DNA from: Candidatus Heimdallarchaeum aukensis
Lineage (GTDB): Archaea; Asgardarchaeota; Heimdallarchaeia; Heimdallarchaeales; Heimdallarchaeaceae
DNA length: 64,000 bases
Direction: 5' to 3'
Assembly (NCBI GenBank): GCA_021513695.1
Contig: CP084166.1
Span: 1,984,001 to 2,048,000 of the forward strand
Part shown: positions 1-64,000 of the stretch, piece after piece
Layout: the number at the start of each line of letters is the position of its first letter
How positions within the stretch are numbered: position 1 is the first letter of the stretch
Translations under genes and position numbers: made by a program
The notes under the pieces: generated by a model
Told to the model about the DNA's origin: nothing
Database searches by the model: none
What the model saw: the letters and a program-made list of their open reading frames with translations, nothing else

Positions 1-1312
1 TACAATTTCCATTGCTTGTTAACAAATTTTCTCTTAACTTTCTCATAGGAATATATATTGTATACCCATTAGCAAAATTTTCATTAACAATTCCTGTTAC
101 TCTATATTTCTCTTTTAGTCCTCCTATTCGTAAAAATTCTAAAGTATAATCATCTAACAACATTTTGTTTACTGATTGACTTATTACTATCTCATTTTTC
201 TCCTTATTTGGCTTTACACCTTCAATTAATCGATCCAAGAATATTGTTTCGTTTATATATCCAATAATAGTAATATTTAGACTTCTTTCTTTACCTACAG
301 TTTTATATTGTTCTAAATTTACTGTATCTGGTATCGTGACATTAATTTCACTAACTTTTCTTTTATTCAGAAATATTATGTCATAAACAACATTATTTTC
401 TTTAAGGTTATTTATAAAATCAGAGTTTAAACTGCTTTTCTCTGTGAAAAAATCATTATAATTATGTTCACTATATCCTATATTATTTTCAAAGAAATTC
501 GCTACATTTTCTTTACTAATTAGATATTTATATTTCCCAAATTGCTCTGTGTAACTGTACACAAATGTATTTCCAATATTTATTGTAGAAAAAAGAAAAA
601 TTACTGATGCTGTTGAAATTAGAAAAATGAAAAAGAAAGTTGATCTTATCTCTCCTGAACGAAGAAATGCTTTTAATCCAAACTTTCTAGCAGGCTTTAT
701 CTTTTTGAATAATTCGTCAAATTCAAAAATGCTTTTATAATTTCTTAATCCTTTTGAAGAAATTTCTAAATTATTTTCATTTAATATTCTAAGTATCTCA
801 TTATGTGTTACTAAATAATGTAATAAAACTATGCTACCACAAATTAAGAATGCAGGTAAAAATTTTATCTGATTTCCATATGAACCCATTTTAAAAATGT
901 ATAATATGATTAGAAGAATTATCGCACTTAAAAATAGTCCTATTACAAAAGAAATTACTCCAACAAGTATATGGTAAAACAGTATATAACTATAGATCCA
1001 TTTAGTTTTTGATCCTACATTTTTCATTAATGCAATATCTTTTATTTGGTGGTTGAATATCTGTCTAACTGTTTTCCTTGTTACTATAATCGCTAAAAAT
1101 AATGACAAAATTGTAGATACAATGCTAAAAATCAGGTAGCTTTGTTGTATTCTGTACGAAACATTTCCTTCGAAAATTGCTTTGGTTATTGAAATAGAAT
1201 TGATACTTATTCCAACTAAAATGTAGGATAAAATTAAATTTGCATATTGGGTTAATGAAGTTGTAAAAGATCTTCTAAAATTAATCCAAGAGTATTTTAC
1301 CTGACCTATCAT
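1..1312 (-). CDS. ABC transporter permease, FtsX/MacB-like (N-terminal ~437 aa in window, remainder off-window)
   Basis: Reverse-strand ORF stays open to the window edge; this track lists only ORFs closed by a stop, so it is absent there. The ATG at 1310-1312 overlaps the upstream ABC ATPase stop (ATGA). The product is hydrophobic and multi-TM, and the gene pairs with an ABC ATPase. Confidence 0.5.
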   Translation of the reverse strand, partial: MIGQVKYSWINFRRSFTTSLTQYANLILSYILVGISINSISITKAIFEGNVSYRIQQSYLIFSIVSTILSLFLAIIVTRKTVRQIFNHQIKDIALMKNVGSKTKWIYSYILFYHILVGVISFVIGLFLSAIILLIILYIFKMGSYGNQIKFLPAFLICGSIVLLHYLVTHNEILRILNENNLEISSKGLRNYKSIFEFDELFKKIKPARKFGLKAFLRSGEIRSTFFFIFLISTASVIFLFSTINIGNTFVYSYTEQFGKYKYLISKENVANFFENNIGYSEHNYNDFFTEKSSLNSDFINNLKENNVVYDIIFLNKRKVSEINVTIPDTVNLEQYKTVGKERSLNITIIGYINETIFLDRLIEGVKPNKEKNEIVISQSVNKMLLDDYTLEFLRIGGLKEKYRVTGIVNENFANGYTIYIPMRKLRENLLTSNGNC

Positions 1313-2172
1313 TTTGTTTTTTCATTCCTTTTTTCATAATTTTCTTTATCCTCATAAATAGCCTGCTCAAAAAACTCTTCAAAAATATCATATCTTTCCA
1401 ATTCTTCTTCTATTTCTATTTTTTCCCATTTTTCTATGCTCTTAATTGGTCTATAAATTATTTTATCTTCTTTTTTCCTTTCAGGAAACTCAATTTCTAA
1501 AGAAACTTTCTTTTTCTCAATTTTATATATCTTTGATGCAATATTTCTAAGTTTAGGATCATGCGATGAAATTACAATTGTAATATCTGTTTTTTGGAAA
1601 ATATCTTTAATAATTTCACAAATTTGATCTCTTGTCTCATCATCTAAGTTACCAGTAGGTTCGTCCAACACTAAAATATGTGGGTTGTTAATTAGAGCTC
1701 TAATTATTCCTAATCTCTTTTTTTCTCCACCACTTAGTTGTTCAGGAAAACTTTTTCTCCTGTTTTCTAAACCAAATTTTTTTAACCAATTTTCAATTCT
1801 TTTTTCATCTGAATTTTCTATTCCTCCCAACATTTCTTGAAAAAATAATAAATTTTCTTCGGCTGTTAATGTTGAAATGAGATTATTATCTTGAAAAACA
1901 ATACCAAAGTTTTCTGCACGAAAATCATTTTTCTCTTGTTTATTCATTTGATCATAATATAATCCACAAATTTCAACATCTCCTTCAGTTGGTTCAATTA
2001 ATCCTGTTATTATGTTTAATAATGTTGTTTTTCCGCTTCCACTAGGTCCGTAGAATAGAACGATTTCATCTCTTTTGATTTCTAAATTTACATTTTCAAA
2101 AACAACTAGATCTTCCCAAAATAATTGGAATATTTTTTTAACGTCAGTTAATTTGATAATTACATCGCTCAT
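1309..2172 (-). CDS. ABC transporter ATP-binding protein
   Basis: Walker A GPSGSGKTT, ABC signature LSGGEKKR and Walker B LVLDEPT are present. A K/E-rich C-terminal extension follows. Confidence 0.85.
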   Translation of the reverse strand: MSDVIIKLTDVKKIFQLFWEDLVVFENVNLEIKRDEIVLFYGPSGSGKTTLLNIITGLIEPTEGDVEICGLYYDQMNKQEKNDFRAENFGIVFQDNNLISTLTAEENLLFFQEMLGGIENSDEKRIENWLKKFGLENRRKSFPEQLSGGEKKRLGIIRALINNPHILVLDEPTGNLDDETRDQICEIIKDIFQKTDITIVISSHDPKLRNIASKIYKIEKKKVSLEIEFPERKKEDKIIYRPIKSIEKWEKIEIEEELERYDIFEEFFEQAIYEDKENYEKRNEKTK

Positions 2173-2240
2173 TTATAACACATTTACAGCTAATAATAGC
2201 AGATTATAAATAGTTATAAACAAAGTAGTTAAAAAACTAT

Positions 2241-2594
2241 TTATTTCTTAACAAGGAGGTTAGATATTTTTTTTATTGTTTGGTCTATCTTTCTTTTTCT
2301 TTCCATTGCTTCCTTAAGTAATATACCTGTTTTTATTTCTTCTTCGATGTTTTCTGGAATTGTTTTTCCTAAATAAGTTCTATACTTGTAATCTGGTTCT
2401 TTACGTAAATAATAATATGGCCCGTGGTAGTAATTTTTGTTTGTTTGGCATTTGCAATTTTTTTTTCCACATTTTATATACTTCTTAGATATAAAACCTA
2501 TAATATATGGTTTTCTTGATAGTGTAGCAATTTTTTTCTCTAACTCTCTACTTTCCTCAATTAACTGCTCTAAAATATTATCAATCGGTGACAT
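2241..2594 (-). CDS. hypothetical small Cys-rich protein
   Basis: 117-aa ORF containing a CGKKNCKC cluster. No recognisable family. Confidence 0.3.
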   Translation of the reverse strand: MSPIDNILEQLIEESRELEKKIATLSRKPYIIGFISKKYIKCGKKNCKCQTNKNYYHGPYYYLRKEPDYKYRTYLGKTIPENIEEEIKTGILLKEAMERKRKIDQTIKKISNLLVKK

Positions 2595-2710
2595 AATTTA
2601 GCTTTAAATATCAAATTCTTTAAAATCTCTTAATAATATTAACATACTTTCTGGATATTATCGATATATAAATATTCATTGAAAATATAATATATCAAAG
2701 TAGTGATGCT

Positions 2711-3025
2711 ATGAATGAAGAAAAAGGATTGCTAAAAAGAGAAATAAAAGAAAAAACTAGTTTTGATGGTATTGTAGTAGGAAGAAGAAGACTATATGTT
2801 TACTCAGAAAATTATAGAAAAAAAATAAGCATAGATGATCTAATACTCAATATATTATCTGAAAAAGGTCCTTTAACACGAGACGAATTGGTAGAACTAA
2901 CACATATTCCCAGGACAACACTTTATGATAATCTAGCTCGCTTAATAGATGAAGGTTATGTCAAAAAAGAATCAGTTCCAAGAAAAACTAGAGGAAGACC
3001 TAAAATTCTATTCAAACTTGCATAA
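2711..3025 (+). CDS. winged-helix DNA-binding transcription regulator
   Basis: The C-terminal segment GPLTRDELVELTHIPRTTLYDNLARLIDEGYV looks like an HTH/wing. It lies directly upstream of orc1. Confidence 0.5.
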   Translation: MNEEKGLLKREIKEKTSFDGIVVGRRRLYVYSENYRKKISIDDLILNILSEKGPLTRDELVELTHIPRTTLYDNLARLIDEGYVKKESVPRKTRGRPKILFKLA

Positions 3026-3191
3026 AATCTTGATATTATTGATTAATATAATATATTCACAATAGTATTCACTATTTACTAATTTGTTCGATTCGTTAAT
3101 TATCGACAAAGTTAAAGTTGTAATGTTGTAACAAACTAAGAAGTTCATAAAAGTGTATAAACTTTAGTTATTAATTTAAGGAGAAAAAAGA

Positions 3192-4409
3192 ATGGATGAG
3201 CATTCCAATATAGACAGTATATTTGACAAATATTTAGATGAAGATAATCCAATATTTATAAATCGTGAGATACTTAGTCCTAATTATGTTCCTGAATATC
3301 TTCCGCATAGAGAAGATAAATTTGAAGAGATGGCAAAAATATTGGGACCTGCTTTGAGAGGAGGTTCACCCTCTAATATTTTTATTTATGGTACAACTGG
3401 AACAGGAAAAACAGCTGTTACGAAATATGTTTTAAAAAAGTTGAAAAAAAAGGCTGATGAACGAGAAATAGAGTTTAGTTTTTCGTTTTTTAATTGCCAA
3501 CATATTGACACAAAGTATCGCGTATTTGCTCAGTTGTGTGATGATATAGCAGTTGATGTTCCATTTACAGGTCTTCATTTTGATATTGTTTATCAAAAAT
3601 TTAAAGAGGGGCTAGATGAATTAAAAACTCTTCATATTATTGTATTAGATGAAGTTGATTCCTTGTATAGAAAGAGTACTGAATCATTATACATCCTTAC
3701 TAGATTAAATAGTGAATTGGTTCAATCAAAAATTGGGATAATAGGTATCACGAACGATGTGAATTTCAAAGAAACTTTGGATCCTAGGATACGTAGTAGT
3801 TTAAGTGAAGAAGAAATCGTTTTTTCACCATATACTGCTGAACAATTAAAAGATATTTTGAATCAACGAGTAGAAAAAGCGTTAAACAAAGACGCTTTAG
3901 AATTTGGTGTTTTGAACTTATGTGCTGCAATTGGAGCTCAACAGCATGGAGATGCTAGACGGTCAATAGATCTTCTACGTGTTGCTGCAGAATTAGCTGA
4001 ACGAGAAGGAGCTGAAAAGGTAACAGAGTTACATGTAAGAAAAGCTCAACAAGTTATAGAAAGAAATACAGTTGTTGAAGTATTGAGTTCATTACCCATT
4101 CAAACAAAAGCTGTCTTACAAGCTATATTTATTGGTGAAAGTAAAAGTGAGGAACTAAATACAGGCGATGTTTATGATATTTATTCTTCAATTTGTAAAC
4201 TAATACGTTTAGATCGTTTAACTCCTAGAAGAGTTAGTGATTTAATCAATGAATTGGATATGCTAGGTCTTGTGACAGCTAGAGTAATAAGTAAAGGTCG
4301 ATATGGGCGTTCAAAAAGAATTAATCTTACTATTCCCAAGGCACAAGTTAAAGAGATTTTAGAAAAAGATTTTAGACTTTCAAAAGTTTTTGAGGAGAAT
4401 TCAGTTTGA
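3192..4409 (+). CDS. orc1: Orc1/Cdc6 replication initiator
   Basis: AAA+ Walker A GTTGTGKT and Walker B IVLDEVD are present. The C-terminal winged-helix region and the 405-aa size are typical of archaeal Cdc6. Confidence 0.9.
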   Translation: MDEHSNIDSIFDKYLDEDNPIFINREILSPNYVPEYLPHREDKFEEMAKILGPALRGGSPSNIFIYGTTGTGKTAVTKYVLKKLKKKADEREIEFSFSFFNCQHIDTKYRVFAQLCDDIAVDVPFTGLHFDIVYQKFKEGLDELKTLHIIVLDEVDSLYRKSTESLYILTRLNSELVQSKIGIIGITNDVNFKETLDPRIRSSLSEEEIVFSPYTAEQLKDILNQRVEKALNKDALEFGVLNLCAAIGAQQHGDARRSIDLLRVAAELAEREGAEKVTELHVRKAQQVIERNTVVEVLSSLPIQTKAVLQAIFIGESKSEELNTGDVYDIYSSICKLIRLDRLTPRRVSDLINELDMLGLVTARVISKGRYGRSKRINLTIPKAQVKEILEKDFRLSKVFEENSV

Positions 4410-4544
4410 TTTTTTTATTATTTATCATCCTTTTTTCCTCTTCTCTTCCAATTAACTAACACTAATAGACTGTTCGACCTTTATTTTTCTCTCTTTTTAT
4501 CCTCTTTTATTAAACTTTAAAAAGATTGTATAAAACAATAATTG

Positions 4545-6536
4545 ATGAGTGATTACGCAGCTACTATAGTTAACCACATGAAAAATAAAGAATTAATACG
4601 AAACATATGTATCGTAAGTCATGTAGATCATGGTAAAACTACTCTTTCTGATTATCTTCTTCAAGCTGGAGGATTAATATCCCAATCTCTCGCTGGTTCT
4701 GCACGCGTTTTAGACTATCTTGAAGAAGAACAACAACGTGGGATTACTATAAAAACAGCTAATATTTCTTTCATTTATAAGCACAAAGAAACAGATTATT
4801 TAATCAATCTTGTTGATACACCTGGTCATGTCGATTTTTCAGGATTAGTTGCTCAAGCAATAAGACTAGTTGATGGAGTAATTATTGTTGTTGATGCTGT
4901 AGAAGGGGTAATGGCACAAACACATTCCGTAATTAAACAATCAATAGAAGAGGGATTGAAGCCAATTCTCTTTATAAATAAAGTTGATAGATTGATAAAT
5001 GAACTTAAGCTTGACGAAAAAACTATTGAAAGTAAATTAAATACGATCATACAGTTTGTTAATGAATTGATTTTACAATATTCTTACAACAATAATATTC
5101 AAAGAAAAGTTAGTTTTTCTGATGGGACTGTTATAATAGGTTCTGCACTATATGGTTGGGCTCTGTCAAAGTACTCTGAACAAATACCAAAGTTTTCTAC
5201 AATCATTAGTTTGCATAAAGAAAATAATGTGAAAAAATTAAAAAAAGAAAATTCACTAATTAGTGCTTTAATGCCTGCAATAGTAAATTCTATTCCTTCT
5301 CCCCTTATTGCGCAAAAAGCTCGAATTACGAACATTATTGAATCTATATCAAATCAAGATAGGACCTCAATTGAAAAGTGTGACAATAATGGAAATACAA
5401 TCATTTGTATAGGTAAATTACTCTATGATAAAAATAGAGGAATAATAGCAATTGGAAGATTATTTTCTGGCGTTTTGAGAAAAGGTTCGATTCTAATAAA
5501 TACTAGAAACAAGAAAGAAGTTCGAATACACCAAGTTTGTTTGTATAAAGGTCCTTCACTTATTACTGTGAAGGAAGTTGAAGCAGGAAATATAGCTACA
5601 CTTATCGGAATGAAAGAAATACAAGTTGGCGATGTGTTGGTTGAAGATTTAAATATCGAGCAAATGATTGAGTTTAAACAAATATCTTATTTACAAGAAC
5701 CAGTAATTACAATACGAATTGAACCAAAGAATATTAGTGATATTCCGAAATTGCAAGAAGAGCTTGAAATTCTTTCTTTAATCAAGCCCAACTTTTCATA
5801 TATTATAGACGAAAATACAGGAGAAATTAAAGTTTATGGGATTGGTGAACTACAATTAGAAATAATTCTTAAAGATATTATGAAGACAGGTTTGCAAATA
5901 GAACTTTCAAATCCAGAAGTAGCATTAGTAGAACAAATAGATAAGGAAATTGAACATAAGTCAATTGATTCGTTAGGTAAAGTAGAATTAAGTATAAAGT
6001 GTTCTCCTACAACTAAAGCAAAAATATCTGGCGATACTGTTGTATTTAAAGACAAAAAAAATAATTTTTTGGTTGTTGAAGATACATCAATAAAAAACGA
6101 ACATATTGATCTATTAATTATTGGTTTTAAAAATGCTATAAAATTAGGGGTTAAATCTTCTAATCCTATTAGAAATTTGACTGTTATAATCAAAAAAATA
6201 GATATGCTTGAACAAGATGCTTTTCGATATGAAATTATTGTTCCTGCAGTTAAGAAAATAATCCATGAGGCCATATCCAATTCTATTTTTATTTATGAAC
6301 CAATTTACACAATCACTATAACGACTCCACTTGACTATCTTGGTGCTGTGCTCTCTGTTTTTCAGAAATATGGTGGAGAAGTGGAGAAAACAGAGCAAAT
6401 CTCTTCGAAAATGATTATTTATGGGGTTATAACTGTGCGATCCTCTCTTTCATTGGCAAATGAATTAAGGAAAGCTTCTGAAGGCTTTGCATTTTGGCAA
6501 CTTGATGTGTCTGGTTATAGAAAAATAAAAGAATAG
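4545..6536 (+). CDS. EF-2/EF-G family translational GTPase paralogue
   Basis: G-domain motifs AHVDHGKTT, DTPGH and NKVDR are present. At about 664 aa it is shorter than bona fide aEF-2. I could not find the diphthamide-loop HRG motif. A TTG lies 3 nt upstream of the ATG used here. Confidence 0.75.
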   Translation: MSDYAATIVNHMKNKELIRNICIVSHVDHGKTTLSDYLLQAGGLISQSLAGSARVLDYLEEEQQRGITIKTANISFIYKHKETDYLINLVDTPGHVDFSGLVAQAIRLVDGVIIVVDAVEGVMAQTHSVIKQSIEEGLKPILFINKVDRLINELKLDEKTIESKLNTIIQFVNELILQYSYNNNIQRKVSFSDGTVIIGSALYGWALSKYSEQIPKFSTIISLHKENNVKKLKKENSLISALMPAIVNSIPSPLIAQKARITNIIESISNQDRTSIEKCDNNGNTIICIGKLLYDKNRGIIAIGRLFSGVLRKGSILINTRNKKEVRIHQVCLYKGPSLITVKEVEAGNIATLIGMKEIQVGDVLVEDLNIEQMIEFKQISYLQEPVITIRIEPKNISDIPKLQEELEILSLIKPNFSYIIDENTGEIKVYGIGELQLEIILKDIMKTGLQIELSNPEVALVEQIDKEIEHKSIDSLGKVELSIKCSPTTKAKISGDTVVFKDKKNNFLVVEDTSIKNEHIDLLIIGFKNAIKLGVKSSNPIRNLTVIIKKIDMLEQDAFRYEIIVPAVKKIIHEAISNSIFIYEPIYTITITTPLDYLGAVLSVFQKYGGEVEKTEQISSKMIIYGVITVRSSLSLANELRKASEGFAFWQLDVSGYRKIKE

Positions 6537-6622
6537 TGGCTCAGCACTCAAGATCCTCATCACTAATCAGTCAAGGGCTAGACACATCATAGCCACATTA
6601 AATAGTTTATGAGAGTATTTTT

Positions 6623-7945
6623 TTATTTTCTTATTTCACATAGAATTCTTTCTGCTATTTTTGTACTTTTTTCAATAATTCTTTCTTTGTTTAATGTTTG
6701 GTGTTCACGATTTAAATAAAGAAAATTACCATTTACAATAAGGTCATTAACATCTCCACTAGAGGCAGAGTAAAGAACGTTTGAAATTATGTCATTTTGA
6801 GGCCAAGAATGAGCACCGCTAAGTGAAAATAAAGTGATATCAGCGATTGCATTTTCGATTATACCTGCTTTCTCTAATCCAAAAATTTTTGATCCAGCTG
6901 TTGTTCCTATTTTAAGAGCTGTATAATTCTGAAGAACTGTTGGATCTTTAGCTAAGAATTTTTGTAATAAAGCTGCAGTTCTTACCTCCTCTAAAACATC
7001 CAAATTGTTATTTGATGCATTTCCATCAGTACCTACCACAACATCAATATTTTTTTCTATGTATTTAAAAACTGGAGCGATACCACTAGATAACTTCAGG
7101 TTTGATTGTGGATTATGGAGAACTGTAACCTTATATTTCTTCATAATTTCATAATCTCTTCCTGATGGATATACACAATGAGCAGCTAGTATTTTATTTT
7201 TTAGTAAACTCAGATTTTCTAAATATTCAAGTGGTGTTAATTGATGCTGTTTTCTGAAATCAGAAACTTCTTTTTCAGTTTCACTTATGTGTATGTGAAT
7301 TGGAATGTTATATTTTTCTGCAATTTCGGACACTTTTAGTAAATACTCTTTGGGGACAGTATATGGTGCATGAGGACCAATACCATATTTTAACAACGAA
7401 TCTTTTTCTTTTATGATATTATTTCTTGAATGCAAGAATTTTTTGATATGATTCCATGTGTCTTCGATGCTTCCTGTTTCTGGAGTTCCATCAAAGAGAG
7501 ATGGACATAATAAAGCCCGAAGTTTAGATTCTTTTACAACTTTTTCAATGCTTTCAACAAAAAAATACTGATCAATAAATCCTGCAACACCTGATTCAAT
7601 TAATTCTAAAGCTCCTAGGCTGGCTCCGTAATATGCATCTTCTGCAGTCATATGAGATTCAAAAGGCCACACATAATCATATAACCACTCTATTAGTTTA
7701 CTGCTATCACAAATTCCACGAAGAAGAGTTTCAGGTAAGTGAGTATGTGCATTGATAAAAGCAGGAATTGCAACATGATTCATTCTATCAATTTTGTCAT
7801 GCCCCGTAACATATTTCTTCATTTCATCAATTTTTCCTACATGAATAATTTTGTTGTCCTCAATTATAATAGATCCGTTTTTTATTATTTTATTGCATTC
7901 TTCTCCAGAAATTATGTATTTACATTGAATAACTACTTCACTCAT
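6623..7945 (-). CDS. amidohydrolase-family deaminase (MTA/SAH- or 5'-deoxyadenosine-deaminase-like)
   Basis: Metal-binding INAHTHLPETLLRG motif of the amidohydrolase superfamily. The 440-aa length fits MtaD/DadD-like enzymes. Confidence 0.65.
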   Translation of the reverse strand: MSEVVIQCKYIISGEECNKIIKNGSIIIEDNKIIHVGKIDEMKKYVTGHDKIDRMNHVAIPAFINAHTHLPETLLRGICDSSKLIEWLYDYVWPFESHMTAEDAYYGASLGALELIESGVAGFIDQYFFVESIEKVVKESKLRALLCPSLFDGTPETGSIEDTWNHIKKFLHSRNNIIKEKDSLLKYGIGPHAPYTVPKEYLLKVSEIAEKYNIPIHIHISETEKEVSDFRKQHQLTPLEYLENLSLLKNKILAAHCVYPSGRDYEIMKKYKVTVLHNPQSNLKLSSGIAPVFKYIEKNIDVVVGTDGNASNNNLDVLEEVRTAALLQKFLAKDPTVLQNYTALKIGTTAGSKIFGLEKAGIIENAIADITLFSLSGAHSWPQNDIISNVLYSASSGDVNDLIVNGNFLYLNREHQTLNKERIIEKSTKIAERILCEIRK

Positions 7946-8173
7946 TGTTAGTAATTTATAATGTATGAATATAATTTTTGTTTACATTTGTTAGCTTGAA
8001 TGTTTTCATACATTTTTTAAAAAAATGTTGAAATTTAACGTTTAACACGTCTTTACACGGTAACACTATTGTAATTGTGTTGACTTTAAGCAAACATTAA
8101 TAATTAACAACTAGGTAACAATTAATAATTAGTAAGGTCTATTATAATTTAGAGTATTTATGGGTTGAGTATA

Positions 8174-8563
8174 ATGGCTTATGAAACAAAAATTCCAACT
8201 ACTAGATATGTTTGTGCATTAGCAAACGTCCAAGGGCAATGGATGGTACAATTGAGATTGGGTGATACTGTCGAAGCCCAGACAGTTGTTAAAGATTTAA
8301 GTGAAAGAGGAATTCGCGATAATATTCGAACGGTTATGTCTGAAGTTGACTTGTATCTTGGTGACTTTCTTGTTGATCAAATAGTAAAGGACATAGTTCA
8401 TCAAGCGCGAATTCTTATACAAGAAACCTCATCAACTTCCTCTCCTGTGCAAGATAGTGGGCTTTCCGAAGTTGAACAAGTTCTAGAACAGATCAAAAAT
8501 AAATTGTCTACCCTAGAAGAGCGAATAAAAAGACTTGAATCAGTAATCGAACACCGTACATAA
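8174..8563 (+). CDS. hypothetical protein with C-terminal coiled coil
   Basis: ORF beginning MAYETK; the track start is a TTG 9 nt upstream. No motif recognised. Confidence 0.35.
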   Translation: MAYETKIPTTRYVCALANVQGQWMVQLRLGDTVEAQTVVKDLSERGIRDNIRTVMSEVDLYLGDFLVDQIVKDIVHQARILIQETSSTSSPVQDSGLSEVEQVLEQIKNKLSTLEERIKRLESVIEHRT

Positions 8564-8640
8564 TCCGCTTAATGCAATAAAACAAATAACGATAATTATT
8601 TAAAACCTCCTTTTTTCTTTCCTATGGATAAGGTGTAGCA

Positions 8641-8955
8641 ATGACACAAAGAGCAAGAATTCGCTTAATAGGGAATAATCCACAAAGTCTTCAAAGAATA
8701 TGTAATCAGATTCAAAAAATTGCTGAAAGAACAGGTGTAAGAATCAGAGGACCAATTCCTTTACCTTCAAAAAGAATTGTTTTACCAGTGAGAAAAAGTC
8801 CTTGTGGAAATGGAACTAGTACATATGACCATTTTGAATTGAAATTACACAAAAGAATAATTGATATGGATGCTGAAGAAAAAAGTATGCGATTATTAAT
8901 GCGTATTCATGTTCCTGAAGATGTTCATATCGAAATTGCACTTGAGCGCAGTTAG
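8641..8955 (+). CDS. rps10: 30S ribosomal protein S10 (uS10)
   Basis: Strong similarity to archaeal S10, including GPIPLP.KR...RKSP.G.G..T.D..E...HKR. The ATG is preceded by aggtg. Confidence 0.9.
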   Translation: MTQRARIRLIGNNPQSLQRICNQIQKIAERTGVRIRGPIPLPSKRIVLPVRKSPCGNGTSTYDHFELKLHKRIIDMDAEEKSMRLLMRIHVPEDVHIEIALERS

Positions 8956-9073
8956 ATTTAATGCGCTTTTTATTATCTTATTTTGTTTTTGTGTTGTTAG
9001 TCAAGCTAGTAGCATTTGAATTATGTGTTTCAATACTCTTAGTCATATAATTAAACTAATAGATTCTAAATTA

Positions 9074-10006
9074 TTAGATATTTGTCTCAAGAGGTGGATA
9101 ATAATATTTTATCAAATTTAATATGTCTTCAATGGAATCAAAAAAAGAATGATTTTCTCGTAACTTGCGAATAAAGTTAACCATTTTTTCGAAATATTTG
9201 ACAAAAAAATACTCAGGAAGAAGCATCACACAAAGGGGTTTTAATTTACCATTGTTGATTTTATCATAAATTATATCTTCAAATATTTGTCTGTTAATTC
9301 TGGACAATGTTCCTTTTAGTAACACCAATTCTCCAATAAGTTCTCCTATAATATCTTTCATTAATTCTTGTTGCCTTGATATAAACGGAATTAAAAATAA
9401 GAGATCACTTGGATTTTTGTCTGCATTTATTATTTTGTAAAAGATATCATCATTTTGGAGAATTTCAAGTTTTGTGCAAAATTTTCTTGATCTTTCCCGA
9501 ATAAATTGAATTTTAACTGTTTTTCCTAGATAATATTTTTTTTCTAAAGATAATTTGATTTGATTATTGATCTCAATTATGTCATTTTTTTCTCTAAAAA
9601 GACCATGTTCAATAGTTATTGTCTTATTTTTGTTATTATATTCTATATTTCTAATTATTCCTGTAACAGTTTCTGTTTTTCTTTCATTTAAGTCTCTAAA
9701 AAAATAATTTTCTAAATCAAACAGAAGAATCACTTCACCAAATTTTCCATCTGTAATTATTAGTTCTCCCTTTTTATTTTTAATACAAAAACCGTTAATG
9801 ATTTTGATTGTCAGACCAGAGCAAATAAAGTCCTTAACGTTTACATTTCTTTTTATTCTAAACTTGTAATATTTGTTATCTCTTACTGCTTTTCCTTCAA
9901 TTCCCCATTCTTGAATTGTAAATGATCTTATCACCCCAACAAATTCCTTTACTGTTTTTCCTGGTTCAAAAAAGGTTCCTTTAGGAACGTAGATGCTATT
10001 ATTCAT
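9074..10006 (-). CDS. hypothetical protein
   Basis: 310-aa ORF with an ATG start and K/N/I-rich composition. No motif recognised. Confidence 0.35.
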   Translation of the reverse strand: MNNSIYVPKGTFFEPGKTVKEFVGVIRSFTIQEWGIEGKAVRDNKYYKFRIKRNVNVKDFICSGLTIKIINGFCIKNKKGELIITDGKFGEVILLFDLENYFFRDLNERKTETVTGIIRNIEYNNKNKTITIEHGLFREKNDIIEINNQIKLSLEKKYYLGKTVKIQFIRERSRKFCTKLEILQNDDIFYKIINADKNPSDLLFLIPFISRQQELMKDIIGELIGELVLLKGTLSRINRQIFEDIIYDKINNGKLKPLCVMLLPEYFFVKYFEKMVNFIRKLRENHSFFDSIEDILNLIKYYYPPLETNI

Positions 10007-10157
10007 TATATTTGTTAACGTTATTATATTATTTAAAATCCAGAATTTTCTGTGTTCTTACAGATTTAAATCTTACCAACTAAAATGAATATAATAAAAA
10101 CTATAAACACCAAAAATTAAAATATTATAAAAAAAGAAATGAATTAGGTGAATCTTT

Positions 10158-10970
10158 TTGAGATTAAAAACAAAAAAACGTGGTGCTAGTAATATTATTG
10201 CAACACTTGTAATCTTCGTAGTCATGCTTTCTGCAATAACTTTGGCATTTTCGCAAGTACTCCCATCTGTTGAAAAATTTCAAGCAAGTTCAGATTTTGT
10301 AGCTGCTGAAAACACATTCATGAATATTGATAGTTCAATTAAAAAATTAATTAATTCTCCTGAAAATGCTTCAGAAATTATCCGTTATGAAATAAATAAA
10401 GGAATTTTAGATATGTCTTTTGATCGTTCAATTAATCTCGCTATAGAATCAGAAAAAGTTGTGATATTTAACTATTCAACCTTACTTGGACAGTTAACTT
10501 ATCAGCTAGATGGTCACTACAAAGGATATGGTGGCTCAATTTATAGTGTAGGTTCACCTGATTTACTAGTTTATTCACCAAACAGAACTACTGATGTAAC
10601 TAATATCGTATATCAGACTTTTGATGGCTATAAACTCCTTAAATTATACTATGATATATTCGTTTCAATTGAAAATGTAAAGTCAGACGAAGTTGAAGTT
10701 AACTTTATACTCATAAATTTGAACACTACCCACGTAAATAATAATCAAAAAGAGTATTTTCCATTAATCAATAGTGAAGCAAAACTCGAGTTGTCTAAAA
10801 GAGCGCAAATCCTAAAGTCATATTCTTTAGGAACATTCAGTACTGATTTAACAATTAATGCTGAAACTTCGAATTATCTACAGAAGTTAGATTATGATTA
10901 TGCTCCATCAACATCTTTTTCGTTAGTTGTTAACATTATTACAGTTGACATCAACTTTAGCATAGTTTAA
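10158..10970 (+). CDS. putative secreted pilin-like protein with class III (prepilin-type) signal peptide
   Basis: The N-terminus LRLKTKKRG/ASNIIATLVIFVVMLSAITLAF is a basic stretch followed by a hydrophobic helix. Many N-x-S/T sequons follow. TTG start 8 nt downstream of aggtga. Confidence 0.35.
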   Translation: MRLKTKKRGASNIIATLVIFVVMLSAITLAFSQVLPSVEKFQASSDFVAAENTFMNIDSSIKKLINSPENASEIIRYEINKGILDMSFDRSINLAIESEKVVIFNYSTLLGQLTYQLDGHYKGYGGSIYSVGSPDLLVYSPNRTTDVTNIVYQTFDGYKLLKLYYDIFVSIENVKSDEVEVNFILINLNTTHVNNNQKEYFPLINSEAKLELSKRAQILKSYSLGTFSTDLTINAETSNYLQKLDYDYAPSTSFSLVVNIITVDINFSIV

Positions 10971-11246
10971 TCCATTTTTTTATGTTTTTGTGATATTTAA
11001 GATAAAAAAAATATACAATGGCACCATTTTAATAGTTGCATTTTCATAATTTTATTGGCGAAGTTTTCCTCCGTGAATCTAGACTTATGGTATATATTAC
11101 CTCGGATGAAAGATTCTTCTCGAAACTTCGCCATTTATTTCATAGTAAAGAAGATTAGCGAGCAGATATTTATATCTCTAAAATCATTCTAATAGTAGAT
11201 TTTTATAACACTAGTTAAGAAAAAACACTTTTTTTCAAAATAAGAG

Positions 11247-11393
11247 TTATTCAATAATTTCATAGTACATACAAGATGGGCAAATCCAATATTTTTTTGG
11301 TTCTTTAAGTTCCATATCGTCAGGTAGATAATCATATTTTTTTATCATTTTTCCATTGCATTTTGGACAATCTTTTATTTCTTCATCAGGCAC
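11247..11393 (-). CDS. small zinc-ribbon protein (48 aa, two C-P-x-C pairs)
   Basis: Read manually as VPDEEIKDCPKCNGKM...YWICPSCMYYEIIE. GTG start 5-6 nt downstream of ggaagg. Too short for the ORF track. Confidence 0.25.
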   Translation of the reverse strand: MPDEEIKDCPKCNGKMIKKYDYLPDDMELKEPKKYWICPSCMYYEIIE

Positions 11394-11524
11394 TTCTTTT
11401 CCTTCCTTAGAACTCTAAAATAGTATTAATTCAATCTAATAAAAATTTTCAGTATACATCTTTTAGTGATAATCAATTTTTTTATATATATAGCAATAAA
11501 TATAATAATTAGAGAGATTTCAAG

Positions 11525-13426
11525 ATGCTTATGGCACTAGAAAAATGGCTCAGTAAGAAAGATATTAAAAAACTTGAAGCTTTGAACAACCCGAAGGTTA
11601 TACAAGTGGTTGAAGAATTTTTCTCATTGTGTAAACCTGAAAAGGGAGTAGTTATTGACGATTCTGATGAAGATATTAATTATGTAAGAAAACTAGCATT
11701 AGAGCTTGGTGAAGAAAAACCTTTGGATTTAGATGGACATACAATTCATTTTGATTCTTATTATGATCAAGCTAGAGATAAAGCCAATACTCGTTTACTT
11801 GTTCCTGCTGAGAAAAAGGATGAATATGGAAAGCACATTAATACTATAGATCGAAATGAAGGGTTAAAAGAGATACTGTCTATAATGGATGGATGTATGA
11901 AAGGGAAACTTGCTATTATTCGCTTTTTCTGTCTTGGACCAACAAATTCTGATTTTTCAATTTCAGCTTTACAAATTACTGATTCAGCTTATGTAGCTCA
12001 TTCCGAGGATATTCTTTATAGAAAGGGATATGAACAATTTAAAAGATTAAAAGACCCTAATGATTTCTTCTATTTTATTCATTCAGCTGGACCTTTAACA
12101 GACAAGAACGTCACCAAAAATATTGATAAAAGACGTATTTACATTGATCTAGAAGAAAATAGAGTTTTATCAGTAAACAATCAATATGCAGGTAATAGTT
12201 TGGGACTCAAAAAACTCGCGCTTCGTTTAGCAATAAATAAAGCTATCAATGAGGGTTGGTTAACCGAACACATGTTTATTTCTGCAGTAATACCACCAAA
12301 AAAGAATAGAAAAACCTACTTCTTAGGTGCATTTCCAAGTGCTTGTGGGAAAACAAGCACTGCTATGATTCCTGGTAATTCTATAGTTGGCGATGATATC
12401 GCCTACTTAAGGATTAACAAAGAGGGAGAAGTAAGAGCTGTTAATATTGAGAGCGGAATTTTCGGAATTATTCGAGATGTAAATCCTAAGGATGATCCAG
12501 AAATATATAAAGCTTTGACCACTCCAGGAGAAACAATTTTCTCTAATGTGCTAGTAAAAGATGGAAAACCCTATTGGCTAGGAATGGGAGATGATATTGA
12601 AATTCCAAAAACTGGGACAAATTGGACTACTTCTCTTCTTGGGGACTGGGAAGAAGGAAAGAAAGATGAAGAAGGAAATGAATTGAAATTCTCTCACCCT
12701 AATGCTCGGTATACAATTAGAATTGAAGATCTAGAAAATTGTGATGAAGCTTTAAATGACCCTGAAGGAGTGAAAGTCTCTGCTATTATTTATGGTGGAA
12801 GAGATAGCGATACTTCGGTTCCTGTATACGAATCTTTTGATTGGAATCATGGGGTTTTCGTAGGTGCTTCTGTAGAATCAGAGACTACTGCTGCAACACT
12901 TGGAAAAGCAGGAGTAAGAAAGCATCAACCGATGGCTAACCTAGATTTTATAGTGGTACCATTAGGTAAATACCTTAAAGCCCATTATGAGTTTGGTAAA
13001 AAGGTCAAAGAAGATAAACGCCCAAAAATCTTTTCAACCAATTACTTCCTAAAAGATGAAAATAACAAATATTATGATGAAATCCTAGATAAAAAGATAT
13101 GGTTGCTTTGGGCTGAAAGTAGAGTACATAACGAATGTGAAGCTATTGAAACACCAATAGGTTATATTCCAAAATATGAGGATCTTGCAAAATTATTCAA
13201 AGATGTATTCAATATTGATTACTCAAAAGAAAGGTACGAAGCAGAGTTTTCAATCAGAGTTGATAAATTCTTGGAGAAACTTGATAGAATAGAAGCAATA
13301 TTTAAAGAAGAGAAAATGATGCCTGAGGAGTTCTTTATTGAACTTAATAATCAACGAAAACGACTTTTAGAAGCAAAAGAAAAATACAAAACTGGTATCA
13401 TATCTCCTTTTTCTTTTCTTAACTAA
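11525..13426 (+). CDS. pckG: phosphoenolpyruvate carboxykinase (GTP)
   Basis: Kinase-1a P-loop FPSACGKTS. Size and overall similarity fit GTP-PEPCK. Confidence 0.9.
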   Translation: MLMALEKWLSKKDIKKLEALNNPKVIQVVEEFFSLCKPEKGVVIDDSDEDINYVRKLALELGEEKPLDLDGHTIHFDSYYDQARDKANTRLLVPAEKKDEYGKHINTIDRNEGLKEILSIMDGCMKGKLAIIRFFCLGPTNSDFSISALQITDSAYVAHSEDILYRKGYEQFKRLKDPNDFFYFIHSAGPLTDKNVTKNIDKRRIYIDLEENRVLSVNNQYAGNSLGLKKLALRLAINKAINEGWLTEHMFISAVIPPKKNRKTYFLGAFPSACGKTSTAMIPGNSIVGDDIAYLRINKEGEVRAVNIESGIFGIIRDVNPKDDPEIYKALTTPGETIFSNVLVKDGKPYWLGMGDDIEIPKTGTNWTTSLLGDWEEGKKDEEGNELKFSHPNARYTIRIEDLENCDEALNDPEGVKVSAIIYGGRDSDTSVPVYESFDWNHGVFVGASVESETTAATLGKAGVRKHQPMANLDFIVVPLGKYLKAHYEFGKKVKEDKRPKIFSTNYFLKDENNKYYDEILDKKIWLLWAESRVHNECEAIETPIGYIPKYEDLAKLFKDVFNIDYSKERYEAEFSIRVDKFLEKLDRIEAIFKEEKMMPEEFFIELNNQRKRLLEAKEKYKTGIISPFSFLN

Positions 13427-13555
13427 TTTTTTCTTTCTTTTCGTGTTTTATCATTTTAATTATAGCCGTTAAGCAGGCCTTTTTTCGTATTTTAAGAATC
13501 AGTAAAAATTGGGTAAATCAAAGATTTTTTATTGTAAATTAATTCTTATTGATTA

Positions 13556-14098
13556 ATGAAAACTTTATGGGAAAAAATAGAAACTGGACCTAATCCTCCA
13601 GAAGAGGTATTTGTCATTATAGAAAATCCAAAAAATAATAAAAATAAATACGAATTTAGAAAAGAAGGTTACCTAGTGCTTGATCGTGTTCTTCATTCAT
13701 CTGTACATTTTCCAGGAGACTATGGATTAATTCCTAGAACATATTATGAAGATGGAGATGCTTTGGATATTTTAGTTTTGATTACAGAACCTACTTTCCC
13801 AGGGTGTGTTCTTCCAGCTAGACCTATAGGTGTTCTGAAGATGCGTGATGAAAAAGGGAGAGATGATAAAATACTAGCAGTAGCAAGTGGAGACCCGTTA
13901 TATCATGATGTTTACACACTAAAAGATATCTATCCTCATACCTTAGCTGAAATTGCAGAATTTTTTAGGACCTACAAAGGTCTAGAATATGGAAAAAATA
14001 CAGAAGTTATAGGCTGGGGTTCAAAAGAAGAAGCTTTTGAAACTATAACTAATTCTATGAGACTTTATAATAAATTATTTGCTAATCAAGATCAATAG
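13556..14098 (+). CDS. ppa: inorganic pyrophosphatase
   Basis: Family I PPase motifs DGDALDILV and YPHTLAEI. 180 aa. Confidence 0.9.
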   Translation: MKTLWEKIETGPNPPEEVFVIIENPKNNKNKYEFRKEGYLVLDRVLHSSVHFPGDYGLIPRTYYEDGDALDILVLITEPTFPGCVLPARPIGVLKMRDEKGRDDKILAVASGDPLYHDVYTLKDIYPHTLAEIAEFFRTYKGLEYGKNTEVIGWGSKEEAFETITNSMRLYNKLFANQDQ

Positions 14099-14154
14099 AT
14101 TAATAGAAATAAGTCAGAATAAATATTGTAGTTCAGCTATAGAGGAAAATATCC

Positions 14155-14568
14155 TTATTTTTCTACAGGGATATTTCCTGAAGGTAGTAATTCGCTTAAA
14201 AGATATTTACTCTTTTCTCCTTTATCATTTACAACAATTATTTTAATATCCTTTTTATTGAGTTGAGAAAATTCGAAAAGCTTTTGCCTACATGAGCCAC
14301 AAGGAAGGACAGGAGGAGAACAATAAGAATAAATTAAAATTGAATCAAAATTTTTTTCTCCATTTTTTACAGCAGCTCCAATCGCATTTAACTCTGCATG
14401 TAAAGCAATATAGTCAGAAAATTCAACATTACAACCAGTATATATTTTTCCTGAAGCTGTAAGTAAAGCTGCTCCAACACGAAAATTACTATAAGGAGCA
14501 TATGCCTGCAATGAAACTTCTTTTGCCTTAATAACTAGTTTTTGGATATTTTTTTCTGTATCGTGCAT
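14155..14568 (-). CDS. cdd: cytidine deaminase
   Basis: Zn-binding HAELNAI ... PCGSCRQ motifs of the CDA family. 137 aa. Confidence 0.8.
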   Translation of the reverse strand: MHDTEKNIQKLVIKAKEVSLQAYAPYSNFRVGAALLTASGKIYTGCNVEFSDYIALHAELNAIGAAVKNGEKNFDSILIYSYCSPPVLPCGSCRQKLFEFSQLNKKDIKIIVVNDKGEKSKYLLSELLPSGNIPVEK

Positions 14569-14631
14569 AAGGATATTTATAAAAGAGAATTAATAAATTT
14601 TCTACTGTATTATTGCAAATTTTAATGCTAA

Positions 14632-15183
14632 CTAAAAAATCTCTTCTGTATCGTCATCTAATGCATCTAAATTTAAAGTAATAACGTTTTGAGTTTCAAT
14701 TACAAGATTTTTTTCTTTTAAAAGAGGAACAACGCGATTTTTCAAAGTGACAACAGGTATTTTAGTTTTCTTACTGAGTTTATCATAATTGGAAGAATAA
14801 TTATCTAATGAAGCTAAAGCAAGAAGAACAGAAATATTCTCTTTTTGACTTGGAATCCAAGTAGTAATGACTTTTAGAGTGAATTTCAAACCAGACAGAA
14901 GCATAGTCTTTTTCTTAAATTCTTCTTCTAATTTTTCATATTTGTTTTTGAAATATTCTAATTGTTGAACTTCATTAATCAATTTTTTATTATCGTTTTT
15001 TAGCTCTTTATTCTCATCAGCTATTTTCTTTGCTTCTTTTTTTAAGTTGTCATATTCAAGGTCAAGCTCGTTTATTTCACTTAGTTGTTTTTTTAATGAA
15101 TCAATCTCATCTTCCAGTCGACTATGTTCATAGGTGACTAAATTATCAATTTGCTTTAATAGTTCTCTAACTTTGTCTATCAT
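14632..15183 (-). CDS. coiled-coil protein with C-terminal putative winged helix
   Basis: The N-terminal ~100 aa is a heptad-rich E/K/L coiled coil. Its start abuts the tgtA stop, suggesting an operon. Confidence 0.35.
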   Translation of the reverse strand: MIDKVRELLKQIDNLVTYEHSRLEDEIDSLKKQLSEINELDLEYDNLKKEAKKIADENKELKNDNKKLINEVQQLEYFKNKYEKLEEEFKKKTMLLSGLKFTLKVITTWIPSQKENISVLLALASLDNYSSNYDKLSKKTKIPVVTLKNRVVPLLKEKNLVIETQNVITLNLDALDDDTEEIF

Positions 15184-16776
15184 TTAATCTTCCTCACTTT
15201 TTTCTTTAGAAGTATAGACGTTTAGTTCAACTTTATCTAACATTTGTAATTTATCTTGAAGCTTATCCCTAATTGAATTGAGTTTTTCTTTTCTTTCTGC
15301 AGGAAGAATGATGATCTCACTATATCCTTTTTTCATTATATAATTAATCGTAACCTCTATGGCTTTTTCTAGGATGATAGAGTCAATGACATTAGAAAAA
15401 ACAAATTGCGAGAAGGGGTAAGTTTCATGAAGTTCAAAAGGAAAGACACCGAAAAAGGGTAAAAAGAGAGATACATCGGCAGAAGATAAATGGTTAATTA
15501 GTTTATCTTTTAGCTCTGGATTAAGATTAAAAAGTTCAATAGGTGTTTTTTCTCCTGAAAGTAAGTAAATGTAAAGGCTTTCACTATTTTTCTGATAGTT
15601 TTTTAGAATACGTTCTCTGATAATTTTGAATTCAGGTCGATCAAAAGAAAGATGATTATAGATTTTTAAGCCTCCACTTTTTGTGATAGGGGTTCCGATA
15701 TCAAAAAAACCTTTTTTACTAAGATCTGTCAAAACATGAAAAGCTTGGTAAAGATTGGGATGGCTGAGAGCTCGTTGTTCAAGTAATTCCCATAAATTAC
15801 CATTACGAATTGCTTCACGAATTAACTTGATTTCGGTAGATGAAATATGTAAATTGTGAGCTGCAAGAGCACGAATACGTTCATTATGTGGGCTCTCTCT
15901 TAATTCTTGAGGAGTATATTTTGAACAAACCTCGCAATCACAAGGAAACTCTTGGATGTTATCAAGAATAAGTGTACCTGTAGAAGTCATGTAACGGTTG
16001 TCTTTAGCAAAGAGGATATAGGCTGCACTATCAAAAGTATCACCTCCCAAAGCAACAATAAAAGGAAAAATCATAGGATGACCAGCACCGAAAATGTGCA
16101 ATGGAATGTGATAAGGAAGGTTACTTCGTGCATGATGAATCATAGAGAAAAGAGTAGTGTAATCATATGAAGCCATAATAGGAACAACACTACCTAGGGC
16201 ATAAAAACTGAAATAATCGAGATAATTCTTTTCCTTAACTTTTTGAATATAATTATCAATAAGAGAGACATTCTTTCCTCCTTGGATTGGGAGTGTCCAT
16301 AAAGTTTTGTCATGCGTTTTTACATGATCTAAAGACAATTCTATACGTTCAATTGTTTGTTCCATTTTGTTTTTGGCTTCATCAAAACTATCAGAAGGGG
16401 GAGTGGGAACGTCAAGTATAACACCAATATCAGTTTGAACTAATGATTGAAGTTCTAAAGATTGAAGAGGGGAAATAGAGACGTCTCCATAAGCAAGAAT
16501 TTGATATGCTCCACTATCCATCATAACAATGCCATCGAAGTCCAAAGTCTGATGAATCGGAGGGGAATGAACGTTGGGCATACCGTATCGTTTCAAATAC
16601 AAATAAGAGCTAGTAATAAGAAAATTAAAGCCAAATGTGTGTTTCATTTCATGAGGTGTGATGATATTATCCCTGGGATCAACGACAGGAACAAGTGTAG
16701 GAGTTAAAATTTTCTTATTGTTAACTTCAAAAAAAGTTATTCTGGAGTGAAGATCAGAGGAAAGAATCTCAAGCAT
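15184..16776 (-). CDS. tgtA: archaeosine tRNA-guanine transglycosylase
   Basis: TGT catalytic core plus the Zn motif CDCEVCSKY. I trimmed the start to an internal Met, because the longer ORF to 16914 adds a hydrophobic N-terminus atypical for aTGT. Confidence 0.8.
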   Translation of the reverse strand: MLEILSSDLHSRITFFEVNNKKILTPTLVPVVDPRDNIITPHEMKHTFGFNFLITSSYLYLKRYGMPNVHSPPIHQTLDFDGIVMMDSGAYQILAYGDVSISPLQSLELQSLVQTDIGVILDVPTPPSDSFDEAKNKMEQTIERIELSLDHVKTHDKTLWTLPIQGGKNVSLIDNYIQKVKEKNYLDYFSFYALGSVVPIMASYDYTTLFSMIHHARSNLPYHIPLHIFGAGHPMIFPFIVALGGDTFDSAAYILFAKDNRYMTSTGTLILDNIQEFPCDCEVCSKYTPQELRESPHNERIRALAAHNLHISSTEIKLIREAIRNGNLWELLEQRALSHPNLYQAFHVLTDLSKKGFFDIGTPITKSGGLKIYNHLSFDRPEFKIIRERILKNYQKNSESLYIYLLSGEKTPIELFNLNPELKDKLINHLSSADVSLFLPFFGVFPFELHETYPFSQFVFSNVIDSIILEKAIEVTINYIMKKGYSEIIILPAERKEKLNSIRDKLQDKLQMLDKVELNVYTSKEKSEED

Positions 16777-17387
16777 AAAGAAAAGAACGAATAATTGTAT
16801 AAAAGAATAACCATAAGCAACAGAGAAGCAAAATCGCGACCAAAAATGTATAAGTAAGTTGATTTGTGAAGGTACAAAATTGATCATTTTTGTGGTTTCG
16901 AGTGGGTCAAGCACAATTGAGAAGTTTCTGAAGGAAAAACAAGAGCATATTTTCTATTGTTAATGGTTACATTAATTATCTTGATTAGTTTAGTTTTTCT
17001 AGTAATGTAAGGTGAAGGTCTAACGTTGCTCTATTCATTTAAAACGCTCTAACATCTCTGATTTAATAAAGAATCTTTGATTCTTGATAAATTCAAAGAT
17101 TTCGAGCAGTTTTCACTTGACAAAGCTTAACTAGGTCAGAACGAAATTCGTAATGGATGTTTAACATCTAAAATCATCCAACTTGAAATGTATTCGATTG
17201 ACCTTAAATGCCATAAAATAGTAATATTAGAACATTTTAGTATAAAAAAAGCATCACAAAACCCGCTCCAAGAGTACATATTCGCATTAAATAAAAGAAA
17301 CAGGGCATACGTTTAAATTTTTGCTGAAAAATCGAAGATTCAATTTTATCAAGCGAAAAATAGAGTGGTTAGAAAAAAGTAGAAAAA

Positions 17388-17864
17388 TCATTTTTTGTTT
17401 CTTCTCCCAAAAAATTGAATTACAAAAGTAGTTAGGAAAGCAAGAATAACTGAACACAAATCAATAACTATAAGTATGATAGTCTCTATTTGAGCATTCG
17501 TGCGCAACAAATTACCTTCAAATATAAGGAAAATTATTAAACCTAAAAGAAGATAACATAGACCAACACTGACAAATATCAAGGTGTGTTTCATGTTCAG
17601 ATATCCTTTCCACAATAGCAGAATAACTATCGTTGCAGTCAAAAGCGAAAATGCAATTAAAGATGGCCAAAAGATCCAAGAATTATATTTGAAGAAATCT
17701 TCAACGGAATCATATGCTTCTTCAAGGCTAGCAAATAGAATAAATAAGAGTAATAATGAGCAAAAACTTGTGGCAAAAAATATAACAAACCATCTAAAAT
17801 GTTGAATGATAGTGTGTTGTTTGCTGAAGTTCTGTTTTGCTTTATTAAAGTATTTCGTATCCAT
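17388..17864 (-). CDS. small integral membrane protein (about 4 TM)
   Basis: Hydrophobic helices throughout; 158 aa. Confidence 0.35.
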   Translation of the reverse strand: MDTKYFNKAKQNFSKQHTIIQHFRWFVIFFATSFCSLLLLFILFASLEEAYDSVEDFFKYNSWIFWPSLIAFSLLTATIVILLLWKGYLNMKHTLIFVSVGLCYLLLGLIIFLIFEGNLLRTNAQIETIILIVIDLCSVILAFLTTFVIQFFGRRNKK

Positions 17865-18113
17865 TTTTTACCTCCAGAAATCCTAAATACACTATAGTAT
17901 ATGGTCGGTAGCCATGGATTATCAACTATTTCTCTACATAAATGGATGCACAATTAAATGTATTATGTTTTACTTTTTTCATTAAAAGAGAGTAGGACTA
18001 TTTATTAAAATTTTGTCTATTCTGCATATCTAGGAACTTAAATTTGTTAATTATTTTGAATTGAGTAGAAGAAACCTGCTTTATGGTTAATCTGTCATTA
18101 AATCTAAGTAGCT

Positions 18114-18470
18114 CTATTGTTGACAATTTGACGAACTGTGGAAGGAGAGAGGCACATTTAGAGAACGTATTAAAAGCGTCCCGTTTCCTCCACTTCCTCC
18201 AGATGAACCTTGAGTCATTGTAAAGGTAAACGTTTGGCGTAAAAGATGGTCGTAATCCAAAAAACTGCCAGTAAGTTCATCAACTTCTGAAGTAAACCAA
18301 TGTGAATTTGAATAAGTTCGCACGCTCAATGCAGTTAATCCATCCCAATATGAAGTAACATAGTGTTCCTGCTCAAAGTTTATGTTATCATCTAGATGAT
18401 TAACATGAAGTTCCCATTCAGGGTCATCCCCATTATCTGGACAGTCATTGGTACTGTATTCATAATCCAC
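18114..18470 (-). CDS. hypothetical protein (GTG start; possibly a fragment)
   Basis: ORF with no ATG; its first codon is GTG. D/E-rich N-terminus and a GSSGGSGGNG linker. Weak. Confidence 0.15.
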   Translation of the reverse strand: MDYEYSTNDCPDNGDDPEWELHVNHLDDNINFEQEHYVTSYWDGLTALSVRTYSNSHWFTSEVDELTGSFLDYDHLLRQTFTFTMTQGSSGGSGGNGTLLIRSLNVPLSFHSSSNCQQ

Positions 18471-18763
18471 AAAAGTATCAAGTATATCCGTTATATAGGT
18501 GCCAGCATATGTGAAATAATGGAGCTCTGAATCAGAAAGTATTCGTTTTTCTATTTCATGAAAATATGAACTCTCTTTCTATCGGAAATAAAACTGAATC
18601 AATAATCAATAAGTTTTTATTAACGACAAAAAAAGTAGTTATTGTGGAAAAAATCCACAGAAAACTGTTGTGAAATGCCTTAACCGGCAAGAAAAGCAAG
18701 AACTGCTTTATTATTGAAAAAACATTCTCTTAACAACTCACAAAAATAGAAAATGTGAGTGAA

Positions 18764-18778
18764 CGATAATTATATAAA
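18764..18778 (+). promoter_or_regulatory. candidate rRNA promoter (BRE/TATA-like cgataaTTATATAAA)
   Basis: AT-rich TATA-like box about 90 nt upstream of the 5-prime processing-stem half. Position fits an archaeal rRNA promoter. Confidence 0.3.
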
Positions 18779-18866
18779 GGGAAGAAAGTCAAGAAAAAAC
18801 ACTAAAAAATCATGAAAAACATGATGATTATCAACTCCAAGAACTGGTAAGTTAAGTAAAAAACCA

Positions 18867-18889
18867 GTCAGCTGACAAGAACTCTCCAA
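18867..18889 (+). other. 5-prime half of pre-23S rRNA processing stem
   Basis: gtcagctgacaagaactctccaa is the perfect reverse complement of 22366..22388. Both halves have an adjacent CCAAATAGG box. Confidence 0.8.
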
Positions 18890-18920
18890 ATAGGCGAAAA
18901 CTGATATCTAAAGTAATCGA

Positions 18921-21900
18921 ACTATGCCTACGCCATGCTGTGGATGACTTGGCTGGGGAACCGATGAAGGTCGTGGTAAGCCGCGAAAGGCCTCGGGGAG
19001 ACGCAAACAGTCTACGATCCGAGGGTCACCGAATGGGGATCCCGACACAGCCTAATAAGTTGTGTCAACCAGTAATGGTGGGGAACGTGGGGAACCGAAA
19101 CATCCAAGTACCCACAGGAAAAGAAAACAATTGTGATTCCGTGAGTAACGGCGAGTGAAAGCGGAACAGGTCAAACCGAATTCCCTTTTCGAAAGATTAG
19201 GGTAGATGTGGTGTTTGTGACTGCAATATGGACCGTCAGCGTGAAGTCGAAGACAATGTGGAACATTGCGCCATAGAGGGTAAAAGCCCCGTAGACGTAA
19301 GCGCTCGGCCTAGCAGGATCAAGACTAGCGTGGCTTGGATTTGTCGCGCAAATATGGGAAAACTATGTCCCAAACCTAAATATTCCCCCAGACCGATAGC
19401 GCACTAGTAGCGTGAGCAAAAGTTGAAAAGTATCCAAAATATGGGAGTGAAAAGACCCTGAAACAGCATGGTAACAGACGTGGATGGCTCGAAAGCGTAG
19501 ATTCTCAGCGAAGGAACTCACCGTGAGGTGTTAGTACGAGCTGAGAGGAGCGGGGTCATCCGTTCCGTCTAGAAACACGGGCCGAGGAGTTCAGATTCGT
19601 GGCGAGCCTAAACGTATGTGGTGGCGTAGCGAAAGCGACCTGCACGCAGCACTTATGTGCCAGGTGCGACGTACGATAAGTGCGTGAAGTCACGGGTCTG
19701 AGACACGAAAGGAGTCGATCTACCCCTGGTTAAGGTGAAGCGCTTCGAAAGGAGCGTGGAGGCCTGAAGGGTTTCTAATATGCAATTTGTTCCTCTGAAC
19801 TGGGGGTAGTGGCAAAAGACCAATCTAGACTCCTGATAGCTTGTTCCCGCCGAAGTATAACCACAGTATAGCGTCACCGGAGGTTGCATGTGAGGTAGAG
19901 CTACGGACGGGTTGTCCCGGGGAGTGAAATCCTCGCCAATCCTTCCAACTCCGAACTTGCATGCGCCGTAGATGGTGGCAGACGGGCGTGTATCCGCAAG
20001 GGATATGGCCGCGAGGGGTTCAACCCAGAGGTTGGTTAAGGGCCCTAAATCCTGGTTAAATGTTAAACTGAATGACGTCCAACGGCTTAGACAATGAGGC
20101 GGTAAGCTTAGAAGCAGCTATCCGTTAAAAAAAGCGTAACAGCTTACTCATCGAGCTGTTGGGCTCAGAAAATGGACGGGGCTAAACCAGGTCCCGATAC
20201 CAATCCGAACTTCAAAAGAGTTTTGGGTAGGCGGGCGATCAGGTTGGGCTGAAGCTGGGGGGTGACTCCCAGTGGACCGGCTTGATTTGCAGATCTCGGC
20301 GGTAGTAGGAGCATAGTGAGGTGAGAATCCTCATCGCCGAAAGCCCAAGGGTTCCTTGGCACTGTTCGTCAGCCAAGGGTTAGTCGGTCCTAAGGGTGAT
20401 CTTAACACGAATCACTCGAAAGGGAAACAGGTTCATATTCCTGTACCGCGCATATAGGTGTGGTGACACAAGCTTTGAGCAGACACTGGTGGGTAGGTGG
20501 CCTAGGAGCGTATCCTAGTTAAATCCCGAATTCTGGGGAGAACCGTTATGGTGAGAACCAGAAGAATGGATGAATAGGCTGGCCATCGGTTGCTGGCTGC
20601 CATCAATCCCAACAGTCCATGAAAATGCGAGAAGAACGATTATGCGCGACCGTACCCAGAACCGTGACAGGTGTGGCTAGCTGAGAAGGCTAAGGCGTGT
20701 TAGGAGAAATCAGGTGAAGGAAATCGGCAAATTAGCCCCGTATCTTGGGTATAAGGGGTGCCTGGAAAGGTGTATGCCTTCCCAGGTCGCAGTGACAAGG
20801 GGCACCCGACTGTTTAATAAAAACATAGCAAACTGCAAGGGTGAAAACCTGTGTACAGTTTGTGAATCCTGGCCGGTGCTGGTGATTGAAACCTGGGTAC
20901 AACCAGGCTAAGACCCAGTAAACGCCGGAGCTAACTATGAGCTTCTTAAGGTAGGCAAATGCCTTGTCTGCTAATTACAGACGTCCATGAAGGGACCAAC
21001 GAGGTGCCCACTGTCTCCACCTGAATCCTACTGAACCCACAGTCCAGCGAACAGTCTGGAATGCACCATCGGGAAGAGAAGACCCTGTAGAGCTTTACTG
21101 CTGTCAGAGGCTGTTGTACTGGTGCTCATACATAGAATAGTCAGGAGGCGTCGATCCTACATTCTCCGGGATGTAGGGGAGCCGACAGTGAAATACTGAC
21201 TTTGAGCATTGGTACGACTCACCTCTTGCGAGGGGGACACCCTCTGCCTGGCAGTTTCACTGGGGCGGTAGCCTCTTGAAAAGATATCAAGAGGGCCCAA
21301 AGCCAAGCTCAACCGGGACAGAAATCCGGTGTAGAGTGCAAGGGCAAAAGCTTGGTTGACTGTGAACTGATAGAGAAGGTTCGCAGATGTTAACGCAGGG
21401 CCTAGCGATCCTTCGCATTGCCCATAGTAGGCGGCGGAGGTGGCGGAAAAGTTACCTCAGGGGTAACTACACTTTGATGTTACACTATCAAAGTGGCTAG
21501 ACAAAAAGGAACTTTTCCTGCATTGCACTTTATCTTTTCAAGGGCACGAAAAAATGAAACAAAAAAATAAAGCTAAGGTGGGTCAAATTTTACCCGAATG
21601 AATAATATACCGCAAAAAAAAGTTATCGAGTGAGGATTACTTACAAGTTTTCGCCTAATGGTCAAAAGGAAAACTTGAGCGGATTAGAACGGATCCAACA
21701 TCTGCCTTAACCATCAAGAAAAAAGACCCTTGGAAAAGATGAAGAGCCATTTTGAAAGTGTGAGGTCAAGAGGTTATTAGATCGGTAACTTGCCTTAAGC
21801 CGAGGCTGACAACTAATCTAATAACCGAAGTCGAAAAGACTGGTGTAGCCCTGAACAGAGTTGTCGTGGGTAAGAGTTCACATCGACCTCACGGCTTGCT

Positions 21901-22340
21901 ACCTCGATGTCGGCTCTTCCTAGCTTGGAGGTGATTCAGCTTCCAAGAGTGGGGTTGTTCGCCCATTAAAAGGGAACGTGAGCTGGGTTTAGACCGTTGT
22001 GAGACAGGTTGGATTCTATCTGATGGTGCTGGCGGGAGATTGAGAGTAAAACCTCCACAGTACGAGAGGAACAGGCGGTTGGGGCCTCTGGTGTATCGGT
22101 TGTCCTCCCGGGCATTGCCGAGTAGCTAAGCCCTTGAAGATAAGAGCGGAAAGCATCTATGCTCGAAGCTTCTCTCGAAACGAGTCTCCCATTCTGTACC
22201 TTTTGGGGGCTGGTGACAGCAACCTTTGGTATAGACGAGAGCACGGAAAGAAGATCCGGTTGATAGAGCAGGGGTGTGCGCGTCGAGCTTCGGCGAGATG
22301 TTTAGCCCACTGCTACTAATCGCTCAAGCGTAGTTCGACC
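18921..22340 (+). rRNA. rrl: 23S rRNA (stand-alone; ends approximate)
   Basis: Contains universal LSU blocks: GGATGACTTGGC near the 5-prime end, GGAAGAGAAGACCCTGTAGAGCTTTACT, GTTCACATCGAC...CCTCGATGTCGGCTC, and GTGAGCTGGGTTTAGACCGTTGTGAGACAGGT. GC content is far higher than the flanks. No 16S or 5S in the window. Confidence 0.9.
21468..21855 (+). other. intervening sequence (intron-like insertion, ~388 nt) inside 23S rRNA at the GGGAUAAC/AGGCUGAU (E. coli ~2449) site
   Basis: The conserved block is split: ...cctcaggggtaac | AT-rich ~388 nt | (c)agagttgtcgtgggtaagagttcacatcgac. The insert is AT-rich, unlike the rRNA, and has no ORF of 60 aa or more. Exon-1 tcaggg can pair with the insert's 3-prime end ccctga; the boundary is ambiguous by 1-3 nt. 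Confidence 0.6.
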
Positions 22341-22365
22341 AAATAGGTATCAGTTCGTCAGATAC

Positions 22366-22388
22366 TTGGAGAGTTCTTGTCAGCTGAC
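22366..22388 (+). other. 3-prime half of pre-23S rRNA processing stem
   Basis: ttggagagttcttgtcagctgac is the perfect complement of 18867..18889. A T-rich tract at 22389..22400 follows. Confidence 0.8.
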
Positions 22389-22591
22389 TTTTTTTTTGTC
22401 TTTTTTTCTTATTTTCCTTTTTCCTTGAACTTTTACTTCATTTGTATCTTTTTTTTGAAAATTTTCTTCTTTCTGTGCGAGATTTCTTTATTCTTTTTTC
22501 CTTTCTCTTCTCTTTTTTTGTAATACCTTGATATTTTGACAATGATATTTGTATTTCTATGTTATTTTTTATTAATACTCCTTGAGCAACT

Positions 22592-23773
22592 ATGAGTGAT
22601 AATAGTAATCTTAATCCTATTCACCTTAACAATGATGTTTCTCAGGGCGATTCTTCTTCTCTTAGTTGTCCTGTAAGTCCTGATGTCGGTACTTCTGATG
22701 AAGAATTATTGTCTCTTCTTCAGACTAGTTCTTCTCGTACTTCTAAATATGATACTAATAACGCTAATGCTGAGATTATTGAATATGTTCGAGATGATCG
22801 TATTTTAGCTATTGGTGTTGGTGGAGCTGGTAGTAACGCCATTAATAATATCATTGAGCGTGGTGGTATTGGTGGGGCTACTACAATTGCTATTAATACT
22901 GATGCTCGTCATCTTTTAAATACAAAGGCTGAGAAAAAGCTCCTTATTGGCAAGGAATTAACTCGCGGTACTGGTGCAGGTAATGATCCTAATATTGGTC
23001 ATGCTGCTGCGGTTGAGAACGAGGAAGAGATACGTGAACTTGTTCGTGGAACTGATTTAGTTTTTATTGCTTGTGGACTTGGAAAAGGTACAGGTACTGG
23101 TGCTGCTCCCTATATTGCGAAGATAGCTCAAGAAGAAGGTTGTTTGGTTATTAGTGTTTGTACTCTTCCTTTTGCTTCTGAAGGAGAAAGTAAGATGCGT
23201 ACTGCTTTACGTGGTTTACAAGAGTTGAACCGCCACTCTAATACTATTATTATTGTTCCTAATGAGAAGTTAGTATTGGAAGCTGCTGATTTTTCAGTAT
23301 TAGACGCTTTTGAGATGGCTGATGAAGTTTTGATTAATGCTGTTGTTGGTTTAACCGATGTTATCGTTGAAACTGCTAAGATTAATGTTGATCTTGCTGA
23401 CACTAAGAAAATTTTGCGTAATAGTGGCCCTGCTGTTATTAGTATCGGTAAAGGAAAAGGAGAGAATCGTGCTCTTGACGCAGTTAACGCAGTATTAACC
23501 AATAGTATGTTAGAGGCTGATATTTCTAAGTCTACTGGTGCTCTTGTTAATATAAAAGCTAATAAGAAGATTACCACAATGGAGCTTGAAGCTATTACCA
23601 ATGAAATAACTTCTCGTATCGCCCCTGATGCTTTATTCATTTGGGGTCTGAGTATTGATGATACTATGGCTGATGATGAATTGTTTGTTACTGTTGTCAT
23701 CGCTGAAGTTGATTCTCCTTATCTTGAACTTGATGAAGACGAAACCACTATTGAGGACTTATGGTATAACTAG
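22592..23773 (+). CDS. FtsZ/tubulin-family GTPase
   Basis: GVGGAGSNAINNI (T1 loop) and GLGKGTGTGAAP, a divergent form of the tubulin signature GGGTGSG. It carries a ~65-aa S/T-rich N-terminal extension. Confidence 0.75.
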   Translation: MSDNSNLNPIHLNNDVSQGDSSSLSCPVSPDVGTSDEELLSLLQTSSSRTSKYDTNNANAEIIEYVRDDRILAIGVGGAGSNAINNIIERGGIGGATTIAINTDARHLLNTKAEKKLLIGKELTRGTGAGNDPNIGHAAAVENEEEIRELVRGTDLVFIACGLGKGTGTGAAPYIAKIAQEEGCLVISVCTLPFASEGESKMRTALRGLQELNRHSNTIIIVPNEKLVLEAADFSVLDAFEMADEVLINAVVGLTDVIVETAKINVDLADTKKILRNSGPAVISIGKGKGENRALDAVNAVLTNSMLEADISKSTGALVNIKANKKITTMELEAITNEITSRIAPDALFIWGLSIDDTMADDELFVTVVIAEVDSPYLELDEDETTIEDLWYN

Positions 23774-23953
23774 CTACATCATTTACTTTTTTTGTTTTTT
23801 CAATTTTAGTTAGTTATTTTGTTTACTTGACTTTGTTTGTTTTGAAGGTGGAATATTAAATTTAACTTGTTGTCCAAGAGCACTTTTTTTAAAGTCGATA
23901 ATCTAAGAAATTTGTGGTCTTTTTATCTTTCTAATTATTATATTAATTGAAAA

Positions 23954-24787
23954 ATGAAGAAATTTGACATTGTAGCCACTGATAACTTTATATTACTTCA
24001 ATCAGGAAAAACATTTGTTGGTATTGTTGGTTATGCAATTATCTGTATAGATTGTTCCTTTGAAGAACAAAATAAAGCAGTAAAAGATCTTGTCAAACTT
24101 ATTATTGAGCTAAATCTTTCCTTTACTTTCCATTTTGAAGAAAAAGCAGTAAAGATCTTTTTCTTAATTAGTAGTAGTAAAACGACAGATATCTTAAACT
24201 CTGTTGTTAAATTAGAATCAAGGATAAGTCTTCTGTCAAACACTAGTCAATTATTCCTCTCTCCTCTTAATCATAAGGAATTATCTCATAAGATTTCAAG
24301 GTTCTATTTTCGCTCTGTAAATAAGACCATTTGTGAAAAAACTTTTCACTTAGGCGATTCCTTATTTACTTTTTTCACATTTATTCCCATTTCTAACAAA
24401 AATGAGACGATAACTCCTATCATACAACGTTTAGTTAAACAATATAAGTGTAAAGTTGTTCTCAGTAATAGATTAGAAAAAGTAAAAAATTCAGATTGTA
24501 ACTATCTTCAGGGCATCATTATCTCAAAGGAGTTAGGAAACGAAAAGGAAAAAGATATTTTCTTTAATCAGTTTAATGAACTTCTGGACATTCACGATCC
24601 TGATTGTACTATATTGGTTCGATTTTTTTCAGCAAAAGAAATTGAACAAAATAAAATTTTCTTTGCTTTGGGTTATCCCACAATCGAAAGTCATTTTGAC
24701 AACGATATGCTTTGTAAAATGGTTCAGAACAGTTTATCTAACACTATTAAAAAGAGGGTTGGTTTTTCTACTCTACCAAATAGTTAA
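23954..24787 (+). CDS. hypothetical protein
   Basis: 277-aa ORF ending immediately before the Rpp21 start. No motif recognised. Confidence 0.3.
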   Translation: MKKFDIVATDNFILLQSGKTFVGIVGYAIICIDCSFEEQNKAVKDLVKLIIELNLSFTFHFEEKAVKIFFLISSSKTTDILNSVVKLESRISLLSNTSQLFLSPLNHKELSHKISRFYFRSVNKTICEKTFHLGDSLFTFFTFIPISNKNETITPIIQRLVKQYKCKVVLSNRLEKVKNSDCNYLQGIIISKELGNEKEKDIFFNQFNELLDIHDPDCTILVRFFSAKEIEQNKIFFALGYPTIESHFDNDMLCKMVQNSLSNTIKKRVGFSTLPNS

Positions 24788-24812
24788 AAAAATTGTTAAG
24801 ATTTTGTTTTTA

Positions 24813-25184
24813 ATGAGTAACTGGGAAAAAAAGTATCCTTACTTTCGAAAAAGACCTAAACCAAAACAAATGAGAAAAAAAATATTACAAGAGGTTGCTA
24901 TAGAGCAAATTAACAATTTACTCACTAAAGCTGACAATTTGATTAAAACTGATTTTAAGCTCGCACAAAGGTATGTTGAACAAGCTAGAAAGATTCAAAT
25001 GCGAACCCGTGTTAGTCTTCCCAGTTATTGGAAAAAAAGAATTTGCCGCCATTGTAAAATACTCTTAAAACCAGGAGTAAACTGTAAAGTTCGTTTGTCA
25101 ACCACTAATCGAGTTGTATCTATTAAGTGTAATATTTGTGGTCAATACAACAGGTTCCCATATTATAAACACAAAAAAAGGTAA
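24813..25184 (+). CDS. rnp4: RNase P protein subunit Rpp21/Rnp4
   Basis: C-terminal Zn ribbon RICRHC...CNICG plus a preceding basic helical region typical of Rpr2/Rpp21. I trimmed the start to the internal ATG at 24813; the longer track ORF overlaps the upstream gene in another frame. Confidence 0.7.
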   Translation: MSNWEKKYPYFRKRPKPKQMRKKILQEVAIEQINNLLTKADNLIKTDFKLAQRYVEQARKIQMRTRVSLPSYWKKRICRHCKILLKPGVNCKVRLSTTNRVVSIKCNICGQYNRFPYYKHKKR

Positions 25185-25191
25185 ATGTACA

Positions 25192-25437
25192 ATGAAGGAA
25201 TTACTATCTCGTGTTAAACAAGAACCAGCAAAACTTAGAATAGGAAAAAAAGGTGTTACAGAAGCTATTATTGACGAAGTTGAGAATCTTTTAAAAAGAG
25301 ATTCAGCAGTTAAAATCAAGTGTTTAAAGATTATTCCAAATGAATCTATTGAACCTATTGCAAAAAATATTGCTAAATTAACTCATAGTAAATTGGTCGA
25401 AATTAGAGGGAAAACATTCATTCTCTTGAAAATTTAA
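25192..25437 (+). CDS. CRM-domain (YhbY-like) RNA-binding protein
   Basis: RIGKKGVTEAIIDEVENLLKRDSAVKIKCLK matches the GxxG-containing CRM/YhbY fold. Start trimmed to the internal ATG. Confidence 0.7.
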   Translation: MKELLSRVKQEPAKLRIGKKGVTEAIIDEVENLLKRDSAVKIKCLKIIPNESIEPIAKNIAKLTHSKLVEIRGKTFILLKI

Positions 25438-25447
25438 ACTTATTTTT

Positions 25448-26125
25448 TTAAAGAGAACTTAGAAGCAATTCAAAAATTCTCATGCTTTCAGGACCTGTTG
25501 TATCTTCTCCTACAAAAGCTCCAGTAGAATTTGCTATTATTCCTATTTTTGGATAAGGAACTCCTCTATTTACTGTTGTCAAGTCTACTTTAACTTTCAA
25601 CAGAGAAGCAAGTTCTCTTTTTTCTTCTTCTGTTGTTAGTGGGTGAACTAAACATCCTCTATTTGTTGCTAATCCTGTTGTTCCCACTAAGGGAGAAAAT
25701 ATGATATTACCTACTATAGTTTCAATTCCAAGAGCGTCTTCAATTTGTTTCTGAGCTTTTTTCTCGAATATTTCACTTATTACTGCCCCTTTATCGTTTA
25801 AAAGTATGAGATTTCCTAGAGCGGTATATTTACTTTTGATTTCTACAATCTCAACATCAAGTTCCTCTAGTTGAGAAAAGTTATTGTATTCTGTTTCTGT
25901 CATATTTGGTGGAATTAGAAGCGTTTTCGAGTTACCAGCCAACATTGTTCCAAGTAAAACAGTGTTAGCAACAGAATTTTGAATTATTTTACACTCTAGT
26001 GTTTCTTCAATTAGTTCTTTTGTTGTTTCTTTGATCCCAAAAGGAACTATAGCATACTTATCTGTTGCAAATCCGAATATTCCTATCCCTGAATTGCCTA
26101 AAATAGTTCCTTTTGAAATTTCCAA
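25448..26125 (-). CDS. eif6: translation initiation factor 6 (aIF6)
   Basis: Five repeated pentein-fold blocks of the form G..G....G.lv. 225 aa. The first codon is TTG. Confidence 0.85.
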   Translation of the reverse strand: MEISKGTILGNSGIGIFGFATDKYAIVPFGIKETTKELIEETLECKIIQNSVANTVLLGTMLAGNSKTLLIPPNMTETEYNNFSQLEELDVEIVEIKSKYTALGNLILLNDKGAVISEIFEKKAQKQIEDALGIETIVGNIIFSPLVGTTGLATNRGCLVHPLTTEEEKRELASLLKVKVDLTTVNRGVPYPKIGIIANSTGAFVGEDTTGPESMRIFELLLSSL

Positions 26126-26162
26126 TTTAATCCCCTTGTTTTTTAAAAAAAAGATAAAAGTT

Positions 26163-26573
26163 TTAGGAAGAGGGTTCTTCTTCTGAAGTTTCTTCTTCTG
26201 GATTATCTTCTTCCTCTTCTTCTTCCTCCTCTTCCTCTAATTCTGTTGGGACTGTAATTCCTTCTAATTCTGGGCGAGCTTCAACTTCTACTTTTTCTGT
26301 TACTAGTTTTACTGTTGCAACTTTAAGTTCTTCTTCTATTTCAACTAAAGTGCGAACTTTAACTCTTCTAGGTGGTTTTTCGATTCCTCTTTCCCAGATA
26401 TATTCATTTAATTTATTATCAATCACAACAATATCTGCTTTTGTATGTTTAAGTATATACTCTTTTAACAATCTTATAGCTCTTGGAGCTCTTTTATATC
26501 TTGGAGTTTTATTTAATTTTGGGAAGAAAGGAACAGTATAAATTATTTCAAGAGGTTCTTGTGACATTTTCAT
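26163..26573 (-). CDS. rpl31e: 50S ribosomal protein L31e
   Basis: PRYKRAPRAIRLLKEYILKHTK...IWERGIEKPPRRVKVR matches the L31e core. An unusual poly-E acidic C-terminal tail is present. Confidence 0.85.
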   Translation of the reverse strand: MKMSQEPLEIIYTVPFFPKLNKTPRYKRAPRAIRLLKEYILKHTKADIVVIDNKLNEYIWERGIEKPPRRVKVRTLVEIEEELKVATVKLVTEKVEVEARPELEGITVPTELEEEEEEEEEEDNPEEETSEEEPSS

Positions 26574-26580
26574 TCAACTC

Positions 26581-26736
26581 CTATTTTTTAACCCTTACTT
26601 GTCTCCAGCTTCTTCTTTTTGGGTGAGTTCTTACTCTACGATTAGTTCGTACAACAATCCAGCTCGGAACTGAACTGTTTGTCTTCATACTTTTTGCATA
26701 TCGCAGTTTTCTGGATAATACTTTATTTCTCGCCAT
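26581..26736 (-). CDS. rpl39e: 50S ribosomal protein L39e
   Basis: Read manually as MARNKVLSRKLRYAKSMKTNSSVPSWIVVRTNRRVRTHPKRRSWRQVRVKK, 51 aa. Its start codon overlaps the stop of the upstream gene by 1 nt. Too short for the ORF track. Confidence 0.75.
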   Translation of the reverse strand: MARNKVLSRKLRYAKSMKTNSSVPSWIVVRTNRRVRTHPKRRSWRQVRVKK

Positions 26737-27086
26737 TATATTCGCCTTATATCAATTTTTGTTTCTCTTTTTTGTCCTTGTAGTTTTTTTAAGAGCTCTT
26801 TAAGTTGAGCATCATTGATTTCGCTCCTGAGAGCACCTTGTTGGGCAAGTTGAATCAGTTGTAGTTCAACAGATTCAGCTAATTGTGGTCTTACTAATTT
26901 TACATTTGCTAACCTTTGTCTAGCATCTTCAGTGAGAATTTGACGTAGGATAGCTTGTTTTTGAGCTTCAATATTTGCTTCTTGTTCCTTTTGCATCTGT
27001 CGTACTGCTTCATTTTGTTGTAATTGAGCTAGTTTTCGACGTCGAATTTCTTCTAATTCTTCATCATAACCCAACTTTCTCACCAA
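26736..27086 (-). CDS. PDCD5/TFAR19-like dsDNA-binding protein
   Basis: EELEEIRRRKLAQLQQ...LANVKLVRPQLAES...QLAQQG is characteristic of this family. It sits in the usual S19e/L39e/L31e position. Confidence 0.7.
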   Translation of the reverse strand: MVRKLGYDEELEEIRRRKLAQLQQNEAVRQMQKEQEANIEAQKQAILRQILTEDARQRLANVKLVRPQLAESVELQLIQLAQQGALRSEINDAQLKELLKKLQGQKRETKIDIRRI

Positions 27087-27111
27087 CTTACTAGGACAAA
27101 CTTTCTATTGC

Positions 27112-27576
27112 TTAATATCTCTCTAAAGCAGGAATTTCTCGCTTTATTTCAGCCGAAATTCGATCAACAAAGGATTGCCCTTCTGGGCTAATTACTCGTC
27201 CATAGATAGCCTTTCCTTTTTTAAGATGATCAGTTTTCTTTTGAATATAATTTGCTTTTTCTAATTGCTGAATAATCTTTCTGATAATAGAGCCACTTCC
27301 TTTTGCGAAATGTTCTCTTCTTACACCTCTACGATGTTTCCCACCATAAATTACACGGAGTCTTGAAACACCTATTGGTCCTTTTAAGTATATCTTTCTG
27401 AGGATAGAAGCTGCTCTAATGTACCACCAATCTTTTTGAACAGGAATATTTTCTTTATGAACACCTGTCTTAGAATATAGTGCCCATTCTGGTGGTTGAA
27501 TATTGGGGTTATTCTTTAATTCTTCAGCAATTCGTAATATCAATTTATCTGCAGGAACATCATACGCGCTTGGCAT
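27112..27576 (-). CDS. rps19e: 30S ribosomal protein S19e
   Basis: PPEWALYSKTGVHKE...WWYIRAASILRKIYL...GGKHRRGVRR matches the S19e core. Confidence 0.9.
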   Translation of the reverse strand: MPSAYDVPADKLILRIAEELKNNPNIQPPEWALYSKTGVHKENIPVQKDWWYIRAASILRKIYLKGPIGVSRLRVIYGGKHRRGVRREHFAKGSGSIIRKIIQQLEKANYIQKKTDHLKKGKAIYGRVISPEGQSFVDRISAEIKREIPALERY

Positions 27577-27802
27577 TTATTATTTCACTCATTACATTTT
27601 TTTTGCGAGAAAGCTTAACTTTGCTTTTTCCGATTTTTCTGTTTGTAAGTTGTTTTAAAAATATTGCTTTGATAGCTAGAATTATTTCGTTTTTTGGAAA
27701 AAAATTTAGTCTAAATATTAAATTATAGTAGATATTTTATGTTCTTGTTTCTATAATTCTATAAACTAATTCTGTTGTGATTTTTATTTTTATTTCAAAG
27801 GA

Positions 27803-28567
27803 TTATTCGGTTTCAAATTTTTTTACAATATAGTTTCCAATAATCTCAAAAGCTTTATCGATATTTACGCCTGTTTTTGCTGATGTTTGTAGGAAAAAGT
27901 TTTCAACTCCCTTTTCTTTTGTTTTTTTATTCAAATCATCTACAAACTTAGCTATTTCATCTTTTCTAACTTCTTGATTAGGAAGGTCACTCTTATTTCC
28001 TAAAATAATAACTGGTATTACTCCCCTACCATTATTTTGGTAAAGTTCTTCTAACCATGTAGAAAGGTTTGTAAAAGTCTCTCTTCTTGTTAAATCAAAA
28101 ATAGCTAAAGCACCAAAACATCCACGATAAAAACGACTTCTTACTCTTTTAAAGAACTCTTGGCCTGCAATGTCCCAAATTTGAAATTTGATACTATCTC
28201 CATCTATTGTTGTTTCTTTTACAGCAAAATCTGCACCTAGGGTGGCAAGATGTTCTTTTACAAATCCTTCTCCCAGATATTTTCTCCTTATCGAAGTTTT
28301 ACCCACTGCCCCATCGCCAATTAAAACAAGTTTGATCATGAAGGATTTTTTCTCCTTATCTGGCTTTTTTTCCACCATGTTCTTACGTTTATTTACTTCT
28401 TTTGTGGTCTTTGGCATATTCTCTTGAAATAGAGTTATGCCCTTTTTTGTTTCAGATTCCTTTTGTTTTTTTTCCATCTCTGATACAACCTTATTTTTAT
28501 TGAATATAAATATTACCAGTTTTTGCAATTTTTTAGCAAGTGGACAGTTGGAACTAATGTTCTTCAT
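27803..28567 (-). CDS. Ras/Rab-like small GTPase with K/E-rich N-terminal extension
   Basis: Motifs G1 GDGAVGKTS, G3 WDIAGQE, G4 GNKSDL and G5 TSAK. A ~75-aa lysine-rich N-terminal extension precedes the GTPase core. Confidence 0.8.
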   Translation of the reverse strand: MKNISSNCPLAKKLQKLVIFIFNKNKVVSEMEKKQKESETKKGITLFQENMPKTTKEVNKRKNMVEKKPDKEKKSFMIKLVLIGDGAVGKTSIRRKYLGEGFVKEHLATLGADFAVKETTIDGDSIKFQIWDIAGQEFFKRVRSRFYRGCFGALAIFDLTRRETFTNLSTWLEELYQNNGRGVIPVIILGNKSDLPNQEVRKDEIAKFVDDLNKKTKEKGVENFFLQTSAKTGVNIDKAFEIIGNYIVKKFETE

Positions 28568-28617
28568 ATCTTTTGAAAAAAATATGAGAAAGCGAATATT
28601 TATCTTAAACTAGTAAG

Positions 28618-31392
28618 TTAAGTAATATATTGATTCTTTATTTGTAAGATATTTTCAATTTGAAGCATAATACAATACTCTAAACTTTTTGTTAGTTCTA
28701 TTTTCTTTGATTTAGATATTATATGAATTAATTTTTTTAGTTGATTAAGTTTTAATTGTATTATTTTATCTAAAGAAATTTGTGAGAGCAATAACTCGAT
28801 AATCAACTTTGCTGAGTATTCATTGATTTTACAAGCATTATTATCGTTATAATACTCACATTTTACGCAATCAATCAAATTTTCATTTTCAAAAATATCG
28901 TCATTAATTCCAGGTAAATTATTTTCTGATTTTTTGTAATTTATACTGGAAAATAATGAGCTTTTTCTCTCAACTCTCTTTTGTTTTTCGAATTCCATAA
29001 TTTCTGCTGTACCTTGTAAGTTATCACCCTTTCCTATTTCAACTCCTGTGTCATTTTCATTAGTGAAGAATATGCTTTGATTAATGATGTTTCGCATTTC
29101 AATAAAGTTTGTATATAATAGAGGATATCGAATGTTTTTATATCGTTGATTAAGAATAGATCTATATTTTACTTGGGAGACAGGTTTCAGTTCACAATCT
29201 TTTGTTTTTATTTCTCGTGCTTCTATACTATCTTTGCTTAGTATTAAACAATGTCTAGTGGGAAGAGTGTGAATTTTTTTAATAGCTGATTCTGGTAAGT
29301 TTAGTGTTGAAGCAATATATTCTGATTTTTCACTTGTTCTGAAGATTACTTTTGTTGCTGAGTTCCCATGAACAATATTGCTTACACTTTCCCAAAGTTG
29401 AGAAACAGTAATATGTCCTATTCCCAAGTTTCTTCCAAGTAAAAAATTGTTTTCTGCAGTTATTAATGATGCAGAACTGTCTGAGTTATATATTTTAGGA
29501 ATAATATTTACTGCTTCTTCTAAAACAACAACATAGCGTAAAGAATCACTTGTTCCCTTTAAAGAAGCATATTTATAGAACATTTTCAGAATAAGATTTG
29601 TAATTAAAAAAATATCAGAAGGTCTTGCTGCACGTTTTTGAAACTCGCTGAGATCTAGAATTATGCTCTTTCCTCTTTCAAAAATAGAAAAATCTATTGT
29701 CGTAGTATTTACGCCTAAAATCTCAAAATTTGTAGGGTTGAAAATATAATTTAATCTATTTAAAACTGCGTCTAATGTTTGTTGAATGTAAGAAGTGTTT
29801 ATCCTTTCTTTAATCTTTTCTGAAAGTTCAAACAATTTTTCTACAAAAGTACTAAGGTTTGGATTATTCGATTTATGTGTTAAAAAAAGGGTATTTTCAA
29901 ATAAATTTTTCATTGCAGGGCTAAATTCTTGTTTGGCTGACTCCATCATTTCTTCAATTATTAAAATTGTTGATTTCAGATCTTCTTCATCTGTATTCCT
30001 AAATAAATTAATACAGAGAGGATTAGGTTTACCTATTGTATAAATCTCTGCATTCTCATTTGTAACAAATGAAGCAGCATACTCACCTTTAATATCAAAA
30101 ATTAAACAATTAATATTTTCTTTTAACAAATGAGAAATAATATTTTTCACAAAACTTGTTTTTCCCTGTCCAACCATTCCATAGACTTCAATGTTGTACA
30201 ATATGTCTTCAATATTAATCTTACATGCCTCAAAATTGTTATTACCTTCTAAAATTGAACCAACTTCTATTACTTTGTCTGTTTTATCTTTCTTTTTGAA
30301 GTCTAGATTTTTTTCTCTAATCGCTGAAATTGATCCACTTGTAATTCCATCTGGAACATGAAAAAAAGAAATTATGTTGGCGTTATTAATTATTTTTCTA
30401 CTCTTAACTTGTTTTTTTGAAAAAATAACATTCCAAATAGAGGAAGAAAAAACAAGTCTTTTTAATTTAACATGCAAGGAATTTTCGATAATTTTTTTTT
30501 CCAAAGTTGTATCTGTAGAAATATAATAATCAAAAGAATATTTCGTTTTCTTTTTATGTTTAAACATATCAATATATAATGTGGCACTCTTTATTTCTGG
30601 ATTAATAAAAATCTGATAGAATTTATCAATTAAATTTATCTTTTGTTTTTTTAGATTTGTCTTATTTAGCCTATATCTCTTCTTCTGGTGGTTTATAAGA
30701 AAACGAAGATGTTTGATCTGTTTTTTAGATAACACTCTTGTTTCAAGATTGTAATGGAGTAATAATGAGTTTTCAACGTATAGAAGTTTGTTTTTGATAT
30801 TTTTTTCTATTTTCTTTGGATTGAACCCTTTTTCTGCAAATACAAAAGAAAATATTATGTTATTCACTTCTTTTGTCAGCAGTATATTAAACCTGAAATA
30901 GGAGCTAAAAATATCATCTACAAAATCTTGATGATGTTTTTCTCCAAAAAACTTTTTTTGAAGAAATAAAGCTGTATTTTTTTGAACCGTAGCAATAGTC
31001 GATATTCGGTAATAGGGTAGACCGAACTTTTTCTCAATAAAGAATGAGTCATTTTCTATTTCTGAAAAAGGAAGGAATTTTGTTATCATTAAAACTATAC
31101 AGAGCGCTAAAGTGGCATATACAACTCTCCAAAGAATTGTCTTTGTTTTAATGATCAAATTAGAAAAAAAGGCAATAAGATCCAAAAATCTAAAATTAAT
31201 ATCTATATCTAAAAGTGAACTGATACTCAATATTAGTTTGCTATTTACAGGAAGATCATGAAAAATATACAGAAATGAAAAAAAAGATATAACAATAATA
31301 ATAAGATATCGAAGAATTTTACGGAGAAAAAGTTTTTTCTTATGAATAATTCTTTTATTTTGAGGGTAATTAGAATATCGCTTTTTAAACAT
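28618..31392 (-). CDS. membrane-anchored HerA/FtsK-superfamily ATPase (DUF87/VirB4/CedB-like)
   Basis: 2-3 N-terminal TM helices. Walker A GMVGQGKTS is followed by LIFDIKGEYA, the HerA h.D..GEY pattern. Walker B is YVVVLEEAVNI and the sensor/arginine-finger region is GRNLGIGHITVSQLW. 924 aa. Confidence 0.7.
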   Translation of the reverse strand: MFKKRYSNYPQNKRIIHKKKLFLRKILRYLIIIVISFFSFLYIFHDLPVNSKLILSISSLLDIDINFRFLDLIAFFSNLIIKTKTILWRVVYATLALCIVLMITKFLPFSEIENDSFFIEKKFGLPYYRISTIATVQKNTALFLQKKFFGEKHHQDFVDDIFSSYFRFNILLTKEVNNIIFSFVFAEKGFNPKKIEKNIKNKLLYVENSLLLHYNLETRVLSKKQIKHLRFLINHQKKRYRLNKTNLKKQKINLIDKFYQIFINPEIKSATLYIDMFKHKKKTKYSFDYYISTDTTLEKKIIENSLHVKLKRLVFSSSIWNVIFSKKQVKSRKIINNANIISFFHVPDGITSGSISAIREKNLDFKKKDKTDKVIEVGSILEGNNNFEACKINIEDILYNIEVYGMVGQGKTSFVKNIISHLLKENINCLIFDIKGEYAASFVTNENAEIYTIGKPNPLCINLFRNTDEEDLKSTILIIEEMMESAKQEFSPAMKNLFENTLFLTHKSNNPNLSTFVEKLFELSEKIKERINTSYIQQTLDAVLNRLNYIFNPTNFEILGVNTTTIDFSIFERGKSIILDLSEFQKRAARPSDIFLITNLILKMFYKYASLKGTSDSLRYVVVLEEAVNIIPKIYNSDSSASLITAENNFLLGRNLGIGHITVSQLWESVSNIVHGNSATKVIFRTSEKSEYIASTLNLPESAIKKIHTLPTRHCLILSKDSIEAREIKTKDCELKPVSQVKYRSILNQRYKNIRYPLLYTNFIEMRNIINQSIFFTNENDTGVEIGKGDNLQGTAEIMEFEKQKRVERKSSLFSSINYKKSENNLPGINDDIFENENLIDCVKCEYYNDNNACKINEYSAKLIIELLLSQISLDKIIQLKLNQLKKLIHIISKSKKIELTKSLEYCIMLQIENILQIKNQYIT

Positions 31393-31500
31393 TTAACCAC
31401 TTTTAGCGATTTAATTTGTTAACCTAAATAGCCTATAAAAACACAAAGCTTGATTAAAAAAAGAGAAAATAGAGTCTAGATTAACCTAAAAAACTCTAGC

Positions 31501-31704
31501 TCATAACATTTTCAAAATATACATTCCCACTAAAATTATTTCACATAAGAGAAGAAACAGGCTTGCAATTGTAAATCCAAGGATAAATCCAATAACTATA
31601 CTTATCCCATTCATTAAAATTCCAAATAAGATAAAGATGTCATCTATTGTTAATGAAAAGGAAAACTTTTTTCTTGTGATATCACTTTTTTCCAAATAAA
31701 TCAT
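31501..31704 (-). CDS. small 2-TM membrane protein
   Basis: 67-aa ORF with two hydrophobic helices, directly upstream of the HerA-like ATPase on the same strand. Confidence 0.3.
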   Translation of the reverse strand: MIYLEKSDITRKKFSFSLTIDDIFILFGILMNGISIVIGFILGFTIASLFLLLCEIILVGMYILKML

Positions 31705-31986
31705 GTCGATTCTTTTTTGTAAAATAATAAGTTTTTTGTTTTAATAACGATTTCTTGTTCTTTTTCTAAAAAAAGAGTTTATAAAAGAAAAAATTTGTTT
31801 AACAACGTCCTATAGCCTGCAGAATACAATTTGCATCTTTTTATTTATATCTTAAAAGATTCGATTGAGCAACTCATTTTCTCGAAGTTAAAAAACTTTA
31901 AAAAGAAAATGGAAGTGGTGATATTAGGTTCTAACCGCGCTTGACCGTTGGTTATATCCCAAACGGAAGCGGTAGAGGTTGATATT

Positions 31987-32628
31987 ATGAATGAACAACA
32001 ATTTAGTAAAGCTATTGAAGCTGTAAAAGAAAAATCGCCCAAAAGAAAGTTCGTTGAATCGATTGATATGGCTATAAATCTTAAGGATGTAAATCTCAAA
32101 GATCCATCTAAGAGGTTTCAGATAGATGTTATTCTTCCCCACGAGATAGAAAAAGAAATAAAAATCTGTCTCTTTGGTGAAGGTTCTCATCTAATTGAAG
32201 CACAGCAACTCAAAATATCTAAAGTAATTGATAGAAAAGAGTTGGAAAACATATCTCGTGATCCTAAGTTAGCAAAGAAGATTGCACAGAGTTATGATTT
32301 CTTCATTTCCAGCGCACAACTTATGCCTGTTATCGGTAAAACATTAGGGCGATATTTAGGGCCTAGAGGAAAAATGCCTAGACCCGTCCCGCCAACCGAA
32401 CAACTAGAACCCCTAGTGAAAAACTATAGTCGAACCGTTAAATTACGTTTAAGGCAAAATCCTGTCGTACATTCACGAATTGGAACAATGAACATGGATA
32501 CACAATACTTAGCAGAAAATGCAATGGCTGTACTTCGTGCTGTAGAGGGAAAACTCGAAAGAGGCGCAAGTAACATAAAATCAATTTATCTTAAATCGAC
32601 TATGGGTCCTTCAGTAAAAGTAGAATAG
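31987..32628 (+). CDS. rpl1: 50S ribosomal protein L1 (uL1)
   Basis: Typical L1 sequence. I trimmed the start to ATG at 31987; the track ORF begins at an upstream TTG. Confidence 0.9.
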   Translation: MNEQQFSKAIEAVKEKSPKRKFVESIDMAINLKDVNLKDPSKRFQIDVILPHEIEKEIKICLFGEGSHLIEAQQLKISKVIDRKELENISRDPKLAKKIAQSYDFFISSAQLMPVIGKTLGRYLGPRGKMPRPVPPTEQLEPLVKNYSRTVKLRLRQNPVVHSRIGTMNMDTQYLAENAMAVLRAVEGKLERGASNIKSIYLKSTMGPSVKVE

Positions 32629-32637
32629 GTGACATAA

Positions 32638-33654
32638 ATGTCGTCAGTAAGAATTTCAGAAGCAAAAATACAAACAGTAGAGAAACTCAAATCAGAATTG
32701 CTTTCCTATCCTATTATCGGTCTCGTAAAAATTGAGAACATTAATGCACGTGTAGTACAGAAGATGAGATCAGAACTTAGAAAAGAAGCTAAAATAGTAA
32801 TGGCAAAGAACAATTTAATGAAACTAGCAATAGATCAAGTGAAAGATAAAGTAAAGGGGATAGAACAACTAAAAGAATACATTAAAGGACCTTGTGCATT
32901 TTTATTAACAAAAACTAATCCTTTCAAACTAGCAACATACATGAACACAAACAAAGTTCCTGCCCCAGCAAAACCAGGACAAATAGCTTCAAATGATATA
33001 GTTGTTCCTGCAATGAATACAGGTATCCCTCCAGGACCCGTAATATCTGAATTGCAATCACTCGGACTGAAAACTAGAATTGAAGGAGGACAGATAAAAA
33101 TAGCTGAACCCTCCGTCGTTACAAAAGAAGGAGAAAAAGTAACTCGTTCTGTTGCTTTATTACTACGAAGATTGAACATTGAGCCTTTCTTCGTGGGATT
33201 AAGCATGACAGTAGCTCTACAAGATGGAACACTATTACACGGAAAAGATTTGATAGTAGACTATGAACAATATCTCAATAACTTACAATATGCCCATAGC
33301 AGAGCTTTGAACTTAGCAGTTAATGCAGGAATCGTAACAAAAAGAAGCTTACCTATTTTGATACAAAAAGTCTATCAACAAGCAATAAACTTGACTGTTA
33401 ATGCTGGAATAGCAACAACACGCACATTACCTATGTTACTCGCAAAAGTAAGAAGCCAAGCATTAGCGTTGACTAGAATAATAGGTGAAATAGATAGTAA
33501 TGCTGTTTCTGCTAAAGCGCTAGAAGCAGCAAAAACGGCTTCGGTGGCACAAAAAACCACTGTAAGCACGGACAATAAACAAAAACAAGAAGAAAAAGAA
33601 GAAGAGCCAGAAGAAGAGGAAGAAGACCTCGGATTAGGCGCACTATTTGGATAG
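32638..33654 (+). CDS. rpl10: 50S ribosomal protein L10 / acidic stalk protein P0
   Basis: Internal P1-binding helix repeats and the acidic C-terminus ...[13 protein letters not shown]. Confidence 0.9.
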   Translation: MSSVRISEAKIQTVEKLKSELLSYPIIGLVKIENINARVVQKMRSELRKEAKIVMAKNNLMKLAIDQVKDKVKGIEQLKEYIKGPCAFLLTKTNPFKLATYMNTNKVPAPAKPGQIASNDIVVPAMNTGIPPGPVISELQSLGLKTRIEGGQIKIAEPSVVTKEGEKVTRSVALLLRRLNIEPFFVGLSMTVALQDGTLLHGKDLIVDYEQYLNNLQYAHSRALNLAVNAGIVTKRSLPILIQKVYQQAINLTVNAGIATTRTLPMLLAKVRSQALALTRIIGEIDSNAVSAKALEAAKTASVAQKTTVSTDNKQKQEEKEEEPEEEEEDLGLGALFG

Positions 33655-33664
33655 GTGAAAAAAA

Positions 33665-33967
33665 ATGGAATATGTATATGCAGCAATGATCCTACATGAA
33701 TTAGGAAAAGAAATAAATGAACAAGCAGTAAAAAAGGTTCTTGAAGCAGCAGGAGCTTCAGTAGATGAGTCAAGAGTAAAAGCTCTAGTAGCAGCTCTTG
33801 AAGAAGTAGACATCGAACAAGCTCTAGAAACAGCAGTAATGGCTGCTGCAGCTCCTTCAGCTCCAGCTTCAGCAGGTGGTGCAGAAGAAAAAGCTGAAGA
33901 GAAAAAAGAAGAACCTGAAGAAGAGGAAGAAGAAGAAGATCTAGGTCTTGGAGCTTTATTCGGATAA
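33665..33967 (+). CDS. rpl12: 50S ribosomal protein L12 / stalk protein P1
   Basis: [18 protein letters not shown]-terminus, an Ala-rich hinge, and the C-terminal [14 protein letters not shown]. Confidence 0.9.
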
Positions 33968-34186
33968 AGCAAAATAAAGACCAAAGTCTTCTGAAGAAAA
34001 TTTTTTCTTTTCTTTATTCTCTTTTTAATTATTTATTTTTTTTAAGAACAATATTTTGAGAAAAAGAGAGTAAACTAAAAAATAAAGTTTGAAGCTTTAA
34101 AAGAAGAAGATAACAATAGAAAAGCTTTTTTAGGTACAAAAAAAAAGAATTATCGTAAATTAAAAACGCTATGGAAAAAGAAGAAA

Positions 34187-34260
34187 GCGGGGTTAGCAGA
34201 GTAGTTATGCGGCGGTCTGCAAAACCGTGGACAGGAGTGCAAATCTCCTACCCCGCTCCA
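34187..34260 (+). tRNA. tRNA-Cys (GCA), CCA encoded
   Basis: Manually folded: 7/7 acceptor pairs (GCGGGGT/ACCCCGC), a 5-bp anticodon stem, loop CTGCAAA, a 5-bp T stem with loop TGCAAAT, and discriminator U as expected for Cys. The D arm is slightly atypical (G19 replaced). Confidence 0.75.
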
Positions 34261-34438
34261 ATAAGAGAAGAAAAAAACTTTTTTGAAAAATATTATTGCG
34301 TCAAAAGTTATGCTACTAATAACAGTCTAAACTTAAAAAAAGAATGTTTAGAAAATCAGAAAGTAAGAACATTCAGAGTACAGTAATATCGTAGGAAAAA
34401 CAATACTTAAATTAAGTTAGACGAAAGAGCAAACAATT

Positions 34439-35326
34439 ATGGTTTTTGTAATCTTTGTAGCTGGTTTACTAGAACATGATTCAGGAAAAACTACTCTATC
34501 TAAAGAGATAATCAAACACTTTAAGGACGAAGAAAATATAATAGTACAACCTTTCAAACCTTTAAGTGGGAATAATTTATATTATAACTTCAAAGAAATA
34601 AGAAAAAATTTTGATAAATACAAAGAGATACTATCACTAGATATAATAGAACTAGTAGAACAAGCAGAGACTAAAGTAGAAAATCCAACAATTAATAACC
34701 CAGTTCATAAATTAAATACGCCAGCAATACCTTACGAATTCATAAAGGAAGGAGTGACTCAAACTTATTATAATAGATTTACAGAAAGTGTGGCGTTAAT
34801 ACAAAGATTTACAATTATAGAAGAAGAGAATAAAAGCAAAAATTACTATATAATAAATAATCAAAGCTATAAAAATGCAAAGTTCTTTAATGAAGAAGAG
34901 ATAATAGAAGAATTAAGAAAAAAGGCAGAGAAAATAAACACATACTCAAATGAAGAAGAGTATATAGCTCTAAATATGGATTATTATGCTAAAGCAACAG
35001 AATCAACATTTAATTATTTTGAAAAAAAAGAAAAAATAATACTAATTGAGGGGTTTAACAACTCAGCTCATCCAGCGTGGTGCGTGAGAAAAGCAAATAT
35101 AGTAATATTAGTAGGACCAGGAACAATAATAACATACGAACCAGAAAAATACTTTACAGCAATAGATAATTATAGAATGATAAATAGAGAAAAATTAACA
35201 ATAACAAGTGATATAGTAAAACTACAAAAACCTGATGCAATGTTTAGATTTTCACTAAATAAGGAAGATCTGGATAAAAAAATAAAAAAGTTAATTGAGG
35301 AAATAAACAAAAAAAAGATAAAATAA
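34439..35326 (+). CDS. hypothetical protein with BioD/CobQ-like P-loop-like N-terminus
   Basis: N-terminal FVAGLLEHDSGKTTL resembles the VTGTdT.VGKT motif of BioD-like NTPases but is non-canonical. 295 aa. It lies between two tRNA genes. Confidence 0.3.
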   Translation: MVFVIFVAGLLEHDSGKTTLSKEIIKHFKDEENIIVQPFKPLSGNNLYYNFKEIRKNFDKYKEILSLDIIELVEQAETKVENPTINNPVHKLNTPAIPYEFIKEGVTQTYYNRFTESVALIQRFTIIEEENKSKNYYIINNQSYKNAKFFNEEEIIEELRKKAEKINTYSNEEEYIALNMDYYAKATESTFNYFEKKEKIILIEGFNNSAHPAWCVRKANIVILVGPGTIITYEPEKYFTAIDNYRMINREKLTITSDIVKLQKPDAMFRFSLNKEDLDKKIKKLIEEINKKKIK

Positions 35327-35497
35327 ATTGAGAATAAGATAAAATTAATTTAAAACAAAAACAAAGTAAAATTCTAGATATGCTGATTCGTTAATTCTCT
35401 TTTTTAAATTGCTAGAGAAATATATTAGGCAAAAATCCGATCTCATACAGCATTTAAAAGTTGGAAAAGTCTTAATTTGAAATAAGAAAAATGCAAG

Positions 35498-35605
35498 TGG
35501 TGCACGCGCCGGGATTTGAACCCGGGTTCCGTCAGTTCCACAACTACTTTCATACAGAAAGCAGCTTGGCAGTGACGAGTCCTAGCCAAACTAGACTACG
35601 CGAGC
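35498..35605 (-). tRNA. tRNA-Gly (GCC) with 31-nt intron at 37/38, CCA encoded
   Basis: Reverse complement folds as acceptor GCTCGCG/CGCGTGC (one U-U mismatch at 3:70), D stem GTCT/GGAC, anticodon stem CGTCA/TGACG, loop CU-GCC-A, a canonical T arm (CCGGG-TTCAAAT-CCCGG), and discriminator A. The intron region forms a bulge-helix-bulge: two 3-nt bulges separated by the 4-bp helix CUGC/GGUG. Confidence 0.7.
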
Positions 35606-35763
35606 ATAAATTATTTTTAACTAATTTCTGATTAATGCTTTTTCCTTCTTAATTAAATTTTTCGCTTATTGTTATGCTTTTCTTGATGTTGTAAATTCAA
35701 CGAAAATGGTTTAATAACTTTCCAAAAGATCTATTTTTTTTGAGATAATGAATGTAATTTAAC

Positions 35764-36675
35764 TTACTGTTCTTGTTTAACCCTTATTTTTTTCCAAACA
35801 ATTTCTTCATTTTTGGGCATTGTTTTATTTTGTACAAAGAATTCATCTATATATTCACACATTCTACACGTTTTGTTACAATAGTTCTTGTCTTTAATTC
35901 TAGGTGATAATTGTTCTTCAGATTTTAGTTTCTCAACAAAGGATATAATACTACTAATCCTTTTTAATTCTATATCCTCCTTAGGTATATCTAATATTAT
36001 TCTTTTCTTTTCATCATTGTTATTTAAGTACCACAGTTCAGGAGTAATTTCGATATTAGGTTTCTTTTTTCTAATAATTTCTGAGTAGGTTAACACTTGC
36101 CTTTTATCTCTTGGTGATTTTTTTCCTGTTTTTAGTTCTATCACTCTTATTGCTGTTCGATCTACTGTCCAAGCTAATATGTCTATTCTGCCTGTTAAAA
36201 GAAATTTTTCTGATAATTCATACTCAATTTTGTATTCAGTTCCGATAACAAGAGAAATTAATCTTCCTTTATTATTCTCTTCAACTAAAGTAGAACAAAG
36301 CATAGCCAAAGAGCGTAAATTAAAATAAAGCTCATCGTCAAACTTTACTTCTTTTTCTCTTTCAATTATACAATCAAAGTCCTTTTCTCCATCAGGAAAG
36401 AAAAATCTTTCTGTCAACTCATATAAAGCGGTAAAAAAAGATTCTTTGACGGATAGTTTTTCGTGTATGTAAAAATGTTGTACTAAGTCGAAATTGTTTG
36501 ATAAAACAGATTGTAGAAGTAGATGGTAAAAAGTTCCTAGCTCCATAGATCTTGAAGAAGAAGCATACTCTCTCAATTTATTCATTTTAAGTAGAACTTC
36601 AATATACGGTCTTATTGTACAAAAATCATCTTCAAGAACATCAGTAACGCTAATACTAACATGTTTTTGGAACAT
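35764..36675 (-). CDS. Cas4-like PD-(D/E)xK nuclease (DUF83/RecB-nuclease family)
   Basis: N-terminal Cys (DDFCTIRPY), GTFYHLL, motif II GRIDILAW, motif III IELKTGK, a QxxxY (QVLTY) motif, and a C-terminal C-x3-C-x2-C cluster (CNKTCRMC). Start set at the ATG; a GTG lies 9 nt upstream. Confidence 0.6.
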   Translation of the reverse strand: MFQKHVSISVTDVLEDDFCTIRPYIEVLLKMNKLREYASSSRSMELGTFYHLLLQSVLSNNFDLVQHFYIHEKLSVKESFFTALYELTERFFFPDGEKDFDCIIEREKEVKFDDELYFNLRSLAMLCSTLVEENNKGRLISLVIGTEYKIEYELSEKFLLTGRIDILAWTVDRTAIRVIELKTGKKSPRDKRQVLTYSEIIRKKKPNIEITPELWYLNNNDEKKRIILDIPKEDIELKRISSIISFVEKLKSEEQLSPRIKDKNYCNKTCRMCEYIDEFFVQNKTMPKNEEIVWKKIRVKQEQ

Positions 36676-36764
36676 GACATTCACGCTAATCTTTAATCTT
36701 TTAATAAATTTATAAAAAAGAAAAAAACATAGTCAAAAATAACACATCTTATTTTTTTATTATT

Positions 36765-38219
36765 ATGTTTATATATCGAAAAGTTATTTTTGAATTTGAA
36801 ATGGCTTCAAGAACACATATTCAAGAATATGAATCATGTATTGTTTTCCAGAAATTTATGATCGAAGAAAACATACTTGTTAATTTCTGTAAACATATCG
36901 ATTTTGGCATAGATGGTGAGCTGGATATATTACAAGAAGAGCCAAGGGATGATTTTTACGAAGAACGTAGAGCAATAGATATAGATTTAAGGAAAAAGGC
37001 TTTTGTTCAACTCAAATCTAAAAGAGAAAAAAGTAGGGTAAATGAAGATGGAACTGTTTCATATAGCTTTAAAAAACGACATTTAAAACTATGGCAAAAT
37101 TCGCCCATACCCGTTTTTGTTTTTTTGGTTTACCTTGATGACTCAAAAGAGATCTATTGGACATATGTTGATATTGACTTACAAATAGAAGAAGGGGAAT
37201 CGGAATGCCAAAACCTTACTCTTGAAAAACTAGAGAGGGGATGTAGAAATAAATTCAATAAGATAATTGAGGAGCATTATAAAAAAACAGGATACAAATA
37301 TAATGTCTCAACAAAATTACCAATGTTTAGAGATTTTATTGAAAGGAGAAAGCAAGGTTTAGAACTAAGAAAAAGTTTGATTTTCAAGGAATTAAATCCA
37401 ATAGAAGATAAAAAGGCTAAAATGTTAAGTCCTTTTCCTAAATCAGGATTGAGAAGCAAAACCAGCTACTCAGGATATGCCTTATCTATAGATGATTTCT
37501 ATGAAAAAATAGATGACGATGAATACATTAATGAGCTTTTTAGCCGTAAATCAAGGATAGAAAGCAATATTATTGAGAGTGTATATAAAGCAGAAGTAGC
37601 AAAGATAAAATATGATCTTGTAAATAATCACGAAACATTTTTTGATGATAGTTGGATTGAAATATTTGAAAATATAACAAAAATAACAGAGGAATATACA
37701 AGACCTATTTTGTTTATTAATAGTGAACTAAGAGATATTATTCGAGGGATTCCTGCAGCAGATAGACCTAGTCTAGTAAATCAAGTTCTTCATAATTCAA
37801 AAGAAGATGCAATATCACATTCTCATTATGAAAACATAATAAATGGAAAAAATGTTTATTTCTATTTCTTTTATATTCCTAGACACTTAAGTAAAAAGTT
37901 TCCTGTGTTAAACGATATTAAAATAATTATCTTAGATAGAGAAAAGGTAAAATATATTGTTAAAGAGCCATTAAGATTAGAATGGAGGACGATTACTAGG
38001 CCAGTTCAAGTTGATATTATCGATGGCGCAGCATATAAAGTTACAAAAAAAGAAGAAGAGTGGGATTGGTTTGACTTTACTTGTTATACTATAGGAGAAA
38101 TAAGAAATGAAGGACCAATAAAAATATACAAATTTTCCGAAGATGAGAAAAAGGAATTACAAGACTTTGAAGATAGACTAATAAAACTTACAAAATCAAG
38201 AAAGATTACCAAGGAATAA
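36765..38219 (+). CDS. hypothetical protein with N-terminal DUF4365-like (restriction-endonuclease-fold) module
   Basis: N-terminal IDFGIDGELDIL ... AFVQLKSK ... HLKLWQNSPIPVFVFLVY resembles the DxGIDG / VQ[VL]KS / PV.LV pattern of DUF4365, which I recall from memory only. A large ~330-aa C-terminal region has no recognised motif. Confidence 0.4.
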   Translation: MFIYRKVIFEFEMASRTHIQEYESCIVFQKFMIEENILVNFCKHIDFGIDGELDILQEEPRDDFYEERRAIDIDLRKKAFVQLKSKREKSRVNEDGTVSYSFKKRHLKLWQNSPIPVFVFLVYLDDSKEIYWTYVDIDLQIEEGESECQNLTLEKLERGCRNKFNKIIEEHYKKTGYKYNVSTKLPMFRDFIERRKQGLELRKSLIFKELNPIEDKKAKMLSPFPKSGLRSKTSYSGYALSIDDFYEKIDDDEYINELFSRKSRIESNIIESVYKAEVAKIKYDLVNNHETFFDDSWIEIFENITKITEEYTRPILFINSELRDIIRGIPAADRPSLVNQVLHNSKEDAISHSHYENIINGKNVYFYFFYIPRHLSKKFPVLNDIKIIILDREKVKYIVKEPLRLEWRTITRPVQVDIIDGAAYKVTKKEEEWDWFDFTCYTIGEIRNEGPIKIYKFSEDEKKELQDFEDRLIKLTKSRKITKE

Positions 38220-38240
38220 TCACGTTTATTTTTTATTTAC

Positions 38241-38540
38241 TTATTCGTCTATTATTTTTTGTATTTCTTGTATAAATTCTGCTACTTTAGTTCCTTTTTC
38301 TGTTAGGCTAAAAACACGTTTATTGTAAGGAGGTAGGTATTCCTCTTCTATGAGTTCAAGGACGAGAAGTTTGTTAAGTGAAGTATAAACAGATGTTTGT
38401 GCTATACCAGGTATATTATCTATCAGTTGTGTGATCATTGCTTTTTTTTCAGATAATAGGTATAACAGTATCCTAAGAGCTCCTTTTTGTTCAAGTAAAG
38501 AAAGGGAACCTTCTCGTTCTCTCATTCTTCGGTATCCCAT
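38241..38540 (-). CDS. winged-helix transcription regulator (PadR/ArsR-like)
   Basis: 99 aa: LRILLYLLSEKKAMITQLIDNIPGIAQTSVYTSLNKLLVLELIEE... resembles HTH plus wing. Confidence 0.5.
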   Translation of the reverse strand: MGYRRMREREGSLSLLEQKGALRILLYLLSEKKAMITQLIDNIPGIAQTSVYTSLNKLLVLELIEEEYLPPYNKRVFSLTEKGTKVAEFIQEIQKIIDE

Positions 38541-38998
38541 ACCCTTAAACTGTCTAAGAGCTAAAAAATATTCTTATACAATTAATGTATGCATATATAC
38601 GAATGTTTTATATATGAGTAAACCAAATAATACGTAGGGGTTAAGCGACAGAATAAAAATAGAAATGAACCTAAGGAGCGATGAAAAAAGAATGATGGGT
38701 CAAAGATATGAGAAGAAAAGAAGAAAAAAACGTATATACGCCTTCTTCTGTAGTCTGTTCCGTACATAAATATATAGGGGACAAAGAGTTAGGTGTTTTG
38801 TGGATAAGTATTCAACTAGAGGGTGTAAAGCCTGATTTTTATAGTTTTGTTAGTAGAACATTTATAGGAAAAAAGTTTCTTTTATTTTTTTCTGCGTTTA
38901 TAAATTATTTTTATGATAAATATTGTAAACAACAAACCAAGAGGAGGAAAGAGAAGGACTTCTTCACTTCAAAAAAGTGAAACCGTGTGGTGGAGTTT

Positions 38999-40180
38999 AT
39001 GACTGTAAGTGAAAGGGGAAAGGATAAGTTTTTTTCAAATATCTATTATGATTTTAAAGGGGAAAAAAATAGAACCTTAGCAGATATAATTCCGTTTGAG
39101 TTTGAAGCAGTAATACAAGAGGAACATCTGATTGCTATTCAAGATATTAGAATAAAGGCAGGAATAAAATATCATCTACATATTAAAAGTTTGGAGACAG
39201 ATCAAAAATTACAAGGAGTAGACCTTTTAATTAGAAAACGTGGAGAGAAGATAGTTTTTACTTTGTCGCATCGAATGAAAAAACTGTTCAAAAAAGGAGA
39301 AAAAGTAAAGGTCAGTATCTTTTGTCCAACAGAAGATTTTTACGGTTTTTACGGAAGAAAACAAAAAGAAGGAATAAGAGATGTATCCATCCACAACGAT
39401 GAGATCTTGTGTATAGCTTTTATCTATCAAATGGGAGAAAATAAAAGGCTAATCAGTCTCAATAGCGAAAATGAAGAGTATTTGTCAAAATTAGAAGGAA
39501 TACAAGAGACTTTTCGTATCTTGGATGATAGAATAATAAGGAGAGATGAGGAAGGAAATGTCCCCTTTGAAGCTAAAAGTTACTCTAATTATGCAATAGT
39601 AAGATACTACACGATAATGAACAGGTATGATTTCATAAAGAATCAAGAAAATCACTCTTCTGTTTATACTTACTTCGTAGGAGATGAAAAAATCCTTCCT
39701 ACAGTAACATCCGTCAAAGCTTGTTTAGTGATAGTAATAAACAAGTCCTTGATTCCTATATGTCTAGAAGAGAGAGTAAGAAAAGAAATAAACATGTTTC
39801 TGGACAAAAAAATGCCTTTATTTAAAATACAAGACCAACTTTATGAATTAAAAAGAGTAATTTTGCAATGTATTAGAGCGTATTATAGACCTCCAGTAGC
39901 AGAAGAGACATATAACGAGTTCAACATTAAATCAATGCTTTTTCATTTAAACCGTCCAACTTCTCCTGTATACAAAGCAATTATATCCCTCATTTCTTTT
40001 GACAACTACATCTCAGTGGAAAAACTGGTAAAATATGTAGAAAAGAGGTATAAAATAAAAGATAGACGTTACATCAGTGAATCGTTAACAGAACTGATAA
40101 ATCTTGGAATTATAAAAAGAAAGGTTGAGGACGGAAAAGTAGGGGTAGGGGTTGTGAGGTCATATGATGAAAAAAGATGA
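38999..40180 (+). CDS. hypothetical protein with C-terminal winged-helix-like domain, coupled to ParA
   Basis: ATG at 38999 is preceded by ggtggag; the track start is a GTG 12 nt upstream. The C-terminal ISESLTELINLGIIKRK looks like a wHTH. The gene overlaps the downstream ParA gene by 17 nt. Confidence 0.4.
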   Translation: MTVSERGKDKFFSNIYYDFKGEKNRTLADIIPFEFEAVIQEEHLIAIQDIRIKAGIKYHLHIKSLETDQKLQGVDLLIRKRGEKIVFTLSHRMKKLFKKGEKVKVSIFCPTEDFYGFYGRKQKEGIRDVSIHNDEILCIAFIYQMGENKRLISLNSENEEYLSKLEGIQETFRILDDRIIRRDEEGNVPFEAKSYSNYAIVRYYTIMNRYDFIKNQENHSSVYTYFVGDEKILPTVTSVKACLVIVINKSLIPICLEERVRKEINMFLDKKMPLFKIQDQLYELKRVILQCIRAYYRPPVAEETYNEFNIKSMLFHLNRPTSPVYKAIISLISFDNYISVEKLVKYVEKRYKIKDRRYISESLTELINLGIIKRKVEDGKVGVGVVRSYDEKR

Positions 40181-40964
40181 ACAAGGAAAAGTAGTGAGTT
40201 TTTTCAGTTTTTCAGGAGGAGTAGGTAAAACGACTTTAGTTGTTAACATCGCCAAAATATTAGCAGAACAAGGGAAGAAAACAATAGTGCTAGAACTAGA
40301 ATTACTTTCACCTAAATACCAAACTATTTTTGGGTTTAATCCTGCGAAATCTATAGATGAATTATATATGCAAGATTATAGAAACATCCTTGAACTAGAA
40401 ACGATTGATAGAATAATTAAGAAAAGTATAATTACAAACGATTATGGAGTAGATTTCATTATCCCTACTGCTCCAGCAACAATAGAAGATCTAATTAACA
40501 GAGATAGAGACTATCATCATAAAGATTTTGCAAACTTTATAAGAAATTTACTAGCTTATCTGCGGAAGAAATACGAAATAGTGTTGATAGACTCTCCAAG
40601 TATAACGAACACCGAAATAATGAGTGTTTTACTGCTATCAGATAAATTAGTTTATGTCTGTATTCCCCCTTTGGGAGATATATCTAAAGGAATAGAAAAA
40701 ATAAAAAAATTTCCAGAGAGTACATTCATCGATCCGATTGATGTGATAATAAATAAAGTACCAGTAGAAACAGAGAAAGAGAGACAAATATTGGAAAGAA
40801 AAATGAAAGAACAACTAAAGAAAGAACAAATAAACAAAGTAAGAGTAGTAGAATTATCACTAGATTATATAAAAGAGAATGTAAAAGAAAGGAGAATATA
40901 CATAGAAAAAGAAAAGGAAAAAAACATGTACCAAACACTGCTAAACTACAGTAAAGAATTATGA
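40164..40964 (+). CDS. ParA/MinD-family P-loop ATPase
   Basis: Deviant Walker A FSGGVGKTT and Walker B-like IVLIDSP. 266 aa. Confidence 0.75.
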   Translation: MMKKDEQGKVVSFFSFSGGVGKTTLVVNIAKILAEQGKKTIVLELELLSPKYQTIFGFNPAKSIDELYMQDYRNILELETIDRIIKKSIITNDYGVDFIIPTAPATIEDLINRDRDYHHKDFANFIRNLLAYLRKKYEIVLIDSPSITNTEIMSVLLLSDKLVYVCIPPLGDISKGIEKIKKFPESTFIDPIDVIINKVPVETEKERQILERKMKEQLKKEQINKVRVVELSLDYIKENVKERRIYIEKEKEKNMYQTLLNYSKEL

Positions 40965-40995
40965 TATCAAATTTAAAAGAAAAGAAAAATAAAGT

Positions 40996-41050
40996 CTATC
41001 ACTATCCCTATCTCTAAAACTATCACTATCACTATCATTATCACTATTAT
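40996..41050. repeat. hexanucleotide tandem repeat (CTATCA-like, ~9 units)
   Basis: ctatcactatccctatctctaaaactatcactatcactatcattatcactatta, located between the convergent gene ends of ParA and the beta-helix gene. Confidence 0.5.
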
Positions 41051-41131
41051 TTTCATTTGAACTAGCAAAAAATAAACAAAACAAAACGAAAAGGGAAAAA
41101 AACACAAAAGAATGGAGATAAGAGAAAGAGA

Positions 41132-42514
41132 CTATCTTCTATTTTTTAAAAAACGGAGGAGATTTTTAAGGGAGAAAAGAGAAACAAAGGATAAGGGAGT
41201 AATTACGATTATTAAATACATCATCTGATTCTTAACTAAGGGATTGGTATGATTGTAAAATTCTTCAAGATTAGTTAGACCGTCCCCGTCAAAATCAAGA
41301 TAAGAGTCATTAGTCAAAGGGTCAGAACCATAATGAACTTCCCAACCGTCAGGTAAAAGGTCTCCATCAGTGTCGCTAGACCAAGGATCAGTACCATAAA
41401 CATGATCTTCAAGATAATCCAGAAGGTTATCTCCATCGAAATCGCTCCCACGAGGAAAAGGGTCAAAAGCTTTAGCCGCGCCATCGATAGGGTAAGGTTC
41501 AGAGCCATCAGTATCTGACCAATAGTTGCCAATAGAATAGACGGGGTCAAACCAAGTGTTATTTATCCCATCATCAAAAGCTTGAGAAAGGTTCTTACCT
41601 TGATTGTTCTTGAAAAAAACATTACGAGAGATAAAGTTGTTAGAAGCAGATTTGTAAATATATAGTCCATACTCGCTGTTATTAAAAAAAACATTAGAAG
41701 AAAGGTGATTGTTAGAACCACTTACGGACAAACCACTTCTTCTGCTCTCGGAAATAACGTTATCGGTCACAGTGTTATTATCCCCACCTATTGCTAACCC
41801 ATCATAATTGGTATAAATAATGGTATTATTTGATATGAAGTTATTATGTCCTGAACTAAGAATTCCCCGTTCTCCACTATACAACAAGTAGTTATTAGTA
41901 ATAACGTTAAAACAAGTGTCGGTCATATCAATGCCACTTGCCCATCTAGTGTAAGAAATGTTATTACCGCTAACCAAGTTGTGAGAACCGTAGTGGATAT
42001 CTATTGCCTCCTCGGTGTGAGTGATAAAATTGTTAATAATGACATTATCAGAACTATGTAATGTTATCAATTCGCGTGAATAAGTTTTATTGGTCCCACC
42101 AATAAGAGTGGAGCCTTCAAGATGAAGATGGGCATTATCCCGTGCTCCAATATTCCAAGGACTGTCGGTGTAAGTTAGGATAGTAGTATCATAGATCGCT
42201 AAAGAAGAATTATCATAGGCATAAATACTTAGAGAACCTACTCGATCATGTTCAATAACAATAAAACAGTTACGAAGAATAAGAGAGCCTTCGTCCTTGA
42301 CATCAACTCTGTTGGTAAGTTTAATAAACTCGTTCTCAACTACAGTAGGTTCGGTAATGTTCCAAATACCATCAGGGGGAGGAAAAGAGCCAGAGCTAGA
42401 TGCTGAAGAAGTAACTATCGGACTAAAAGTAGGTGAAAATAACATAATAGAAGAAAAAATCATAAACACAAGTACAAACGAATTCTTTTTCCTTTTTTTT
42501 AGAATAAATATCAT
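41132..42514 (-). CDS. secreted right-handed beta-helix (pectin-lyase-fold) protein with Ca-binding D-x-D-G-D repeats and C-terminal TM anchor
   Basis: N-terminal signal peptide, then repeated N/S/G-rich ~22-aa units (NNTIIYTNYDGLAIGGDNNTVTDNVISESRRSGLSVSGSNN...). These are followed by DFDGDNLLD, DTDGDLLPDGWE and DFDGDGLTNLEE motifs and a final hydrophobic helix with an RK tail. Confidence 0.6.
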   Translation of the reverse strand: MIFILKKRKKNSFVLVFMIFSSIMLFSPTFSPIVTSSASSSGSFPPPDGIWNITEPTVVENEFIKLTNRVDVKDEGSLILRNCFIVIEHDRVGSLSIYAYDNSSLAIYDTTILTYTDSPWNIGARDNAHLHLEGSTLIGGTNKTYSRELITLHSSDNVIINNFITHTEEAIDIHYGSHNLVSGNNISYTRWASGIDMTDTCFNVITNNYLLYSGERGILSSGHNNFISNNTIIYTNYDGLAIGGDNNTVTDNVISESRRSGLSVSGSNNHLSSNVFFNNSEYGLYIYKSASNNFISRNVFFKNNQGKNLSQAFDDGINNTWFDPVYSIGNYWSDTDGSEPYPIDGAAKAFDPFPRGSDFDGDNLLDYLEDHVYGTDPWSSDTDGDLLPDGWEVHYGSDPLTNDSYLDFDGDGLTNLEEFYNHTNPLVKNQMMYLIIVITPLSFVSLFSLKNLLRFLKNRR

Positions 42515-42652
42515 GAATAAATAGACCTTTTTTTATTAATAAATTTTTGTAAATTATTGCTTTACCAGTCATTTAATGTTATAAAACAGTAAATTAAAGT
42601 CACATTATAAAAGAAATAAATGAATTAAGAATAGTAAATTGGTACCTATAAA

Positions 42653-42710
42653 AAACGTCTATAAAAACTATCGACACTTTTGAGAAACGTCTATAAAAAC
42701 TATCGACACT
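42653..42710. repeat. two 26-bp direct repeats (aaacgtctataaaaactatcgacact) with 32-bp period, each containing a TATA-like box
   Basis: Exact copies at 42653..42678 and 42685..42710. A third partial ctataaaaa sits just upstream at ~42646. The repeats lie in the ~780-bp divergent intergenic region between the beta-helix gene and the giant gene. Confidence 0.6.
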
Positions 42711-43293
42711 AACTCAATTTCTAGCAAAAAATATCTCTTAAAATTATTTATAAAGTGGTAAAAAATTCTCCTGAGTTTAAATACTACCAATAGCTATATA
42801 TATCAGTAATTGACCAAAAAGAAAAAACTTCACACGATACTAAAAAATGTATTTTTATTTAATTAAAAGGCTGAAGAATAAGAAGTGGGATATATATACA
42901 CTGTTAGATAAAAACAACTTACGGGTTATAAAATTAAAGACGAAATAAAGAAAAAGAGAAAAATTTACAGGTATTTATAAATACCATATTGATTTAAATA
43001 AAAAAAGAGATAGTCACATTTTATGAGTCAATATAGTAAGAAATTGGTCAACCCCAAGTACCCAAACACTACTATGTTGACTCATAAATCCTTGAAAAAA
43101 TCAAAGTCAAGGATAACCCAGAAAGAAAAAATTGACTCATGTTGCTTTTTAGCAAACTTTTTTTCAATGACAGATCTGGGTGAAAAAAGGAAAGTGAAGA
43201 TTTTTTCACTTTCCACACTCTCCTTTAAGTTTATTTTCAAGCATAATAGTGCTTCTTTTTGTTCTCTTTCAAAAAAAATAAAGGTGGATAAGA

Positions 43294-46200
43294 ATGGAGA
43301 AAATAAAGATAAAGAAAAAATTAACAATTTATTCAATTTTAATAATATTAATATTCTCTAATTTAAGTGGATTGAATTTTAAATTTTTGCAAGCAGAAAA
43401 TGGAGATCAAAGTCCTCCATCTATACTCAGAGTAACACAGTTTCCTGAAGTTCCTACCCAATTCGATGGAGTGGTAGTCTATGTAGAAGTGGAAGACGAA
43501 ACAGGGTTCAGTTCTATATATTTGATGTACGAAAGGAATAATAACTTAACATCCATACCAATGAAGTATTTACCCAATTATTATGGGAATGGAACATGTT
43601 TTTACGCTTCTCTTCCTTCTTTTTCTGCAGGAACTAAAATAACTTATTTTATCGAAGTGACTGATTCGAGTGAGAATCAGAATATTGCACACTCACTAAA
43701 ATATGATTATGTGGTGGTGAGTGACGGAATACCAAAAATACAGTTATTAAACGAACCAAAATTTCTGTATTTAGGAGATGAATATAAATTCCAGTTTACA
43801 ATTTATGATGAGGATAATATTTCTCTTCAAGATACAGGGATTGATCCACCTTTATTATATTACAGAACAGAAAGAGTAGAAGGAACACAACAAGTAGTTT
43901 ATAATTCCACAACAGGGGTATTTGAAAGCGTTTTACCTTCTGTGAATCTACTAGATGGAGAAATGAGTGAAGGAGAAAATATAGAGGTGTGGGTAGGAGC
44001 TTATGATAAAAGTCCTGCACACCAGTATGGGGAGAGCAAACATTTGCAGTTACCTGTCATTAACGAGAAACCTTACATTTATGGCGTAGATAGGTATCCA
44101 TATATTCCTTTGTATAATGAAAGTTTCAATTTAACCACAACAATCTATTATAGAGAAAATATAGGTATGAATATCACGCAAGTATCAGCAACTATAAACC
44201 GATATGATGAGGTTACACAAAAAATTACAAAACAAAGTTATATTTTAACCCAAAGTGAATATTCAAAATTTGTATTTACAGGAATAATAGAATCGATTGG
44301 GTATATAGACAATATAGAATTGAAAATAAATTGTAAGTACACTTCAGATTACCAAATAGAAGAAGCAGAAGTAGAAAAACAAGAAAAAAGTTTTAGAGTA
44401 AGAGATTGCGAAGCGCCAACAATATTAGAAAGTGGATTTAGCAACGGGGTATCAACATTAAAAGAAGGAGAAGAAGTAAAAATCTATGCTAATGTACTTG
44501 ATCGTTTGAATACAAAAGATGTCACTGCAATAATTACTGAAGAGTATAAATCAGGATTGCAACTTATTCGTTCATCAAAGGAATATTTCCAGAAAATGGG
44601 TTATTATGGAGATGACGGGATAAGTTTTATTCAACAGATGAGTATTGATCAGAGTATAAGTGGAGATTTTTATTTTGATGGATTAGTTCTAAAAGAAGAA
44701 TATGTTAGTGCAGTGAGAAAAGAAGCAGCAAGTGAAACATTAGTTATTTACGCGGTAGAAGGAAAAAATGAATTATTTATCAAGATTATCAACCCAGAAG
44801 GGTTTGTTCCTTTAAGTTATAATCAGTTGGTTATACAAGCAAAAGCTATAGGACAAGATATTCTTTTAGCAGGAGTATACACTGATTTAGGAGAAACAGT
44901 TGTTTGGAATGAAACAGTAGGAGAGTATGTTTACGATAATGTACTGCCTATAGACAAGGTTTTTACTATAGATGAATACGGAACAGCTTGTTTATACAAT
45001 CTTCAAAATATGGACGATATTACAAATGCGATATGGATAAAATTCGTTCCTGCTGAAGGAGGAAATTTTAGTTCATCTGATGGTTTAAGTATTGATAATA
45101 TTAGATTGTTTAGTATAAATACTTTAAATGGCGAGAGAATAGACTCTTATCATCAAGAAATAAATCATGATTTTGTTGAATACTATGGCTATTATCAAGC
45201 TAAAAAGGTTGATCAATTAATAACTTTCTATATCCAAGCGAGCGACGGAATAAATATCCAAACCCAAAATAATGAGGAAACAATAATAGTAACTGATGGT
45301 AGACCTCCAACATTTGCCATCAAACAAATTTCTGGAGTGGATATAGGTGATATTGAAATCAACTTTAGCATGGCTATCACTGATTATTCTATAATAGATC
45401 CAACTGATGCAGTAAATGTTCGTTTTCATTACAAGATTAACGGATTAGAAGAAATAAGTGCGAACTTAACAGTTGAGAATAACTGGGACGATAAAGGAAA
45501 AGTGTGGGTGTATAGGCTTGACACTACAACAAATTTAAATTTCAACGATATGTGGAAATATTGGTTCAGTGCAGAAGATCCTTGTGGTAATCGTGGAGAA
45601 AGTAAACATTACTCTTTTGTTGTAGAAGAAAATAGTGCACCTACAATATCTTTAACTTGTCAGACCGTTACATATAATGGAGAAGAAAAAACAGTTGTTG
45701 ATCCTGCAGGGGCAGAAATAGGAATATCTGGAGAATATTTAGACATAAACATGGATATAACAGAGAATGAAGGAGGAAGTGGAATAAAACTTATCCAGCT
45801 ATATTGGTATACTTCTTCTCATGAATCAAATTGCTGGAGTTCGGAAGTATATAGTTTTATGTCTAGCTATTCTATCACTAATTTAACTGTAGCAGAAAAA
45901 ATGATACATAATTTCGATAAAGTAGGTATACTTTATTATTATGCACAAGTAATTGATCATGCAGGAAACATTTATCAAACACCAGAATATCAAGTACAGC
46001 TAATAGATAATGTAAATCCTATAATAAAAATCAACTCTGAATATAATAGTCCAAATGGGTTGTATAATGTCGACAATTCGTATGGTGATATAAGCTATAA
46101 TGAAGATGCATATATCACTTTAGAAATAGAAGATGCATCTACTATAACTAACCTAATTTTGGAGGCAGAAACATCTCAAGGTACCTTTGTAGGAGAAGTG

Positions 46201-49200
46201 GTATGGGACGAATATTATCATGATTGGACATTACAACATTATCAGATTAAAATAAATAAAGCGTGGGAAGTAGGAGAAAATATCAATCTAAAGATTACAG
46301 CGGTAGATTCTTTTGGAAATGCACTAAATAATATTTTTTTGGGTACAGAATACATTGTAGACAAACTTCCTCCTGTTTTACTCTCCTATTCGGATAATAA
46401 TTATGAACTGGGGGGAGGAGAAATAACTATTTCTTATCAAGTTAAGGATATAGGAAGTGTTGTAGCTTACCTTTATTATAATTTCAATTCTTCAGTGGAA
46501 ACACCCTCAACTGAAAATGCTACTCTTTCAGATTTTCAAGTAGCTGTAATGGATCTTGAATCAATAGATAATACGAAATATGCTCCTTATACTGAATGGT
46601 CATTTACCAAAACATTATCTCTGCCATCGGGAATATTATATCCTGCGGTATCAATATATTTTGTAGCATTAGATGAATATAATAACAGTTTAACATGTAT
46701 TGGAGGAAAAGCATATTCCCTACCTAATTTTGATATAGAAACAAGTATTTATACTCCTCGTATTGAATCATATAAAAAACTTGCTGATAAATTTGGAGAT
46801 TTTAGAGAATACCCCAGAGATAACGTAGATAAAAGATGGGTGGGAGAAACAGAAACAACTATAATTTCCTATGATTTTAGTGTAGAAGAAAATTTTTCTA
46901 TAAACTACGCTCATCCTTATGGAGATAGATTTGCAAAAAGTGTAGTAGATTTTTACACTCATTATTGTGAAAATAGTTTCTATGCTCTTGGAGCACCAGA
47001 TGGAAACATGGCAGAAGTTACTGGAAGTATACGTTTAGACATGGGGCATGAAGGAATAATAGTAAGTAAGCCTGGAGATGGAGCAGATTTCACAGTTTAT
47101 GGAGGGTCAGGACAATATCAAGTATTAGTATTTAACTCGTGGTTTCCTATGGAAGAATATCATTATCTAGGAACAGGAACGGGTATAACTTCTTGGGACT
47201 TAGAAGATGAAGGGTTAGATAAAGCACGATATGTAGAAATATGGAGTGAAACCGTAGAGGATGACATTCCAGTATATATTGATGCAATAGAAGCAATACA
47301 TTGTGATGGAGATAGTTTCACTGCTCAAGAATGGCAGAATGCAGAAGAAAATAATGGAATTCCAGCAAATATAGAAGATAAGCAACTTTCAATGTATTAC
47401 CATGGATATAATGAAAATAATGAAATATTAGAAATCACAGCCAATCCTGAATTTTATGACTACTTATATTTACCCCTATGGATGAATACTTATCTCCCTC
47501 AAATAAAACTGTCAATCAATTTTGTACAGCAACCTTATTCTGTTGATCTTTTTGCGGTAGATAATATGGCAAGAGATACTCTGATGCAAAATGGAAGTTA
47601 TGTGCATCTAGGAAAAATAGATGGCTCAGGAGTGTATTATTTTGCATGTTCATACCCTAATAGATACACAGGTGTGTTGTTTAAAATAAGACATAACTGG
47701 GCAAGAATAACGAGCGAACTTGTGCAAATGTACAATTATGAATTTACGCTTGATTATATTAAATTATTTGGCATTTTTTATAGAATAGAAGAATTATCAG
47801 GACCAAATTATTTGGAATTCGAAAAAATGTATGAAAAAAATAGCGGGAGAAATCCTGACCCTCTATTTTTGCAAATGGAAAATTATAATGGTGAAAATCA
47901 GAAAAGTGCAAGTATAGGTAATATCACAGAGGAAATATGGTATGATGCAATTAATGAATTGGAAGTTTTTTATGGTACAAAGGGAGAATGGTTTTATCTT
48001 GCAATTGATAGAGCAAGTGAGAAACCTAATAATTCCATTGTTACAGATGTTCAAATTGTTTATGTAGACGGAGAAAGATTATATTGGAAGAGTGCATACA
48101 ATAACCAAAAAAGAATAGCTTTAATTTTTGACACTTTAGAATTCTATGAAACTTATGGAGTGAGTAATTACTTTTACATTATGTCGAATGCAACGATTGA
48201 TGGAGATGGATTTACAGCTTATTATTATTCTTTTTATTCTAATAATGAATTGTTACAAGGGTTCAACTATGAAGGGATACCTCAGGCAGATTTCAGGACA
48301 GGTGATGCACTTAACCCCACTCTTGAAGATACAAGTTACGATTCTCCATGGTGGAATAACCCATTAGATTTTACCTCTCTCCATTCAGATAAACACGGGT
48401 GTATAGTCGTACAAATCCAAGAAAATCAATCTGGTAATCTTGATCATCTAAATTTTGAAGGATATTACTCCTTCTTGTTGGATGATCTCTATCTTGGTGG
48501 AGAAGAATTACATGAAAATAGAATCGGTTATCTCCCTATACATATAGAAGGATTTAGCTACTATAATGGAATAATGAACGGTTTTTATATTACTGACGAT
48601 ATTCACCCCAAACTAAGATTACAGACATCTATCGAGAATCTTTATTCTCATCCCTTAGAATTAAAGTATGTTCTTCCTGTCGCATTTATTGATTATGGAG
48701 AAGGGTGGTTACCCAGAGAAATAGAAAATTATGATAATAGCTACTTAGCTAATGAAAGATATAGATGGATTGAGGTAGAATTTCACAATAAGATTCAATA
48801 TGATATTACAGAACTAAATAATGATTCATGCACGCTTTGGCAGAAAGTGTTTGACTCTCAATCAAATGAGATTTATTTTGAAGAGAGCTATACTCATTAT
48901 AAGAGTAAAAATGTAGATAATGAATTTACTAAAAGTTTCTCCCACATAATCCCTGAATCAGAAGCTATTTTTCCAAGTTCTTATCAGTACTTTACTTATA
49001 GAGCAAGTTTAAACTATGTAGGAAGTATTTCTTCTTCCGATTACATACAAGTTGATTCACCAGAGTTTAGAATAGGAAATACAAAAAAAGAAGATTCAAA
49101 TATCAATGAACAATATGAAAGAGCGAAAGATGGAAACAGATTCTATTATTTCCTTCCATATGAGAGTGATACAAATTCTATTGCATTTGTGAATATCTCA

Positions 49201-52200
49201 TCTAAAACTATAAGATTTGACGATGAAGCTTGTACTCCAAGTAACATAATAGACAAGATAAACATAAAAGCTCGTTTATCTCTCGATATAGGGGAAAGTA
49301 TAGAAAAAGTTTCAATTTACAAAATATACGCAATAGATATTGAAAATAAAGAACATGTTCTATACTTATCAAATGATGATGAATACTATTTCGATTATAC
49401 AAGTGATCTAAATTATGAAATAGAATTAAATATTTCAGCAGATTCAGCGTATTTCTATATAATAAAAGAGTTTAAAGTAGAATTTAAAATAAAAACCTTT
49501 ACACAAAGTGCTCAAAATGTATTAGAAATATGTTTTGCAGAGTTGAAAGTTATCACTGATGAATTTTTACCATATGATGTCACCTATCCAAAGGATACAT
49601 CACCTCCTTCAATCAATCTAATTCCTGTCTCTCCTCTGAGTCTAGAAAATAGCACTTGGACGTTTTTATACTCTGCAGAAGATTATTCTGGATTGAAAAA
49701 TAATCAGTTCCAATATCGTATAAAATATGATTGGGGAGGAATAGATGATCAAGGTATAGTATATACTAAATCCGATAGTTATTCAGAATACATGGTTTTT
49801 GATCTTGGAGATATTTTTAATATTTATAGCCCTAGCCCTCAAATTGAGGGGGATGTTACCTATTACGCAAAGCGAATATGGATAGAAATTTATGCTGTGG
49901 ATGGTTCAATATGGGAAAATGAATATATCTATGAAAAAACATGGCAGATAGATGATGGTATCAATCCTTGGATAGAACAACAATTTAATTATCTTATTGT
50001 GCAAATGTACAATAATAGTCAGCTGATCTGGACAGAAGCGAAAGATATAGCAGGAGTAAATACAGTTGAACTCATAATAGTAAATATCGAAGATTTTCAT
50101 CATAATATTTATCAAATTAATGATATTTACACATTAAACAAAATTAACAATAGATGGTATTTAGGAGATGGTTTAACTCCATTTAGTTTTTACAAATATG
50201 GAGACGAGGAAATCATACCTTACAAAGTAAATTACTATTACACCATTCATGCAGAAGATGGAAAAGTATGGGATTCAGAAATATTTACTCTTCAATATAA
50301 GGATGGAATAGCTCCCAGCTACTATACTCACTCAATAGAAGCTTATACCGACGCAGAAGATGTGATAATTGAGATATGGACGTATGATGAGATATTTACT
50401 AGCGATGAACTAAATGTTTCAGCAGAATATTGTCAATCTATTTATGAGAATTTTGAATGGACAAATAATGGAACAATATATTATGAGAGTTTCAGTTTGC
50501 AAACTGATGGAGAAATAATTCACAATGGAGAAACGTACTATAGATATAAACTAGTTATTCCTCATGATAGAATTGAAGCAGGGTACGGAATAGTAGGAAA
50601 AATAATTGTTTCAGATCTAGCATCAATACCTAATGTTTTTACTATTCCCATAGAATTACAATTATATGACTCGAGAATAGTATTAGGAACGCCTTATCTT
50701 AATCCTACTCCGGATCAAAATGGCTATGTTCATTTTCTTTCTGATTTATCCCTATCAGTTACTATCATTGAATCGTATTATCCTACTCCTGTCGTATGGG
50801 CAGACGTGTATGTCAATAACGTTTACTCTACTACATTGAATCTGGGAACAGGAGATTATGTTACATACGTTTATGGTTCATTTGACTATAATACCTTAGG
50901 AGCAACATTACAAGATGAAGTAAGATTAGAGTTACATGCTTCAGCAACTATTAACACAGAAACAGTGAATGAAGAAGAAACAAGAATAATAGATTTCGTT
51001 TATTGGGACATTGTTCCTCCCGAGATTACCTATGTTTCTTCTATTCCTGCAAGAATGAACCCTGCAGAATTTACATTTAAGGTAAAAGAAGATATTAGGA
51101 CTATTATTCCTGGGTTAATTACAATCGAATATTCTCCCTATAATCAAAACAATTGGAATCCGTGTAGTGTGGATTATACTGAATCTTTGGGAAATGGAGA
51201 ATGGTTAGTTAATGCTTCGTTCGACAGTTCAAGCATGTCCGCAGGAGAAATATATGATTTTAATATAACAGTAACGGATTATTATAGTGTTACAAACTTA
51301 ATAGTCAGTCGAACTTTGACAGATATTACAGCTCCCACGGTTTTATTCAATTCTCCCTCCTCTCCAGGATACAGTCAAGATATTACAGTGGAAGCAGTTT
51401 TGGTCGATGATTCGGCAGTGGATACAGAAAACGTGTATATTAACTACAAGAACGAAAATGGAGAATGGGTATATACAACAAATTTCAGCAACGAACAAAA
51501 AATGATCTATGATGCTAATACTAACTCTTTCCACTTTACACTAGTATCAGAAAATCATCAAGCTCCTTACGCTATGCTGATAAAAATATGGTGTCAAGAT
51601 GAATATGCTAATTCACATTGGTCAGAATTCACAATATCTCTAGAAGATGACACTCCACCACTTATTATGAATGATGAAGTGTTAGTGAATATAGATAACA
51701 TCAATGAAATTACAGCGGTAGCAGATACTGAAATTGTCATAAGAGCAAGAGATGCTTGGTCAGAAATAAGAGAAACAGAAGTTCAAGTGTATAAAGAAGT
51801 AGGTACTGATAGCTGGGAACTAATAGCTGTTATTCTTCTTTCTCCAGACAGTAGTAGAGATGAAGGAATATTTAAGGGATATAGTGGAATATTAAATAGA
51901 GAAACACTTGAAACAAACAATGTTGTAACAGGAACTCGGTTGAAATTTATTCCTTGGTTTGTCGATGATAAAGGAAATGAAGTCGATACTTTGGAAGTTA
52001 CAAGGACGGTAATTGAAGGAAAGCCTGAAATAAAATCAGTAACTATGAATCCTTCCCCTAGTTCATATCTTCCTTATAATTCTACAGTAAATATAGAAGT
52101 TAACGCCACTTGCGTTTATGGTGTAGAGGACGTTAAATTAGATATATATATTGATGAAGTGTTGAAGATAGCTGATTATTCTTTCACTTTTGATTCTGGA

Positions 52201-55200
52201 ACAAACACATGGAAAACAGTTTTGCCAGACTTAAGTCAGTATGCAAGACAAAATGTAAAATTGATGATTTATTCGTATACAACTCCACCAGGAGAAAATA
52301 GTCTTTCTTCTTCTCCTGAAATCATAGAATATTATCTGAAAGACATCTATGCCCCAGTTTATCTTGAAAATAATATTCCCTTACTTTTTGCTGAACAATC
52401 TAATAATAAAGTATGGTTTGCTGTTTATGAAGATATAACGATATTAGCAGAAACAAACATTGCTGTAAAATTCAAAAAACATGGTATTATATCCACATAT
52501 TATGCTACAATTAATAGTATAACAAACTATTATGATGGCGATTGCAAGAAATACAAAATAGAGGCTACCTTAGATGATTTAATCAATTTTAGTGCGGGAG
52601 AAAATATAGATATAATTCTTGAGGTAACAGATGATGAAGGTAACCTTTTATCTCAGACTTTTGATGGCAGTTATGGTACAGGAATAACACTTATAGAATC
52701 TAACCCTCCAACTATAACTGTAGAATCTTCTTTTACTTCTTCTCAAGAAGAAGGTGTGGATTATGAAATAGGGTATAACGAAGATCTGATATTTGATTTT
52801 AGTTTAAATGACGTCTCTGGTGTAGATGTGGGAAGTGTAGCTTACAGTTATACAATTATTGATCCTTCTTCTTCATTTTCTCCCTCTGGAACAAATCCTT
52901 TTTCTTTTACAATAGGAAGTACGAATTATGATTACAATGCGTTAATTACAATAAACATTAATGCACAAGATATTCATGGTTTTGGTTCTTCTTTTCTTTA
53001 TCGTTTTAGAACAATAGATAATGTTCTTCCTTCGGATATTGTCTTTACAAGTGGGTTAAGTTCTACGATAGAAGTAGATTCACCCTATTCCTTTAGTTTT
53101 AGAGGAATAGATGAAATAACCCCTAACAAAAACATTGAATGTAAATATCGTTTGTCTTATGATGGGGGTTCAACTTGGACAAGTTACACCGTCTTAGATA
53201 CTTCTTCTTATGACTCTGCTAATGATGAGTGGGATGTTACAATTGGAGCTTATTCTGATTTGAGAACTGTAACTGTAGAAGTAGTTGTTACTGACCAAAG
53301 TGCCAATAGCAGAAGTGAAACTTTCTCATATACAGTTATAGATACTTTAGTTCCTGATATTACATGGGATAATGCACCCACGAGTTATGGTGATAACTCT
53401 GATTTGTGGTTTAGCGCATTTATCACTGACAATATAGCCGTAGATGAGAGTAGTATAGACTTTTATTATGTTAAACAAGGAGATTCTACAGTTTATCATT
53501 TAAGCTATGAAACAGATCCTTTACTTACAAATCTCTATAAAGCAAAAATACCTAACAGTGCTCTATCATGGCAAAATGTTGTTACTTATTATGTTTATGC
53601 AGAAGATAGTTCTGGTAATAGTTTAGAGATTTCTAAAACCGTAACAATAAATATTGATGAAAAAAAACCTATTATAAATTATTTTGATTATGGAGCTGAA
53701 AACACATTTTACTATTATGACTATTCAGTTGATGTTATAAAAGATTCTTGGGATTTCGAAGATGATACTGATGGGTGGGCAGATGCAGGAATATATTCTA
53801 GCCAACGGTATGTGAATGAATATGGAAATTTGATTGTGAGAGTAGACTCTGGAACAAGATACTATTTTGGTACATATTATTATGAATATACTCACCCTAT
53901 CAACATGGTAGATACTTCTTATCGTGTTTTCCGAATATCTTGGCGAGTAAACCATGTTCCCTCTGGAGCAAGCGTTAGAATGTGTGTGGGTGTTAGTTCT
54001 TCTGGTAATGGAGAAAACTTCTGGGATCATGATACTTGGAGATACTCTTCATGGTATTCAGATACAAATTGGCATACAAGTGTTTTCTACTTTGATTCTT
54101 TTGATTCTTCAACTGACGGGAGAAACATACAAAAAATACGTTTACACGTTGCTTCTAGTTCCAGTAGCGCAACTTTTACTCCAAGTACAGATTATTGGGC
54201 ATGTCAATATATTAATCTTTACGCACATGAAAATAAACCTTCCTTTGATAGGAGTGGAGCAATATATGTTACAGTAGACGACAACTCTGATTTATCTTCG
54301 GTAAAAGCGTATGTCAAACGTAGTGATCAGTCTTCTTGGCAAGGAGGATGGACTTTAACAAATTATATGACAAATAGATGGTATATTTACGCTAATGAGA
54401 TGTATTTTATTTGGTATTCTTCTTCAAGTTGGTATGATATCAAAGTCGTTGCAACAGATAGCAACTCCAACACTGAAACAGTCACTTTTACACAAAAAAT
54501 ACAAACCTTAGATATGAGATGGCCATCTATCACCAGTATCTCTTCTGATGACTACAATATTTACAATGACGAGTATTGTTATATTACTGTAAATACTTAC
54601 GACCCTGGTGACCCTTGGAATGGAGATCAAGGAGCATCAAGAATCTATTACTCTACTAATGTCGACTTCTATTATAAAGCATCTAGTCAGTCATACTGGA
54701 CACACTTTTCAACCAACTATTTTTCCGAAAGTGGAAAGTATGCAAATGCCAAATTCTCCGCTGCAAGTTCTTTTCCAGATCAAGATATACAGTTTAAGGC
54801 AATAGTTACGGACAGAGCAGGAAACTCTATTACTAGCAGTATTATTACCGTTCATGTAACTAAACGTCATAATGCTCCTGTTGTTGTTAGTAGATGGGAT
54901 TCAGGATATGATCAAACAAAAGCTAACGATTATTTCTATGCTCGAGCACATATTACTTGTGATACCGATGATATTTCTTCTGTTGACATACGTTATGGTC
55001 CTTCGACCTCTTCTTACACAACTTTGTCAGGTGGAGCTTCTAAATATTCGGGAACTTTAAGAGATGGTTACTGGCAGAAAGGTCTTTATGGTGGTGATAC
55101 AATAGGAGAAAGAGTTTACTTCAGTTTTAGAGCAAAAAGCGTCGCAGGGGTTACAGGTAGTTGGAGTAGCTGGGACTATGTAGAATATAAAGGGATTTTA

Positions 55201-55965
55201 CTCTCCCAAGAATACTATTCGGTGGACGATACTATCTATAAGGAGGATAGTTTATATGTTATGTTCCGTAATTATTTCTCATCAGAAAACTATTCTGTTT
55301 ACCTCAATTTATATGTTGAAAATTATTCTTTACCTCTGTCTCTTCTCCATGAAAATGATGAAGAGAGAAATGTTTATTCTGTTTATATCAAAAATGTAAT
55401 AGATAAATACCAATTAGAATTGTTAACTTATTCAGTTTCTATCAGAGACTATTTCAAAGTTCTATATACCTCTCGCAATTTCACTCTTTCTGTAGGCGAC
55501 GTTTCCCCACCTGTGATAGAAGAAATAAAAGTTAACTCTTTTTACAAATACGGTACACCAATTACAATCACATCTGTTGTCTCTGATAAAAATATGGACA
55601 AAGTAGAAGTAGAATTACTAGATCTTGATGAAAACAACGAATGGCGAGTCTATGAAAAATTATCTATGAAAGATACCTTTTCTTACTATTTTGTGAAATT
55701 TGAAGCCTTACGTATTCCTGGATATTACATAAGAGTTAAAGCTTCTGATAAGTCGTTTAATGTAGCTTATAGTGAAATTTTACGGGTGCATGTAGGAGAA
55801 AAAGTAAATAAAAACACTCAATCTTATTTTAATCAAGCCTTAATTTTATCATTCAGCTTGTTTATTGGCTCGTTGACTTTTATTCGTAAACGAACCTTTT
55901 TAAAAACAAAATTTTACTCTCTGAAATTTTTCAAAATAATAAATAAACAGTTTAGGAGGAAATAA
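43294..55965 (+). CDS. giant (4223 aa) secreted cell-surface protein with many Ig-like/beta-sandwich repeats and C-terminal TM anchor
   Basis: Single uninterrupted ORF. N-terminal signal (LTIYSILIILIFSNLSGLNF...LQA/EN). Repeated domain-start motifs recur at ~100-150-aa spacing, including DGIPKI, DGRPPTFAI, DNVNPII, DKLPPVLL, DIVPPEI, DITAPTVL, DDTPPLI, DIYAPVYL, SNPPTITV, DTLVPDI, DEKKPII and GDVSPPVI. Very many N-x-S/T sequons. The C-terminal hydrophobic helix ALILSFSLFIGSLTFI is followed by a basic RKRTFLK tail. ATG preceded by ggtgga. Confidence 0.8.
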   Translation: MEKIKIKKKLTIYSILIILIFSNLSGLNFKFLQAENGDQSPPSILRVTQFPEVPTQFDGVVVYVEVEDETGFSSIYLMYERNNNLTSIPMKYLPNYYGNGTCFYASLPSFSAGTKITYFIEVTDSSENQNIAHSLKYDYVVVSDGIPKIQLLNEPKFLYLGDEYKFQFTIYDEDNISLQDTGIDPPLLYYRTERVEGTQQVVYNSTTGVFESVLPSVNLLDGEMSEGENIEVWVGAYDKSPAHQYGESKHLQLPVINEKPYIYGVDRYPYIPLYNESFNLTTTIYYRENIGMNITQVSATINRYDEVTQKITKQSYILTQSEYSKFVFTGIIESIGYIDNIELKINCKYTSDYQIEEAEVEKQEKSFRVRDCEAPTILESGFSNGVSTLKEGEEVKIYANVLDRLNTKDVTAIITEEYKSGLQLIRSSKEYFQKMGYYGDDGISFIQQMSIDQSISGDFYFDGLVLKEEYVSAVRKEAASETLVIYAVEGKNELFIKIINPEGFVPLSYNQLVIQAKAIGQDILLAGVYTDLGETVVWNETVGEYVYDNVLPIDKVFTIDEYGTACLYNLQNMDDITNAIWIKFVPAEGGNFSSSDGLSIDNIRLFSINTLNGERIDSYHQEINHDFVEYYGYYQAKKVDQLITFYIQASDGINIQTQNNEETIIVTDGRPPTFAIKQISGVDIGDIEINFSMAITDYSIIDPTDAVNVRFHYKINGLEEISANLTVENNWDDKGKVWVYRLDTTTNLNFNDMWKYWFSAEDPCGNRGESKHYSFVVEENSAPTISLTCQTVTYNGEEKTVVDPAGAEIGISGEYLDINMDITENEGGSGIKLIQLYWYTSSHESNCWSSEVYSFMSSYSITNLTVAEKMIHNFDKVGILYYYAQVIDHAGNIYQTPEYQVQLIDNVNPIIKINSEYNSPNGLYNVDNSYGDISYNEDAYITLEIEDASTITNLILEAETSQGTFVGEVVWDEYYHDWTLQHYQIKINKAWEVGENINLKITAVDSFGNALNNIFLGTEYIVDKLPPVLLSYSDNNYELGGGEITISYQVKDIGSVVAYLYYNFNSSVETPSTENATLSDFQVAVMDLESIDNTKYAPYTEWSFTKTLSLPSGILYPAVSIYFVALDEYNNSLTCIGGKAYSLPNFDIETSIYTPRIESYKKLADKFGDFREYPRDNVDKRWVGETETTIISYDFSVEENFSINYAHPYGDRFAKSVVDFYTHYCENSFYALGAPDGNMAEVTGSIRLDMGHEGIIVSKPGDGADFTVYGGSGQYQVLVFNSWFPMEEYHYLGTGTGITSWDLEDEGLDKARYVEIWSETVEDDIPVYIDAIEAIHCDGDSFTAQEWQNAEENNGIPANIEDKQLSMYYHGYNENNEILEITANPEFYDYLYLPLWMNTYLPQIKLSINFVQQPYSVDLFAVDNMARDTLMQNGSYVHLGKIDGSGVYYFACSYPNRYTGVLFKIRHNWARITSELVQMYNYEFTLDYIKLFGIFYRIEELSGPNYLEFEKMYEKNSGRNPDPLFLQMENYNGENQKSASIGNITEEIWYDAINELEVFYGTKGEWFYLAIDRASEKPNNSIVTDVQIVYVDGERLYWKSAYNNQKRIALIFDTLEFYETYGVSNYFYIMSNATIDGDGFTAYYYSFYSNNELLQGFNYEGIPQADFRTGDALNPTLEDTSYDSPWWNNPLDFTSLHSDKHGCIVVQIQENQSGNLDHLNFEGYYSFLLDDLYLGGEELHENRIGYLPIHIEGFSYYNGIMNGFYITDDIHPKLRLQTSIENLYSHPLELKYVLPVAFIDYGEGWLPREIENYDNSYLANERYRWIEVEFHNKIQYDITELNNDSCTLWQKVFDSQSNEIYFEESYTHYKSKNVDNEFTKSFSHIIPESEAIFPSSYQYFTYRASLNYVGSISSSDYIQVDSPEFRIGNTKKEDSNINEQYERAKDGNRFYYFLPYESDTNSIAFVNISSKTIRFDDEACTPSNIIDKINIKARLSLDIGESIEKVSIYKIYAIDIENKEHVLYLSNDDEYYFDYTSDLNYEIELNISADSAYFYIIKEFKVEFKIKTFTQSAQNVLEICFAELKVITDEFLPYDVTYPKDTSPPSINLIPVSPLSLENSTWTFLYSAEDYSGLKNNQFQYRIKYDWGGIDDQGIVYTKSDSYSEYMVFDLGDIFNIYSPSPQIEGDVTYYAKRIWIEIYAVDGSIWENEYIYEKTWQIDDGINPWIEQQFNYLIVQMYNNSQLIWTEAKDIAGVNTVELIIVNIEDFHHNIYQINDIYTLNKINNRWYLGDGLTPFSFYKYGDEEIIPYKVNYYYTIHAEDGKVWDSEIFTLQYKDGIAPSYYTHSIEAYTDAEDVIIEIWTYDEIFTSDELNVSAEYCQSIYENFEWTNNGTIYYESFSLQTDGEIIHNGETYYRYKLVIPHDRIEAGYGIVGKIIVSDLASIPNVFTIPIELQLYDSRIVLGTPYLNPTPDQNGYVHFLSDLSLSVTIIESYYPTPVVWADVYVNNVYSTTLNLGTGDYVTYVYGSFDYNTLGATLQDEVRLELHASATINTETVNEEETRIIDFVYWDIVPPEITYVSSIPARMNPAEFTFKVKEDIRTIIPGLITIEYSPYNQNNWNPCSVDYTESLGNGEWLVNASFDSSSMSAGEIYDFNITVTDYYSVTNLIVSRTLTDITAPTVLFNSPSSPGYSQDITVEAVLVDDSAVDTENVYINYKNENGEWVYTTNFSNEQKMIYDANTNSFHFTLVSENHQAPYAMLIKIWCQDEYANSHWSEFTISLEDDTPPLIMNDEVLVNIDNINEITAVADTEIVIRARDAWSEIRETEVQVYKEVGTDSWELIAVILLSPDSSRDEGIFKGYSGILNRETLETNNVVTGTRLKFIPWFVDDKGNEVDTLEVTRTVIEGKPEIKSVTMNPSPSSYLPYNSTVNIEVNATCVYGVEDVKLDIYIDEVLKIADYSFTFDSGTNTWKTVLPDLSQYARQNVKLMIYSYTTPPGENSLSSSPEIIEYYLKDIYAPVYLENNIPLLFAEQSNNKVWFAVYEDITILAETNIAVKFKKHGIISTYYATINSITNYYDGDCKKYKIEATLDDLINFSAGENIDIILEVTDDEGNLLSQTFDGSYGTGITLIESNPPTITVESSFTSSQEEGVDYEIGYNEDLIFDFSLNDVSGVDVGSVAYSYTIIDPSSSFSPSGTNPFSFTIGSTNYDYNALITININAQDIHGFGSSFLYRFRTIDNVLPSDIVFTSGLSSTIEVDSPYSFSFRGIDEITPNKNIECKYRLSYDGGSTWTSYTVLDTSSYDSANDEWDVTIGAYSDLRTVTVEVVVTDQSANSRSETFSYTVIDTLVPDITWDNAPTSYGDNSDLWFSAFITDNIAVDESSIDFYYVKQGDSTVYHLSYETDPLLTNLYKAKIPNSALSWQNVVTYYVYAEDSSGNSLEISKTVTINIDEKKPIINYFDYGAENTFYYYDYSVDVIKDSWDFEDDTDGWADAGIYSSQRYVNEYGNLIVRVDSGTRYYFGTYYYEYTHPINMVDTSYRVFRISWRVNHVPSGASVRMCVGVSSSGNGENFWDHDTWRYSSWYSDTNWHTSVFYFDSFDSSTDGRNIQKIRLHVASSSSSATFTPSTDYWACQYINLYAHENKPSFDRSGAIYVTVDDNSDLSSVKAYVKRSDQSSWQGGWTLTNYMTNRWYIYANEMYFIWYSSSSWYDIKVVATDSNSNTETVTFTQKIQTLDMRWPSITSISSDDYNIYNDEYCYITVNTYDPGDPWNGDQGASRIYYSTNVDFYYKASSQSYWTHFSTNYFSESGKYANAKFSAASSFPDQDIQFKAIVTDRAGNSITSSIITVHVTKRHNAPVVVSRWDSGYDQTKANDYFYARAHITCDTDDISSVDIRYGPSTSSYTTLSGGASKYSGTLRDGYWQKGLYGGDTIGERVYFSFRAKSVAGVTGSWSSWDYVEYKGILLSQEYYSVDDTIYKEDSLYVMFRNYFSSENYSVYLNLYVENYSLPLSLLHENDEERNVYSVYIKNVIDKYQLELLTYSVSIRDYFKVLYTSRNFTLSVGDVSPPVIEEIKVNSFYKYGTPITITSVVSDKNMDKVEVELLDLDENNEWRVYEKLSMKDTFSYYFVKFEALRIPGYYIRVKASDKSFNVAYSEILRVHVGEKVNKNTQSYFNQALILSFSLFIGSLTFIRKRTFLKTKFYSLKFFKIINKQFRRK

Positions 55966-55967
55966 AA

Positions 55968-58900
55968 ATGCAAAAAATCAAATCTAAAATGAATACTTTT
56001 CTAGGCAAATTGAATAAACGTAGTCTTGTTATTACAGGAGTAGCGTTATTTATTTCAGTAATTGTTATCCTTCAGAGTTTCTCTATTGCTCTCTATCCTC
56101 AATCATCAGACGATGATAGCTATACCTTTTTCTACTCTGACTTTTCAGATAAAGAAGAGTGGAAAGGAGTTTATCGCTTATCTTGGGGGTCTATAATTGT
56201 AGATAGTAATTTTAATGCTATGAGTAAAAAAATAGACCTTTATTGGTATGGTATGCAACAGTTGTTCTTAGAAGTGAAAGGAATAGATAGTTTAAAACTT
56301 GATTCTTCTTCAGCAATACAAGTTATAGACGCTGATACTTCTCGCATCTTATATGAACTTCGAGGATCTCAACTTTCTTCATTTAATGTCTCTGTAGACT
56401 TGTCCGCATACGTGTATGAAGACACTTCAGCGCTATATATCAATATTATTGGAAGCATAAAAATTATTGATTATATAAGAATTTTTACTCCTAAACTGTA
56501 TTATCATAATTTTCTTAACGATGGAAAAACTTTTCCGAATGCTTATCACGAATTTAATCAGTTATATATTGATTATTTAGCCTACACAGAAGAAGTGACC
56601 TATGAAACTCCAGTTATCAAAGTTCCAGAAGGTAATAACGTTAATCTTACTTTCGCTTTTAATTTAGTCCCATCGCTTACTTCTAATTATTCTATGTTTG
56701 CTCATATTTATGCCGATATATATGGATTAGGAGGTTTTGGTGAAGTAGAACAGCGAATAGAATTAGGATACAGTTATACAAATATGAGTTTTGGAGCAGA
56801 CTATGTCTCTCTTATTGATAAAGAAATAACACTTTTAGGAAACTACTATGTAAGATTTTACTTAAATTTTGATTGTTTTGAAACAAATGAGGAAGACATA
56901 CAAATAAAATTAATTGCTTTTTTCATTCAACCTCACAATAACGTTGAAGAGCAGTCTGAATATGTCGACCCTGCACTTTATATTCGCAAATCTCCCAATG
57001 CTTATATCTCTGAACAAGTAGTAGAAGGAAGGGTATTTAATGCTCTTACCGTTGATAGACAAGGATACATTGCTACATATAAGATCTCACATATGGATAC
57101 GATATTTTATGATAAATTAGATCCAAGCACTATTGAAGAAAATTATACAATAGGTAACCCTGATACCTTAGTATATGATTTCGACAGTTCTAAGAATCTG
57201 AGATTAAACTCCTCAGGTTACCTTTATTCCTCTGAGTCTATTGGTAGTGATTTCTCTGTTTCTACTTCTTTTAATCTTAATAGTTTAGCAAGTAACCGTA
57301 TTTTTGCAGGTATAGGTATTTATGGCACACATTCTTACGAATTTGCTGTAGGGAATATGACTCTTTATGAAGAAACTTATGTTGATGAAGAGACAACCAC
57401 AGTGAAAGTAAAAGAGGTTTATCAAGCTTATTTACATGTCTACAAAGACAATTTATTAATTCGCTCTTATGCTCTCAATCAGACTTTTGGAGAAGGACAA
57501 GTTATTTCTCTTTCCCTTTCCTCTAAATTTGGTTATAAAGCTTATAGTGTTCAAATTAATTATGAAGAAATAGTTATTTCTCTTTCCGAGATTATAGCGA
57601 TAGGAGGAAAACCAGGTATATTTGCTAAAATTCCTCAACCTAGCCCTGATAACTTTGTTTCCTTTTACTACTTATCCGCAAGTGGTATAACAGAATATAG
57701 TCCCCGTCGTTTATTGATTTATAGTAAAACTCAACAATATGTTACTGTTGTACTTAAAGCTACAAGAATCAATCCTTTGAGTTTTTCTTCGGAAAAAGTA
57801 GTTATAGACGAAAAGAAGTTATCTCAAAACAAAGAAGGTATACTTTATTTTTCTTATATTCCTAAACCTTTTGAGTATATTCATTTAGAAGTGTATTGTA
57901 CTAATCCTGATGAAGAGCTAACTAGTTCATTTAGTATTTTGGCTATGAAATTCTCAGGAATACACGAATATAATACAATTATCCCCTCTTATGATTACTA
58001 TGATATATCTGATTCTGTCTATTTCGAGAAACGTAATCTTATTTCTGAAGACCTTTCTGATAATTTTATTGCCTCTTATGACGCAATAGTAGAAGAAAGG
58101 TATAGTTTATTGGAGATAGGTGCTGAAGCACAAGACTCTCTTCCCGATACCCAAATAGATATTTATACTCGAAAATTAAATAGTGGGCTTCCTTTCACCT
58201 TCCAAGGAACAGTTTACTGGACTGAACATGAAAGTGGAAGTTTCTTTTCTCATGTTCTTTATCTTGATCTTTCACCCGGAAATTATGAGATAAGATTAGA
58301 ACGACCTTTAATTTTTACAAGTAAATTAAATATTAGTTACCTTCTTCTTCGACCTTTGACCTCTTATGCTAATGCTGTAACTGATTCAGTAGGTTTTACC
58401 AACCCTTTATCTTGGGAAAAAGATTTTACCACTGATAAAATTGATGCATTCAATGGTATAGACCAGTTTATAGAAGAGAGTTATTACTCTTTAGTTCATC
58501 CCAGTTGTTATATGAAAGACGATGGAAATGGGAACTATGAACAATATACTGATTGGACGCCTTCTACAGATGATACACAGATATGGTCAGTAGAAGATAA
58601 CCTTGCTTCCTTTGTAGGAGGAGTAAAACTTGATATTCCTGATGTTTCCACTGGTCCTGAAGGCTATCCCTATTTGCGTTTTGTTGCTAGAACATATTCA
58701 AACTGTACAATAGACTTAAAATTAACTTTAACTTACTCTGATGGAAGCACAAACGAGTACTATTATTCTGTTTCTCAAGAACCAAAAGTATACTTTTTCA
58801 ATTTTGATTATACTGATAGTCTTAAAATTTTATCGGGAATAGAATTTTTCACCAACTATATCCTTTATAACGATAAGGACGAGTCTGTTATCGTTTCCGA

Positions 58901-61900
58901 TATTCATCTTTATCGCTTTACTAACATAGAAGTCAAACTAGAAGATCAGTCGTATTTAGATGATAGTGGATTTGACACCTCTGACTATTCAGGAGACAAT
59001 TTTTCTGTTGCTCCCTTTTTGAGCGATTATTATGGCTTGCTTGATATAGATTTAAATTATATTCCATCAAACGAAAGGGTTAAAGTATGGACAGATAACG
59101 ATGCGGAAGGATTAAAACAATATTACTATAATTATAACAACCATTATTTGCTTCCTTCTACCGTTACTGTTCCTATAAACGATTGGAGGGTAAATAAAGG
59201 AGCGTCAGTAGGAATCTATTCTACTCCCTTAACTTCATTGAATCTTAATTTTATGATTAGTATGGATATTGAAAATAGAAAGACGTTTAATGAGGATATG
59301 ACAATTGAACTTTTTGAATATAAATTCAAGCCTAATACTGATGCTTATGCTACTTCTCTTCCTTATTCTTATTATAAACTTAAGTTCTATCTTTATGGTT
59401 CAATTGAAATGCAAAATGAAGAAGGAGAGATGGAAGGAGGATATTTGTACTACCGTTTATTTGCTTATGATGGAGTAGAAGAAACTGAACTTACTCCTAC
59501 TTACGATATGTTGAGCGATAATACTGATTTTCTTCAAGCTATATCTACTAATACTTTAGACTTTCCTAATATGCTAAGAATAACTGAAAATTATGAAAAA
59601 GGTATTACGCACCTTATTTATAATACAAATGAAGAAAGTGAACTTCGTGCTGTTTTTCCTGTCAATTTTGAAGAAGCGTATACTATTTCTATTCACTTTG
59701 GTCAAGATCAAGAAATTAAAAGAGAGTATGCCGATGCTGATTCTAAAGATGAGGTTTTTGACACACCATTTTTTGTAGGTGTATCCTCTTTTGACACTTT
59801 TCTGGATCTATATGGAGGAAGTGGAGAAAAAGCTACTCTATTATTCGCTGATGTAACAATTCCTAGTTCAATGTTTCCTTCTCTTTTTATTCAGACTTCT
59901 GAAGCTATTAACTCCACTACTGAACTTACATGGGGAACAGATTATTCTATTAATTGGTCACCTGAACCTACTTTCTATGTTAATTCTTACGAACCTTCTA
60001 GAAACGAAGAGACAGGGTATAAACCTCTTGCACATCACATTAACTTGTTTGAAAACCGTTATTTACTTTTGGAAGATTTAAAAACAATTTTTGAAGAAAT
60101 AGATGTTACTCCCTATTTAGTAAACGAAAACTATGGAGACTTTATTTATTTACCCAAATATTATTCTGCCACGCTTTCTACTCTTCAAGATGTATATGTT
60201 ACTACTTATGACTTAAGCTTTGAAGGGACAGGAAATTTCCAACTTATAGGTAATACCATACTCAAATCTTATATTTTTGATTATAACGACGAGAAAAACA
60301 AAAATTGGAAAAATGAATTTATTGATAAAACTGTTAGTTCTTTGAAGTTTATTTCTACTTATGAAAAAGACACTTTACCTAAAACCTATCTTTCATGTTT
60401 AGATTATTTATCTTATGAATATTACGCAAAAAACAAAAAAAGAGAGTATTCTTTTACTGACGGTTTTACTAATTATGAAGACTGGACAACAGTTGATTTT
60501 AGCCTCTTTGAAAGAGTAAAAGAACCTTCTTTACGTTCTTCTCCTCTAGGCTTAGTTATAGATGAGAATTCCATAGATTTTACCAGCGAAAATATGGATA
60601 GTATTTACGATTATTTTGACCCCACTGATGAGTTAGAAGATCTTTTCTCTTTTTCTGGAAAAACTATATATTATCTTCCCAGTTACTATATGAAAGGAGG
60701 AAATGACCAACCTGGTCATAGCCTTTGGGATAGAGTAATTGCAGGTGAAGCATTTCAAGGATTTAACCCTTCCTCTTCCCCCTATTATCAGAACCAGCTA
60801 TATCTTTACAACAATTGGATGTACGATTTGCAAAGCCAAATAATACAAAAAGAAGGATATAATATATATGACCAGAATGAATTACAGATTTATAATATCT
60901 ACGATGAAATTCCAGGTGATCACCGTGACTTTTCTTGTATGTTACCCGATTATTTAAGATTTAAACCAGTTTACTATTCTACTAGTTTACCTAAAAATTT
61001 TATATGGTCGTTTGATATAAACGTTGATTCATGGAGTCTTGGTAACCTTGCTGAAAACTATGTCAAATTTTTTGACAAAGAAGAAGGAAGATACTCTTTC
61101 TATATTAGTATACCTATTATTTTACCTTCTCATGGAAACAAACCTTATTATCAAGATTTAGCCCAAGCTCCCAATGTGTTAAGACTTTTCATCTATTATG
61201 ATTCAGGAACAGAATATCACGATTCAGATACAGAGACAGGATTTTTTAAACTTGACCCCCATTATAGTATCTATTTAGGTCGATCGATAATAGGAATTTG
61301 GAAGGCTTCAGAAAGTGTATCCCTCCATTTCGAAATAGCGGTAGAGGAAAAAGAGATAGACGAGAGTTATGCTATTTATCAAGAGGGTGTTAATGGAGGT
61401 CCTCAAATTACAGCTTATTACGATTATAACCTCCAGATGTGGATAAATAATGACAATATGTACTGGGATTTGCTTAAATTGCCGATGTGGATGTTGACAA
61501 TAGCTTATCCATATAAAGACAAAGATGATAATAAAGCAATACCCAATAACTACCAGTACGACCTCATGTATAATCAGTTATTTAATACTCAAAACTCTGA
61601 AAACGGTTATATCAACCCTCAATATTCTGAGGCTTTTAACACTTACTACAAAGGATTATATGGGGATAAAGAACCTAATGGTTTTCAACCTGACGCTAGA
61701 CTGTTTTTCGATACTGGGTCATTAACTGAACATACTTACCATTGGTTGCAATATCAACGTTCTTTAGTTTCCGATAAATATTACTCTTTATCTTTATCCG
61801 AGTACGGTATCGACCCTTCTAACCCTTCTCTTTACGATTGGGATTATCACTATTATAGCAGAGACAATTATGCAGGAATGGTTCGTTCAGATTTAGCGGA

Positions 61901-64000
61901 TGTAAGGTTTGAGAACCCTCGATATGTTAGTGGAGAATATAATTGGGCTAACATAGCAAATGAAATTTATGAATATGATACTGCTTTATATAACATAGAT
62001 TATGCTTTAGATAATAGTTTATACAAAATCCCACAAAGAACAATAGGTTTTGGAGTCAATTATCCTTTTGTGGGGATAAGTGACGTTTCTATTACTCCTC
62101 TTAACTCTATTCAGACAACTGATCTGGATGAGGATGGAGAAGAAGATTTCTCAATTATCAACGGAGACGTAGCAACGGATGGAGAAAATGTTATAGTTAA
62201 ACCTGGTAGTGCAATAACCTCTTTAGATCTGACAAATGATTTGGATATAGCTATTAAATATAAAGACATAATATCTTCTTGTAGGGGTTATTATGATAAC
62301 ACTTTTCTAGACTACTCTTTCGAAGTTGGGTTACAAGATTTGCATAACCCTAATCTTAAATATTATTTTTATATGAAAAATAGCTATCCATATAACCAAT
62401 ATTTTGAGTATGTAAATTCAGGACAGATTGATAATATCGTTCCTTTTACAGAAGACGATTCTTTACCAAGTTTAGATTCAGAAATAACTCAACCACTTAT
62501 GGGAACATATGTGGGGATAAAAGGTTACGCTCAGAGTTCGTCAGACTATTCATTAATAACAGACACACTTTCTTCTACTTTCAAACGTATATTTCAACCC
62601 AAGAATTCGATTTTATATGATTATTTAAATATAAAATATGATGTTACCACTAAAATATTGACTTTTATACTCTGGTCGGAAAAATACGGTAATAAGCAAT
62701 CCTATGAAATAAGCTATAACCTTTCGGAAACAGGAGAATTAGGAACGAATGATTTGACAAATTATACCTTATATTTTAAGACAGAGAACGCTTACTTGTT
62801 TATAGATAAGATTTACACTCGAACCTTTATGCCTGTAGAGGATACTAATTCTGAACGCTATTACAGAGGAGCAGGAAAACTAGGGGATTATTATCTTTAC
62901 TCTCCTGTTAATCATGGGTTAGAATTACAAAATCAAGTTAAACTTAACTATGAAGATTATAATCTTAATTCTTTTCCTTCCACTGAATTTTATTTCATAC
63001 CTACTTCAGAGTCCAGTTTCTCCTTAGATTTATTTGGAATAAAGAGTGATGATACACTCGAGAATTTTCTTAAGTTGGAAATAAATGGAAAAGAGTGTAA
63101 ACTTTCATTAGATTCTGGAGACTCATGGAATTCTCTCAATAATACAGAAATAGAGAATATGTTTGATGTGGTGAATAGTTATACTTGGAACAGTTTATCT
63201 ATTCATCGTGGGAGTGAAGAAGACCAGCTGATTATAACTCTGAATAATCAAGATTATCCTTTCGTTTTTCATATTGATACCGAGGAATATTATAAGTACA
63301 AGTTCACTTTAACTCATAAGCGTTCAAGAACTATAATAGACAATTTATCTTTCCTTTCTCTCTATGAGGAATTTGAAAATGAAAGAAAATTGTTAGACGA
63401 TGAGTGGGAAAAAGATATTTCTCGAGGATTTTACAGACAGATACAGGTGACAAAAGCTCAATCCCAACTAATTATTTATGGTGCATCGATTATAGAAGGA
63501 GAAACAGAAGTTACAGTGACCTTCAATGATGACCCCACTACTACTGTCAGTCAAATTTGGAAACAATCTTCTATAGGATTGAAAATGGACTATTATTCTT
63601 ATCTTATACCTTCTTCTGTCGATATGTCTTTGCCAGTTAAAGTTTCTCTTTCTGTTAGTAATATGGCTATAATCAATTGGTTAAGTATTGAACCGATGAA
63701 AGATATTGAGTCTATACTTTATCTTTCTAACAATAATAAGTATATAGACCAAGTCTATAGTCCAATGGAGTATCTTTCTGGTTCAGAACTTGTCTATTCT
63801 TCCACCTATGAGCAACCTCATGCTCTTGAAGTCGGAGGAACAACACAAGTAAAGTTCAAGTATAATTATTCTCCTGAAGATCTAGATGTCGCTCCTAACG
63901 TGGTTTTTGAAGGATTTATAAAAGGACAAGGTAAAATCTCTTTCTCTTTTCAAGTTAAACTTCCAGACAAATTTACTAGTTTGAATGTGAATTTCATAGG
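55968..64000 (+). CDS. second giant secreted protein (>2677 aa, continues past the window end), N-terminal signal anchor
   Basis: ATG lies 2 nt after the upstream stop, with aggagga 8 nt upstream. Frame spot-checked open at ~56040, 57000, 58020, 60000, 62280 and 63960. It is not in the ORF track because no stop occurs in the window. N-terminus is MQKIKSKMNTFLGKLNKRSLVITGVALFISVIVIL. Composition is Y/N/S/T/D-rich, as in the upstream gene. Confidence 0.65.
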   Translation, partial: MQKIKSKMNTFLGKLNKRSLVITGVALFISVIVILQSFSIALYPQSSDDDSYTFFYSDFSDKEEWKGVYRLSWGSIIVDSNFNAMSKKIDLYWYGMQQLFLEVKGIDSLKLDSSSAIQVIDADTSRILYELRGSQLSSFNVSVDLSAYVYEDTSALYINIIGSIKIIDYIRIFTPKLYYHNFLNDGKTFPNAYHEFNQLYIDYLAYTEEVTYETPVIKVPEGNNVNLTFAFNLVPSLTSNYSMFAHIYADIYGLGGFGEVEQRIELGYSYTNMSFGADYVSLIDKEITLLGNYYVRFYLNFDCFETNEEDIQIKLIAFFIQPHNNVEEQSEYVDPALYIRKSPNAYISEQVVEGRVFNALTVDRQGYIATYKISHMDTIFYDKLDPSTIEENYTIGNPDTLVYDFDSSKNLRLNSSGYLYSSESIGSDFSVSTSFNLNSLASNRIFAGIGIYGTHSYEFAVGNMTLYEETYVDEETTTVKVKEVYQAYLHVYKDNLLIRSYALNQTFGEGQVISLSLSSKFGYKAYSVQINYEEIVISLSEIIAIGGKPGIFAKIPQPSPDNFVSFYYLSASGITEYSPRRLLIYSKTQQYVTVVLKATRINPLSFSSEKVVIDEKKLSQNKEGILYFSYIPKPFEYIHLEVYCTNPDEELTSSFSILAMKFSGIHEYNTIIPSYDYYDISDSVYFEKRNLISEDLSDNFIASYDAIVEERYSLLEIGAEAQDSLPDTQIDIYTRKLNSGLPFTFQGTVYWTEHESGSFFSHVLYLDLSPGNYEIRLERPLIFTSKLNISYLLLRPLTSYANAVTDSVGFTNPLSWEKDFTTDKIDAFNGIDQFIEESYYSLVHPSCYMKDDGNGNYEQYTDWTPSTDDTQIWSVEDNLASFVGGVKLDIPDVSTGPEGYPYLRFVARTYSNCTIDLKLTLTYSDGSTNEYYYSVSQEPKVYFFNFDYTDSLKILSGIEFFTNYILYNDKDESVIVSDIHLYRFTNIEVKLEDQSYLDDSGFDTSDYSGDNFSVAPFLSDYYGLLDIDLNYIPSNERVKVWTDNDAEGLKQYYYNYNNHYLLPSTVTVPINDWRVNKGASVGIYSTPLTSLNLNFMISMDIENRKTFNEDMTIELFEYKFKPNTDAYATSLPYSYYKLKFYLYGSIEMQNEEGEMEGGYLYYRLFAYDGVEETELTPTYDMLSDNTDFLQAISTNTLDFPNMLRITENYEKGITHLIYNTNEESELRAVFPVNFEEAYTISIHFGQDQEIKREYADADSKDEVFDTPFFVGVSSFDTFLDLYGGSGEKATLLFADVTIPSSMFPSLFIQTSEAINSTTELTWGTDYSINWSPEPTFYVNSYEPSRNEETGYKPLAHHINLFENRYLLLEDLKTIFEEIDVTPYLVNENYGDFIYLPKYYSATLSTLQDVYVTTYDLSFEGTGNFQLIGNTILKSYIFDYNDEKNKNWKNEFIDKTVSSLKFISTYEKDTLPKTYLSCLDYLSYEYYAKNKKREYSFTDGFTNYEDWTTVDFSLFERVKEPSLRSSPLGLVIDENSIDFTSENMDSIYDYFDPTDELEDLFSFSGKTIYYLPSYYMKGGNDQPGHSLWDRVIAGEAFQGFNPSSSPYYQNQLYLYNNWMYDLQSQIIQKEGYNIYDQNELQIYNIYDEIPGDHRDFSCMLPDYLRFKPVYYSTSLPKNFIWSFDINVDSWSLGNLAENYVKFFDKEEGRYSFYISIPIILPSHGNKPYYQDLAQAPNVLRLFIYYDSGTEYHDSDTETGFFKLDPHYSIYLGRSIIGIWKASESVSLHFEIAVEEKEIDESYAIYQEGVNGGPQITAYYDYNLQMWINNDNMYWDLLKLPMWMLTIAYPYKDKDDNKAIPNNYQYDLMYNQLFNTQNSENGYINPQYSEAFNTYYKGLYGDKEPNGFQPDARLFFDTGSLTEHTYHWLQYQRSLVSDKYYSLSLSEYGIDPSNPSLYDWDYHYYSRDNYAGMVRSDLADVRFENPRYVSGEYNWANIANEIYEYDTALYNIDYALDNSLYKIPQRTIGFGVNYPFVGISDVSITPLNSIQTTDLDEDGEEDFSIINGDVATDGENVIVKPGSAITSLDLTNDLDIAIKYKDIISSCRGYYDNTFLDYSFEVGLQDLHNPNLKYYFYMKNSYPYNQYFEYVNSGQIDNIVPFTEDDSLPSLDSEITQPLMGTYVGIKGYAQSSSDYSLITDTLSSTFKRIFQPKNSILYDYLNIKYDVTTKILTFILWSEKYGNKQSYEISYNLSETGELGTNDLTNYTLYFKTENAYLFIDKIYTRTFMPVEDTNSERYYRGAGKLGDYYLYSPVNHGLELQNQVKLNYEDYNLNSFPSTEFYFIPTSESSFSLDLFGIKSDDTLENFLKLEINGKECKLSLDSGDSWNSLNNTEIENMFDVVNSYTWNSLSIHRGSEEDQLIITLNNQDYPFVFHIDTEEYYKYKFTLTHKRSRTIIDNLSFLSLYEEFENERKLLDDEWEKDISRGFYRQIQVTKAQSQLIIYGASIIEGETEVTVTFNDDPTTTVSQIWKQSSIGLKMDYYSYLIPSSVDMSLPVKVSLSVSNMAIINWLSIEPMKDIESILYLSNNNKYIDQVYSPMEYLSGSELVYSSTYEQPHALEVGGTTQVKFKYNYSPEDLDVAPNVVFEGFIKGQGKISFSFQVKLPDKFTSLNVNFI

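What the first reader, a model, noticed from the sequence alone, without database searches (positions are those of the whole stretch)
21468..21855. ~390-nt AT-rich ORF-less intervening sequence in 23S rRNA at the omega / I-SceI-equivalent site (E. coli ~2449, next to the peptidyl-transferase centre)
The universally conserved block GGGAUAAC-AGGCUGAU...AAGAGUUCA is split by an insert. The sequence on either side can be re-joined to give GGGGTAACAGAGTTG...AAGAGTTCAC.
- The insert is far more AT-rich than the surrounding rRNA and encodes no protein, so there is no homing endonuclease.
- Its 3-prime end (ccctga) is complementary to the last exon-1 nucleotides (tcaggg), and a 4-bp ctac/gtag helix lies just inside. 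This is reminiscent of a relaxed bulge-helix-bulge substrate of the archaeal splicing endonuclease.
- A U at exon -1 and a G at the intron end are also available, so a degenerate group I intron is not excluded.

An insertion at this functionally critical position must be removed from mature rRNA, or it would be a spectacular expansion.
Basis: seen in the sequence. Interest (0 to 1): 0.6.

Follow-up and report, generated by a model that had tools for sequence, protein, structure and literature searches.

The report
Archaeal-type intron splitting 23S catalytic centre
The only 23S rRNA gene in this stretch of a Heimdall-group Asgard archaeon genome is interrupted, in the middle of the ribosome's catalytic centre, by a 389-base protein-less intron with the cut-site signature of the archaeal splicing enzyme; it is an apparently unreported example of a known kind of intron, unusual mainly for its conserved internal fold.

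Summary
The archaeal 23S rRNA gene (window 18916-22339) carries a 389-nt insert (21466-21854) between the E. coli-equivalent positions A2450 and A2451. Intron-less relatives (Wukong-, Hod-, Njordarchaeia) read straight through GGGGUAA|CAGAG. The window is Ca. Heimdallarchaeum aukensis.

The same insert, 288-424 nt long, is in every 23S I recovered from this clade. That is 8 full-length sequences, two of them found without selecting for the insert.

[quoted passage not shown] Cutting after the second bulge base gives exactly the intron-less sequence. The same unfitted rule works for two other 23S introns in relatives, one of which encodes a LAGLIDADG endonuclease.

A group I intron is not supported: no model hit, no conserved guide sequence, and the intron's two ends pair with each other.

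Most likely the host endonuclease (EndA) and ligase (RtcB) remove it. The motif lacks an adjacent outer helix, and splicing itself was not observed.

The interior has no ORF, is only 47-70% identical between lineages and still keeps its helices. That is the unusual part.

Verdict: new member of a known kind, moderate interest.

The parts
18916..22339 (+). Host gene: archaeal 23S (LSU) rRNA. No 16S or 5S rRNA gene lies in the window.
   Evidence: Rfam RF02540, 2489 bits, model positions 1-2987.
21466..21854 (+). The intron, 389 nt, by the BHB cleavage rule. The true boundaries are ambiguous within the repeated 'aac'.
   Evidence: The BHB scan gives the exon join GGGGUA|ACAGAG, which is the intron-less homologue sequence. 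GC is 0.38 and there is no ORF.
21460..21463 (+). Central BHB helix, 5' strand: exon-1 GGGG (E. coli 2445-2448). It pairs with CCCU at 21849-21852.
   Evidence: 4 of 4 pairs form in 8 of 8 sequences, but the pairs are invariant, so there is no covariation.
21464..21466 (+). 5' bulge UAA. The predicted cut is between 21465 and 21466, so exon 1 ends at the A2450 equivalent.
   Evidence: The rule of cutting after the second bulge nucleotide is established knowledge for archaeal EndA.
21467..21473 (+). Terminal intron-intron helix T1, 5' strand (CUACACU).
   Evidence: It pairs with 21842-21848. All 7 pairs form in 8 of 8 sequences. Three positions show compensatory changes and there are four haplotypes (CUACAC, CUGUGC, CUGCGC, CUGCAC).
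21474..21491 (+). First hairpin (hpA): UUGAU / loop / AUCAA. A hairpin occupies this position in every lineage.
   Evidence: Seen in the sequences. A lineage-specific stem follows T1 in all of them. No separate statistical test was made.
21528..21544 (+). Long-range helix Z, 5' strand (conserved block AUCUUUUC plus AAGGG).
   Evidence: It pairs with 21728-21744. 11 plus 3 pairs, 86-91% of cells paired, one compensatory position.
21645..21676 (+). Conserved hairpin C: AAGUUU-UC-GCC...GGU...AAACUU.
   Evidence: The blocks GUUUUCGCC and ACUUGAGC are near-invariant. The helix varies on one side only. MAFFT misplaced the window row; the true position comes.
21679..21705 (+). Hairpin D: GCGGA...UCUGC.
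   Evidence: 5 pairs, 90% of cells paired, changes on one side only (A-U to G-U).
21728..21744 (+). Long-range helix Z, 3' strand (CCCUUGGAAAAGAUGAAG).
21741..21765 (+). Conserved, apparently single-stranded blocks GA(A/G)AGCC and GUGAGG. They are candidate 3' strands of the tentative crossing pairings X and Y.
   Evidence: The blocks are near-invariant. Duplex tests against shuffled sequence gave a mixed result, and Y fails in L030.
21772..21826 (+). 3' domain E: an 11-bp stem GGUUAUUAGAU/AUCUAAUAACC, then GGU/ACU and GCC/GGC around an invariant internal loop (GGUAACU at 21784-21790 and UGACAAC at 21807-21813).
   Evidence: This is the best covariation in the element: 5-7 compensatory pairs in the outer stem and one in GCC/GGC.
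21829..21841 (+). Last hairpin F (AGUC GAAAA GACU). It abuts T1 with no linker.
   Evidence: 4 pairs, 100% paired, 2 compensatory positions.
21842..21848 (+). Terminal helix T1, 3' strand (GGUGUAG).
21849..21852 (+). Central BHB helix, 3' strand: intron CCCU.
21853..21855 (+). 3' bulge GAA. The predicted cut is between 21854 and 21855, so exon 2 starts at the A2451 equivalent. No exon-exon helix directly adjoins it, so the motif is relaxed (bulge-helix-loop-like).

Best explanation
This is an archaeal (bulge-helix-bulge, BHB) intron in the single-copy-type 23S rRNA gene of Ca. Heimdallarchaeum aukensis. It splits the peptidyl-transferase loop between the equivalents of E. coli A2450 and A2451.

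Proposed mechanism:
1. In the precursor, the intron's two ends pair with each other (7-bp helix T1).
2. The last four exon-1 bases (GGGG) pair with the intron's CCCU. This creates two 3-nt bulges (UAA and GAA) exactly 4 bp apart on opposite strands.
3. The host splicing endonuclease EndA cuts after the second base of each bulge. In Asgard archaea EndA is the (alpha-beta)2 type with the L1 loop, which tolerates relaxed motifs.
4. The RNA ligase RtcB joins the exons and circularises the 389-nt intron.
5. The GGGG is then free to form its native rRNA helix, and the catalytic centre can fold.

What is shown here: the insert, its site, its presence throughout the clade, the covarying terminal helix, the BHB geometry, and the fact that the rule predicts the right product.

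What is inferred: that cleavage and ligation actually happen, which enzymes do it, and that the intron becomes a circle.

The intron has no gene, so it cannot home by itself. It is probably inherited vertically. Its interior is held in a conserved multi-helix fold, at the least to bring the splice sites together without disturbing rRNA folding.
For: Site and contiguity in homologues.

BHB geometry: in all 8 full-length sequences, a mechanical scan for '4-bp helix, 3-nt bulge, helix' finds the candidate with the longest inner helix at the same place, and it yields GGGGUA|ACAGAG. The 1-nt-shifted alternative would leave two extra A's.

T1: 7 of 7 pairs form in 8 of 8 sequences, with 3 compensatory positions and 4 haplotypes.

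Whole structure: 92-94% of cells are paired, against 30-49% when the partners are slid. 11-14 pairs show compensatory change, against 1-5. No shuffle out of 500 reaches the observed covariation score.

Independent corroboration: two other 23S intron sites in relatives have the same layout, and the same rule restores the window's uninterrupted sequence. These are a 33-nt or 678-nt intron at window-23S position ~1906 and a 151-nt intron at ~3089. The 678-nt one encodes a LAGLIDADG protein, as classic archaeal rRNA introns do.

The host uses this machinery: a tRNA-Gly gene with an intron after position 37, and a 24-bp 23S processing stem.

Enzyme: Asgard archaea, including a Heimdallarchaeote, have the broad-specificity (alpha-beta)2 EndA with the L1 loop (PMC5829648).

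A 389-nt insertion between A2450 and A2451 cannot be accommodated in a working catalytic centre (established ribosome structure).
Against: No RNA data: splicing, the circular intron and the ligated junction were not observed.

The 4-bp helix and both bulges are invariant, so covariation cannot support them.

On a mini-substrate, the alternative register UCAGGG/CCCUGA is 3-4.6 kcal/mol more stable than the canonical one.

No exon-exon helix directly closes the 3' bulge, so this is a relaxed motif.

EndA and RtcB were not located in this genome. They are not in the window, and the enzyme type rests on the literature.

A plain BHB intron has no obvious need for such a conserved interior.
Confidence: 0.85

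Rival explanations
1. It is a degenerate or unusual group I self-splicing intron at the classic L2449 (omega, I-SceI) site. The 5' cut would follow U2449, and the terminal G would be the omega-G.
For: The 3-nt junction ambiguity allows GGGGU|AAC...CCCUG|AAC, that is, a U at -1 and a G at the intron end. L2449 is a well-known group I site in organelles and myxomycete nuclei. Group I introns do exist in archaeal 23S genes, and the Rfam model RF00028 misses them, so my negative Rfam results are a weak test (PMC6125680). The interior is a conserved, possibly pseudoknotted fold.
Against: No RF00028 hit at E<=10 on the window intron, or at E<=1 on six other variants.

There is no conserved internal guide sequence. 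The best complements to the exon-1 end lie at non-homologous positions, 50-110 nt into the intron, in different lineages.

The covarying helix T1 pairs intron bases 2-8 with bases -13 to -7. Group I architecture has no such helix.

Mapping the conserved helices onto P3-P9 leaves only 2-3 nt between domain E and hairpin F, which is no room for a P7 3' strand (my analysis).

No blastn similarity to any phage or plasmid sequence. None of the 39 catalogued archaeal group I introns is at LSU/2449.
Confidence: 0.04
2. It is an intervening sequence that is cut out but whose flanks are not re-ligated. The ribosome would then hold a 23S rRNA in two pieces (about 2.55 kb and 0.49 kb), as with bacterial RNase III-excised intervening sequences.
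For: The terminal helix alone would also suit a double-strand-specific nuclease. No RNA data exclude it. Unusual archaeal 23S topologies (circular, permuted) have been documented.
Against: The junction has the specific BHB geometry rather than a plain stem, and the rule reproduces the exact exon junction at three sites. In archaea, EndA products are normally joined by RtcB. A backbone break between A2450 and A2451, inside the catalytic centre, is unknown; natural rRNA breaks lie in variable regions (established knowledge).
Confidence: 0.05
3. It stays in the mature rRNA as an expansion segment, or this gene copy is a pseudogene.
For: Asgard archaea do have supersized expansion segments elsewhere in the 23S (PMC7594248). 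The insert is well folded.
Against: The insertion point is the buried core of the peptidyl-transferase centre. The rest of the gene is an intact, full-length, high-scoring 23S. The insert is present in every member of the clade recovered, including complete genomes. Those genomes are described as having a single 16S gene, so this is very likely the working 23S copy. The BHB signature would be unexplained.
Confidence: 0.02

Closest known systems
Archaeal BHB introns in rRNA genes of Crenarchaeota/TACK (for example the Desulfurococcus mobilis 23S intron with I-DmoI; Pyrobaculum, Aeropyrum and Thermoproteales 16S/23S introns)
   Same: They sit in a highly conserved rRNA site. The intron ends and the exon form a bulge-helix-bulge motif with 3-nt bulges 4 bp apart. 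Removal is by the tRNA splicing endonuclease. Both ORF-less and LAGLIDADG-encoding versions exist; relatives here have a LAGLIDADG-encoding intron and a 33-nt mini-intron at another site. The conserved 'core' lies at the junctions (PMC4496867).
   Different: The host is a mesophilic, AT-rich Heimdall-group Asgard archaeon rather than a thermophilic crenarchaeote. I found no report of rRNA introns in this group.

The site is A2450|A2451, inside the catalytic loop.

The outer exon-exon helix is missing.

The ORF-less interior keeps a common multi-helix fold at 47-70% identity. [quoted passage not shown]
Group I introns at LSU L2449 (yeast mitochondrial omega intron with I-SceI; Physarales nuclear L2449 introns)
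   Same: The insertion point is the same to within one nucleotide, in the same universally conserved GGGAUAAC|AG block. Another intron in relatives sits in the GUGAG|ACAG block. By my recollection of the numbering, that is the L2593 (I-CreI) region, where archaeal group I introns are catalogued.
   Different: No group I core, no guide sequence, no homing endonuclease gene, and the termini pair with each other. The shared site is best explained by homing endonucleases of both intron classes targeting the same conserved rRNA sequences. That is an inference, not something tested here.
BHB motifs of archaeal pre-tRNA introns and pre-rRNA processing stems
   Same: The core geometry and the presumed enzymes (EndA, RtcB) are the same. 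The window itself holds an intron-containing tRNA-Gly and a 24-bp 23S processing stem.
   Different: Here the motif is built from one exon strand plus the intron's 3' end within an rRNA domain, and it lacks the second flanking helix that the anticodon stem supplies in tRNA.
Bacterial 23S intervening sequences (helices 25 and 45) removed by RNase III
   Same: They are extra, AT-richer, stem-closed sequence inside a 23S gene that is absent from mature rRNA.
   Different: Those lie in variable surface helices and leave the rRNA fragmented. This one lies in the catalytic core and carries a BHB signature that predicts exact re-joining.

Membership tests
Archaeal BHB (splicing-endonuclease) intron | Two 3-nt bulges on opposite strands, separated by a 4-bp helix, each bulge lying 3' of its helix strand. 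| tested here: met
   GGGG-UAA on the 5' strand and CCCU-GAA on the 3' strand, in 8 of 8 sequences. Caveat: a competing 6-bp register is 3-4.6 kcal/mol more stable in isolation.
Archaeal BHB (splicing-endonuclease) intron | Cleavage after the second nucleotide of each bulge yields the functional, uninterrupted RNA. | tested here: met
   The predicted join GGGGUA|ACAGAG equals the intron-less Wukong/Hod sequence. The shifted candidate gives a wrong product. The rule also works at two other intron sites in relatives.
Archaeal BHB (splicing-endonuclease) intron | Flanking helices on both sides of the motif (strict hBHBh' form). | tested here: not met
   The inner helix T1 is present and covaries. 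No exon-exon helix adjoins the 3' bulge; the nearest possible one (UUACCY/GGGUAA) lies about 13 nt away and is invariant. This is therefore a relaxed, bulge-helix-loop-like form. Relaxed forms are accepted members of the family when the host has a broad-specificity EndA.
Archaeal BHB (splicing-endonuclease) intron | The host encodes EndA (of a type able to cut relaxed motifs) and the RtcB ligase. | not tested
   Neither gene is in the window. The literature reports (alpha-beta)2 EndA with the L1 loop for Asgard archaea, including Heimdallarchaeote AB_125 (PMC5829648). An intron-containing tRNA in the window implies the enzyme exists.
Archaeal BHB (splicing-endonuclease) intron | Excision, exon ligation and a circular intron are observed in RNA. 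| not testable with these tools
   No transcript data are available here.
Group I intron | A P1 helix: the end of exon 1 (with a U-G wobble at the splice site) paired to an internal guide sequence near the intron's 5' end. | tested here: not met
   The best complements lie at non-homologous positions in different lineages. In the window lineages (window, L015, L003) and in L020 and L025 the best complement leaves U(-1) unpaired; a full 7-bp pairing that includes it is seen only in L019, L022 and L024. Instead, the exon end pairs with the intron's 3' end in all sequences.
Group I intron | The conserved catalytic core (P3-P9 with the P3/P7 pseudoknot and the G-binding site in P7). | tested here: inconclusive
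   No RF00028 hit on any of 7 variants, but that model is known to miss archaeal group I introns. The helix order derived here does not map onto P3-P8-P7 (my analysis). The subtype models (GISSD) were not available.
Group I intron | A U at exon position -1 and a G as the last intron nucleotide. | tested here: met
   This is possible in one of the four equivalent junction registers. It is a weak feature, expected by chance fairly often.
Group II intron | A 5' GUGYG, a 3' AY and a domain V hairpin. | tested here: not met
   The intron begins (A)ACUACAC and ends CCCUG(A). No group II family hit at E<=10.
Homing-endonuclease-bearing mobile intron | An intron-encoded LAGLIDADG, HNH, GIY-YIG or similar ORF. 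| tested here: not met
   The longest ORF is 31 aa. The longest stop-free stretches differ in strand and frame between lineages. A different intron in relatives does encode a LAGLIDADG protein.

The most novel reading that the evidence does not exclude
The interior of this ORF-less intron may be more than filler. It would be a conserved, multi-helix and possibly pseudoknotted RNA of about 290-420 nt that Heimdallarchaeaceae have kept at the heart of their 23S gene. It could matter in its own right in one of two ways. It could be a stable circular RNA, or a folding checkpoint that delays formation of the catalytic centre until late in ribosome assembly. Alternatively, it could be the remodelled remnant of a group I ribozyme that switched to protein-dependent BHB splicing, at the very site (L2449) where group I introns sit in eukaryotic organelles and nuclei. 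The second case would be a concrete example of the long-proposed descent of BHB introns from group I introns.
Probability: 0.2. Interest if true: 0.7.

Novelty: new member of a known kind. Interest (0 to 1): 0.45.

Why it matters
In the literature I could search, rRNA introns of the archaeal type have been described mainly from thermophilic Crenarchaeota and their relatives. Finding a family of them in Heimdallarchaeia, the archaea usually placed closest to eukaryotes, extends their known range. There are three sites in one gene, one of them apparently fixed and sitting between A2450 and A2451 of the catalytic centre.

There are practical consequences. 23S-based annotation, phylogeny, primer or probe design and read-mapping for this clade will go wrong unless the introns are removed first.

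There is also a biological consequence. The ribosome's active site cannot form until the splicing endonuclease has acted, which ties ribosome assembly to the tRNA-splicing machinery.

The coincidence of sites with classic group I introns, together with the conserved fold of an ORF-less intron, gives a testable case for how intron classes share or exchange rRNA sites.

Tried and rejected
(1) Rfam at permissive thresholds on the window intron and on six relatives' loci. Nothing beyond noise such as snoRNA or miRNA hits at E of 0.4-8. This rules out known curated RNA families. It is only weak evidence against group I.

(2) Using the other inserts in relatives as a positive control for RF00028. 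They gave no hit either, so there was no control.

(3) FtsZ as a syntenic handle. It worked only for the closest relatives (98% identity). At 80-82% identity the 23S is no longer adjacent.

(4) My genome contigs pattern (GRAAAAGYTACC...) was too strict at its first base. It missed the CAGAAAAG lineages of this very clade. The single Heimdallarchaeaceae hit there therefore says nothing about how common the intron is.

(5) A search of the viral collection with the invariant 3'-domain motif. The four hits are all GC-rich coding DNA with no other similarity, so they are chance matches.

(6) blastn of the intron against the phage and plasmid collections. No match.

(7) Interior long-range pairings X (segment after hairpin A with GAGAGCC) and Y (segment upstream of AUCUUUUC with the bases before GAGG), which would cross as a pseudoknot. 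Y is strong in L019, L022 and L024 (p<=0.007). It is ambiguous in the window lineage, where three ACACU copies compete, and absent in L030. I keep both as tentative only.

(8) C/D-box or k-turn readings of GUGAGG and UGACAAC. The boxes do not fit the consensus in most lineages, so I dropped this.

(9) Coding potential. Stop-free stretches of 91-115 aa on the minus strand of L022 and L024 are not conserved in the close relative L019. They are expected on an A-poor strand, so I rejected them.

(10) Congruence of intron and exon divergence as a test of vertical inheritance. The exons are too similar (93-97%) to resolve it.
Full report
**What is there**

Rfam's archaeal large-subunit model matches window 18916-22339 on the plus strand, end to end, at 2489 bits. 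The gene is 3424 nt long against a 2987-position model. Almost all of the excess is one block between ...CCUCAGGGGUAA and CAGAGUUGUCG.... The model consensus at that point is GGGAUAACaGagucgu. The two flanks therefore re-join into the universally conserved peptidyl-transferase-loop sequence, with a G in place of A at E. coli position 2448.

The block has 0.38 GC. The rRNA has about 0.51 and the surrounding genome about 0.30. The block has no ORF longer than 31 aa. With its junctions it folds much better than shuffled sequence (z = -6.1). The junction is ambiguous over three bases, because 'aac' occurs on both sides.

**Whose genome**

The neighbouring genes point to an Asgard archaeon: FtsZ, an Arf/Ras-type GTPase, eukaryote-like ribosomal proteins and a 4223-aa ORF. 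FtsZ relatives are labelled Heimdallarchaeaceae. The window's 924-aa HerA-like protein is 100% identical to a protein of Candidatus Heimdallarchaeum aukensis on a 3,081,793-bp contig. That size matches the published complete genome (PMC8813620). That paper does not mention introns in the 23S gene. Five literature searches found no report of rRNA introns in this group (papers read).

**Homologues with and without the insert**

A scan of species-representative genomes for the unusual exon end (…GGGGTAA) returned two kinds of hit:
- Intron-less 23S genes of Wukongarchaeum, Hodarchaeota, Njordarchaeum and two Nitrososphaerales, which read GGGGTAA|CAG straight through.
- The complete chromosome of Ca. 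H. endolithica PR6, which carries the insert.

The flanks are contiguous in homologues, and G2448 is a native base.

A metagenome scan for the intron/exon-2 junction returned seven contigs with divergent inserts at the same site. Protein-handle look-ups added three more loci: L003 and L004 through FtsZ, and L030 through the HerA-like protein.

In total I have eight full-length sequences, 288-424 nt long. They come from hosts whose 23S is 85-98% identical to the window's. The intron-less lineages are only 66-71% identical.

PR6 and L030 were found without reference to the intron, and both have it. The partly assembled copies in L003 and L004, also found that way, have it too.

My genome-scan pattern was too strict at its first base and missed most of this clade. 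That scan therefore says nothing about how frequent the intron is.

Intron bases 2-8 pair with bases -13 to -7. The window has CUACACU/GGUGUAG. Other lineages have CUGUGC/GCACAG, CUGCGC/GCGCAG and CUGCAC/GUGCAG. That makes three covarying positions and four haplotypes, with every cell paired in all eight sequences.

Directly outside this helix, the layout is:
- 5' strand: GGGG (exon 1), then UAA.
- 3' strand: CCCU, then GAA.

So there is a 4-bp helix with a 3-nt bulge on the 3' side of each of its strands. This is the geometry recognised by the archaeal splicing endonuclease, as established for tRNA introns.

A mechanical scan finds this candidate, the one with the longest inner helix, in every sequence. 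Cutting after the second bulge base gives GGGGUA + ACAGAG, which is exactly the intron-less sequence. The only competing candidate, shifted by one base, would leave two extra A's.

By this rule the window's intron is 21466-21854, and the splice lies between the equivalents of A2450 and A2451. That numbering rests on my knowledge of the E. coli sequence around D2449 and A2451.

**Independent corroboration within the clade**

Relatives carry two further 23S inserts that the window lacks:
- At window-23S position ~1906: 678 nt in PR6, about 681 nt in L019, and only 33 nt in L003.
- At position ~3089, in the GUGAG|ACAG block: 151 nt in L019, L022 and L023.

Both show the same layout (inner helix, 3-nt bulge, 4-bp helix formed by exon 1 and the intron's 3' end, 3-nt bulge). 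In both, the same unfitted rule restores the window's uninterrupted sequence.

The 678-nt intron encodes a 187-aa protein that matches Pfam LAGLIDADG_3 at E = 2e-10. The 33-nt version at the same spot looks like its eroded remnant. This is the usual life history of archaeal rRNA introns (PMC4496867).

The window itself also contains an intron-bearing tRNA-Gly(GCC) and a 24-bp 23S processing stem. The host therefore depends on this processing machinery.

**Caveats on the motif**

- The 4-bp helix and the bulges never vary, so covariation is silent on them.
- No exon-exon helix directly closes the 3' bulge, so the motif is of the relaxed, bulge-helix-loop-like kind.

Such substrates need a broad-specificity endonuclease. 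Asgard archaea, with Heimdallarchaeote AB_125 among the genomes analysed, are reported to have the (alpha-beta)2 enzyme with the L1 loop, which confers that specificity (PMC5829648). I did not locate the enzyme genes in this genome.

**Group I alternative**

A U at -1 and a terminal G are formally available, and L2449 is a classic group I site. Archaeal group I introns exist, and the Rfam group I model is known to miss them (PMC6125680). My negative Rfam scans therefore count for little on their own.

The structural arguments are stronger:
- There is no conserved internal guide sequence.
- The exon end pairs with the intron's 3' end, and the intron's two termini pair with each other.
- The order of the conserved helices leaves no room for a P7 3' strand after the domain that would correspond to P8.
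- There is no sequence similarity to anything in the phage or plasmid collections.
- None of the 39 catalogued archaeal group I introns is at this site.

I put this reading at about 4%.

**The interior**

Between lineages the introns are 47-70% identical in aligned columns. The flanking exons are about 93-97% identical. Even so, a common fold is kept:
- a long-range helix (AUCUUUUC with GAAAAGAU),
- two conserved hairpins,
- a long 3' domain whose outer stem has 5-7 compensatory pairs,
- a last hairpin stacked on the terminal helix.

Overall, 92% of cells are paired, against 36-49% when the partners are slid. 14 pairs show compensatory change, against 2-5. No shuffle out of 500 reaches the observed covariation score (confirmed on eight sequences).

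Several blocks are invariant and appear unpaired: GAGAGCC, GUGAGG, GGUAACU and UGACAAC. Two possible crossing pairings remain tentative.

In Thermoproteales 16S introns, predicted structures were reported as not generally conserved within a locus beyond the BHB core. This degree of conservation in an ORF-less intron is therefore the least ordinary feature here. The minimal explanation is selection for a compact fold that presents the splice sites and does not interfere with rRNA folding. A function for the excised circle, or descent from a ribozyme, is not excluded.

**Verdict**

This is an archaeal BHB-type intron. It is ORF-less, probably vertically inherited and apparently fixed in Heimdallarchaeaceae, and it splits the catalytic loop of 23S rRNA. 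It is a new member of a known kind and of moderate interest. It has not been reported as far as I could find. RNA evidence for splicing is still missing.

Noticed in passing
L015 (Ca. H. endolithica PR6) minus strand ~4986-5660; L019 minus strand ~5380-6060; L003 ~8090-8125; the equivalent point in the window is ~20821: A second 23S intron site that the window lacks, in the block GACUGUUUAAUAA|AAACAUAGC. The intron is 678 nt in PR6 and about 681 nt in L019. PR6's copy has a 187-aa LAGLIDADG_3 ORF, and L019 has a 185-aa ORF on the same strand at 5410-5967. L003 has only a 33-nt mini-intron there. The BHB layout is the same, and the rule restores the window sequence.
   Followed up: partly
L019 4067-4216, L022 2514-2658, L023 2003-2146 (minus strands); the equivalent point in the window is ~22004: A third 23S intron site: a 151-nt ORF-less intron in GUUGUGAG|ACAGGUUGG. 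I recall this as the L2593 (I-CreI) region. It has an 11-12-bp inner helix, bulges AGA and AAA, and a 4-bp helix UGUG/CGCA. The window lacks it.
   Followed up: partly
window 21462-21468 and 21784-21790; 21807-21813: The heptamer GGUAACU that spans the 5' splice junction recurs, invariant in 6 of 8 lineages (AGUAACU in the other two), in the internal loop of the intron's 3' domain. It lies opposite a near-invariant UGACAAC (invariant in 7 of the 8 aligned sequences; L030, and also L003, have CGACAAC), which resembles the 3' junction CUGAACA. This could be mimicry, the trace of a duplication, or chance. It is unexplained.
   Followed up: no
window 35501-35605 (-): A tRNA-Gly(GCC) gene with an intron of about 31 nt after position 37. 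Rfam finds it, but ARAGORN misses it. Its BHB has an extra U between the inner helix and the 4-bp helix.
   Followed up: partly
window ~18866-18889 and ~22366-22389: A perfect 24-bp processing stem brackets the 23S (AGUCAGCUGACAAGAACUCUCCAA with its complement). A BHB-like arrangement (AAAA/UUUU with 3-nt bulges) lies just outside it. A/U runs make the register ambiguous.
   Followed up: partly
window 1-64000: The 23S gene stands alone. There is no 16S or 5S rRNA gene within 18 kb upstream or 41 kb downstream, so the rRNA genes are unlinked. The published Heimdallarchaeum paper also reports that 5S could not be predicted.
   Followed up: no
L003 ~8087/8088: This JGI contig's 23S lacks 313 nt that are present in the window (window-23S positions 1522-1834), and its Rfam score drops from 2489 to 2087 bits. 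The missing stretch is genuine rRNA, not an intron, so this is probably an assembly artefact.
   Followed up: partly
L011, L012, L013, L017, L018 (Asgard) and L014, L016 (Nitrososphaerales): A G at E. coli position 2448 (GGGGUAAC in place of the near-universal GGGAUAAC) occurs in intron-less 23S genes of several Heimdall-group lineages and of two Nitrososphaerales. It therefore predates the intron or is independent of it. It does happen to complete the 4-bp BHB helix.
   Followed up: partly
window 43294-55965 (+): A single 4223-aa ORF. A NosD/beta-helix protein is encoded just upstream, at 41132-42514 on the minus strand.
   Followed up: no
window 6538-6594 (-): A C/D-box sRNA candidate (Rfam snoPyro_CD, 46.7 bits, just above the gathering score of 45). 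It lies between the EF-2-like gene and an amidohydrolase gene.
   Followed up: no

What the first reader, a model, noticed from the sequence alone, without database searches (positions are those of the whole stretch)
35498..40964. tRNA-Gly-adjacent accessory module: Cas4-like nuclease divergent from a DUF4365-like protein, plus regulator and a ParA-coupled DNA-binding protein
Immediately next to an intron-containing tRNA-Gly, a classic integration hotspot, lie five genes.
- A Cas4-family PD-(D/E)xK nuclease, with motifs I-III, QxxxY and a 4-Cys cluster.
- Across an 80-bp divergent intergenic region, a 484-aa protein whose N-terminus resembles the DUF4365 restriction-endonuclease-fold module, fused to a large unknown C-terminal domain.
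- A small wHTH regulator.
- A 393-aa protein with a C-terminal wHTH whose stop overlaps a ParA/MinD ATPase.

No CRISPR array or other cas gene is nearby, so the Cas4-like enzyme is stand-alone. Two interpretations fit. One is an uncharacterised two-nuclease defence module. The other is the remnant of an integrated plasmid or provirus carrying its own partition cassette (DNA-binding adaptor plus ParA) and anti-host or anti-defence nucleases. No integrase is visible, so the element may be degraded or the integrase may lie elsewhere.
Basis: partly seen in the sequence, partly recalled or inferred. Interest (0 to 1): 0.7.

Follow-up and report, generated by a model that had tools for sequence, protein, structure and literature searches.

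The report
Left arm of a giant-gene aloposon
The five genes are real, but they are the front end of a roughly 36-kb accessory element already described in this Asgard archaeon (an "aloposon", with two giant surface-protein genes), which sits between two glycine tRNA genes and encodes no recognisable integrase.

Summary
They are an intron-containing tRNA-Gly(GCC), a Cas4-like Fe-S nuclease, a DUF4365/DREN-nuclease protein, an HxlR-type wHTH and a 393-aa wHTH protein overlapping a ParA/MinD ATPase.

The window is Ca. Heimdallarchaeum aukensis. The genes are not a self-contained island. They form the left arm of a block that continues through a NosD-like protein and two tandem giant genes (4223 aa and about 5000 aa). 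It ends about 25 bp from the 3' end of tRNA-Gly(UCC), next to the L11 gene. This matches the published "aloposon" (Wu et al. 2022, Aloposon3).

The sister genome PR6 carries a full copy 235 kb away. At the orthologous site PR6 keeps only an internally deleted remnant: Cas4-like plus 52 codons of DUF4365, fused to the last 35 codons of giant 2. A third strain keeps only a giant-2 tail.

However, the element is intact, and no integrase or transposase was found in any part I could read.

HxlR, the 393-aa protein and ParA form a conserved, aloposon-specific cassette. The two nucleases are a separable, faster-evolving terminal pair whose role (cargo defence or mobility) is unresolved. The element is already known; the anatomical detail is new.

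The parts
35498..35605 (-). tRNA-Gly(GCC) with an intron of about 33 nt and an encoded CCA. This is the host gene forming the left border of the variable slot. Its 5' end faces the element.
   Evidence: Rfam RF00005, 45.9 bits; sequence. It is conserved beside the o295 gene in PR6 (L021) and in L022, where it has no intron.
35686..35769 (.). Left junction zone of the element. Homology with three other genomic contexts starts or stops inside these 84 bp, just beyond the Cas4-like stop codon.
   Evidence: PR6 site B homology starts near 35686. Homology with L022 ends at 35753. Homology with L020 ends near 35769, where it joins the 23S rRNA 3' flank.
35764..36684 (-). Cas4-like RecB-family PD-(D/E)xK nuclease with four Cys (a putative 4Fe-4S cluster). 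It is the terminal gene of the element. The likely start is the ATG at 36675 (303 aa).
   Evidence: PF12705 E 2e-11; PADLOC Cas4 1.8e-10; TIGR00372 39 bits, below its cut-off of 65; PHROG exonuclease 1.7e-8. Motif positions. Alignment of copies.
36685..36764 (.). Divergent intergenic region, AT-rich, between the Cas4-like and DUF4365 genes.
   Evidence: ORF coordinates. Only low-complexity AT palindromes were found.
36765..38219 (+). DUF4365/DREN-type PD-(D/E)xK nuclease domain (about aa 37-140; D46/D50/E52, Q82-x-K84), followed by about 330 aa that match no known family.
   Evidence: PF14280 E 5e-12; PADLOC Aga_REase 5e-8, nuclease part only. PDB DREN-APAZ and DUF4365 alignments. Only two homologues in 5.8 billion proteins. 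The AF2 model was unusable, pLDDT 29.
38241..38540 (-). HxlR/PadR-like winged-helix regulator, transcribed divergently from the 393-aa/ParA operon.
   Evidence: PF01638 E 1.6e-7. PDB YodB 2e-5. A 46%-identical homologue occupies the same position in the distant relative L017. dN/dS 0.09.
38708..38980 (+). 90-aa ORF (o90). It is doubtful as a gene and may be leader or regulatory sequence.
   Evidence: No family hits. Only 23% identity to the positional equivalents, and the C-terminus differs in PR6.
38987..40180 (+). Aloposon-specific 393-aa protein (annotated start 38999). Predicted domains are an N-terminal small beta-barrel, a central longin/roadblock-like alpha/beta domain and a C-terminal winged helix. 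It is the presumed DNA-binding partner of the ParA-like ATPase.
40164..40964 (+). ParA/MinD-superfamily P-loop ATPase lacking the signature lysine of the deviant Walker A motif (FSFSGGVGKT).
   Evidence: AAA_31 1.6e-14, CbiA 3e-12. Archaeal MinD TIGR01969 1e-13, below its cut-off. PDB archaeal MinD 5e-6. Alignment with homologues.
40996..41047 (.). (CTATCA)n hexamer array, about 9 copies, starting 32 bp after the ParA stop. It is a candidate centromere-like binding site (inference only).
   Evidence: TRF and repeat finder. It is conserved in PR6 with fewer copies and is identical in L014.
41132..42514 (-). NosD-like beta-helix protein (460 aa) with an N-terminal signal/TM and a C-terminal TM segment.
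   Evidence: PF05048 1.4e-19, Beta_helix, TSP3 repeats. Syntenic in PR6 and L014.
43294..55965 (+). Giant gene 1 (4223 aa; Otus/Ephialtes class). It has N- and C-terminal hydrophobic segments and no Pfam domain.
   Evidence: A 4225-aa orthologue is present in PR6 and L014.
55968..64000 (+). Giant gene 2, N-terminal 2677 aa or more; it runs off the end of the window. Its C-terminal 2451 aa lie on contig L023 and end about 25 bp from the 3' end of tRNA-Gly(UCC), followed by L11, SecE and Spt5.
   Evidence: Open frame. No Pfam domain. Right end on L023.

Best explanation
**What it is.** The finding is the left, upstream arm of Aloposon3 of Candidatus Heimdallarchaeum aukensis. This accessory element is about 36 kb long and has nine ORFs: Cas4-like, DUF4365, HxlR, o90, the 393-aa protein, ParA-like, NosD-like, giant 1 and giant 2. 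It fills the slot between tRNA-Gly(GCC) and tRNA-Gly(UCC)/L11.

**Shown.**
- The whole block recurs at 92-95% nucleotide identity at an unrelated site in the sister genome PR6.
- The Cas4-like end of the block also abuts a 23S rRNA gene in a third lineage.
- The orthologous slot in PR6 holds an internal-deletion remnant that keeps both termini of the element.
- The slot in a third strain keeps only a tail of giant 2.

**Inferred: two separable sub-modules.**
1. *The conserved cassette: HxlR (divergent), then (o90), the 393-aa protein and ParA.*
   - The wHTH repressor probably controls the operon.
   - The three-domain 393-aa protein probably binds element DNA. The CTATCA iterons or the 38.5-39.0 kb control region are candidate sites.
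   - It would then recruit or regulate the signature-lysine-less ParA/MinD ATPase, giving segregation or positioning of an element copy or its nucleoprotein complex. This is analogous to three-component archaeal partition cassettes.
2. *The terminal pair of PD-(D/E)xK nucleases: Cas4-like with an Fe-S cluster, and DUF4365/DREN.*
   - This pair evolves faster and has been exchanged by recombination between element variants.
   - It most likely acts as cargo that protects or stabilises the element: defence, counter-defence or addiction.
   - Less likely, it acts in end-processing during movement.

No integrase or transposase was found in the parts read, so how the element moves is unknown.
For: **Identity.**
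- The 393-aa protein is 100% identical to K9W45_09080 of H. aukensis.
- P0, L1 and the flanks are 93-99% identical to PR6.

**Aloposon hallmarks** (Wu et al. 2022, PMC8813620).
- Tandem giant genes: 4223 aa, and a second of at least 2677 aa in the window plus a 2451-aa C-terminal piece on L023.
- A MinD/ParA gene within the run of genes upstream of the giants.
- A tRNA immediately downstream of giant 2: tRNA-Gly(UCC) at L023 7385-7485.
- A near-identical element at another site in PR6: window 35686-48211 matches L013, 235 kb from the P0 locus.

**Slot polymorphism.**
- PR6 site A holds an intact Cas4-like gene and 52 codons of DUF4365, fused to the last 35 codons of giant 2 (97% identical), then tRNA-Gly(UCC) and L11.
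- L022 holds a 631-aa protein and a 214-aa remnant of the giant 2 C-terminus.
- In L020 the Cas4-like end joins the 23S rRNA 3' flank.

**No recombinase found.**
- The Pfam scans of window ORFs found none.
- GenBank protein accessions run from UJG39990 (o295) to UJG40000 (L11). That leaves room for exactly the nine ORFs. This is an inference from numbering.

**Cassette conservation.**
- The 393-aa family has only 4 clusters in 1.84 billion representatives.
- L017 shows HxlR(-), a small ORF, a 378-aa homologue and ParA in the same layout, at 33-46% identity.

**Fold of the 393-aa protein.**

**Selection and recombination.**
- dN/dS is 0.09 for HxlR, 0.21-0.43 for ParA, 0.33-0.37 for the 393-aa protein, 0.40 for Cas4-like and 0.55 for DUF4365.
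- Between the window and L014, synonymous divergence is about 0.33 in the 5' part of DUF4365 but 0.0085 in the 393-aa gene.
Against: - I could not see the figures of Wu et al. The text names neither coordinates nor which four genes lie upstream of the giants. The equation with 'Aloposon3' therefore rests on matching features, not on published coordinates. The supplements gave no coordinates.
- All three strains carry the element or its remnants at the same slot. That fits long residence plus decay as well as it fits recent integration. Movement is inferred from copies in different contexts, not observed.
- No terminal repeats or att duplications were found.
- The window and L023 do not overlap, so a stretch of giant 2 is unseen.
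- The functional roles of every gene are inference from family or fold.
- The 393-aa model has modest confidence (pLDDT 66.6, from 4 sequences).
- ParA/MinD ATPases also position non-DNA cargo.
- In PR6's full copy the Cas4-like gene is a pseudogene (IS insertion plus a stop codon). The L020 copy has lost one Cys ligand. The nuclease is therefore not needed to keep the element in place.
Confidence: 0.82

Rival explanations
1. The Cas4-like and DUF4365 genes form an autonomous two-nuclease defence (or abortive-infection) module. It merely rides at the edge of the element, or resides at the tRNA-Gly site, and the ParA cassette and giant genes are unrelated neighbours.
For: - DUF4365 is the DREN effector nuclease of the SPARDA defence systems.
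- There are PADLOC hits to Cas4 and to the Argonaute-associated REase.
- The gene pair is divergent and evolves faster, with signs of allele exchange.
- An intact Cas4-like gene is retained at the tRNA-Gly site in PR6 although the rest of the element was deleted.
- The same region in PR6 also received a CRISPR-Cas locus.
Against: - No complete known defence system is matched. There is no pAgo or APAZ, and the Cas4 hit is below its cut-off.
- In PR6 site A the DUF4365 gene is destroyed while Cas4-like is kept. In PR6 site B the reverse holds. The two are therefore not obligately paired.
- All dN/dS values are below 1.
- The pair travels with the giant-gene block to PR6 site B, and in L020 it sits at a third site with its downstream content unseen.
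Confidence: 0.3
2. The block is a degraded remnant of an integrated plasmid or provirus. It has kept its partition cassette and nucleases but lost its integrase and replication genes.
For: - A ParA plus a DNA-binding partner is a typical plasmid partition layout.
- The Cas4-like protein hits phage exonuclease PHROGs.
- The ParA-like protein hits a phage ParA-like partition PHROG.
- No integrase is present.
Against: - The same nine-gene organisation is kept at 92-95% identity in two genomes and in a metagenome contig, with genes under purifying selection. That is not decay.
- There are no replication, capsid or conjugation genes.
- No relatives were found in 2.9 million viral contigs for four queries.
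- The genuine remnants (PR6 site A, L022) look quite different.
Confidence: 0.07
3. The locus is not a mobile element at all. It is a host gene cluster for giant cell-surface proteins. The NosD-like protein and the two giants are the products, the ParA/MinD ATPase and its partner position or regulate surface assembly, and HxlR is the regulator. The different locations reflect ordinary genome rearrangement and duplication.
For: - The giants and the NosD-like protein have N-terminal signal/TM and C-terminal TM segments and no nucleic-acid domains.
- MinD/ParA ATPases commonly position non-DNA cargo (established knowledge).
- No recombinase, no att repeats and no compositional anomaly were found.
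- All three strains have the element or its remnants at the same slot.
Against: - Junctions in three independent contexts fall within 84 bp of the same end.
- The second PR6 copy has host genes right up to that junction.
- There is rapid loss in close strains.
- The published analysis treats these elements as transposed.
Confidence: 0.15
4. The two PD-(D/E)xK nucleases at the element's end are its mobility machinery. They would work by nuclease-initiated copy-and-paste or recombination-dependent transposition, with the Cas4-like exonuclease processing ends. They would substitute for the missing integrase or transposase.
For: - No recombinase gene was found in the parts read.
- Cas4-like is the terminal gene in the other contexts seen, PR6 site B and L020.
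- The PR6 remnant keeps an intact copy that could act in trans.
- PD-(D/E)xK nucleases do serve in transposition elsewhere, for example TnsA of Tn7 (established knowledge).
Against: - The full PR6 copy carries a dead Cas4-like gene.
- A distant relative has the 393-aa gene directly beside host genes, with no nucleases.
- No target duplications or terminal repeats were seen.
- There is no precedent for a transposon driven only by such nucleases.
Confidence: 0.08

Closest known systems
Aloposons (Aloposon2/Aloposon3) of Ca. Heimdallarchaeum (Wu et al. 2022, Nat Microbiol, PMC8813620)
   Same: - Same organism.
- Tandem 3000-6000-aa giant genes.
- A MinD/ParA-like ATPase among consecutive genes upstream of the giants.
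- A tRNA gene just downstream of the giants.
- A highly similar copy at a different site in H. endolithica PR6.
   Different: Nothing contradicts membership. This analysis adds detail not found in the paper's text:
- the element also carries a Cas4-like and a DUF4365/DREN nuclease at its far left end;
- it is bracketed by two tRNA-Gly genes;
- no recombinase was found in it;
- PR6 and a third strain retain deletion remnants at the same slot.
Three-component archaeal plasmid partition cassette of pNOB8 (AspA wHTH, ParB adaptor, ParA; Schumacher et al. 2015, recalled from memory)
   Same: - A small wHTH protein, a protein of about 400 aa that is a DNA-binding or adaptor candidate, and a Walker-type ParA ATPase, tightly linked.
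- The adaptor gene precedes parA and overlaps it.
   Different: - There is no detectable sequence similarity to solved partition proteins.
- The wHTH gene is divergent rather than co-directional.
- The adaptor has a predicted barrel, longin-like and WH architecture instead of ParB-N plus a CenpA-like fold.
- The ATPase is nearer to archaeal MinD and lacks the signature lysine.
Cas4 (CRISPR adaptation nuclease) and stand-alone Cas4-like nucleases of archaeal viruses and mobile elements
   Same: - RecB-type PD-(D/E)xK motifs, QxxxY, and 1+3 Cys for an Fe-S cluster.
- Weak but specific profile hits to Cas4.
   Different: - It scores below the Cas4 equivalog cut-off (39 against 65) and has no PF01930 hit.
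- At 303 aa it is much longer than the genuine 170-aa Cas4 in PR6's CRISPR-Cas locus.
- No cas1, cas2 or CRISPR array is in the window.
SPARDA DREN-APAZ effector (DUF4365 nuclease of short-Argonaute defence systems)
   Same: The N-terminal DUF4365/DREN nuclease domain, with conserved D...QxK and PxPV motifs.
   Different: - No short pAgo partner is present.
- The PADLOC Aga_REase match covers only the nuclease part.
- The C-terminal 330 aa have no detectable APAZ similarity.

Membership tests
Aloposon (Wu et al. 2022) | Tandem genes encoding proteins of 3000-6000 aa | tested here: met
   Giant 1 is 4223 aa (43294-55965). Giant 2 is open from 55968 to the window end (at least 2677 aa), with a further 2451-aa C-terminal part on L023.
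Aloposon (Wu et al. 2022) | [quoted passage not shown] | tested here: met
   HxlR, o90, the 393-aa protein and ParA-like, followed by NosD-like, lie directly upstream. The same layout (HxlR, a small ORF, a 378-aa homologue, ParA) is seen in the distant relative L017. Which four genes the authors meant could not be checked.
Aloposon (Wu et al. 2022) | Integration at a tRNA gene downstream of the giant genes | tested here: met
   This lies outside the window but on the same sample's contig L023. Giant 2 stops at 7358, tRNA-Gly(UCC) is at 7385-7485 (-), and L11 follows.
Aloposon (Wu et al. 2022) | The same element at a different chromosomal site in the sister genome | tested here: met
   Window 35686-48211 matches PR6 2.352 Mb (L013) at about 92.7%. 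The P0/tRNA-Cys flank maps to 2.118 Mb.
Cas4 (TIGR00372 / PF01930) | Score above the curated family threshold | tested here: not met
   TIGR00372 scores 39 bits against a cut-off of 65. Only the general PF12705 passes.
Cas4 (TIGR00372 / PF01930) | RecB nuclease motifs plus four Cys for a 4Fe-4S cluster | tested here: met
   GRIDIL (165), IELK (182), QVLTY (196); C22, C269, C273, C276. Metal-cluster binding itself is not testable here.
Cas4 (TIGR00372 / PF01930) | Genomic association with cas1/cas2 or a CRISPR array | tested here: not met
   No cas genes or arrays are in the 64-kb window. The PR6 CRISPR-Cas locus nearby has its own 170-aa Cas4.
DUF4365 / DREN nuclease domain (PF14280) | Profile match above the gathering score, with catalytic D...(E/Q)xK residues | tested here: met
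   46.4 bits against 24.3. D46/D50/E52 and Q82-x-K84 are present and aligned to solved DREN and DUF4365 proteins.
SPARDA (short pAgo + DREN-APAZ) | APAZ domain fused to the nuclease, and an adjacent short Argonaute | tested here: not met
   The PADLOC Aga_REase hit is limited to profile positions 35-127 of 429. The neighbours are Cas4-like and HxlR, and no Piwi-domain hit was found among the window ORFs scanned.
ParA/MinD deviant-Walker-A ATPases | P-loop KGGxGK[ST] with the signature lysine | tested here: not met
   The P-loop is present, but the signature position is Ser in the window, PR6 and L014, and Glu in L017 (FSFSGGVGKT / FSFEGGTGKT). Superfamily membership itself is met (AAA_31, CbiA).
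Type I / pNOB8-like partition system | Centromere-binding partner homologous to ParB/AspA, and a defined centromere | tested here: inconclusive
   There is no sequence similarity to solved partition proteins. A wHTH and a barrel domain are predicted. The (CTATCA)n array next to parA is only a candidate site.
Integrase-borne tRNA-targeting genomic island or provirus | Tyrosine or serine integrase, and a direct repeat of the tRNA 3' part at the distal end | tested here: not met
   No integrase or transposase is in the window or on L023. There is no repeat of tRNA-Gly(GCC) halves in the window. No 12-mer from the PR6 tRNA-Gly(UCC) region (L021 12640-12900), other than AT-rich low-complexity words, recurs anywhere in the window, including the left end.

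The most novel reading that the evidence does not exclude
Aloposons apparently encode no integrase or transposase. The Cas4-like Fe-S exonuclease and the DUF4365/DREN nuclease at the element's left terminus could therefore be its mobility machinery. The intact copy kept in the PR6 remnant could act in trans. That would be a recombinase-free, nuclease-initiated way of moving a 36-kb element between tRNA-linked sites.
Probability: 0.08. Interest if true: 0.8.

Novelty: already known. Interest (0 to 1): 0.38.

Why it matters
Aloposons are among the very few non-viral mobile elements described in Asgard archaea, the closest prokaryotic relatives of eukaryotes. How they move and what they do is unknown.

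Recognising this finding as the left arm of one of them prevents it from being catalogued as a new defence island. The comparison also adds testable detail:
- exact left and right borders between two tRNA-Gly genes;
- the apparent absence of any recombinase gene;
- deletion remnants that mark the slot in sister strains;
- a lineage-restricted ParA partner with a predicted longin-like plus winged-helix architecture;
- a rapidly exchanging pair of terminal nucleases.

Tried and rejected
**Searches and models that gave nothing.**
- ARAGORN did not find the tRNA-Gly. Rfam did.
- A repeat of either tRNA-Gly(GCC) half as an att site: none in the window.
- 12-mers from the PR6 tRNA-Gly(UCC) region (L021 12640-12900) searched across the whole window, left end included: only AT-rich noise.
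- AlphaFold model of the DUF4365 protein from a 3-sequence alignment: pLDDT 29, unusable, so no fold search was run on it.
- A homologue search with the 4223-aa giant timed out.
- A profile scan of metagenome contigs with the 393-aa family failed for lack of conserved columns.
- The afdb50 fold library was unavailable.
- Viral-contig scans with DUF4365, the 393-aa family, Cas4-like and ParA: no relatives.
- Sequence search of the 393-aa profile and of HxlR against PDB for pNOB8-type partition proteins: none.
- The 46 spacers of the neighbouring PR6 CRISPR array against all held aloposon sequence: only chance matches of 19 nt or less.
- The supplements of Wu et al. hold no aloposon coordinates.

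**Ideas tested and dropped.**
- The 118-aa ORF at 18114-18470 as a relative of the 393-aa protein (because L019 has a homologue at that position): no similarity.
- The 79-bp repeat beside tRNA-Gly in PR6 as a CRISPR remnant: its sequence differs from the array repeat.
- One dN/dS comparison (DUF4365 N-terminus against L020) was out of frame and is discarded.

Full report
**1. What is in the sequence**

The window has low G+C (about 0.30) and is archaeal. It contains Orc1/Cdc6, EF-2, a 23S rRNA gene (18916-22339), FtsZ, a Ras-like GTPase, and the L1, P0 and P1 genes.

- **tRNA.** Rfam finds a tRNA on the minus strand at 35501-35605 (45.9 bits) with a 33-nt insertion after the anticodon loop. 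The sequence gives anticodon GCC and an encoded CCA. ARAGORN missed it.
- **Cas4-like gene, 35764-36684 (-).**
  - It passes PF12705 (E 2e-11) and hits the PADLOC and TIGR Cas4 profiles, but below the TIGR cut-off (39 against 65 bits).
  - It has the RecB motifs and C22 plus C269/C273/C276.
- **DUF4365 protein, 36765-38219 (+), 484 aa.**
  - It passes PF14280 over residues 37-137.
  - It aligns with solved DREN-APAZ and DUF4365 proteins across the QxK and PxPV motifs.
  - The remaining ~330 aa match nothing.
- **Remaining genes.**
  - 38241-38540 (-) is an HxlR-type wHTH.
  - 38987-40180 (+) is a family-less protein whose stop overlaps the next gene.
  - That next gene, 40164-40964 (+), is a ParA/MinD ATPase.

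No CRISPR array, cas gene, integrase or transposase was found among the window ORFs scanned. One correction: the tRNA-Gly(GCC) presents its 5' end to the module.

**2. Where the window comes from, and what the block belongs to**

- The 393-aa protein is 100% identical to K9W45_09080 of Candidatus Heimdallarchaeum aukensis.
- P0 is 99% identical to that of Ca. H. endolithica PR6.
- Downstream of ParA lie a NosD-like beta-helix protein and a 4223-aa ORF. A second open frame starts at 55968 and is still open at the window end.

Wu et al. 2022 (PMC8813620) described 'aloposons' in exactly these two genomes. Their features are:
- tandem giant genes of 3000-6000 aa;
- four consecutive upstream genes, including a MinD/ParA-like ATPase;
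- a tRNA site downstream of the giants;
- Aloposon2 (PR6) and Aloposon3 (H. aukensis) being one conserved element at two different tRNA sites.

All four features are met here (see the membership table). The finding is therefore the left arm of Aloposon3. I could not see the paper's figures, and its supplements give no coordinates. The identification rests on feature matching.

**3. Borders and comparative anatomy**

*PR6, full copy (site B).*
- Window 35686-48211 matches PR6 at 2.352 Mb (L013) at about 92.7% identity.
- The left flank of the window, up to the 3' end of tRNA-Cys (34264), matches PR6 at 2.118 Mb (L003).
- At site B the left neighbour is a host 442-aa gene. The Cas4-like gene there is a pseudogene, with an rve-type IS insertion (19-bp target duplication) and an in-frame stop.

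*Orthologous slot in PR6 (site A).* I reached this through cluster members of the host gene o295. The order in PR6 is:
- tRNA-Cys;
- a type I CRISPR-Cas locus with a 47-repeat array;
- o295 and tRNA-Gly(GCC);
- an intact Cas4-like gene (96% nucleotide identity to the window);
- the first ~52 codons of DUF4365, fused in frame to the last 35 codons of giant 2 (97% identical);
- tRNA-Gly(UCC), then L11, SecE and Spt5.

Site A is thus an internal-deletion remnant that keeps both termini of the element.

*A third strain (L022).*
- It is 96.5% identical to the window up to position 35753.
- In the slot it has instead a 631-aa surface protein and a 214-aa ORF.
- The 214-aa ORF is a shortened giant 2 C-terminus (61% and 83% identity in two blocks).

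*A fourth context (L020).* The Cas4-like end joins the DNA 67 bp downstream of a 23S rRNA gene.

*Right end in H. aukensis.* I recovered this through the L11 protein.
- Giant 2 stops about 25 bp from the 3' end of an intron-containing tRNA-Gly(UCC), which is followed by L11.
- GenBank protein accessions run from UJG39990 (o295) to UJG40000 (L11). That leaves room for exactly the nine ORFs seen (an inference from numbering).
- No recombinase was found in any part of the element that I could read.

**4. Sub-structure of the five genes**

*The ParA cassette.*
- The 393-aa protein family is extremely narrow. An exhaustive HMMER search found four clusters among 1.84 billion representatives.
- One relative (35% identity, L017) shows the same layout: a divergent HxlR (46% identity), a small ORF, a 378-aa homologue and an overlapping ParA (30% identity).
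- Another relative (L018) has the small ORF and a 375-aa homologue directly beside the host LSM and L37e genes. No HxlR or nuclease gene lies upstream.
- A third relative (L019) is an N-terminally truncated solo copy beside a 23S rRNA gene.
- HxlR, the 393-aa protein and ParA are therefore the conserved core. The 90-aa ORF is poorly conserved and may not be a gene.
- The ParA-like protein and its L017 homologue lack the signature lysine of the deviant Walker A motif.

*Predicted fold of the 393-aa protein.* The AlphaFold model has pLDDT 66.6 from 4 sequences. It shows three domains:

*A candidate binding site.* A (CTATCA)n array sits 32 bp after the ParA stop. It is conserved, with copy-number variation between strains.

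*The two nucleases behave differently from the cassette.*
- dN/dS is 0.55 for DUF4365 and 0.40 for Cas4-like. It is 0.09 for HxlR and 0.2-0.4 for ParA and the 393-aa gene.
- Synonymous divergence between the window and L014 is about 0.33 in the 5' part of DUF4365 but 0.0085 in the 393-aa gene. PR6 shows the opposite pattern. The left end has therefore been exchanged by recombination among element variants.
- The two nuclease genes are not obligately paired. PR6 site A keeps only Cas4-like, and PR6 site B keeps only DUF4365 intact.

**5. Interpretation**

*Shown.*
- The block is an accessory element with defined ends between two tRNA-Gly genes.
- It is present, absent or decayed among close strains.
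- A second copy lies elsewhere in PR6.

*Inferred.*
- HxlR controls the operon encoding the 393-aa protein and ParA.
- The 393-aa protein binds element DNA and couples it to the ATPase, for segregation or positioning. By gene layout this is analogous to the pNOB8 AspA-ParB-ParA cassette, but there is no sequence similarity.
- The nucleases are most likely cargo that protects or stabilises the element. DUF4365 is the effector nuclease of SPARDA defence systems, and Cas4-like nucleases are common in archaeal viruses and mobile elements (general knowledge).
- A role in moving the element is possible and would be the most novel outcome.
- A rival that I cannot exclude is that the whole cluster is a surface-protein locus. 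In that reading the ParA-like ATPase positions protein cargo, and the multiple locations come from duplication and rearrangement.

**6. Verdict**

The suspicion of an accessory, tRNA-linked region is right. The unit was drawn too small, however, and the relevant tRNA is at the other end.

The element class, and this very copy, are published, so novelty is 'already known'. Interest is moderate: aloposons remain mechanistically unexplained. This comparison supplies borders, remnants, the apparent lack of a recombinase, and a structural hypothesis for the ParA partner.

Noticed in passing
window 35501-35605; L021 11221-11325 and 12766-12869; L022 11063-11135 and 14051-14122; L023 7385-7485: tRNA intron presence/absence polymorphism among very close strains. 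tRNA-Gly(GCC) and tRNA-Gly(UCC) carry introns of about 30 nt in H. aukensis and PR6. Both are intronless in the JGI strain L022, which is 96.5% identical to the window in the flank.
   Followed up: partly
window 34264/34265 (3' end of tRNA-Cys); L003 11634-21014; L021 1-10000: In PR6 a complete type I CRISPR-Cas locus is inserted exactly after the 3' end of tRNA-Cys. It has cas6-, cas8-, cas7-, cas5-, cas3-, cas4-, cas1- and cas2-like genes and a 47-repeat array (repeat GTTAAAATTGGACTAATATAGGATTGAAAT). It is absent from the window and from L022. None of its 46 spacers matches the aloposon sequence held.
   Followed up: partly
L021 11019-11216 (PR6); single copy at window 35457-35496: A 79-bp unit is present in three tandem copies immediately 3' of tRNA-Gly(GCC) in PR6. 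It is present once in H. aukensis and in L022. It is not the CRISPR repeat.
   Followed up: partly
window 40996-41047: A (CTATCA)n hexamer array of about 9 copies sits 32 bp after the ParA stop, in the convergent gap before the NosD-like gene. It is conserved in L014 and shorter in PR6. It is a possible protein-binding iteron array.
   Followed up: partly
L013 8119-9133 (PR6): An IS element encoding an HTH+rve transposase (312 aa) is inserted in the Cas4-like gene of PR6's full aloposon copy. It has a 19-bp direct duplication, CAACAAAGGATATAGTCTT. That gene copy also has an in-frame stop.
   Followed up: yes
L003 4963-5969 (PR6), corresponding to window ~28605-28612: PR6 has an extra ~1 kb between the Ras-like GTPase and the HerA-like (DUF87) genes that the window lacks. 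It is not similar to the IS in L013.
   Followed up: no
window 40164-40964; L017 1869-2681: The ParA/MinD-like ATPase of this family lacks the signature lysine of the deviant Walker A box. The position is Ser here and Glu in a 30%-identical relative.
   Followed up: partly
window 43294-55965 and 55968-64000; L023 3-7358: Neither giant protein has a Pfam domain. Giant 1 has hydrophobic segments at both ends and giant 2 has one near its N-terminus, suggesting anchored cell-surface proteins. The two show no BLAST similarity to each other over the parts compared.
   Followed up: partly
L022 11425-13320: In strain L022 the aloposon slot holds a 631-aa protein with a signal/TM segment and a C-terminal TM segment. 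It has no detectable similarity to the window's NosD-like or giant proteins. Another surface-protein gene therefore occupies the same slot.
   Followed up: partly
L020 (JGI Ga0180301_10077337) 601-1512: This Cas4-like copy (78% aa identity) has lost the last cluster cysteine (CRMC to CKMG). It lies convergent with the 3' end of a 23S rRNA gene.
   Followed up: partly
window 6538-6594 (-): A C/D-box sRNA match (Rfam snoPyro_CD, 46.7 bits, just above the gathering score) lies between the EF-2 and amidohydrolase genes.
   Followed up: no
window 34439-35326: The host gene o295 encodes a P-loop protein with a weak DUF1611-like match. It stays linked to tRNA-Cys even in a Heimdall genome with only about 60% P0 identity (L009), although the tRNA is inverted there and carries an intron.
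   Followed up: partly

What the first reader, a model, noticed from the sequence alone, without database searches (positions are those of the whole stretch)
43294..64000. Translationally coupled pair of giant surface proteins (4223 aa plus >2677 aa, more than 20.7 kb of coding sequence)
The two ORFs are separated by 2 nt, and a ggagga ribosome-binding site for the second lies inside the end of the first.
- **First protein:** Sec signal, then more than 25 repeated beta-sandwich/Ig-like modules, each announced by a D-x-x-[AP]-P-x-[IV] motif, then a C-terminal TM helix with a basic tail.
- **Second protein:** an N-terminal signal anchor and similar Y/N/S/T-rich composition.

Both are extremely rich in N-glycosylation sequons, so both are probably heavily glycosylated and displayed on the cell envelope. 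A giant paired surface assembly like this could form a fibre, sheath or protrusion matrix, or mediate cell-cell or partner attachment. It is unlikely to be a standard S-layer gene and is the most distinctive accessory feature of the window. A divergently transcribed beta-helix surface protein and a tandem-repeat control region lie immediately upstream.
Basis: partly seen in the sequence, partly recalled or inferred. Interest (0 to 1): 0.8.

Follow-up and report, generated by a model that had tools for sequence, protein, structure and literature searches.

The report
Known aloposon twin giant genes
The two huge back-to-back genes are real, but they are the already published "Otus and Ephialtes" giant genes of a mobile element (aloposon) in the Asgard archaeon Candidatus Heimdallarchaeum aukensis; they most likely encode membrane-anchored surface proteins whose function is still unknown.

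Summary
The core observation holds. ORF1 (43294-55965, 4223 aa) ends in TAA. Two nt later ORF2 starts at 55968, with AGGAGG 8 nt upstream, and is still open at the window end.

The window is Ca. Heimdallarchaeum aukensis, and ORF1 is exactly UJG39998.1. Wu et al. 2022 (PMC8813620) described this locus type as an "aloposon": tandem 3000-6000-aa genes (Otus, Ephialtes), four upstream genes including a MinD/ParA ATPase, and a tRNA downstream. I verified these features here or in the 94%-identical H. endolithica copy, where ORF2 is 5541 aa and ends 36 nt before tRNA-Asn. The syntenic endolithica site lacks the giants.

Both genes are under purifying selection (dN/dS 0.15 and 0.24).

- 18 Ig-like modules are supported, not more than 25.
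- The strict motif occurs 8 times.
- ORF2 has no such modules.
- N-glycosylation sequons are depleted, not enriched.
- The "tandem repeat" is 2 x 32 nt.

Added here: ORF2 has a second hydrophobic helix at about aa 3942, followed by about 1580 K/R-rich, probably cytoplasmic residues. Homologues occur only in Heimdallarchaeaceae.

Surface display is well supported but inferred. An adhesin or contact function is a guess.

The parts
35501..35605 (-). Intron-containing tRNA-Gly(GCC). It is host flank, 80 nt left of the block shared with the endolithica aloposon.
   Evidence: Rfam tRNA 45.9 bits. ARAGORN with introns reads Gly(gcc). It is also present at the empty endolithica site, L008 11221-11325.
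35686..64000 (.). Block collinear with the H. endolithica PR6 element (the paper's Aloposon2) at 93.8% nt identity. It runs on beyond the window end.
   Evidence: blastn of window against L003. PR6 carries an extra ~1 kb rve IS inside the nuclease gene.
35764..36675 (-). Cas4-like PD-(D/E)XK nuclease gene. It is found both in aloposons and at the 'empty' PR6 site.
   Evidence: PF12705 E 2e-11. TIGR00372 cas4 E 7e-10, below cutoff. 73% identical to the copy in the HeimV2-like element. Window 34397-36919 aligns to L008.
36765..38219 (+). DUF4365 protein gene (restriction-endonuclease-like N-terminal domain). Homology to the empty PR6 site ends 155 nt into this gene, at 36919.
   Evidence: PF14280 E 5e-12. 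PADLOC Aga_REase E 5e-8. Breakpoint.
38241..38540 (-). HxlR-type winged-helix regulator, first of the conserved upstream gene set.
   Evidence: PF01638 E 2e-7. 48% identical to the homologue in the paralogous element L006.
38708..38980 (+). 90-aa protein with no known family. A gene of the same size (91 aa) sits at the same position in L006.
   Evidence: No sequence similarity was detected between the two.
38999..40180 (+). 393-aa protein with no known family, immediately upstream of and overlapping the ParA-like gene. It may be the ParA partner.
   Evidence: No Pfam, NCBIfam or PHROG hit. 33% identical over 385 aa to the 378-aa protein of L006. Only its own cluster was found in the word-index search.
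40164..40964 (+). MinD/ParA-family P-loop ATPase, the hallmark upstream gene of aloposons.
   Evidence: PF13614 E 2e-14 and PF01656 E 3e-12. phrog_164 ParA-like E 8e-16. 31% identical to the L006 copy.
41132..42514 (-). Secreted-type right-handed beta-helix protein (NosD/Beta_helix plus TSP3 repeats), divergent from the giant operon. It is sequon-rich, unlike the giants.
   Evidence: PF05048 E 1e-19, PF13229 and PF18884. Hydrophobic N-terminus. 11 sequons in 460 aa.
42515..43293 (.). 779-nt divergent intergenic region. It holds a 2 x 32-nt direct repeat (42644-42707), a 19-nt inverted repeat (43020-43038 / 43070-43088) and an AGGTG 11 nt before the ORF1 ATG.
   Evidence: TRF finds no tandem array here.
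43294..55965 (+). Giant gene 1, 4223 aa, identical to UJG39998.1 (K9W45_09095). Predicted type I membrane protein.
   Evidence: dN/dS 0.15 against the PR6 orthologue. No Pfam, NCBIfam, PHROG, PADLOC or PDB-sequence hit.
43294..43398 (+). Signal-peptide-like N-terminus (aa 1-35): MEKIKIKKK, a hydrophobic core, then LQA|EN.
   Evidence: Sequence and hydropathy. The same layout is seen in paralogue Q1. No dedicated predictor was available.
43402..43686 (+). Ig-like module 1 (aa 37-131).
   Evidence: Found by an HMM built without it, E 6e-6. Included in A1.
45289..46695 (+). Array of 4 Ig-like modules (aa 666-1134).
   Evidence: Module HMM.
46696..49590 (+). Central non-module region (aa 1135-2099). 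It is the fastest-evolving part (omega up to 0.28) and lies within the stretch (aa 958-2564) that does not match in the paralogue. Candidate distal or variable region.
49591..50628 (+). Array of 3 Ig-like modules (aa 2100-2445).
51001..51987 (+). Array of 3 Ig-like modules (aa 2570-2898). The module at aa 2674-2786 was modelled.
52336..53628 (+). Array of 4 Ig-like modules (aa 3015-3445).
54178..54834 (+). Two Ig-like modules (aa 3629-3847).
54868..55194 (+). Most conserved patch of the protein family (aa ~3859-3967), nearly invariant between lineages that are ~30% identical overall.
   Evidence: Alignment A3. Lowest omega, 0.06, for codons 3602-4001.
55492..55767 (+). Last Ig-like module (aa 4067-4158).
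55837..55962 (+). C-terminal membrane anchor (aa 4182-4197, ALILSFSLFIGSLTFI) plus a 26-aa basic tail (net +11). There is no PGF-CTERM motif.
   Evidence: Conserved in paralogue Q1.
55954..55959 (+). AGGAGG Shine-Dalgarno-like site for gene 2, inside the last codons of gene 1.
   Evidence: SD-like motifs in this window precede operon-internal genes (L10, L12, ParA), not first genes. GGAGG is conserved at the paralogous junction.
55968..64000 (+). Giant gene 2, first 2677 codons. At least 3095 aa on the source contig, and 5541 aa in the PR6 orthologue UJG42822.1.
   Evidence: dN/dS 0.24. No family or PDB hit.
56022..56096 (+). N-terminal hydrophobic helix of gene 2 (aa ~19-43), preceded by a K-rich stretch. 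Predicted signal anchor.
   Evidence: Strongest hydrophobic 19-mer of the protein, KD 2.49. Conserved in paralogue Q2.

Best explanation
This is the giant-gene pair, named Otus and Ephialtes, of an aloposon. It is the copy in Candidatus Heimdallarchaeum aukensis, most probably the paper's 'Aloposon3'. An aloposon is an integrated, tRNA-associated mobile element so far seen only in Heimdallarchaeaceae.

**How it most likely works**
1. *One operon (shown from sequence).* The two genes form one operon. Gene 2 is translated by re-initiation at an AGGAGG site 8 nt before its ATG, and only 2 nt separate stop and start.
2. *Protein 1 (inferred).* It is exported by a Sec-type signal peptide and stays tethered by a C-terminal helix with a basic cytoplasmic tail. 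About 4100 acidic residues lie outside the cell. They form at least 18 Ig-like beta-sandwich modules that flank a ~965-aa variable central region, which would make a long fibre.
3. *Protein 2 (inferred from the full-length orthologue).* It is anchored by an N-terminal helix and exposes about 3900 non-repetitive acidic residues. It re-enters the membrane at about aa 3942 and ends in about 1580 K/R-rich, probably helical, cytoplasmic residues.
4. *Function (guess).* The pair forms a giant surface structure that mediates attachment or cell-cell contact. The upstream HxlR, 90-aa, 393-aa and ParA-like genes would serve regulation and partition or positioning of the element.
For: **Identity**
- ORF1 is the exact sequence of UJG39998.1 of H. 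aukensis, and the orthologue is UJG42821.1 of H. endolithica.
- The paper defines aloposons by tandem 3000-6000-aa genes, a downstream tRNA and four upstream genes including MinD/ParA. It names Aloposon3 (aukensis) and Aloposon2 (endolithica) as one conserved element (PMC8813620).

**Features verified here**
- Sizes are 4223 aa and 5541 aa.
- tRNA-Asn lies 36 nt after gene 2 in PR6.
- The HxlR, p90, p393 and ParA set is conserved in a second element that is 30% identical.

**Mobility**
- The syntenic PR6 site keeps the flank up to window 36919. It then goes straight to a tRNA and the L11 operon, without the giants.

**Real genes**
- dN/dS is 0.15 and 0.24.
- The ORFs are intact in five assemblies.
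- Codon usage matches the host, with RSCU r = 0.91.

**Coupling**
- The junction is conserved.

**Surface location**
- Hydrophobic ends fit the positive-inside rule. The ectodomains have net charge -340 and -302, and the protein 1 tail is +11.
- The only two strong hydrophobic 19-mers of protein 2 are at aa 20 and 3942. They coincide with a composition switch: K+R rises from 7% to 11-17%, and S/T/Y/N falls from 30-35% to 20-25%.
- The modules have an Ig-like fold.
- The module profile's only PDB sequence hits are bacterial surface adhesins (R28, Lap, SiiE, GspB-type), at E 0.001-0.07, which is marginal.
- The neighbouring genes encode secreted-type proteins: the beta-helix/TSP3 protein here and a signal-bearing S8 peptidase in the paralogue.
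Against: - There is no experimental or expression evidence for localisation.
- No dedicated signal-peptide or TM predictor was available, so topology rests on hydropathy and composition.
- The aa 3942 helix of protein 2 contains E, N and D residues and could be a buried helix rather than a membrane span.
- That helix and the C-terminal region were seen only in the endolithica orthologue. The aukensis gene 2 runs off both the window and its contig. Its full product is not in the same 90% cluster as the endolithica one.
- Neither giant has any hit in Pfam, NCBIfam, PHROGs, PADLOC or PDB, so the adhesin idea rests on fold class and marginal profile hits.
- No integrase or transposase is recognisable in the conserved block. 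The mechanism of mobility, and the word 'transposon', therefore remain unproven.
- The tRNA downstream of gene 2 could not be checked for this genome.
Confidence: 0.6

Rival explanations
1. Transfer apparatus of the element. The giants are not host adhesins. They would be the element's own device for horizontal spread. One form would be a cell-bridging or fusion complex analogous in role to conjugative aggregation substances. Another would be envelope 'spikes' on membrane vesicles or virus-like particles that carry the element, as with pleolipovirus spikes or plasmid-vesicle proteins. The cytoplasmic 1580 aa of protein 2 and the ParA-like ATPase would couple DNA or the element to the membrane complex.
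For: - The pair is the invariant core of every aloposon.
- The pair is also part of HeimV2, which the authors call a virus/aloposon hybrid and which is hit by host CRISPR spacers (PMC8813620).
- The PR6 paralogue next to the 16S rRNA gene fits HeimV2.
- Protein 1 has the signal peptide plus C-terminal anchor topology typical of archaeal enveloped-virus spikes (the comparison is from my own knowledge).
- Protein 2 appears to span the membrane, with large domains on both sides.
- A partition-type ATPase is always adjacent.
- Divergence between the two species is mosaic, with a stretch at dS = 0, which suggests recent exchange.
Against: - No relatives were found in IMG/VR.
- There are no PHROG hits.
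- No capsid, packaging, relaxase or VirB4-type genes lie in the conserved block.
- Spikes or mating proteins of 4000-5500 aa are unprecedented.
- No episomal form has been reported for aloposons.
Confidence: 0.2
2. Surface shield or exclusion function. The giant acidic ectodomains would form a coat that blocks adsorption of viruses or entry of competing elements. This would be superinfection exclusion benefiting both element and host.
For: - Mobile elements commonly carry exclusion and defence cargo (established knowledge).
- The block carries Cas4-like and DUF4365/REase-like nuclease genes.
- In PR6 the syntenic site lies next to a CRISPR-Cas locus.
- The central region of protein 1 is variable, consistent with an arms race.
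Against: - Neither giant hits any PADLOC model.
- dN/dS is well below 1 everywhere.
- Nothing specifically links the giants to defence.
Confidence: 0.1
3. Ordinary host envelope component (S-layer, sheath or protrusion matrix) that merely happens to lie near mobile-element genes.
For: - Codon usage matches host genes.
- Purifying selection acts on both genes.
- The predicted location is at the surface.
Against: - The pair is absent from the syntenic site of the sister species and sits in another genomic context there.
- A diverged second copy exists in one genome.
- Homologues were found only in Heimdallarchaeaceae, with 10 hits among 1.84 billion representatives.
- There are no S-layer domains and no PGF-CTERM motif.
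- Sequons are depleted.
Confidence: 0.07
4. Spurious ORFs or an assembly artefact: low-complexity translation of non-coding or misassembled DNA.
For: - No database domain hits at all.
Against: - P(no stop) is about 1e-152 and 1e-96.
- Codon-position G+C is like host genes.
- dN/dS is 0.15-0.24, with only 1-2-codon indels across 6% nt divergence.
- The sequence is identical or orthologous in NCBI, Logan and JGI assemblies.
- There is no tandem DNA repeat inside the genes.
- A module gives a confident Ig-like fold.
Confidence: 0.01

Closest known systems
Aloposons of Ca. Heimdallarchaeum (Otus/Ephialtes giant genes; Wu et al. 2022, Nat Microbiol, PMC8813620)
   Same: - Same organism and the same protein accession.
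- Tandem giant genes of 4223 aa and about 5500 aa.
- The upstream HxlR, p90, p393 and ParA/MinD genes.
- tRNA association.
- A near-identical copy in H. endolithica at another site.
   Different: Nothing differs in kind, because this is the published element. What is added here is annotation the paper's text does not give:
- topology of both proteins;
- 18 Ig-like modules plus a variable centre in gene 1;
- a non-repetitive gene 2 with a cytoplasm-like 1580-aa C-terminus;
- conserved translational coupling;
- sequon depletion;
- the remnant at the empty site.
HeimV2, the 'virus/aloposon hybrid' of H. endolithica (probably my locus L006, next to the 16S rRNA gene)
   Same: - Homologous giant pair (4475 aa and 5326 aa, about 30% identity to this pair).
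- Same coupling design at the junction.
- Homologous HxlR, 378-aa, ParA and Cas4-like genes.
   Different: - An S8 peptidase gene sits directly upstream of the giants, in place of the divergent beta-helix gene.
- The Cas4-like gene is at a different place and in a different orientation.
- The centre of gene 1 is unrelated.
- It is reported to carry virus-like genes and CRISPR protospacers.
Bacterial giant Ig-like-repeat adhesins (SiiE, LapA/Lap, Bap, streptococcal R28, SraP/GspB)
   Same: - Very long, acidic, repetitive Ig-like beta-sandwich arrays displayed on the surface.
- They are the only PDB sequences touched by the module profile and the whole-family profile.
- The fold matches generic Ig-like domains.
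   Different: - The profile hits are marginal (E 0.001-0.09).
- No RTX/T1SS signal, LPXTG or serine-rich-repeat features are present, and no Pfam Big/Cadherin/HYR hit was found.
- Here anchoring is by a C-terminal TM helix in an archaeal membrane.
- The gene is paired with a second, non-repetitive giant.
Halomucin and other archaeal giant surface proteins (knowledge-based comparison)
   Same: Multi-thousand-residue, acidic, secreted archaeal proteins with unknown or protective function.
   Different: - No sequence relationship was detected.
- Halomucin is a single mucin-like gene, not part of a conserved pair on a mobile element.
- Sequons are depleted here.
Surface and contact proteins encoded by mobile elements (enterococcal aggregation substance PrgB/Asa1; pleolipovirus spike proteins; plasmid-vesicle proteins of pR1SE). 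Knowledge-based, functional analogy only.
   Same: - The element encodes a membrane- or wall-anchored surface protein that would promote contact or entry and thus the element's spread.
- The signal peptide plus C-terminal anchor topology resembles archaeal enveloped-virus spikes.
   Different: - No homology was detected.
- The proteins here are 5-10 times larger.
- No conjugation or virion genes lie in the conserved block.

Membership tests
Aloposon (Wu et al. 2022) | Tandem genes encoding proteins of 3000-6000 aa (Otus and Ephialtes) | tested here: met
   Gene 1 is 4223 aa. Gene 2 is more than 2677 aa in the window, at least 3095 aa on its contig and 5541 aa in the orthologue.
Aloposon (Wu et al. 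2022) | [quoted passage not shown] | tested here: met
   HxlR(-), 90-aa, 393-aa and ParA-like genes lie at 38241-40964. The same set is present in PR6 loci L003 and L006.
Aloposon (Wu et al. 2022) | Integration at a tRNA gene downstream of the giant genes | tested here: inconclusive
   The window and its source contig end inside gene 2. The orthologous PR6 element ends 36 nt before an intron-containing tRNA-Asn. At the empty PR6 site a tRNA lies 128 nt beyond the homology break. The aukensis right end itself was not seen.
Aloposon (Wu et al. 2022) | Being the published element (same genome, same gene) | tested here: met
   There is an exact sequence match to UJG39998.1, K9W45_09095, Ca. H. aukensis. 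The block is 93.8% nt identical to the endolithica copy, as the paper states for Aloposon3/Aloposon2. The label 'Aloposon3' is my inference, because no coordinates were available.
Aloposon (Wu et al. 2022) | Mobility (different insertion sites, presence/absence polymorphism) | tested here: met
   The left flank gene (295 aa) has its PR6 orthologue about 200 genes away from the PR6 element. The syntenic PR6 site lacks everything right of window 36919.
Transposon or integrative element in the strict sense | A recognisable transposase, integrase or other recombinase belonging to the element | tested here: not met
   No such family was found in any ORF of 35686-43293 or in the giants. The rve gene in PR6 is a separate IS insertion that is absent from the window. 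The uncharacterised proteins could hide one.
Transposon or integrative element in the strict sense | Terminal direct repeats (att) or terminal inverted repeats at the ends | tested here: inconclusive
   The right end of the window's element is not available. In PR6 the element is bracketed by an inverted 194-nt duplication of the tRNA-Asn 5' part, not a direct att repeat.
Giant Ig-like-repeat adhesins (BIg/RTX type: SiiE, LapA, Bap) | Tandem Ig-like beta-sandwich repeats | tested here: met
Giant Ig-like-repeat adhesins (BIg/RTX type: SiiE, LapA, Bap) | Sequence membership in Big/Cadherin-like/HYR families, and an RTX/T1SS C-terminal signal | tested here: not met
   There are zero Pfam or NCBIfam hits at E <= 1. 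PDB profile hits to adhesins are only marginal. The C-terminus is a TM helix plus a basic tail.
Archaeal S-layer glycoprotein | S-layer domain families, a PGF-CTERM or similar anchor, and high N-glycosylation sequon density | tested here: not met
   There are no Pfam hits and no PGF motif. Sequons are depleted, with z -1.5 to -2.5. The pair is accessory, not universal.
Virus of archaea (structural genes) | Homologues among viral proteins or contigs | tested here: not met
   There are no PHROG hits for the giants. No relatives were found in IMG/VR with either giant or with the gene 2 family alignment.
ParA-type partition module | Walker-type ParA/MinD ATPase with an adjacent partner (ParB-like) gene and centromere repeats | tested here: inconclusive
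   The ATPase is met. The adjacent 393-aa gene is conserved with it but has no ParB or other family hit. Valentin-Alvarado et al. 2024 mention ParB-like proteins in aloposons (PMC11529989). No centromere-like array was identified.

The most novel reading that the evidence does not exclude
Protein 2 would be a true membrane-spanning giant, with about 3900 aa outside and about 1580 aa inside the cell. Together with the fibre-like protein 1 and the adjacent ParA-like ATPase it would form an element-encoded intercellular contact and transfer machine. Alternatively it would be the envelope spike of a vesicle-borne element. Either way it would be a new, Asgard-specific route of horizontal gene transfer in the archaeal lineage closest to eukaryotes.
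Probability: 0.12. Interest if true: 0.85.

Novelty: already known. Interest (0 to 1): 0.35.

Why it matters
The pair is one of the largest gene tandems known in archaea, about 29 kb and about 9800 aa. It sits in Heimdallarchaeum, which Wu et al. 2022 place in the Asgard clade closest to eukaryotes. It was highlighted in that paper's abstract.

Its function and the element's mode of movement are still unknown. The annotation added here turns 'two hypothetical giants' into a concrete, testable model:
- one type I Ig-repeat fibre with a variable centre;
- one apparently membrane-spanning giant with a large cytoplasmic part;
- strict translational coupling;
- restriction to Heimdallarchaeaceae;
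- an empty site with a remnant.

As a discovery it is not new, and the scan should not count it as one.

Tried and rejected
**Searches that found nothing**
- Pfam, NCBIfam, PHROGs and PADLOC on both giants, including the full 5541-aa orthologue: no hits.
- PDB by sequence with single proteins and with family profiles: nothing significant.
- The search for homologous proteins, all three counted searches plus one time-out. The full gene 1 timed out. Slices of gene 1 and gene 2 returned nothing, not even themselves. The 393-aa protein returned only itself. This is a limit of the word index, since both giants are in the collection.
- IMG/VR scans with gene 1, gene 2 and the gene 2 family alignment: none.
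- JGI metagenome scans with the gene 2 C-terminus and with the family alignment: none.

**Analyses that failed or gave a negative result**
- AF2 of the last 1200 aa of the endolithica gene 2 as a single sequence failed, with pLDDT 32.6. No fold search was made on it.
- Self-BLAST of the giants gave no hits. Only HMM or phmmer detects the module family.
- A search for a direct-repeat copy of the downstream tRNA in the window's upstream region found none.
- Supplementary files of the paper hold no aloposon coordinates.

**Ideas rejected**
- S-layer gene, heavy N-glycosylation, non-coding artefact, NRPS/PKS-like cytoplasmic enzyme (no domains, and signal/TM ends), and a known defence system.

Full report

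Yes for the core.
- ORF1 runs 43294..55965 on the + strand, 4223 codons without a stop.
- Its TAA is at 55963-55965. Two bases later ATG 55968 opens ORF2, which stays open for 2677 codons to the window end.
- AGGAGG lies at 55954-55959, inside the last codons of ORF1 and 8 nt before the ORF2 start.
- In this 32% G+C DNA a random codon is a stop with probability 0.08. Stop-free runs of this length therefore have P about 1e-152 and 1e-96, and the other frames hold 438-692 stops.
- Codon-position G+C and synonymous codon usage match the host genes of the window (RSCU r = 0.91).

**2. Where does the window come from?**
- An archaeal 23S rRNA gene is present.
- ORF1 is found, residue for residue, as UJG39998.1 (K9W45_09095) of Candidatus Heimdallarchaeum aukensis, and on a Logan contig identical to the window.
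- The sister species Ca. H. endolithica PR6 (CP084167.1) carries an orthologous locus. Window 35686-64000 aligns to it at 93.8% nucleotide identity. The only large difference is a ~1 kb rve-type IS in PR6.
- In PR6, ORF1 is 4225 aa and ORF2 is complete at 5541 aa (UJG42822.1). The pair therefore spans about 29.3 kb and about 9770 residues.
- The aukensis gene itself runs off both the window and its 110-kb contig, at 3095 codons or more.

**3. Are they real genes?**
- Against PR6, ORF1 is 92% identical in protein, with dN/dS 0.15. The first 3095 codons of ORF2 are 96% identical, with dN/dS 0.24. Every 400-codon block has omega of 0.28 or less, and only 1-2-codon indels occur.
- The ORFs are intact in NCBI, Logan (two runs) and JGI assemblies.
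- Divergence is mosaic. ORF2 codons 1-800 have dS = 0, while other blocks reach 0.27-0.45. This hints at recent exchange between the two species' elements.

**4. What is it?**

A literature search on the organism led to Wu et al. 2022 (Nat Microbiol, PMC8813620). They describe 'aloposons' in exactly these two genomes. The defining features are:
- (i) tandem genes for proteins of 3000-6000 aa, named Otus and Ephialtes;
- (iii) four consecutive upstream genes, including a bacterial MinD/ParA-like ATPase.

'Aloposon2 in Ca. H. endolithica and Aloposon3 in Ca. [quoted passage not shown] I tested each feature.
- *(i) Met.*
- *(iii) Met.* HxlR (38241-38540, -), a 90-aa gene, a 393-aa gene and a ParA/MinD-family ATPase (40164-40964) precede the giants.
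- *(ii) Met in PR6 only.* An intron-containing tRNA-Asn(GUU) starts 36 nt after the ORF2 stop. This cannot be seen for the window's own genome.

So the finding is the published Otus/Ephialtes pair, most probably Aloposon3. That label is my inference, because no coordinates are given in the text or supplements. Two later papers only cite aloposons. I found no paper that assigns a function.

**5. Evidence for mobility obtained here**
- The 295-aa gene left of the element (34439-35326) has its PR6 orthologue about 200 genes away from the PR6 element.
- I fetched that PR6 site (L008). It is collinear with window 34397-36919: the 295-aa gene, tRNA-Gly(GCC), a Cas4-like PD-(D/E)XK nuclease gene and the first 155 nt of the DUF4365 gene.
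- The PR6 site then breaks off. It continues 128 nt later with another intron-containing tRNA and the L11/SecE/Spt5 genes, with no giants.
- The giants are therefore present or absent at a tRNA-adjacent site between sister species.
- Left of window 35686, the PR6 aloposon locus is unrelated to the window.
- No integrase or transposase is recognisable in the conserved block, so how the element moves is open.
- One oddity: the PR6 copy is bracketed by an inverted, not direct, 194-nt duplication of the 5' part and upstream region of tRNA-Asn.

**6. Family and distribution**
- An exhaustive HMMER search of 1.84 billion representative proteins with ORF1 aa 3024-4223 found only 10 hits at E <= 0.001.
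- The real homologues are all from Heimdallarchaeaceae. The rest are weak Ig-domain matches in bacteria and an echinoderm.
- The best paralogue, UJG42706.1 (4475 aa), lies in a second PR6 element next to the 16S rRNA gene. That is where the paper places HeimV2, its 'virus/aloposon hybrid' targeted by CRISPR spacers.
- That element has homologous genes, with identity to the window copies of 48% (HxlR), 33% (378-aa gene), 31% (ParA-like) and 73% (Cas4-like).
- It also has an S8 peptidase gene 2 nt before its first giant, and a 4475 + 5326-aa pair. The junction of that pair is GGAGGTAAAAAATAATG, with overlapping stop and start. Tight coupling with an SD-like site is therefore conserved across lineages that are only ~30% identical.
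- In this window SD-like motifs precede operon-internal genes (L10, L12, ParA, ORF2) rather than first genes. This fits re-initiation within an operon.
- ORF1 and its paralogue match at aa 6-290, 387-957, 2565-3459 and 3705-4214, but not across the centre. ORF2 and its paralogue match over aa 17-1802 and 2229-3306.
- ORF1 and ORF2 are unrelated to each other.
- No relatives were found in IMG/VR or in the JGI metagenome collection.

**7. Anatomy of protein 1**
- *N-terminus.* MEKIKIKKK, a hydrophobic core, then LQA|EN, which is signal-peptide-like.
- *C-terminus.* ALILSFSLFIGSLTFI (aa 4182-4197) followed by a 26-aa tail of net charge +11. There is no PGF-CTERM motif. The ~4100 residues between the two ends have net charge -340.
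- *Motif counts.* The strict motif D-x-x-[AP]-P-x-[IVL] occurs 8 times, and a relaxed version 21 times.
- *Module family.* An HMM built from 14 motif-delimited units also found other units. An 18-unit alignment is stable on iteration. The units are only 13-28% identical to the reference unit. Self-BLAST sees nothing, and phmmer links the units at E 1e-4 to 1e-2.
- *Sequence-level relatives.* The module profile's only PDB sequence hits are bacterial surface adhesins (R28 at E 0.001; an adhesin 6vs7, Lap, SiiE and GspB-type proteins at E 0.009-0.07). These are marginal but consistent.
- *Non-module parts.* These are aa 132-665, a 965-aa centre (aa 1135-2099) and shorter inserts. The centre has the highest omega, 0.28, and lies within the stretch that is not conserved in the paralogue.
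- *Most conserved patch.* It is membrane-proximal, at aa ~3859-3967.

'More than 25 modules' is thus an overcount of what can be demonstrated, although about 26 domain-sized units would fit.

**8. Anatomy of protein 2**
- It has a K-rich N-terminus followed by the strongest hydrophobic stretch of the protein (aa ~19-43).
- The ectodomain that follows is non-repetitive, acidic (net -302) and S/T/Y/N-rich.
- In the full-length orthologue the only other strong hydrophobic 19-mer is at aa 3942 (KD 2.22). Exactly there the composition switches. K+R rises from about 7% to 11-17%, S/T/Y/N falls from 30-35% to 20-25%, and net charge becomes about neutral.
- I infer a topology of N-terminus in, about 3900 aa out, and about 1580 aa in.
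- This C-terminal part lies outside the window and was seen only in PR6. It has no family hit. Its single-sequence AF2 model failed, with pLDDT 32.6.

**9.
- *Sequons.* N-X-S/T sequons are not enriched.

| Region | Observed | Expected | z |
|---|---|---|---|
| ORF1 ectodomain | 37 | 46.1 | -1.5 |
| ORF2, window part | 18 | 27.7 | -2.1 |
| ORF2 ectodomain, full-length orthologue | 25 | 38.9 | -2.5 |

- The density of 0.6-0.9 per 100 aa equals that of other window proteins (0.65). The neighbouring beta-helix protein has 2.4.
- *Tandem repeat.* The 'tandem-repeat control region' is two copies of a 32-nt unit at 42644-42707. A 19-nt inverted repeat lies at 43020-43088. TRF finds no array there.

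**10. Mechanism**
- *Shown:* an operon with coupled starts, purifying selection, accessory and mobile context, and Ig-like modules.
- *Inferred:* Sec export and the two topologies, that is, a type I fibre plus a membrane-spanning giant.
- *Guessed:* a surface fibre pair for attachment or cell-cell contact.

Because the pair is the invariant core of a mobile element that also carries a partition-type ATPase, a role in the element's own spread is a serious rival. That role could be contact, fusion, or spikes on vesicles. A shielding or exclusion role is another. An S-layer role and an artefact are rejected (sections 3, 5, 6 and 9).

**11. Verdict**

The feature is already known and named, and its function remains unknown. 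The domain and topology picture, the conserved coupling, the empty-site remnant and the inverted tRNA-Asn flanks are incremental additions. Interest is 0.35.

Noticed in passing
L003 1008-1198 and L002 26684-26877 (Ca. H. endolithica PR6): The orthologous aloposon is bracketed by inverted copies (194 nt, 87.6% identical) of the tRNA-Asn(GUU) upstream region plus the 5' part of the tRNA and its intron. The left copy is truncated before the T arm, and the right copy is the intact gene. Classical tRNA integration would give direct repeats of the 3' part.
   Followed up: partly
window 35686-36919; L008 11406-12637; L003 1353-3618: The Cas4-like nuclease gene plus the first 155 nt of the DUF4365 gene occur twice in PR6. 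One copy is a stub at the 'empty' syntenic site (96% identical to the window). The other is at the left end of the PR6 aloposon (91-93% identical), where it is interrupted by a ~1 kb rve IS. The stub is closer to the aukensis copy than to its own genome's second copy.
   Followed up: partly
window 55968-58367 (ORF2 codons 1-800) against L002: There are no synonymous differences (dS = 0) between the two species over 2.4 kb, while neighbouring blocks reach dS 0.27-0.45. This points to mosaic divergence and recent recombination or transfer.
   Followed up: no
window 18916-22339: The 23S rRNA gene is 3424 nt against a 2987-position archaeal model, so it holds about 440 nt of insertions. It stands alone, with no 16S or 5S gene nearby. 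The only 16S gene of PR6 lies next to the HeimV2-like element (L006 1-1412).
   Followed up: no
window 41132-42514 (-): The divergent NosD/beta-helix/TSP3 protein has 11 N-X-S/T sequons in 460 aa (2.4 per 100 aa), 3-4 times the density in the giants. In the paralogous element its place is taken by a signal-bearing S8 peptidase gene coupled to the first giant (L006 7881-9998).
   Followed up: partly
window 41000-41047: A (CACTAT)x8 microsatellite lies between the convergent ends of the ParA-like and beta-helix genes.
   Followed up: no
window 31948-33967 and L008 13229-14538: The ribosomal L1-L10-L12 genes lie left of the element in aukensis. L11/SecE/Spt5 lie right of the insertion site in PR6, where a CRISPR-Cas locus (Cas7/DevR, Cas5, Cas3, Cas4, Cas1, Cas2) sits left of the 297-aa gene. 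Local gene order around the site therefore differs between the two species.
   Followed up: no
window 27803-28567 (-), 22592-23773 (+), 6538-6594 (-): Host context genes include a Ras-family small GTPase (Pfam Ras E 1e-40), an FtsZ homologue and a C/D-box sRNA.
   Followed up: no
window 54868-55194 (ORF1 aa ~3859-3967): This membrane-proximal patch (IRYGP..SSYTT..YSG..RDGYWQ..GGD.IGERVYF..SSWSSW.YVEYKG) is nearly invariant between aloposon lineages that are only ~30% identical overall. It is a candidate interaction or processing site.
   Followed up: no
L008 12766-12869 (-): The intron-containing tRNA next to the empty site is called SeC(tca) by ARAGORN. With the canonical 37/38 intron position I read the anticodon as UCC (Gly). 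The identity was not settled.
   Followed up: partly
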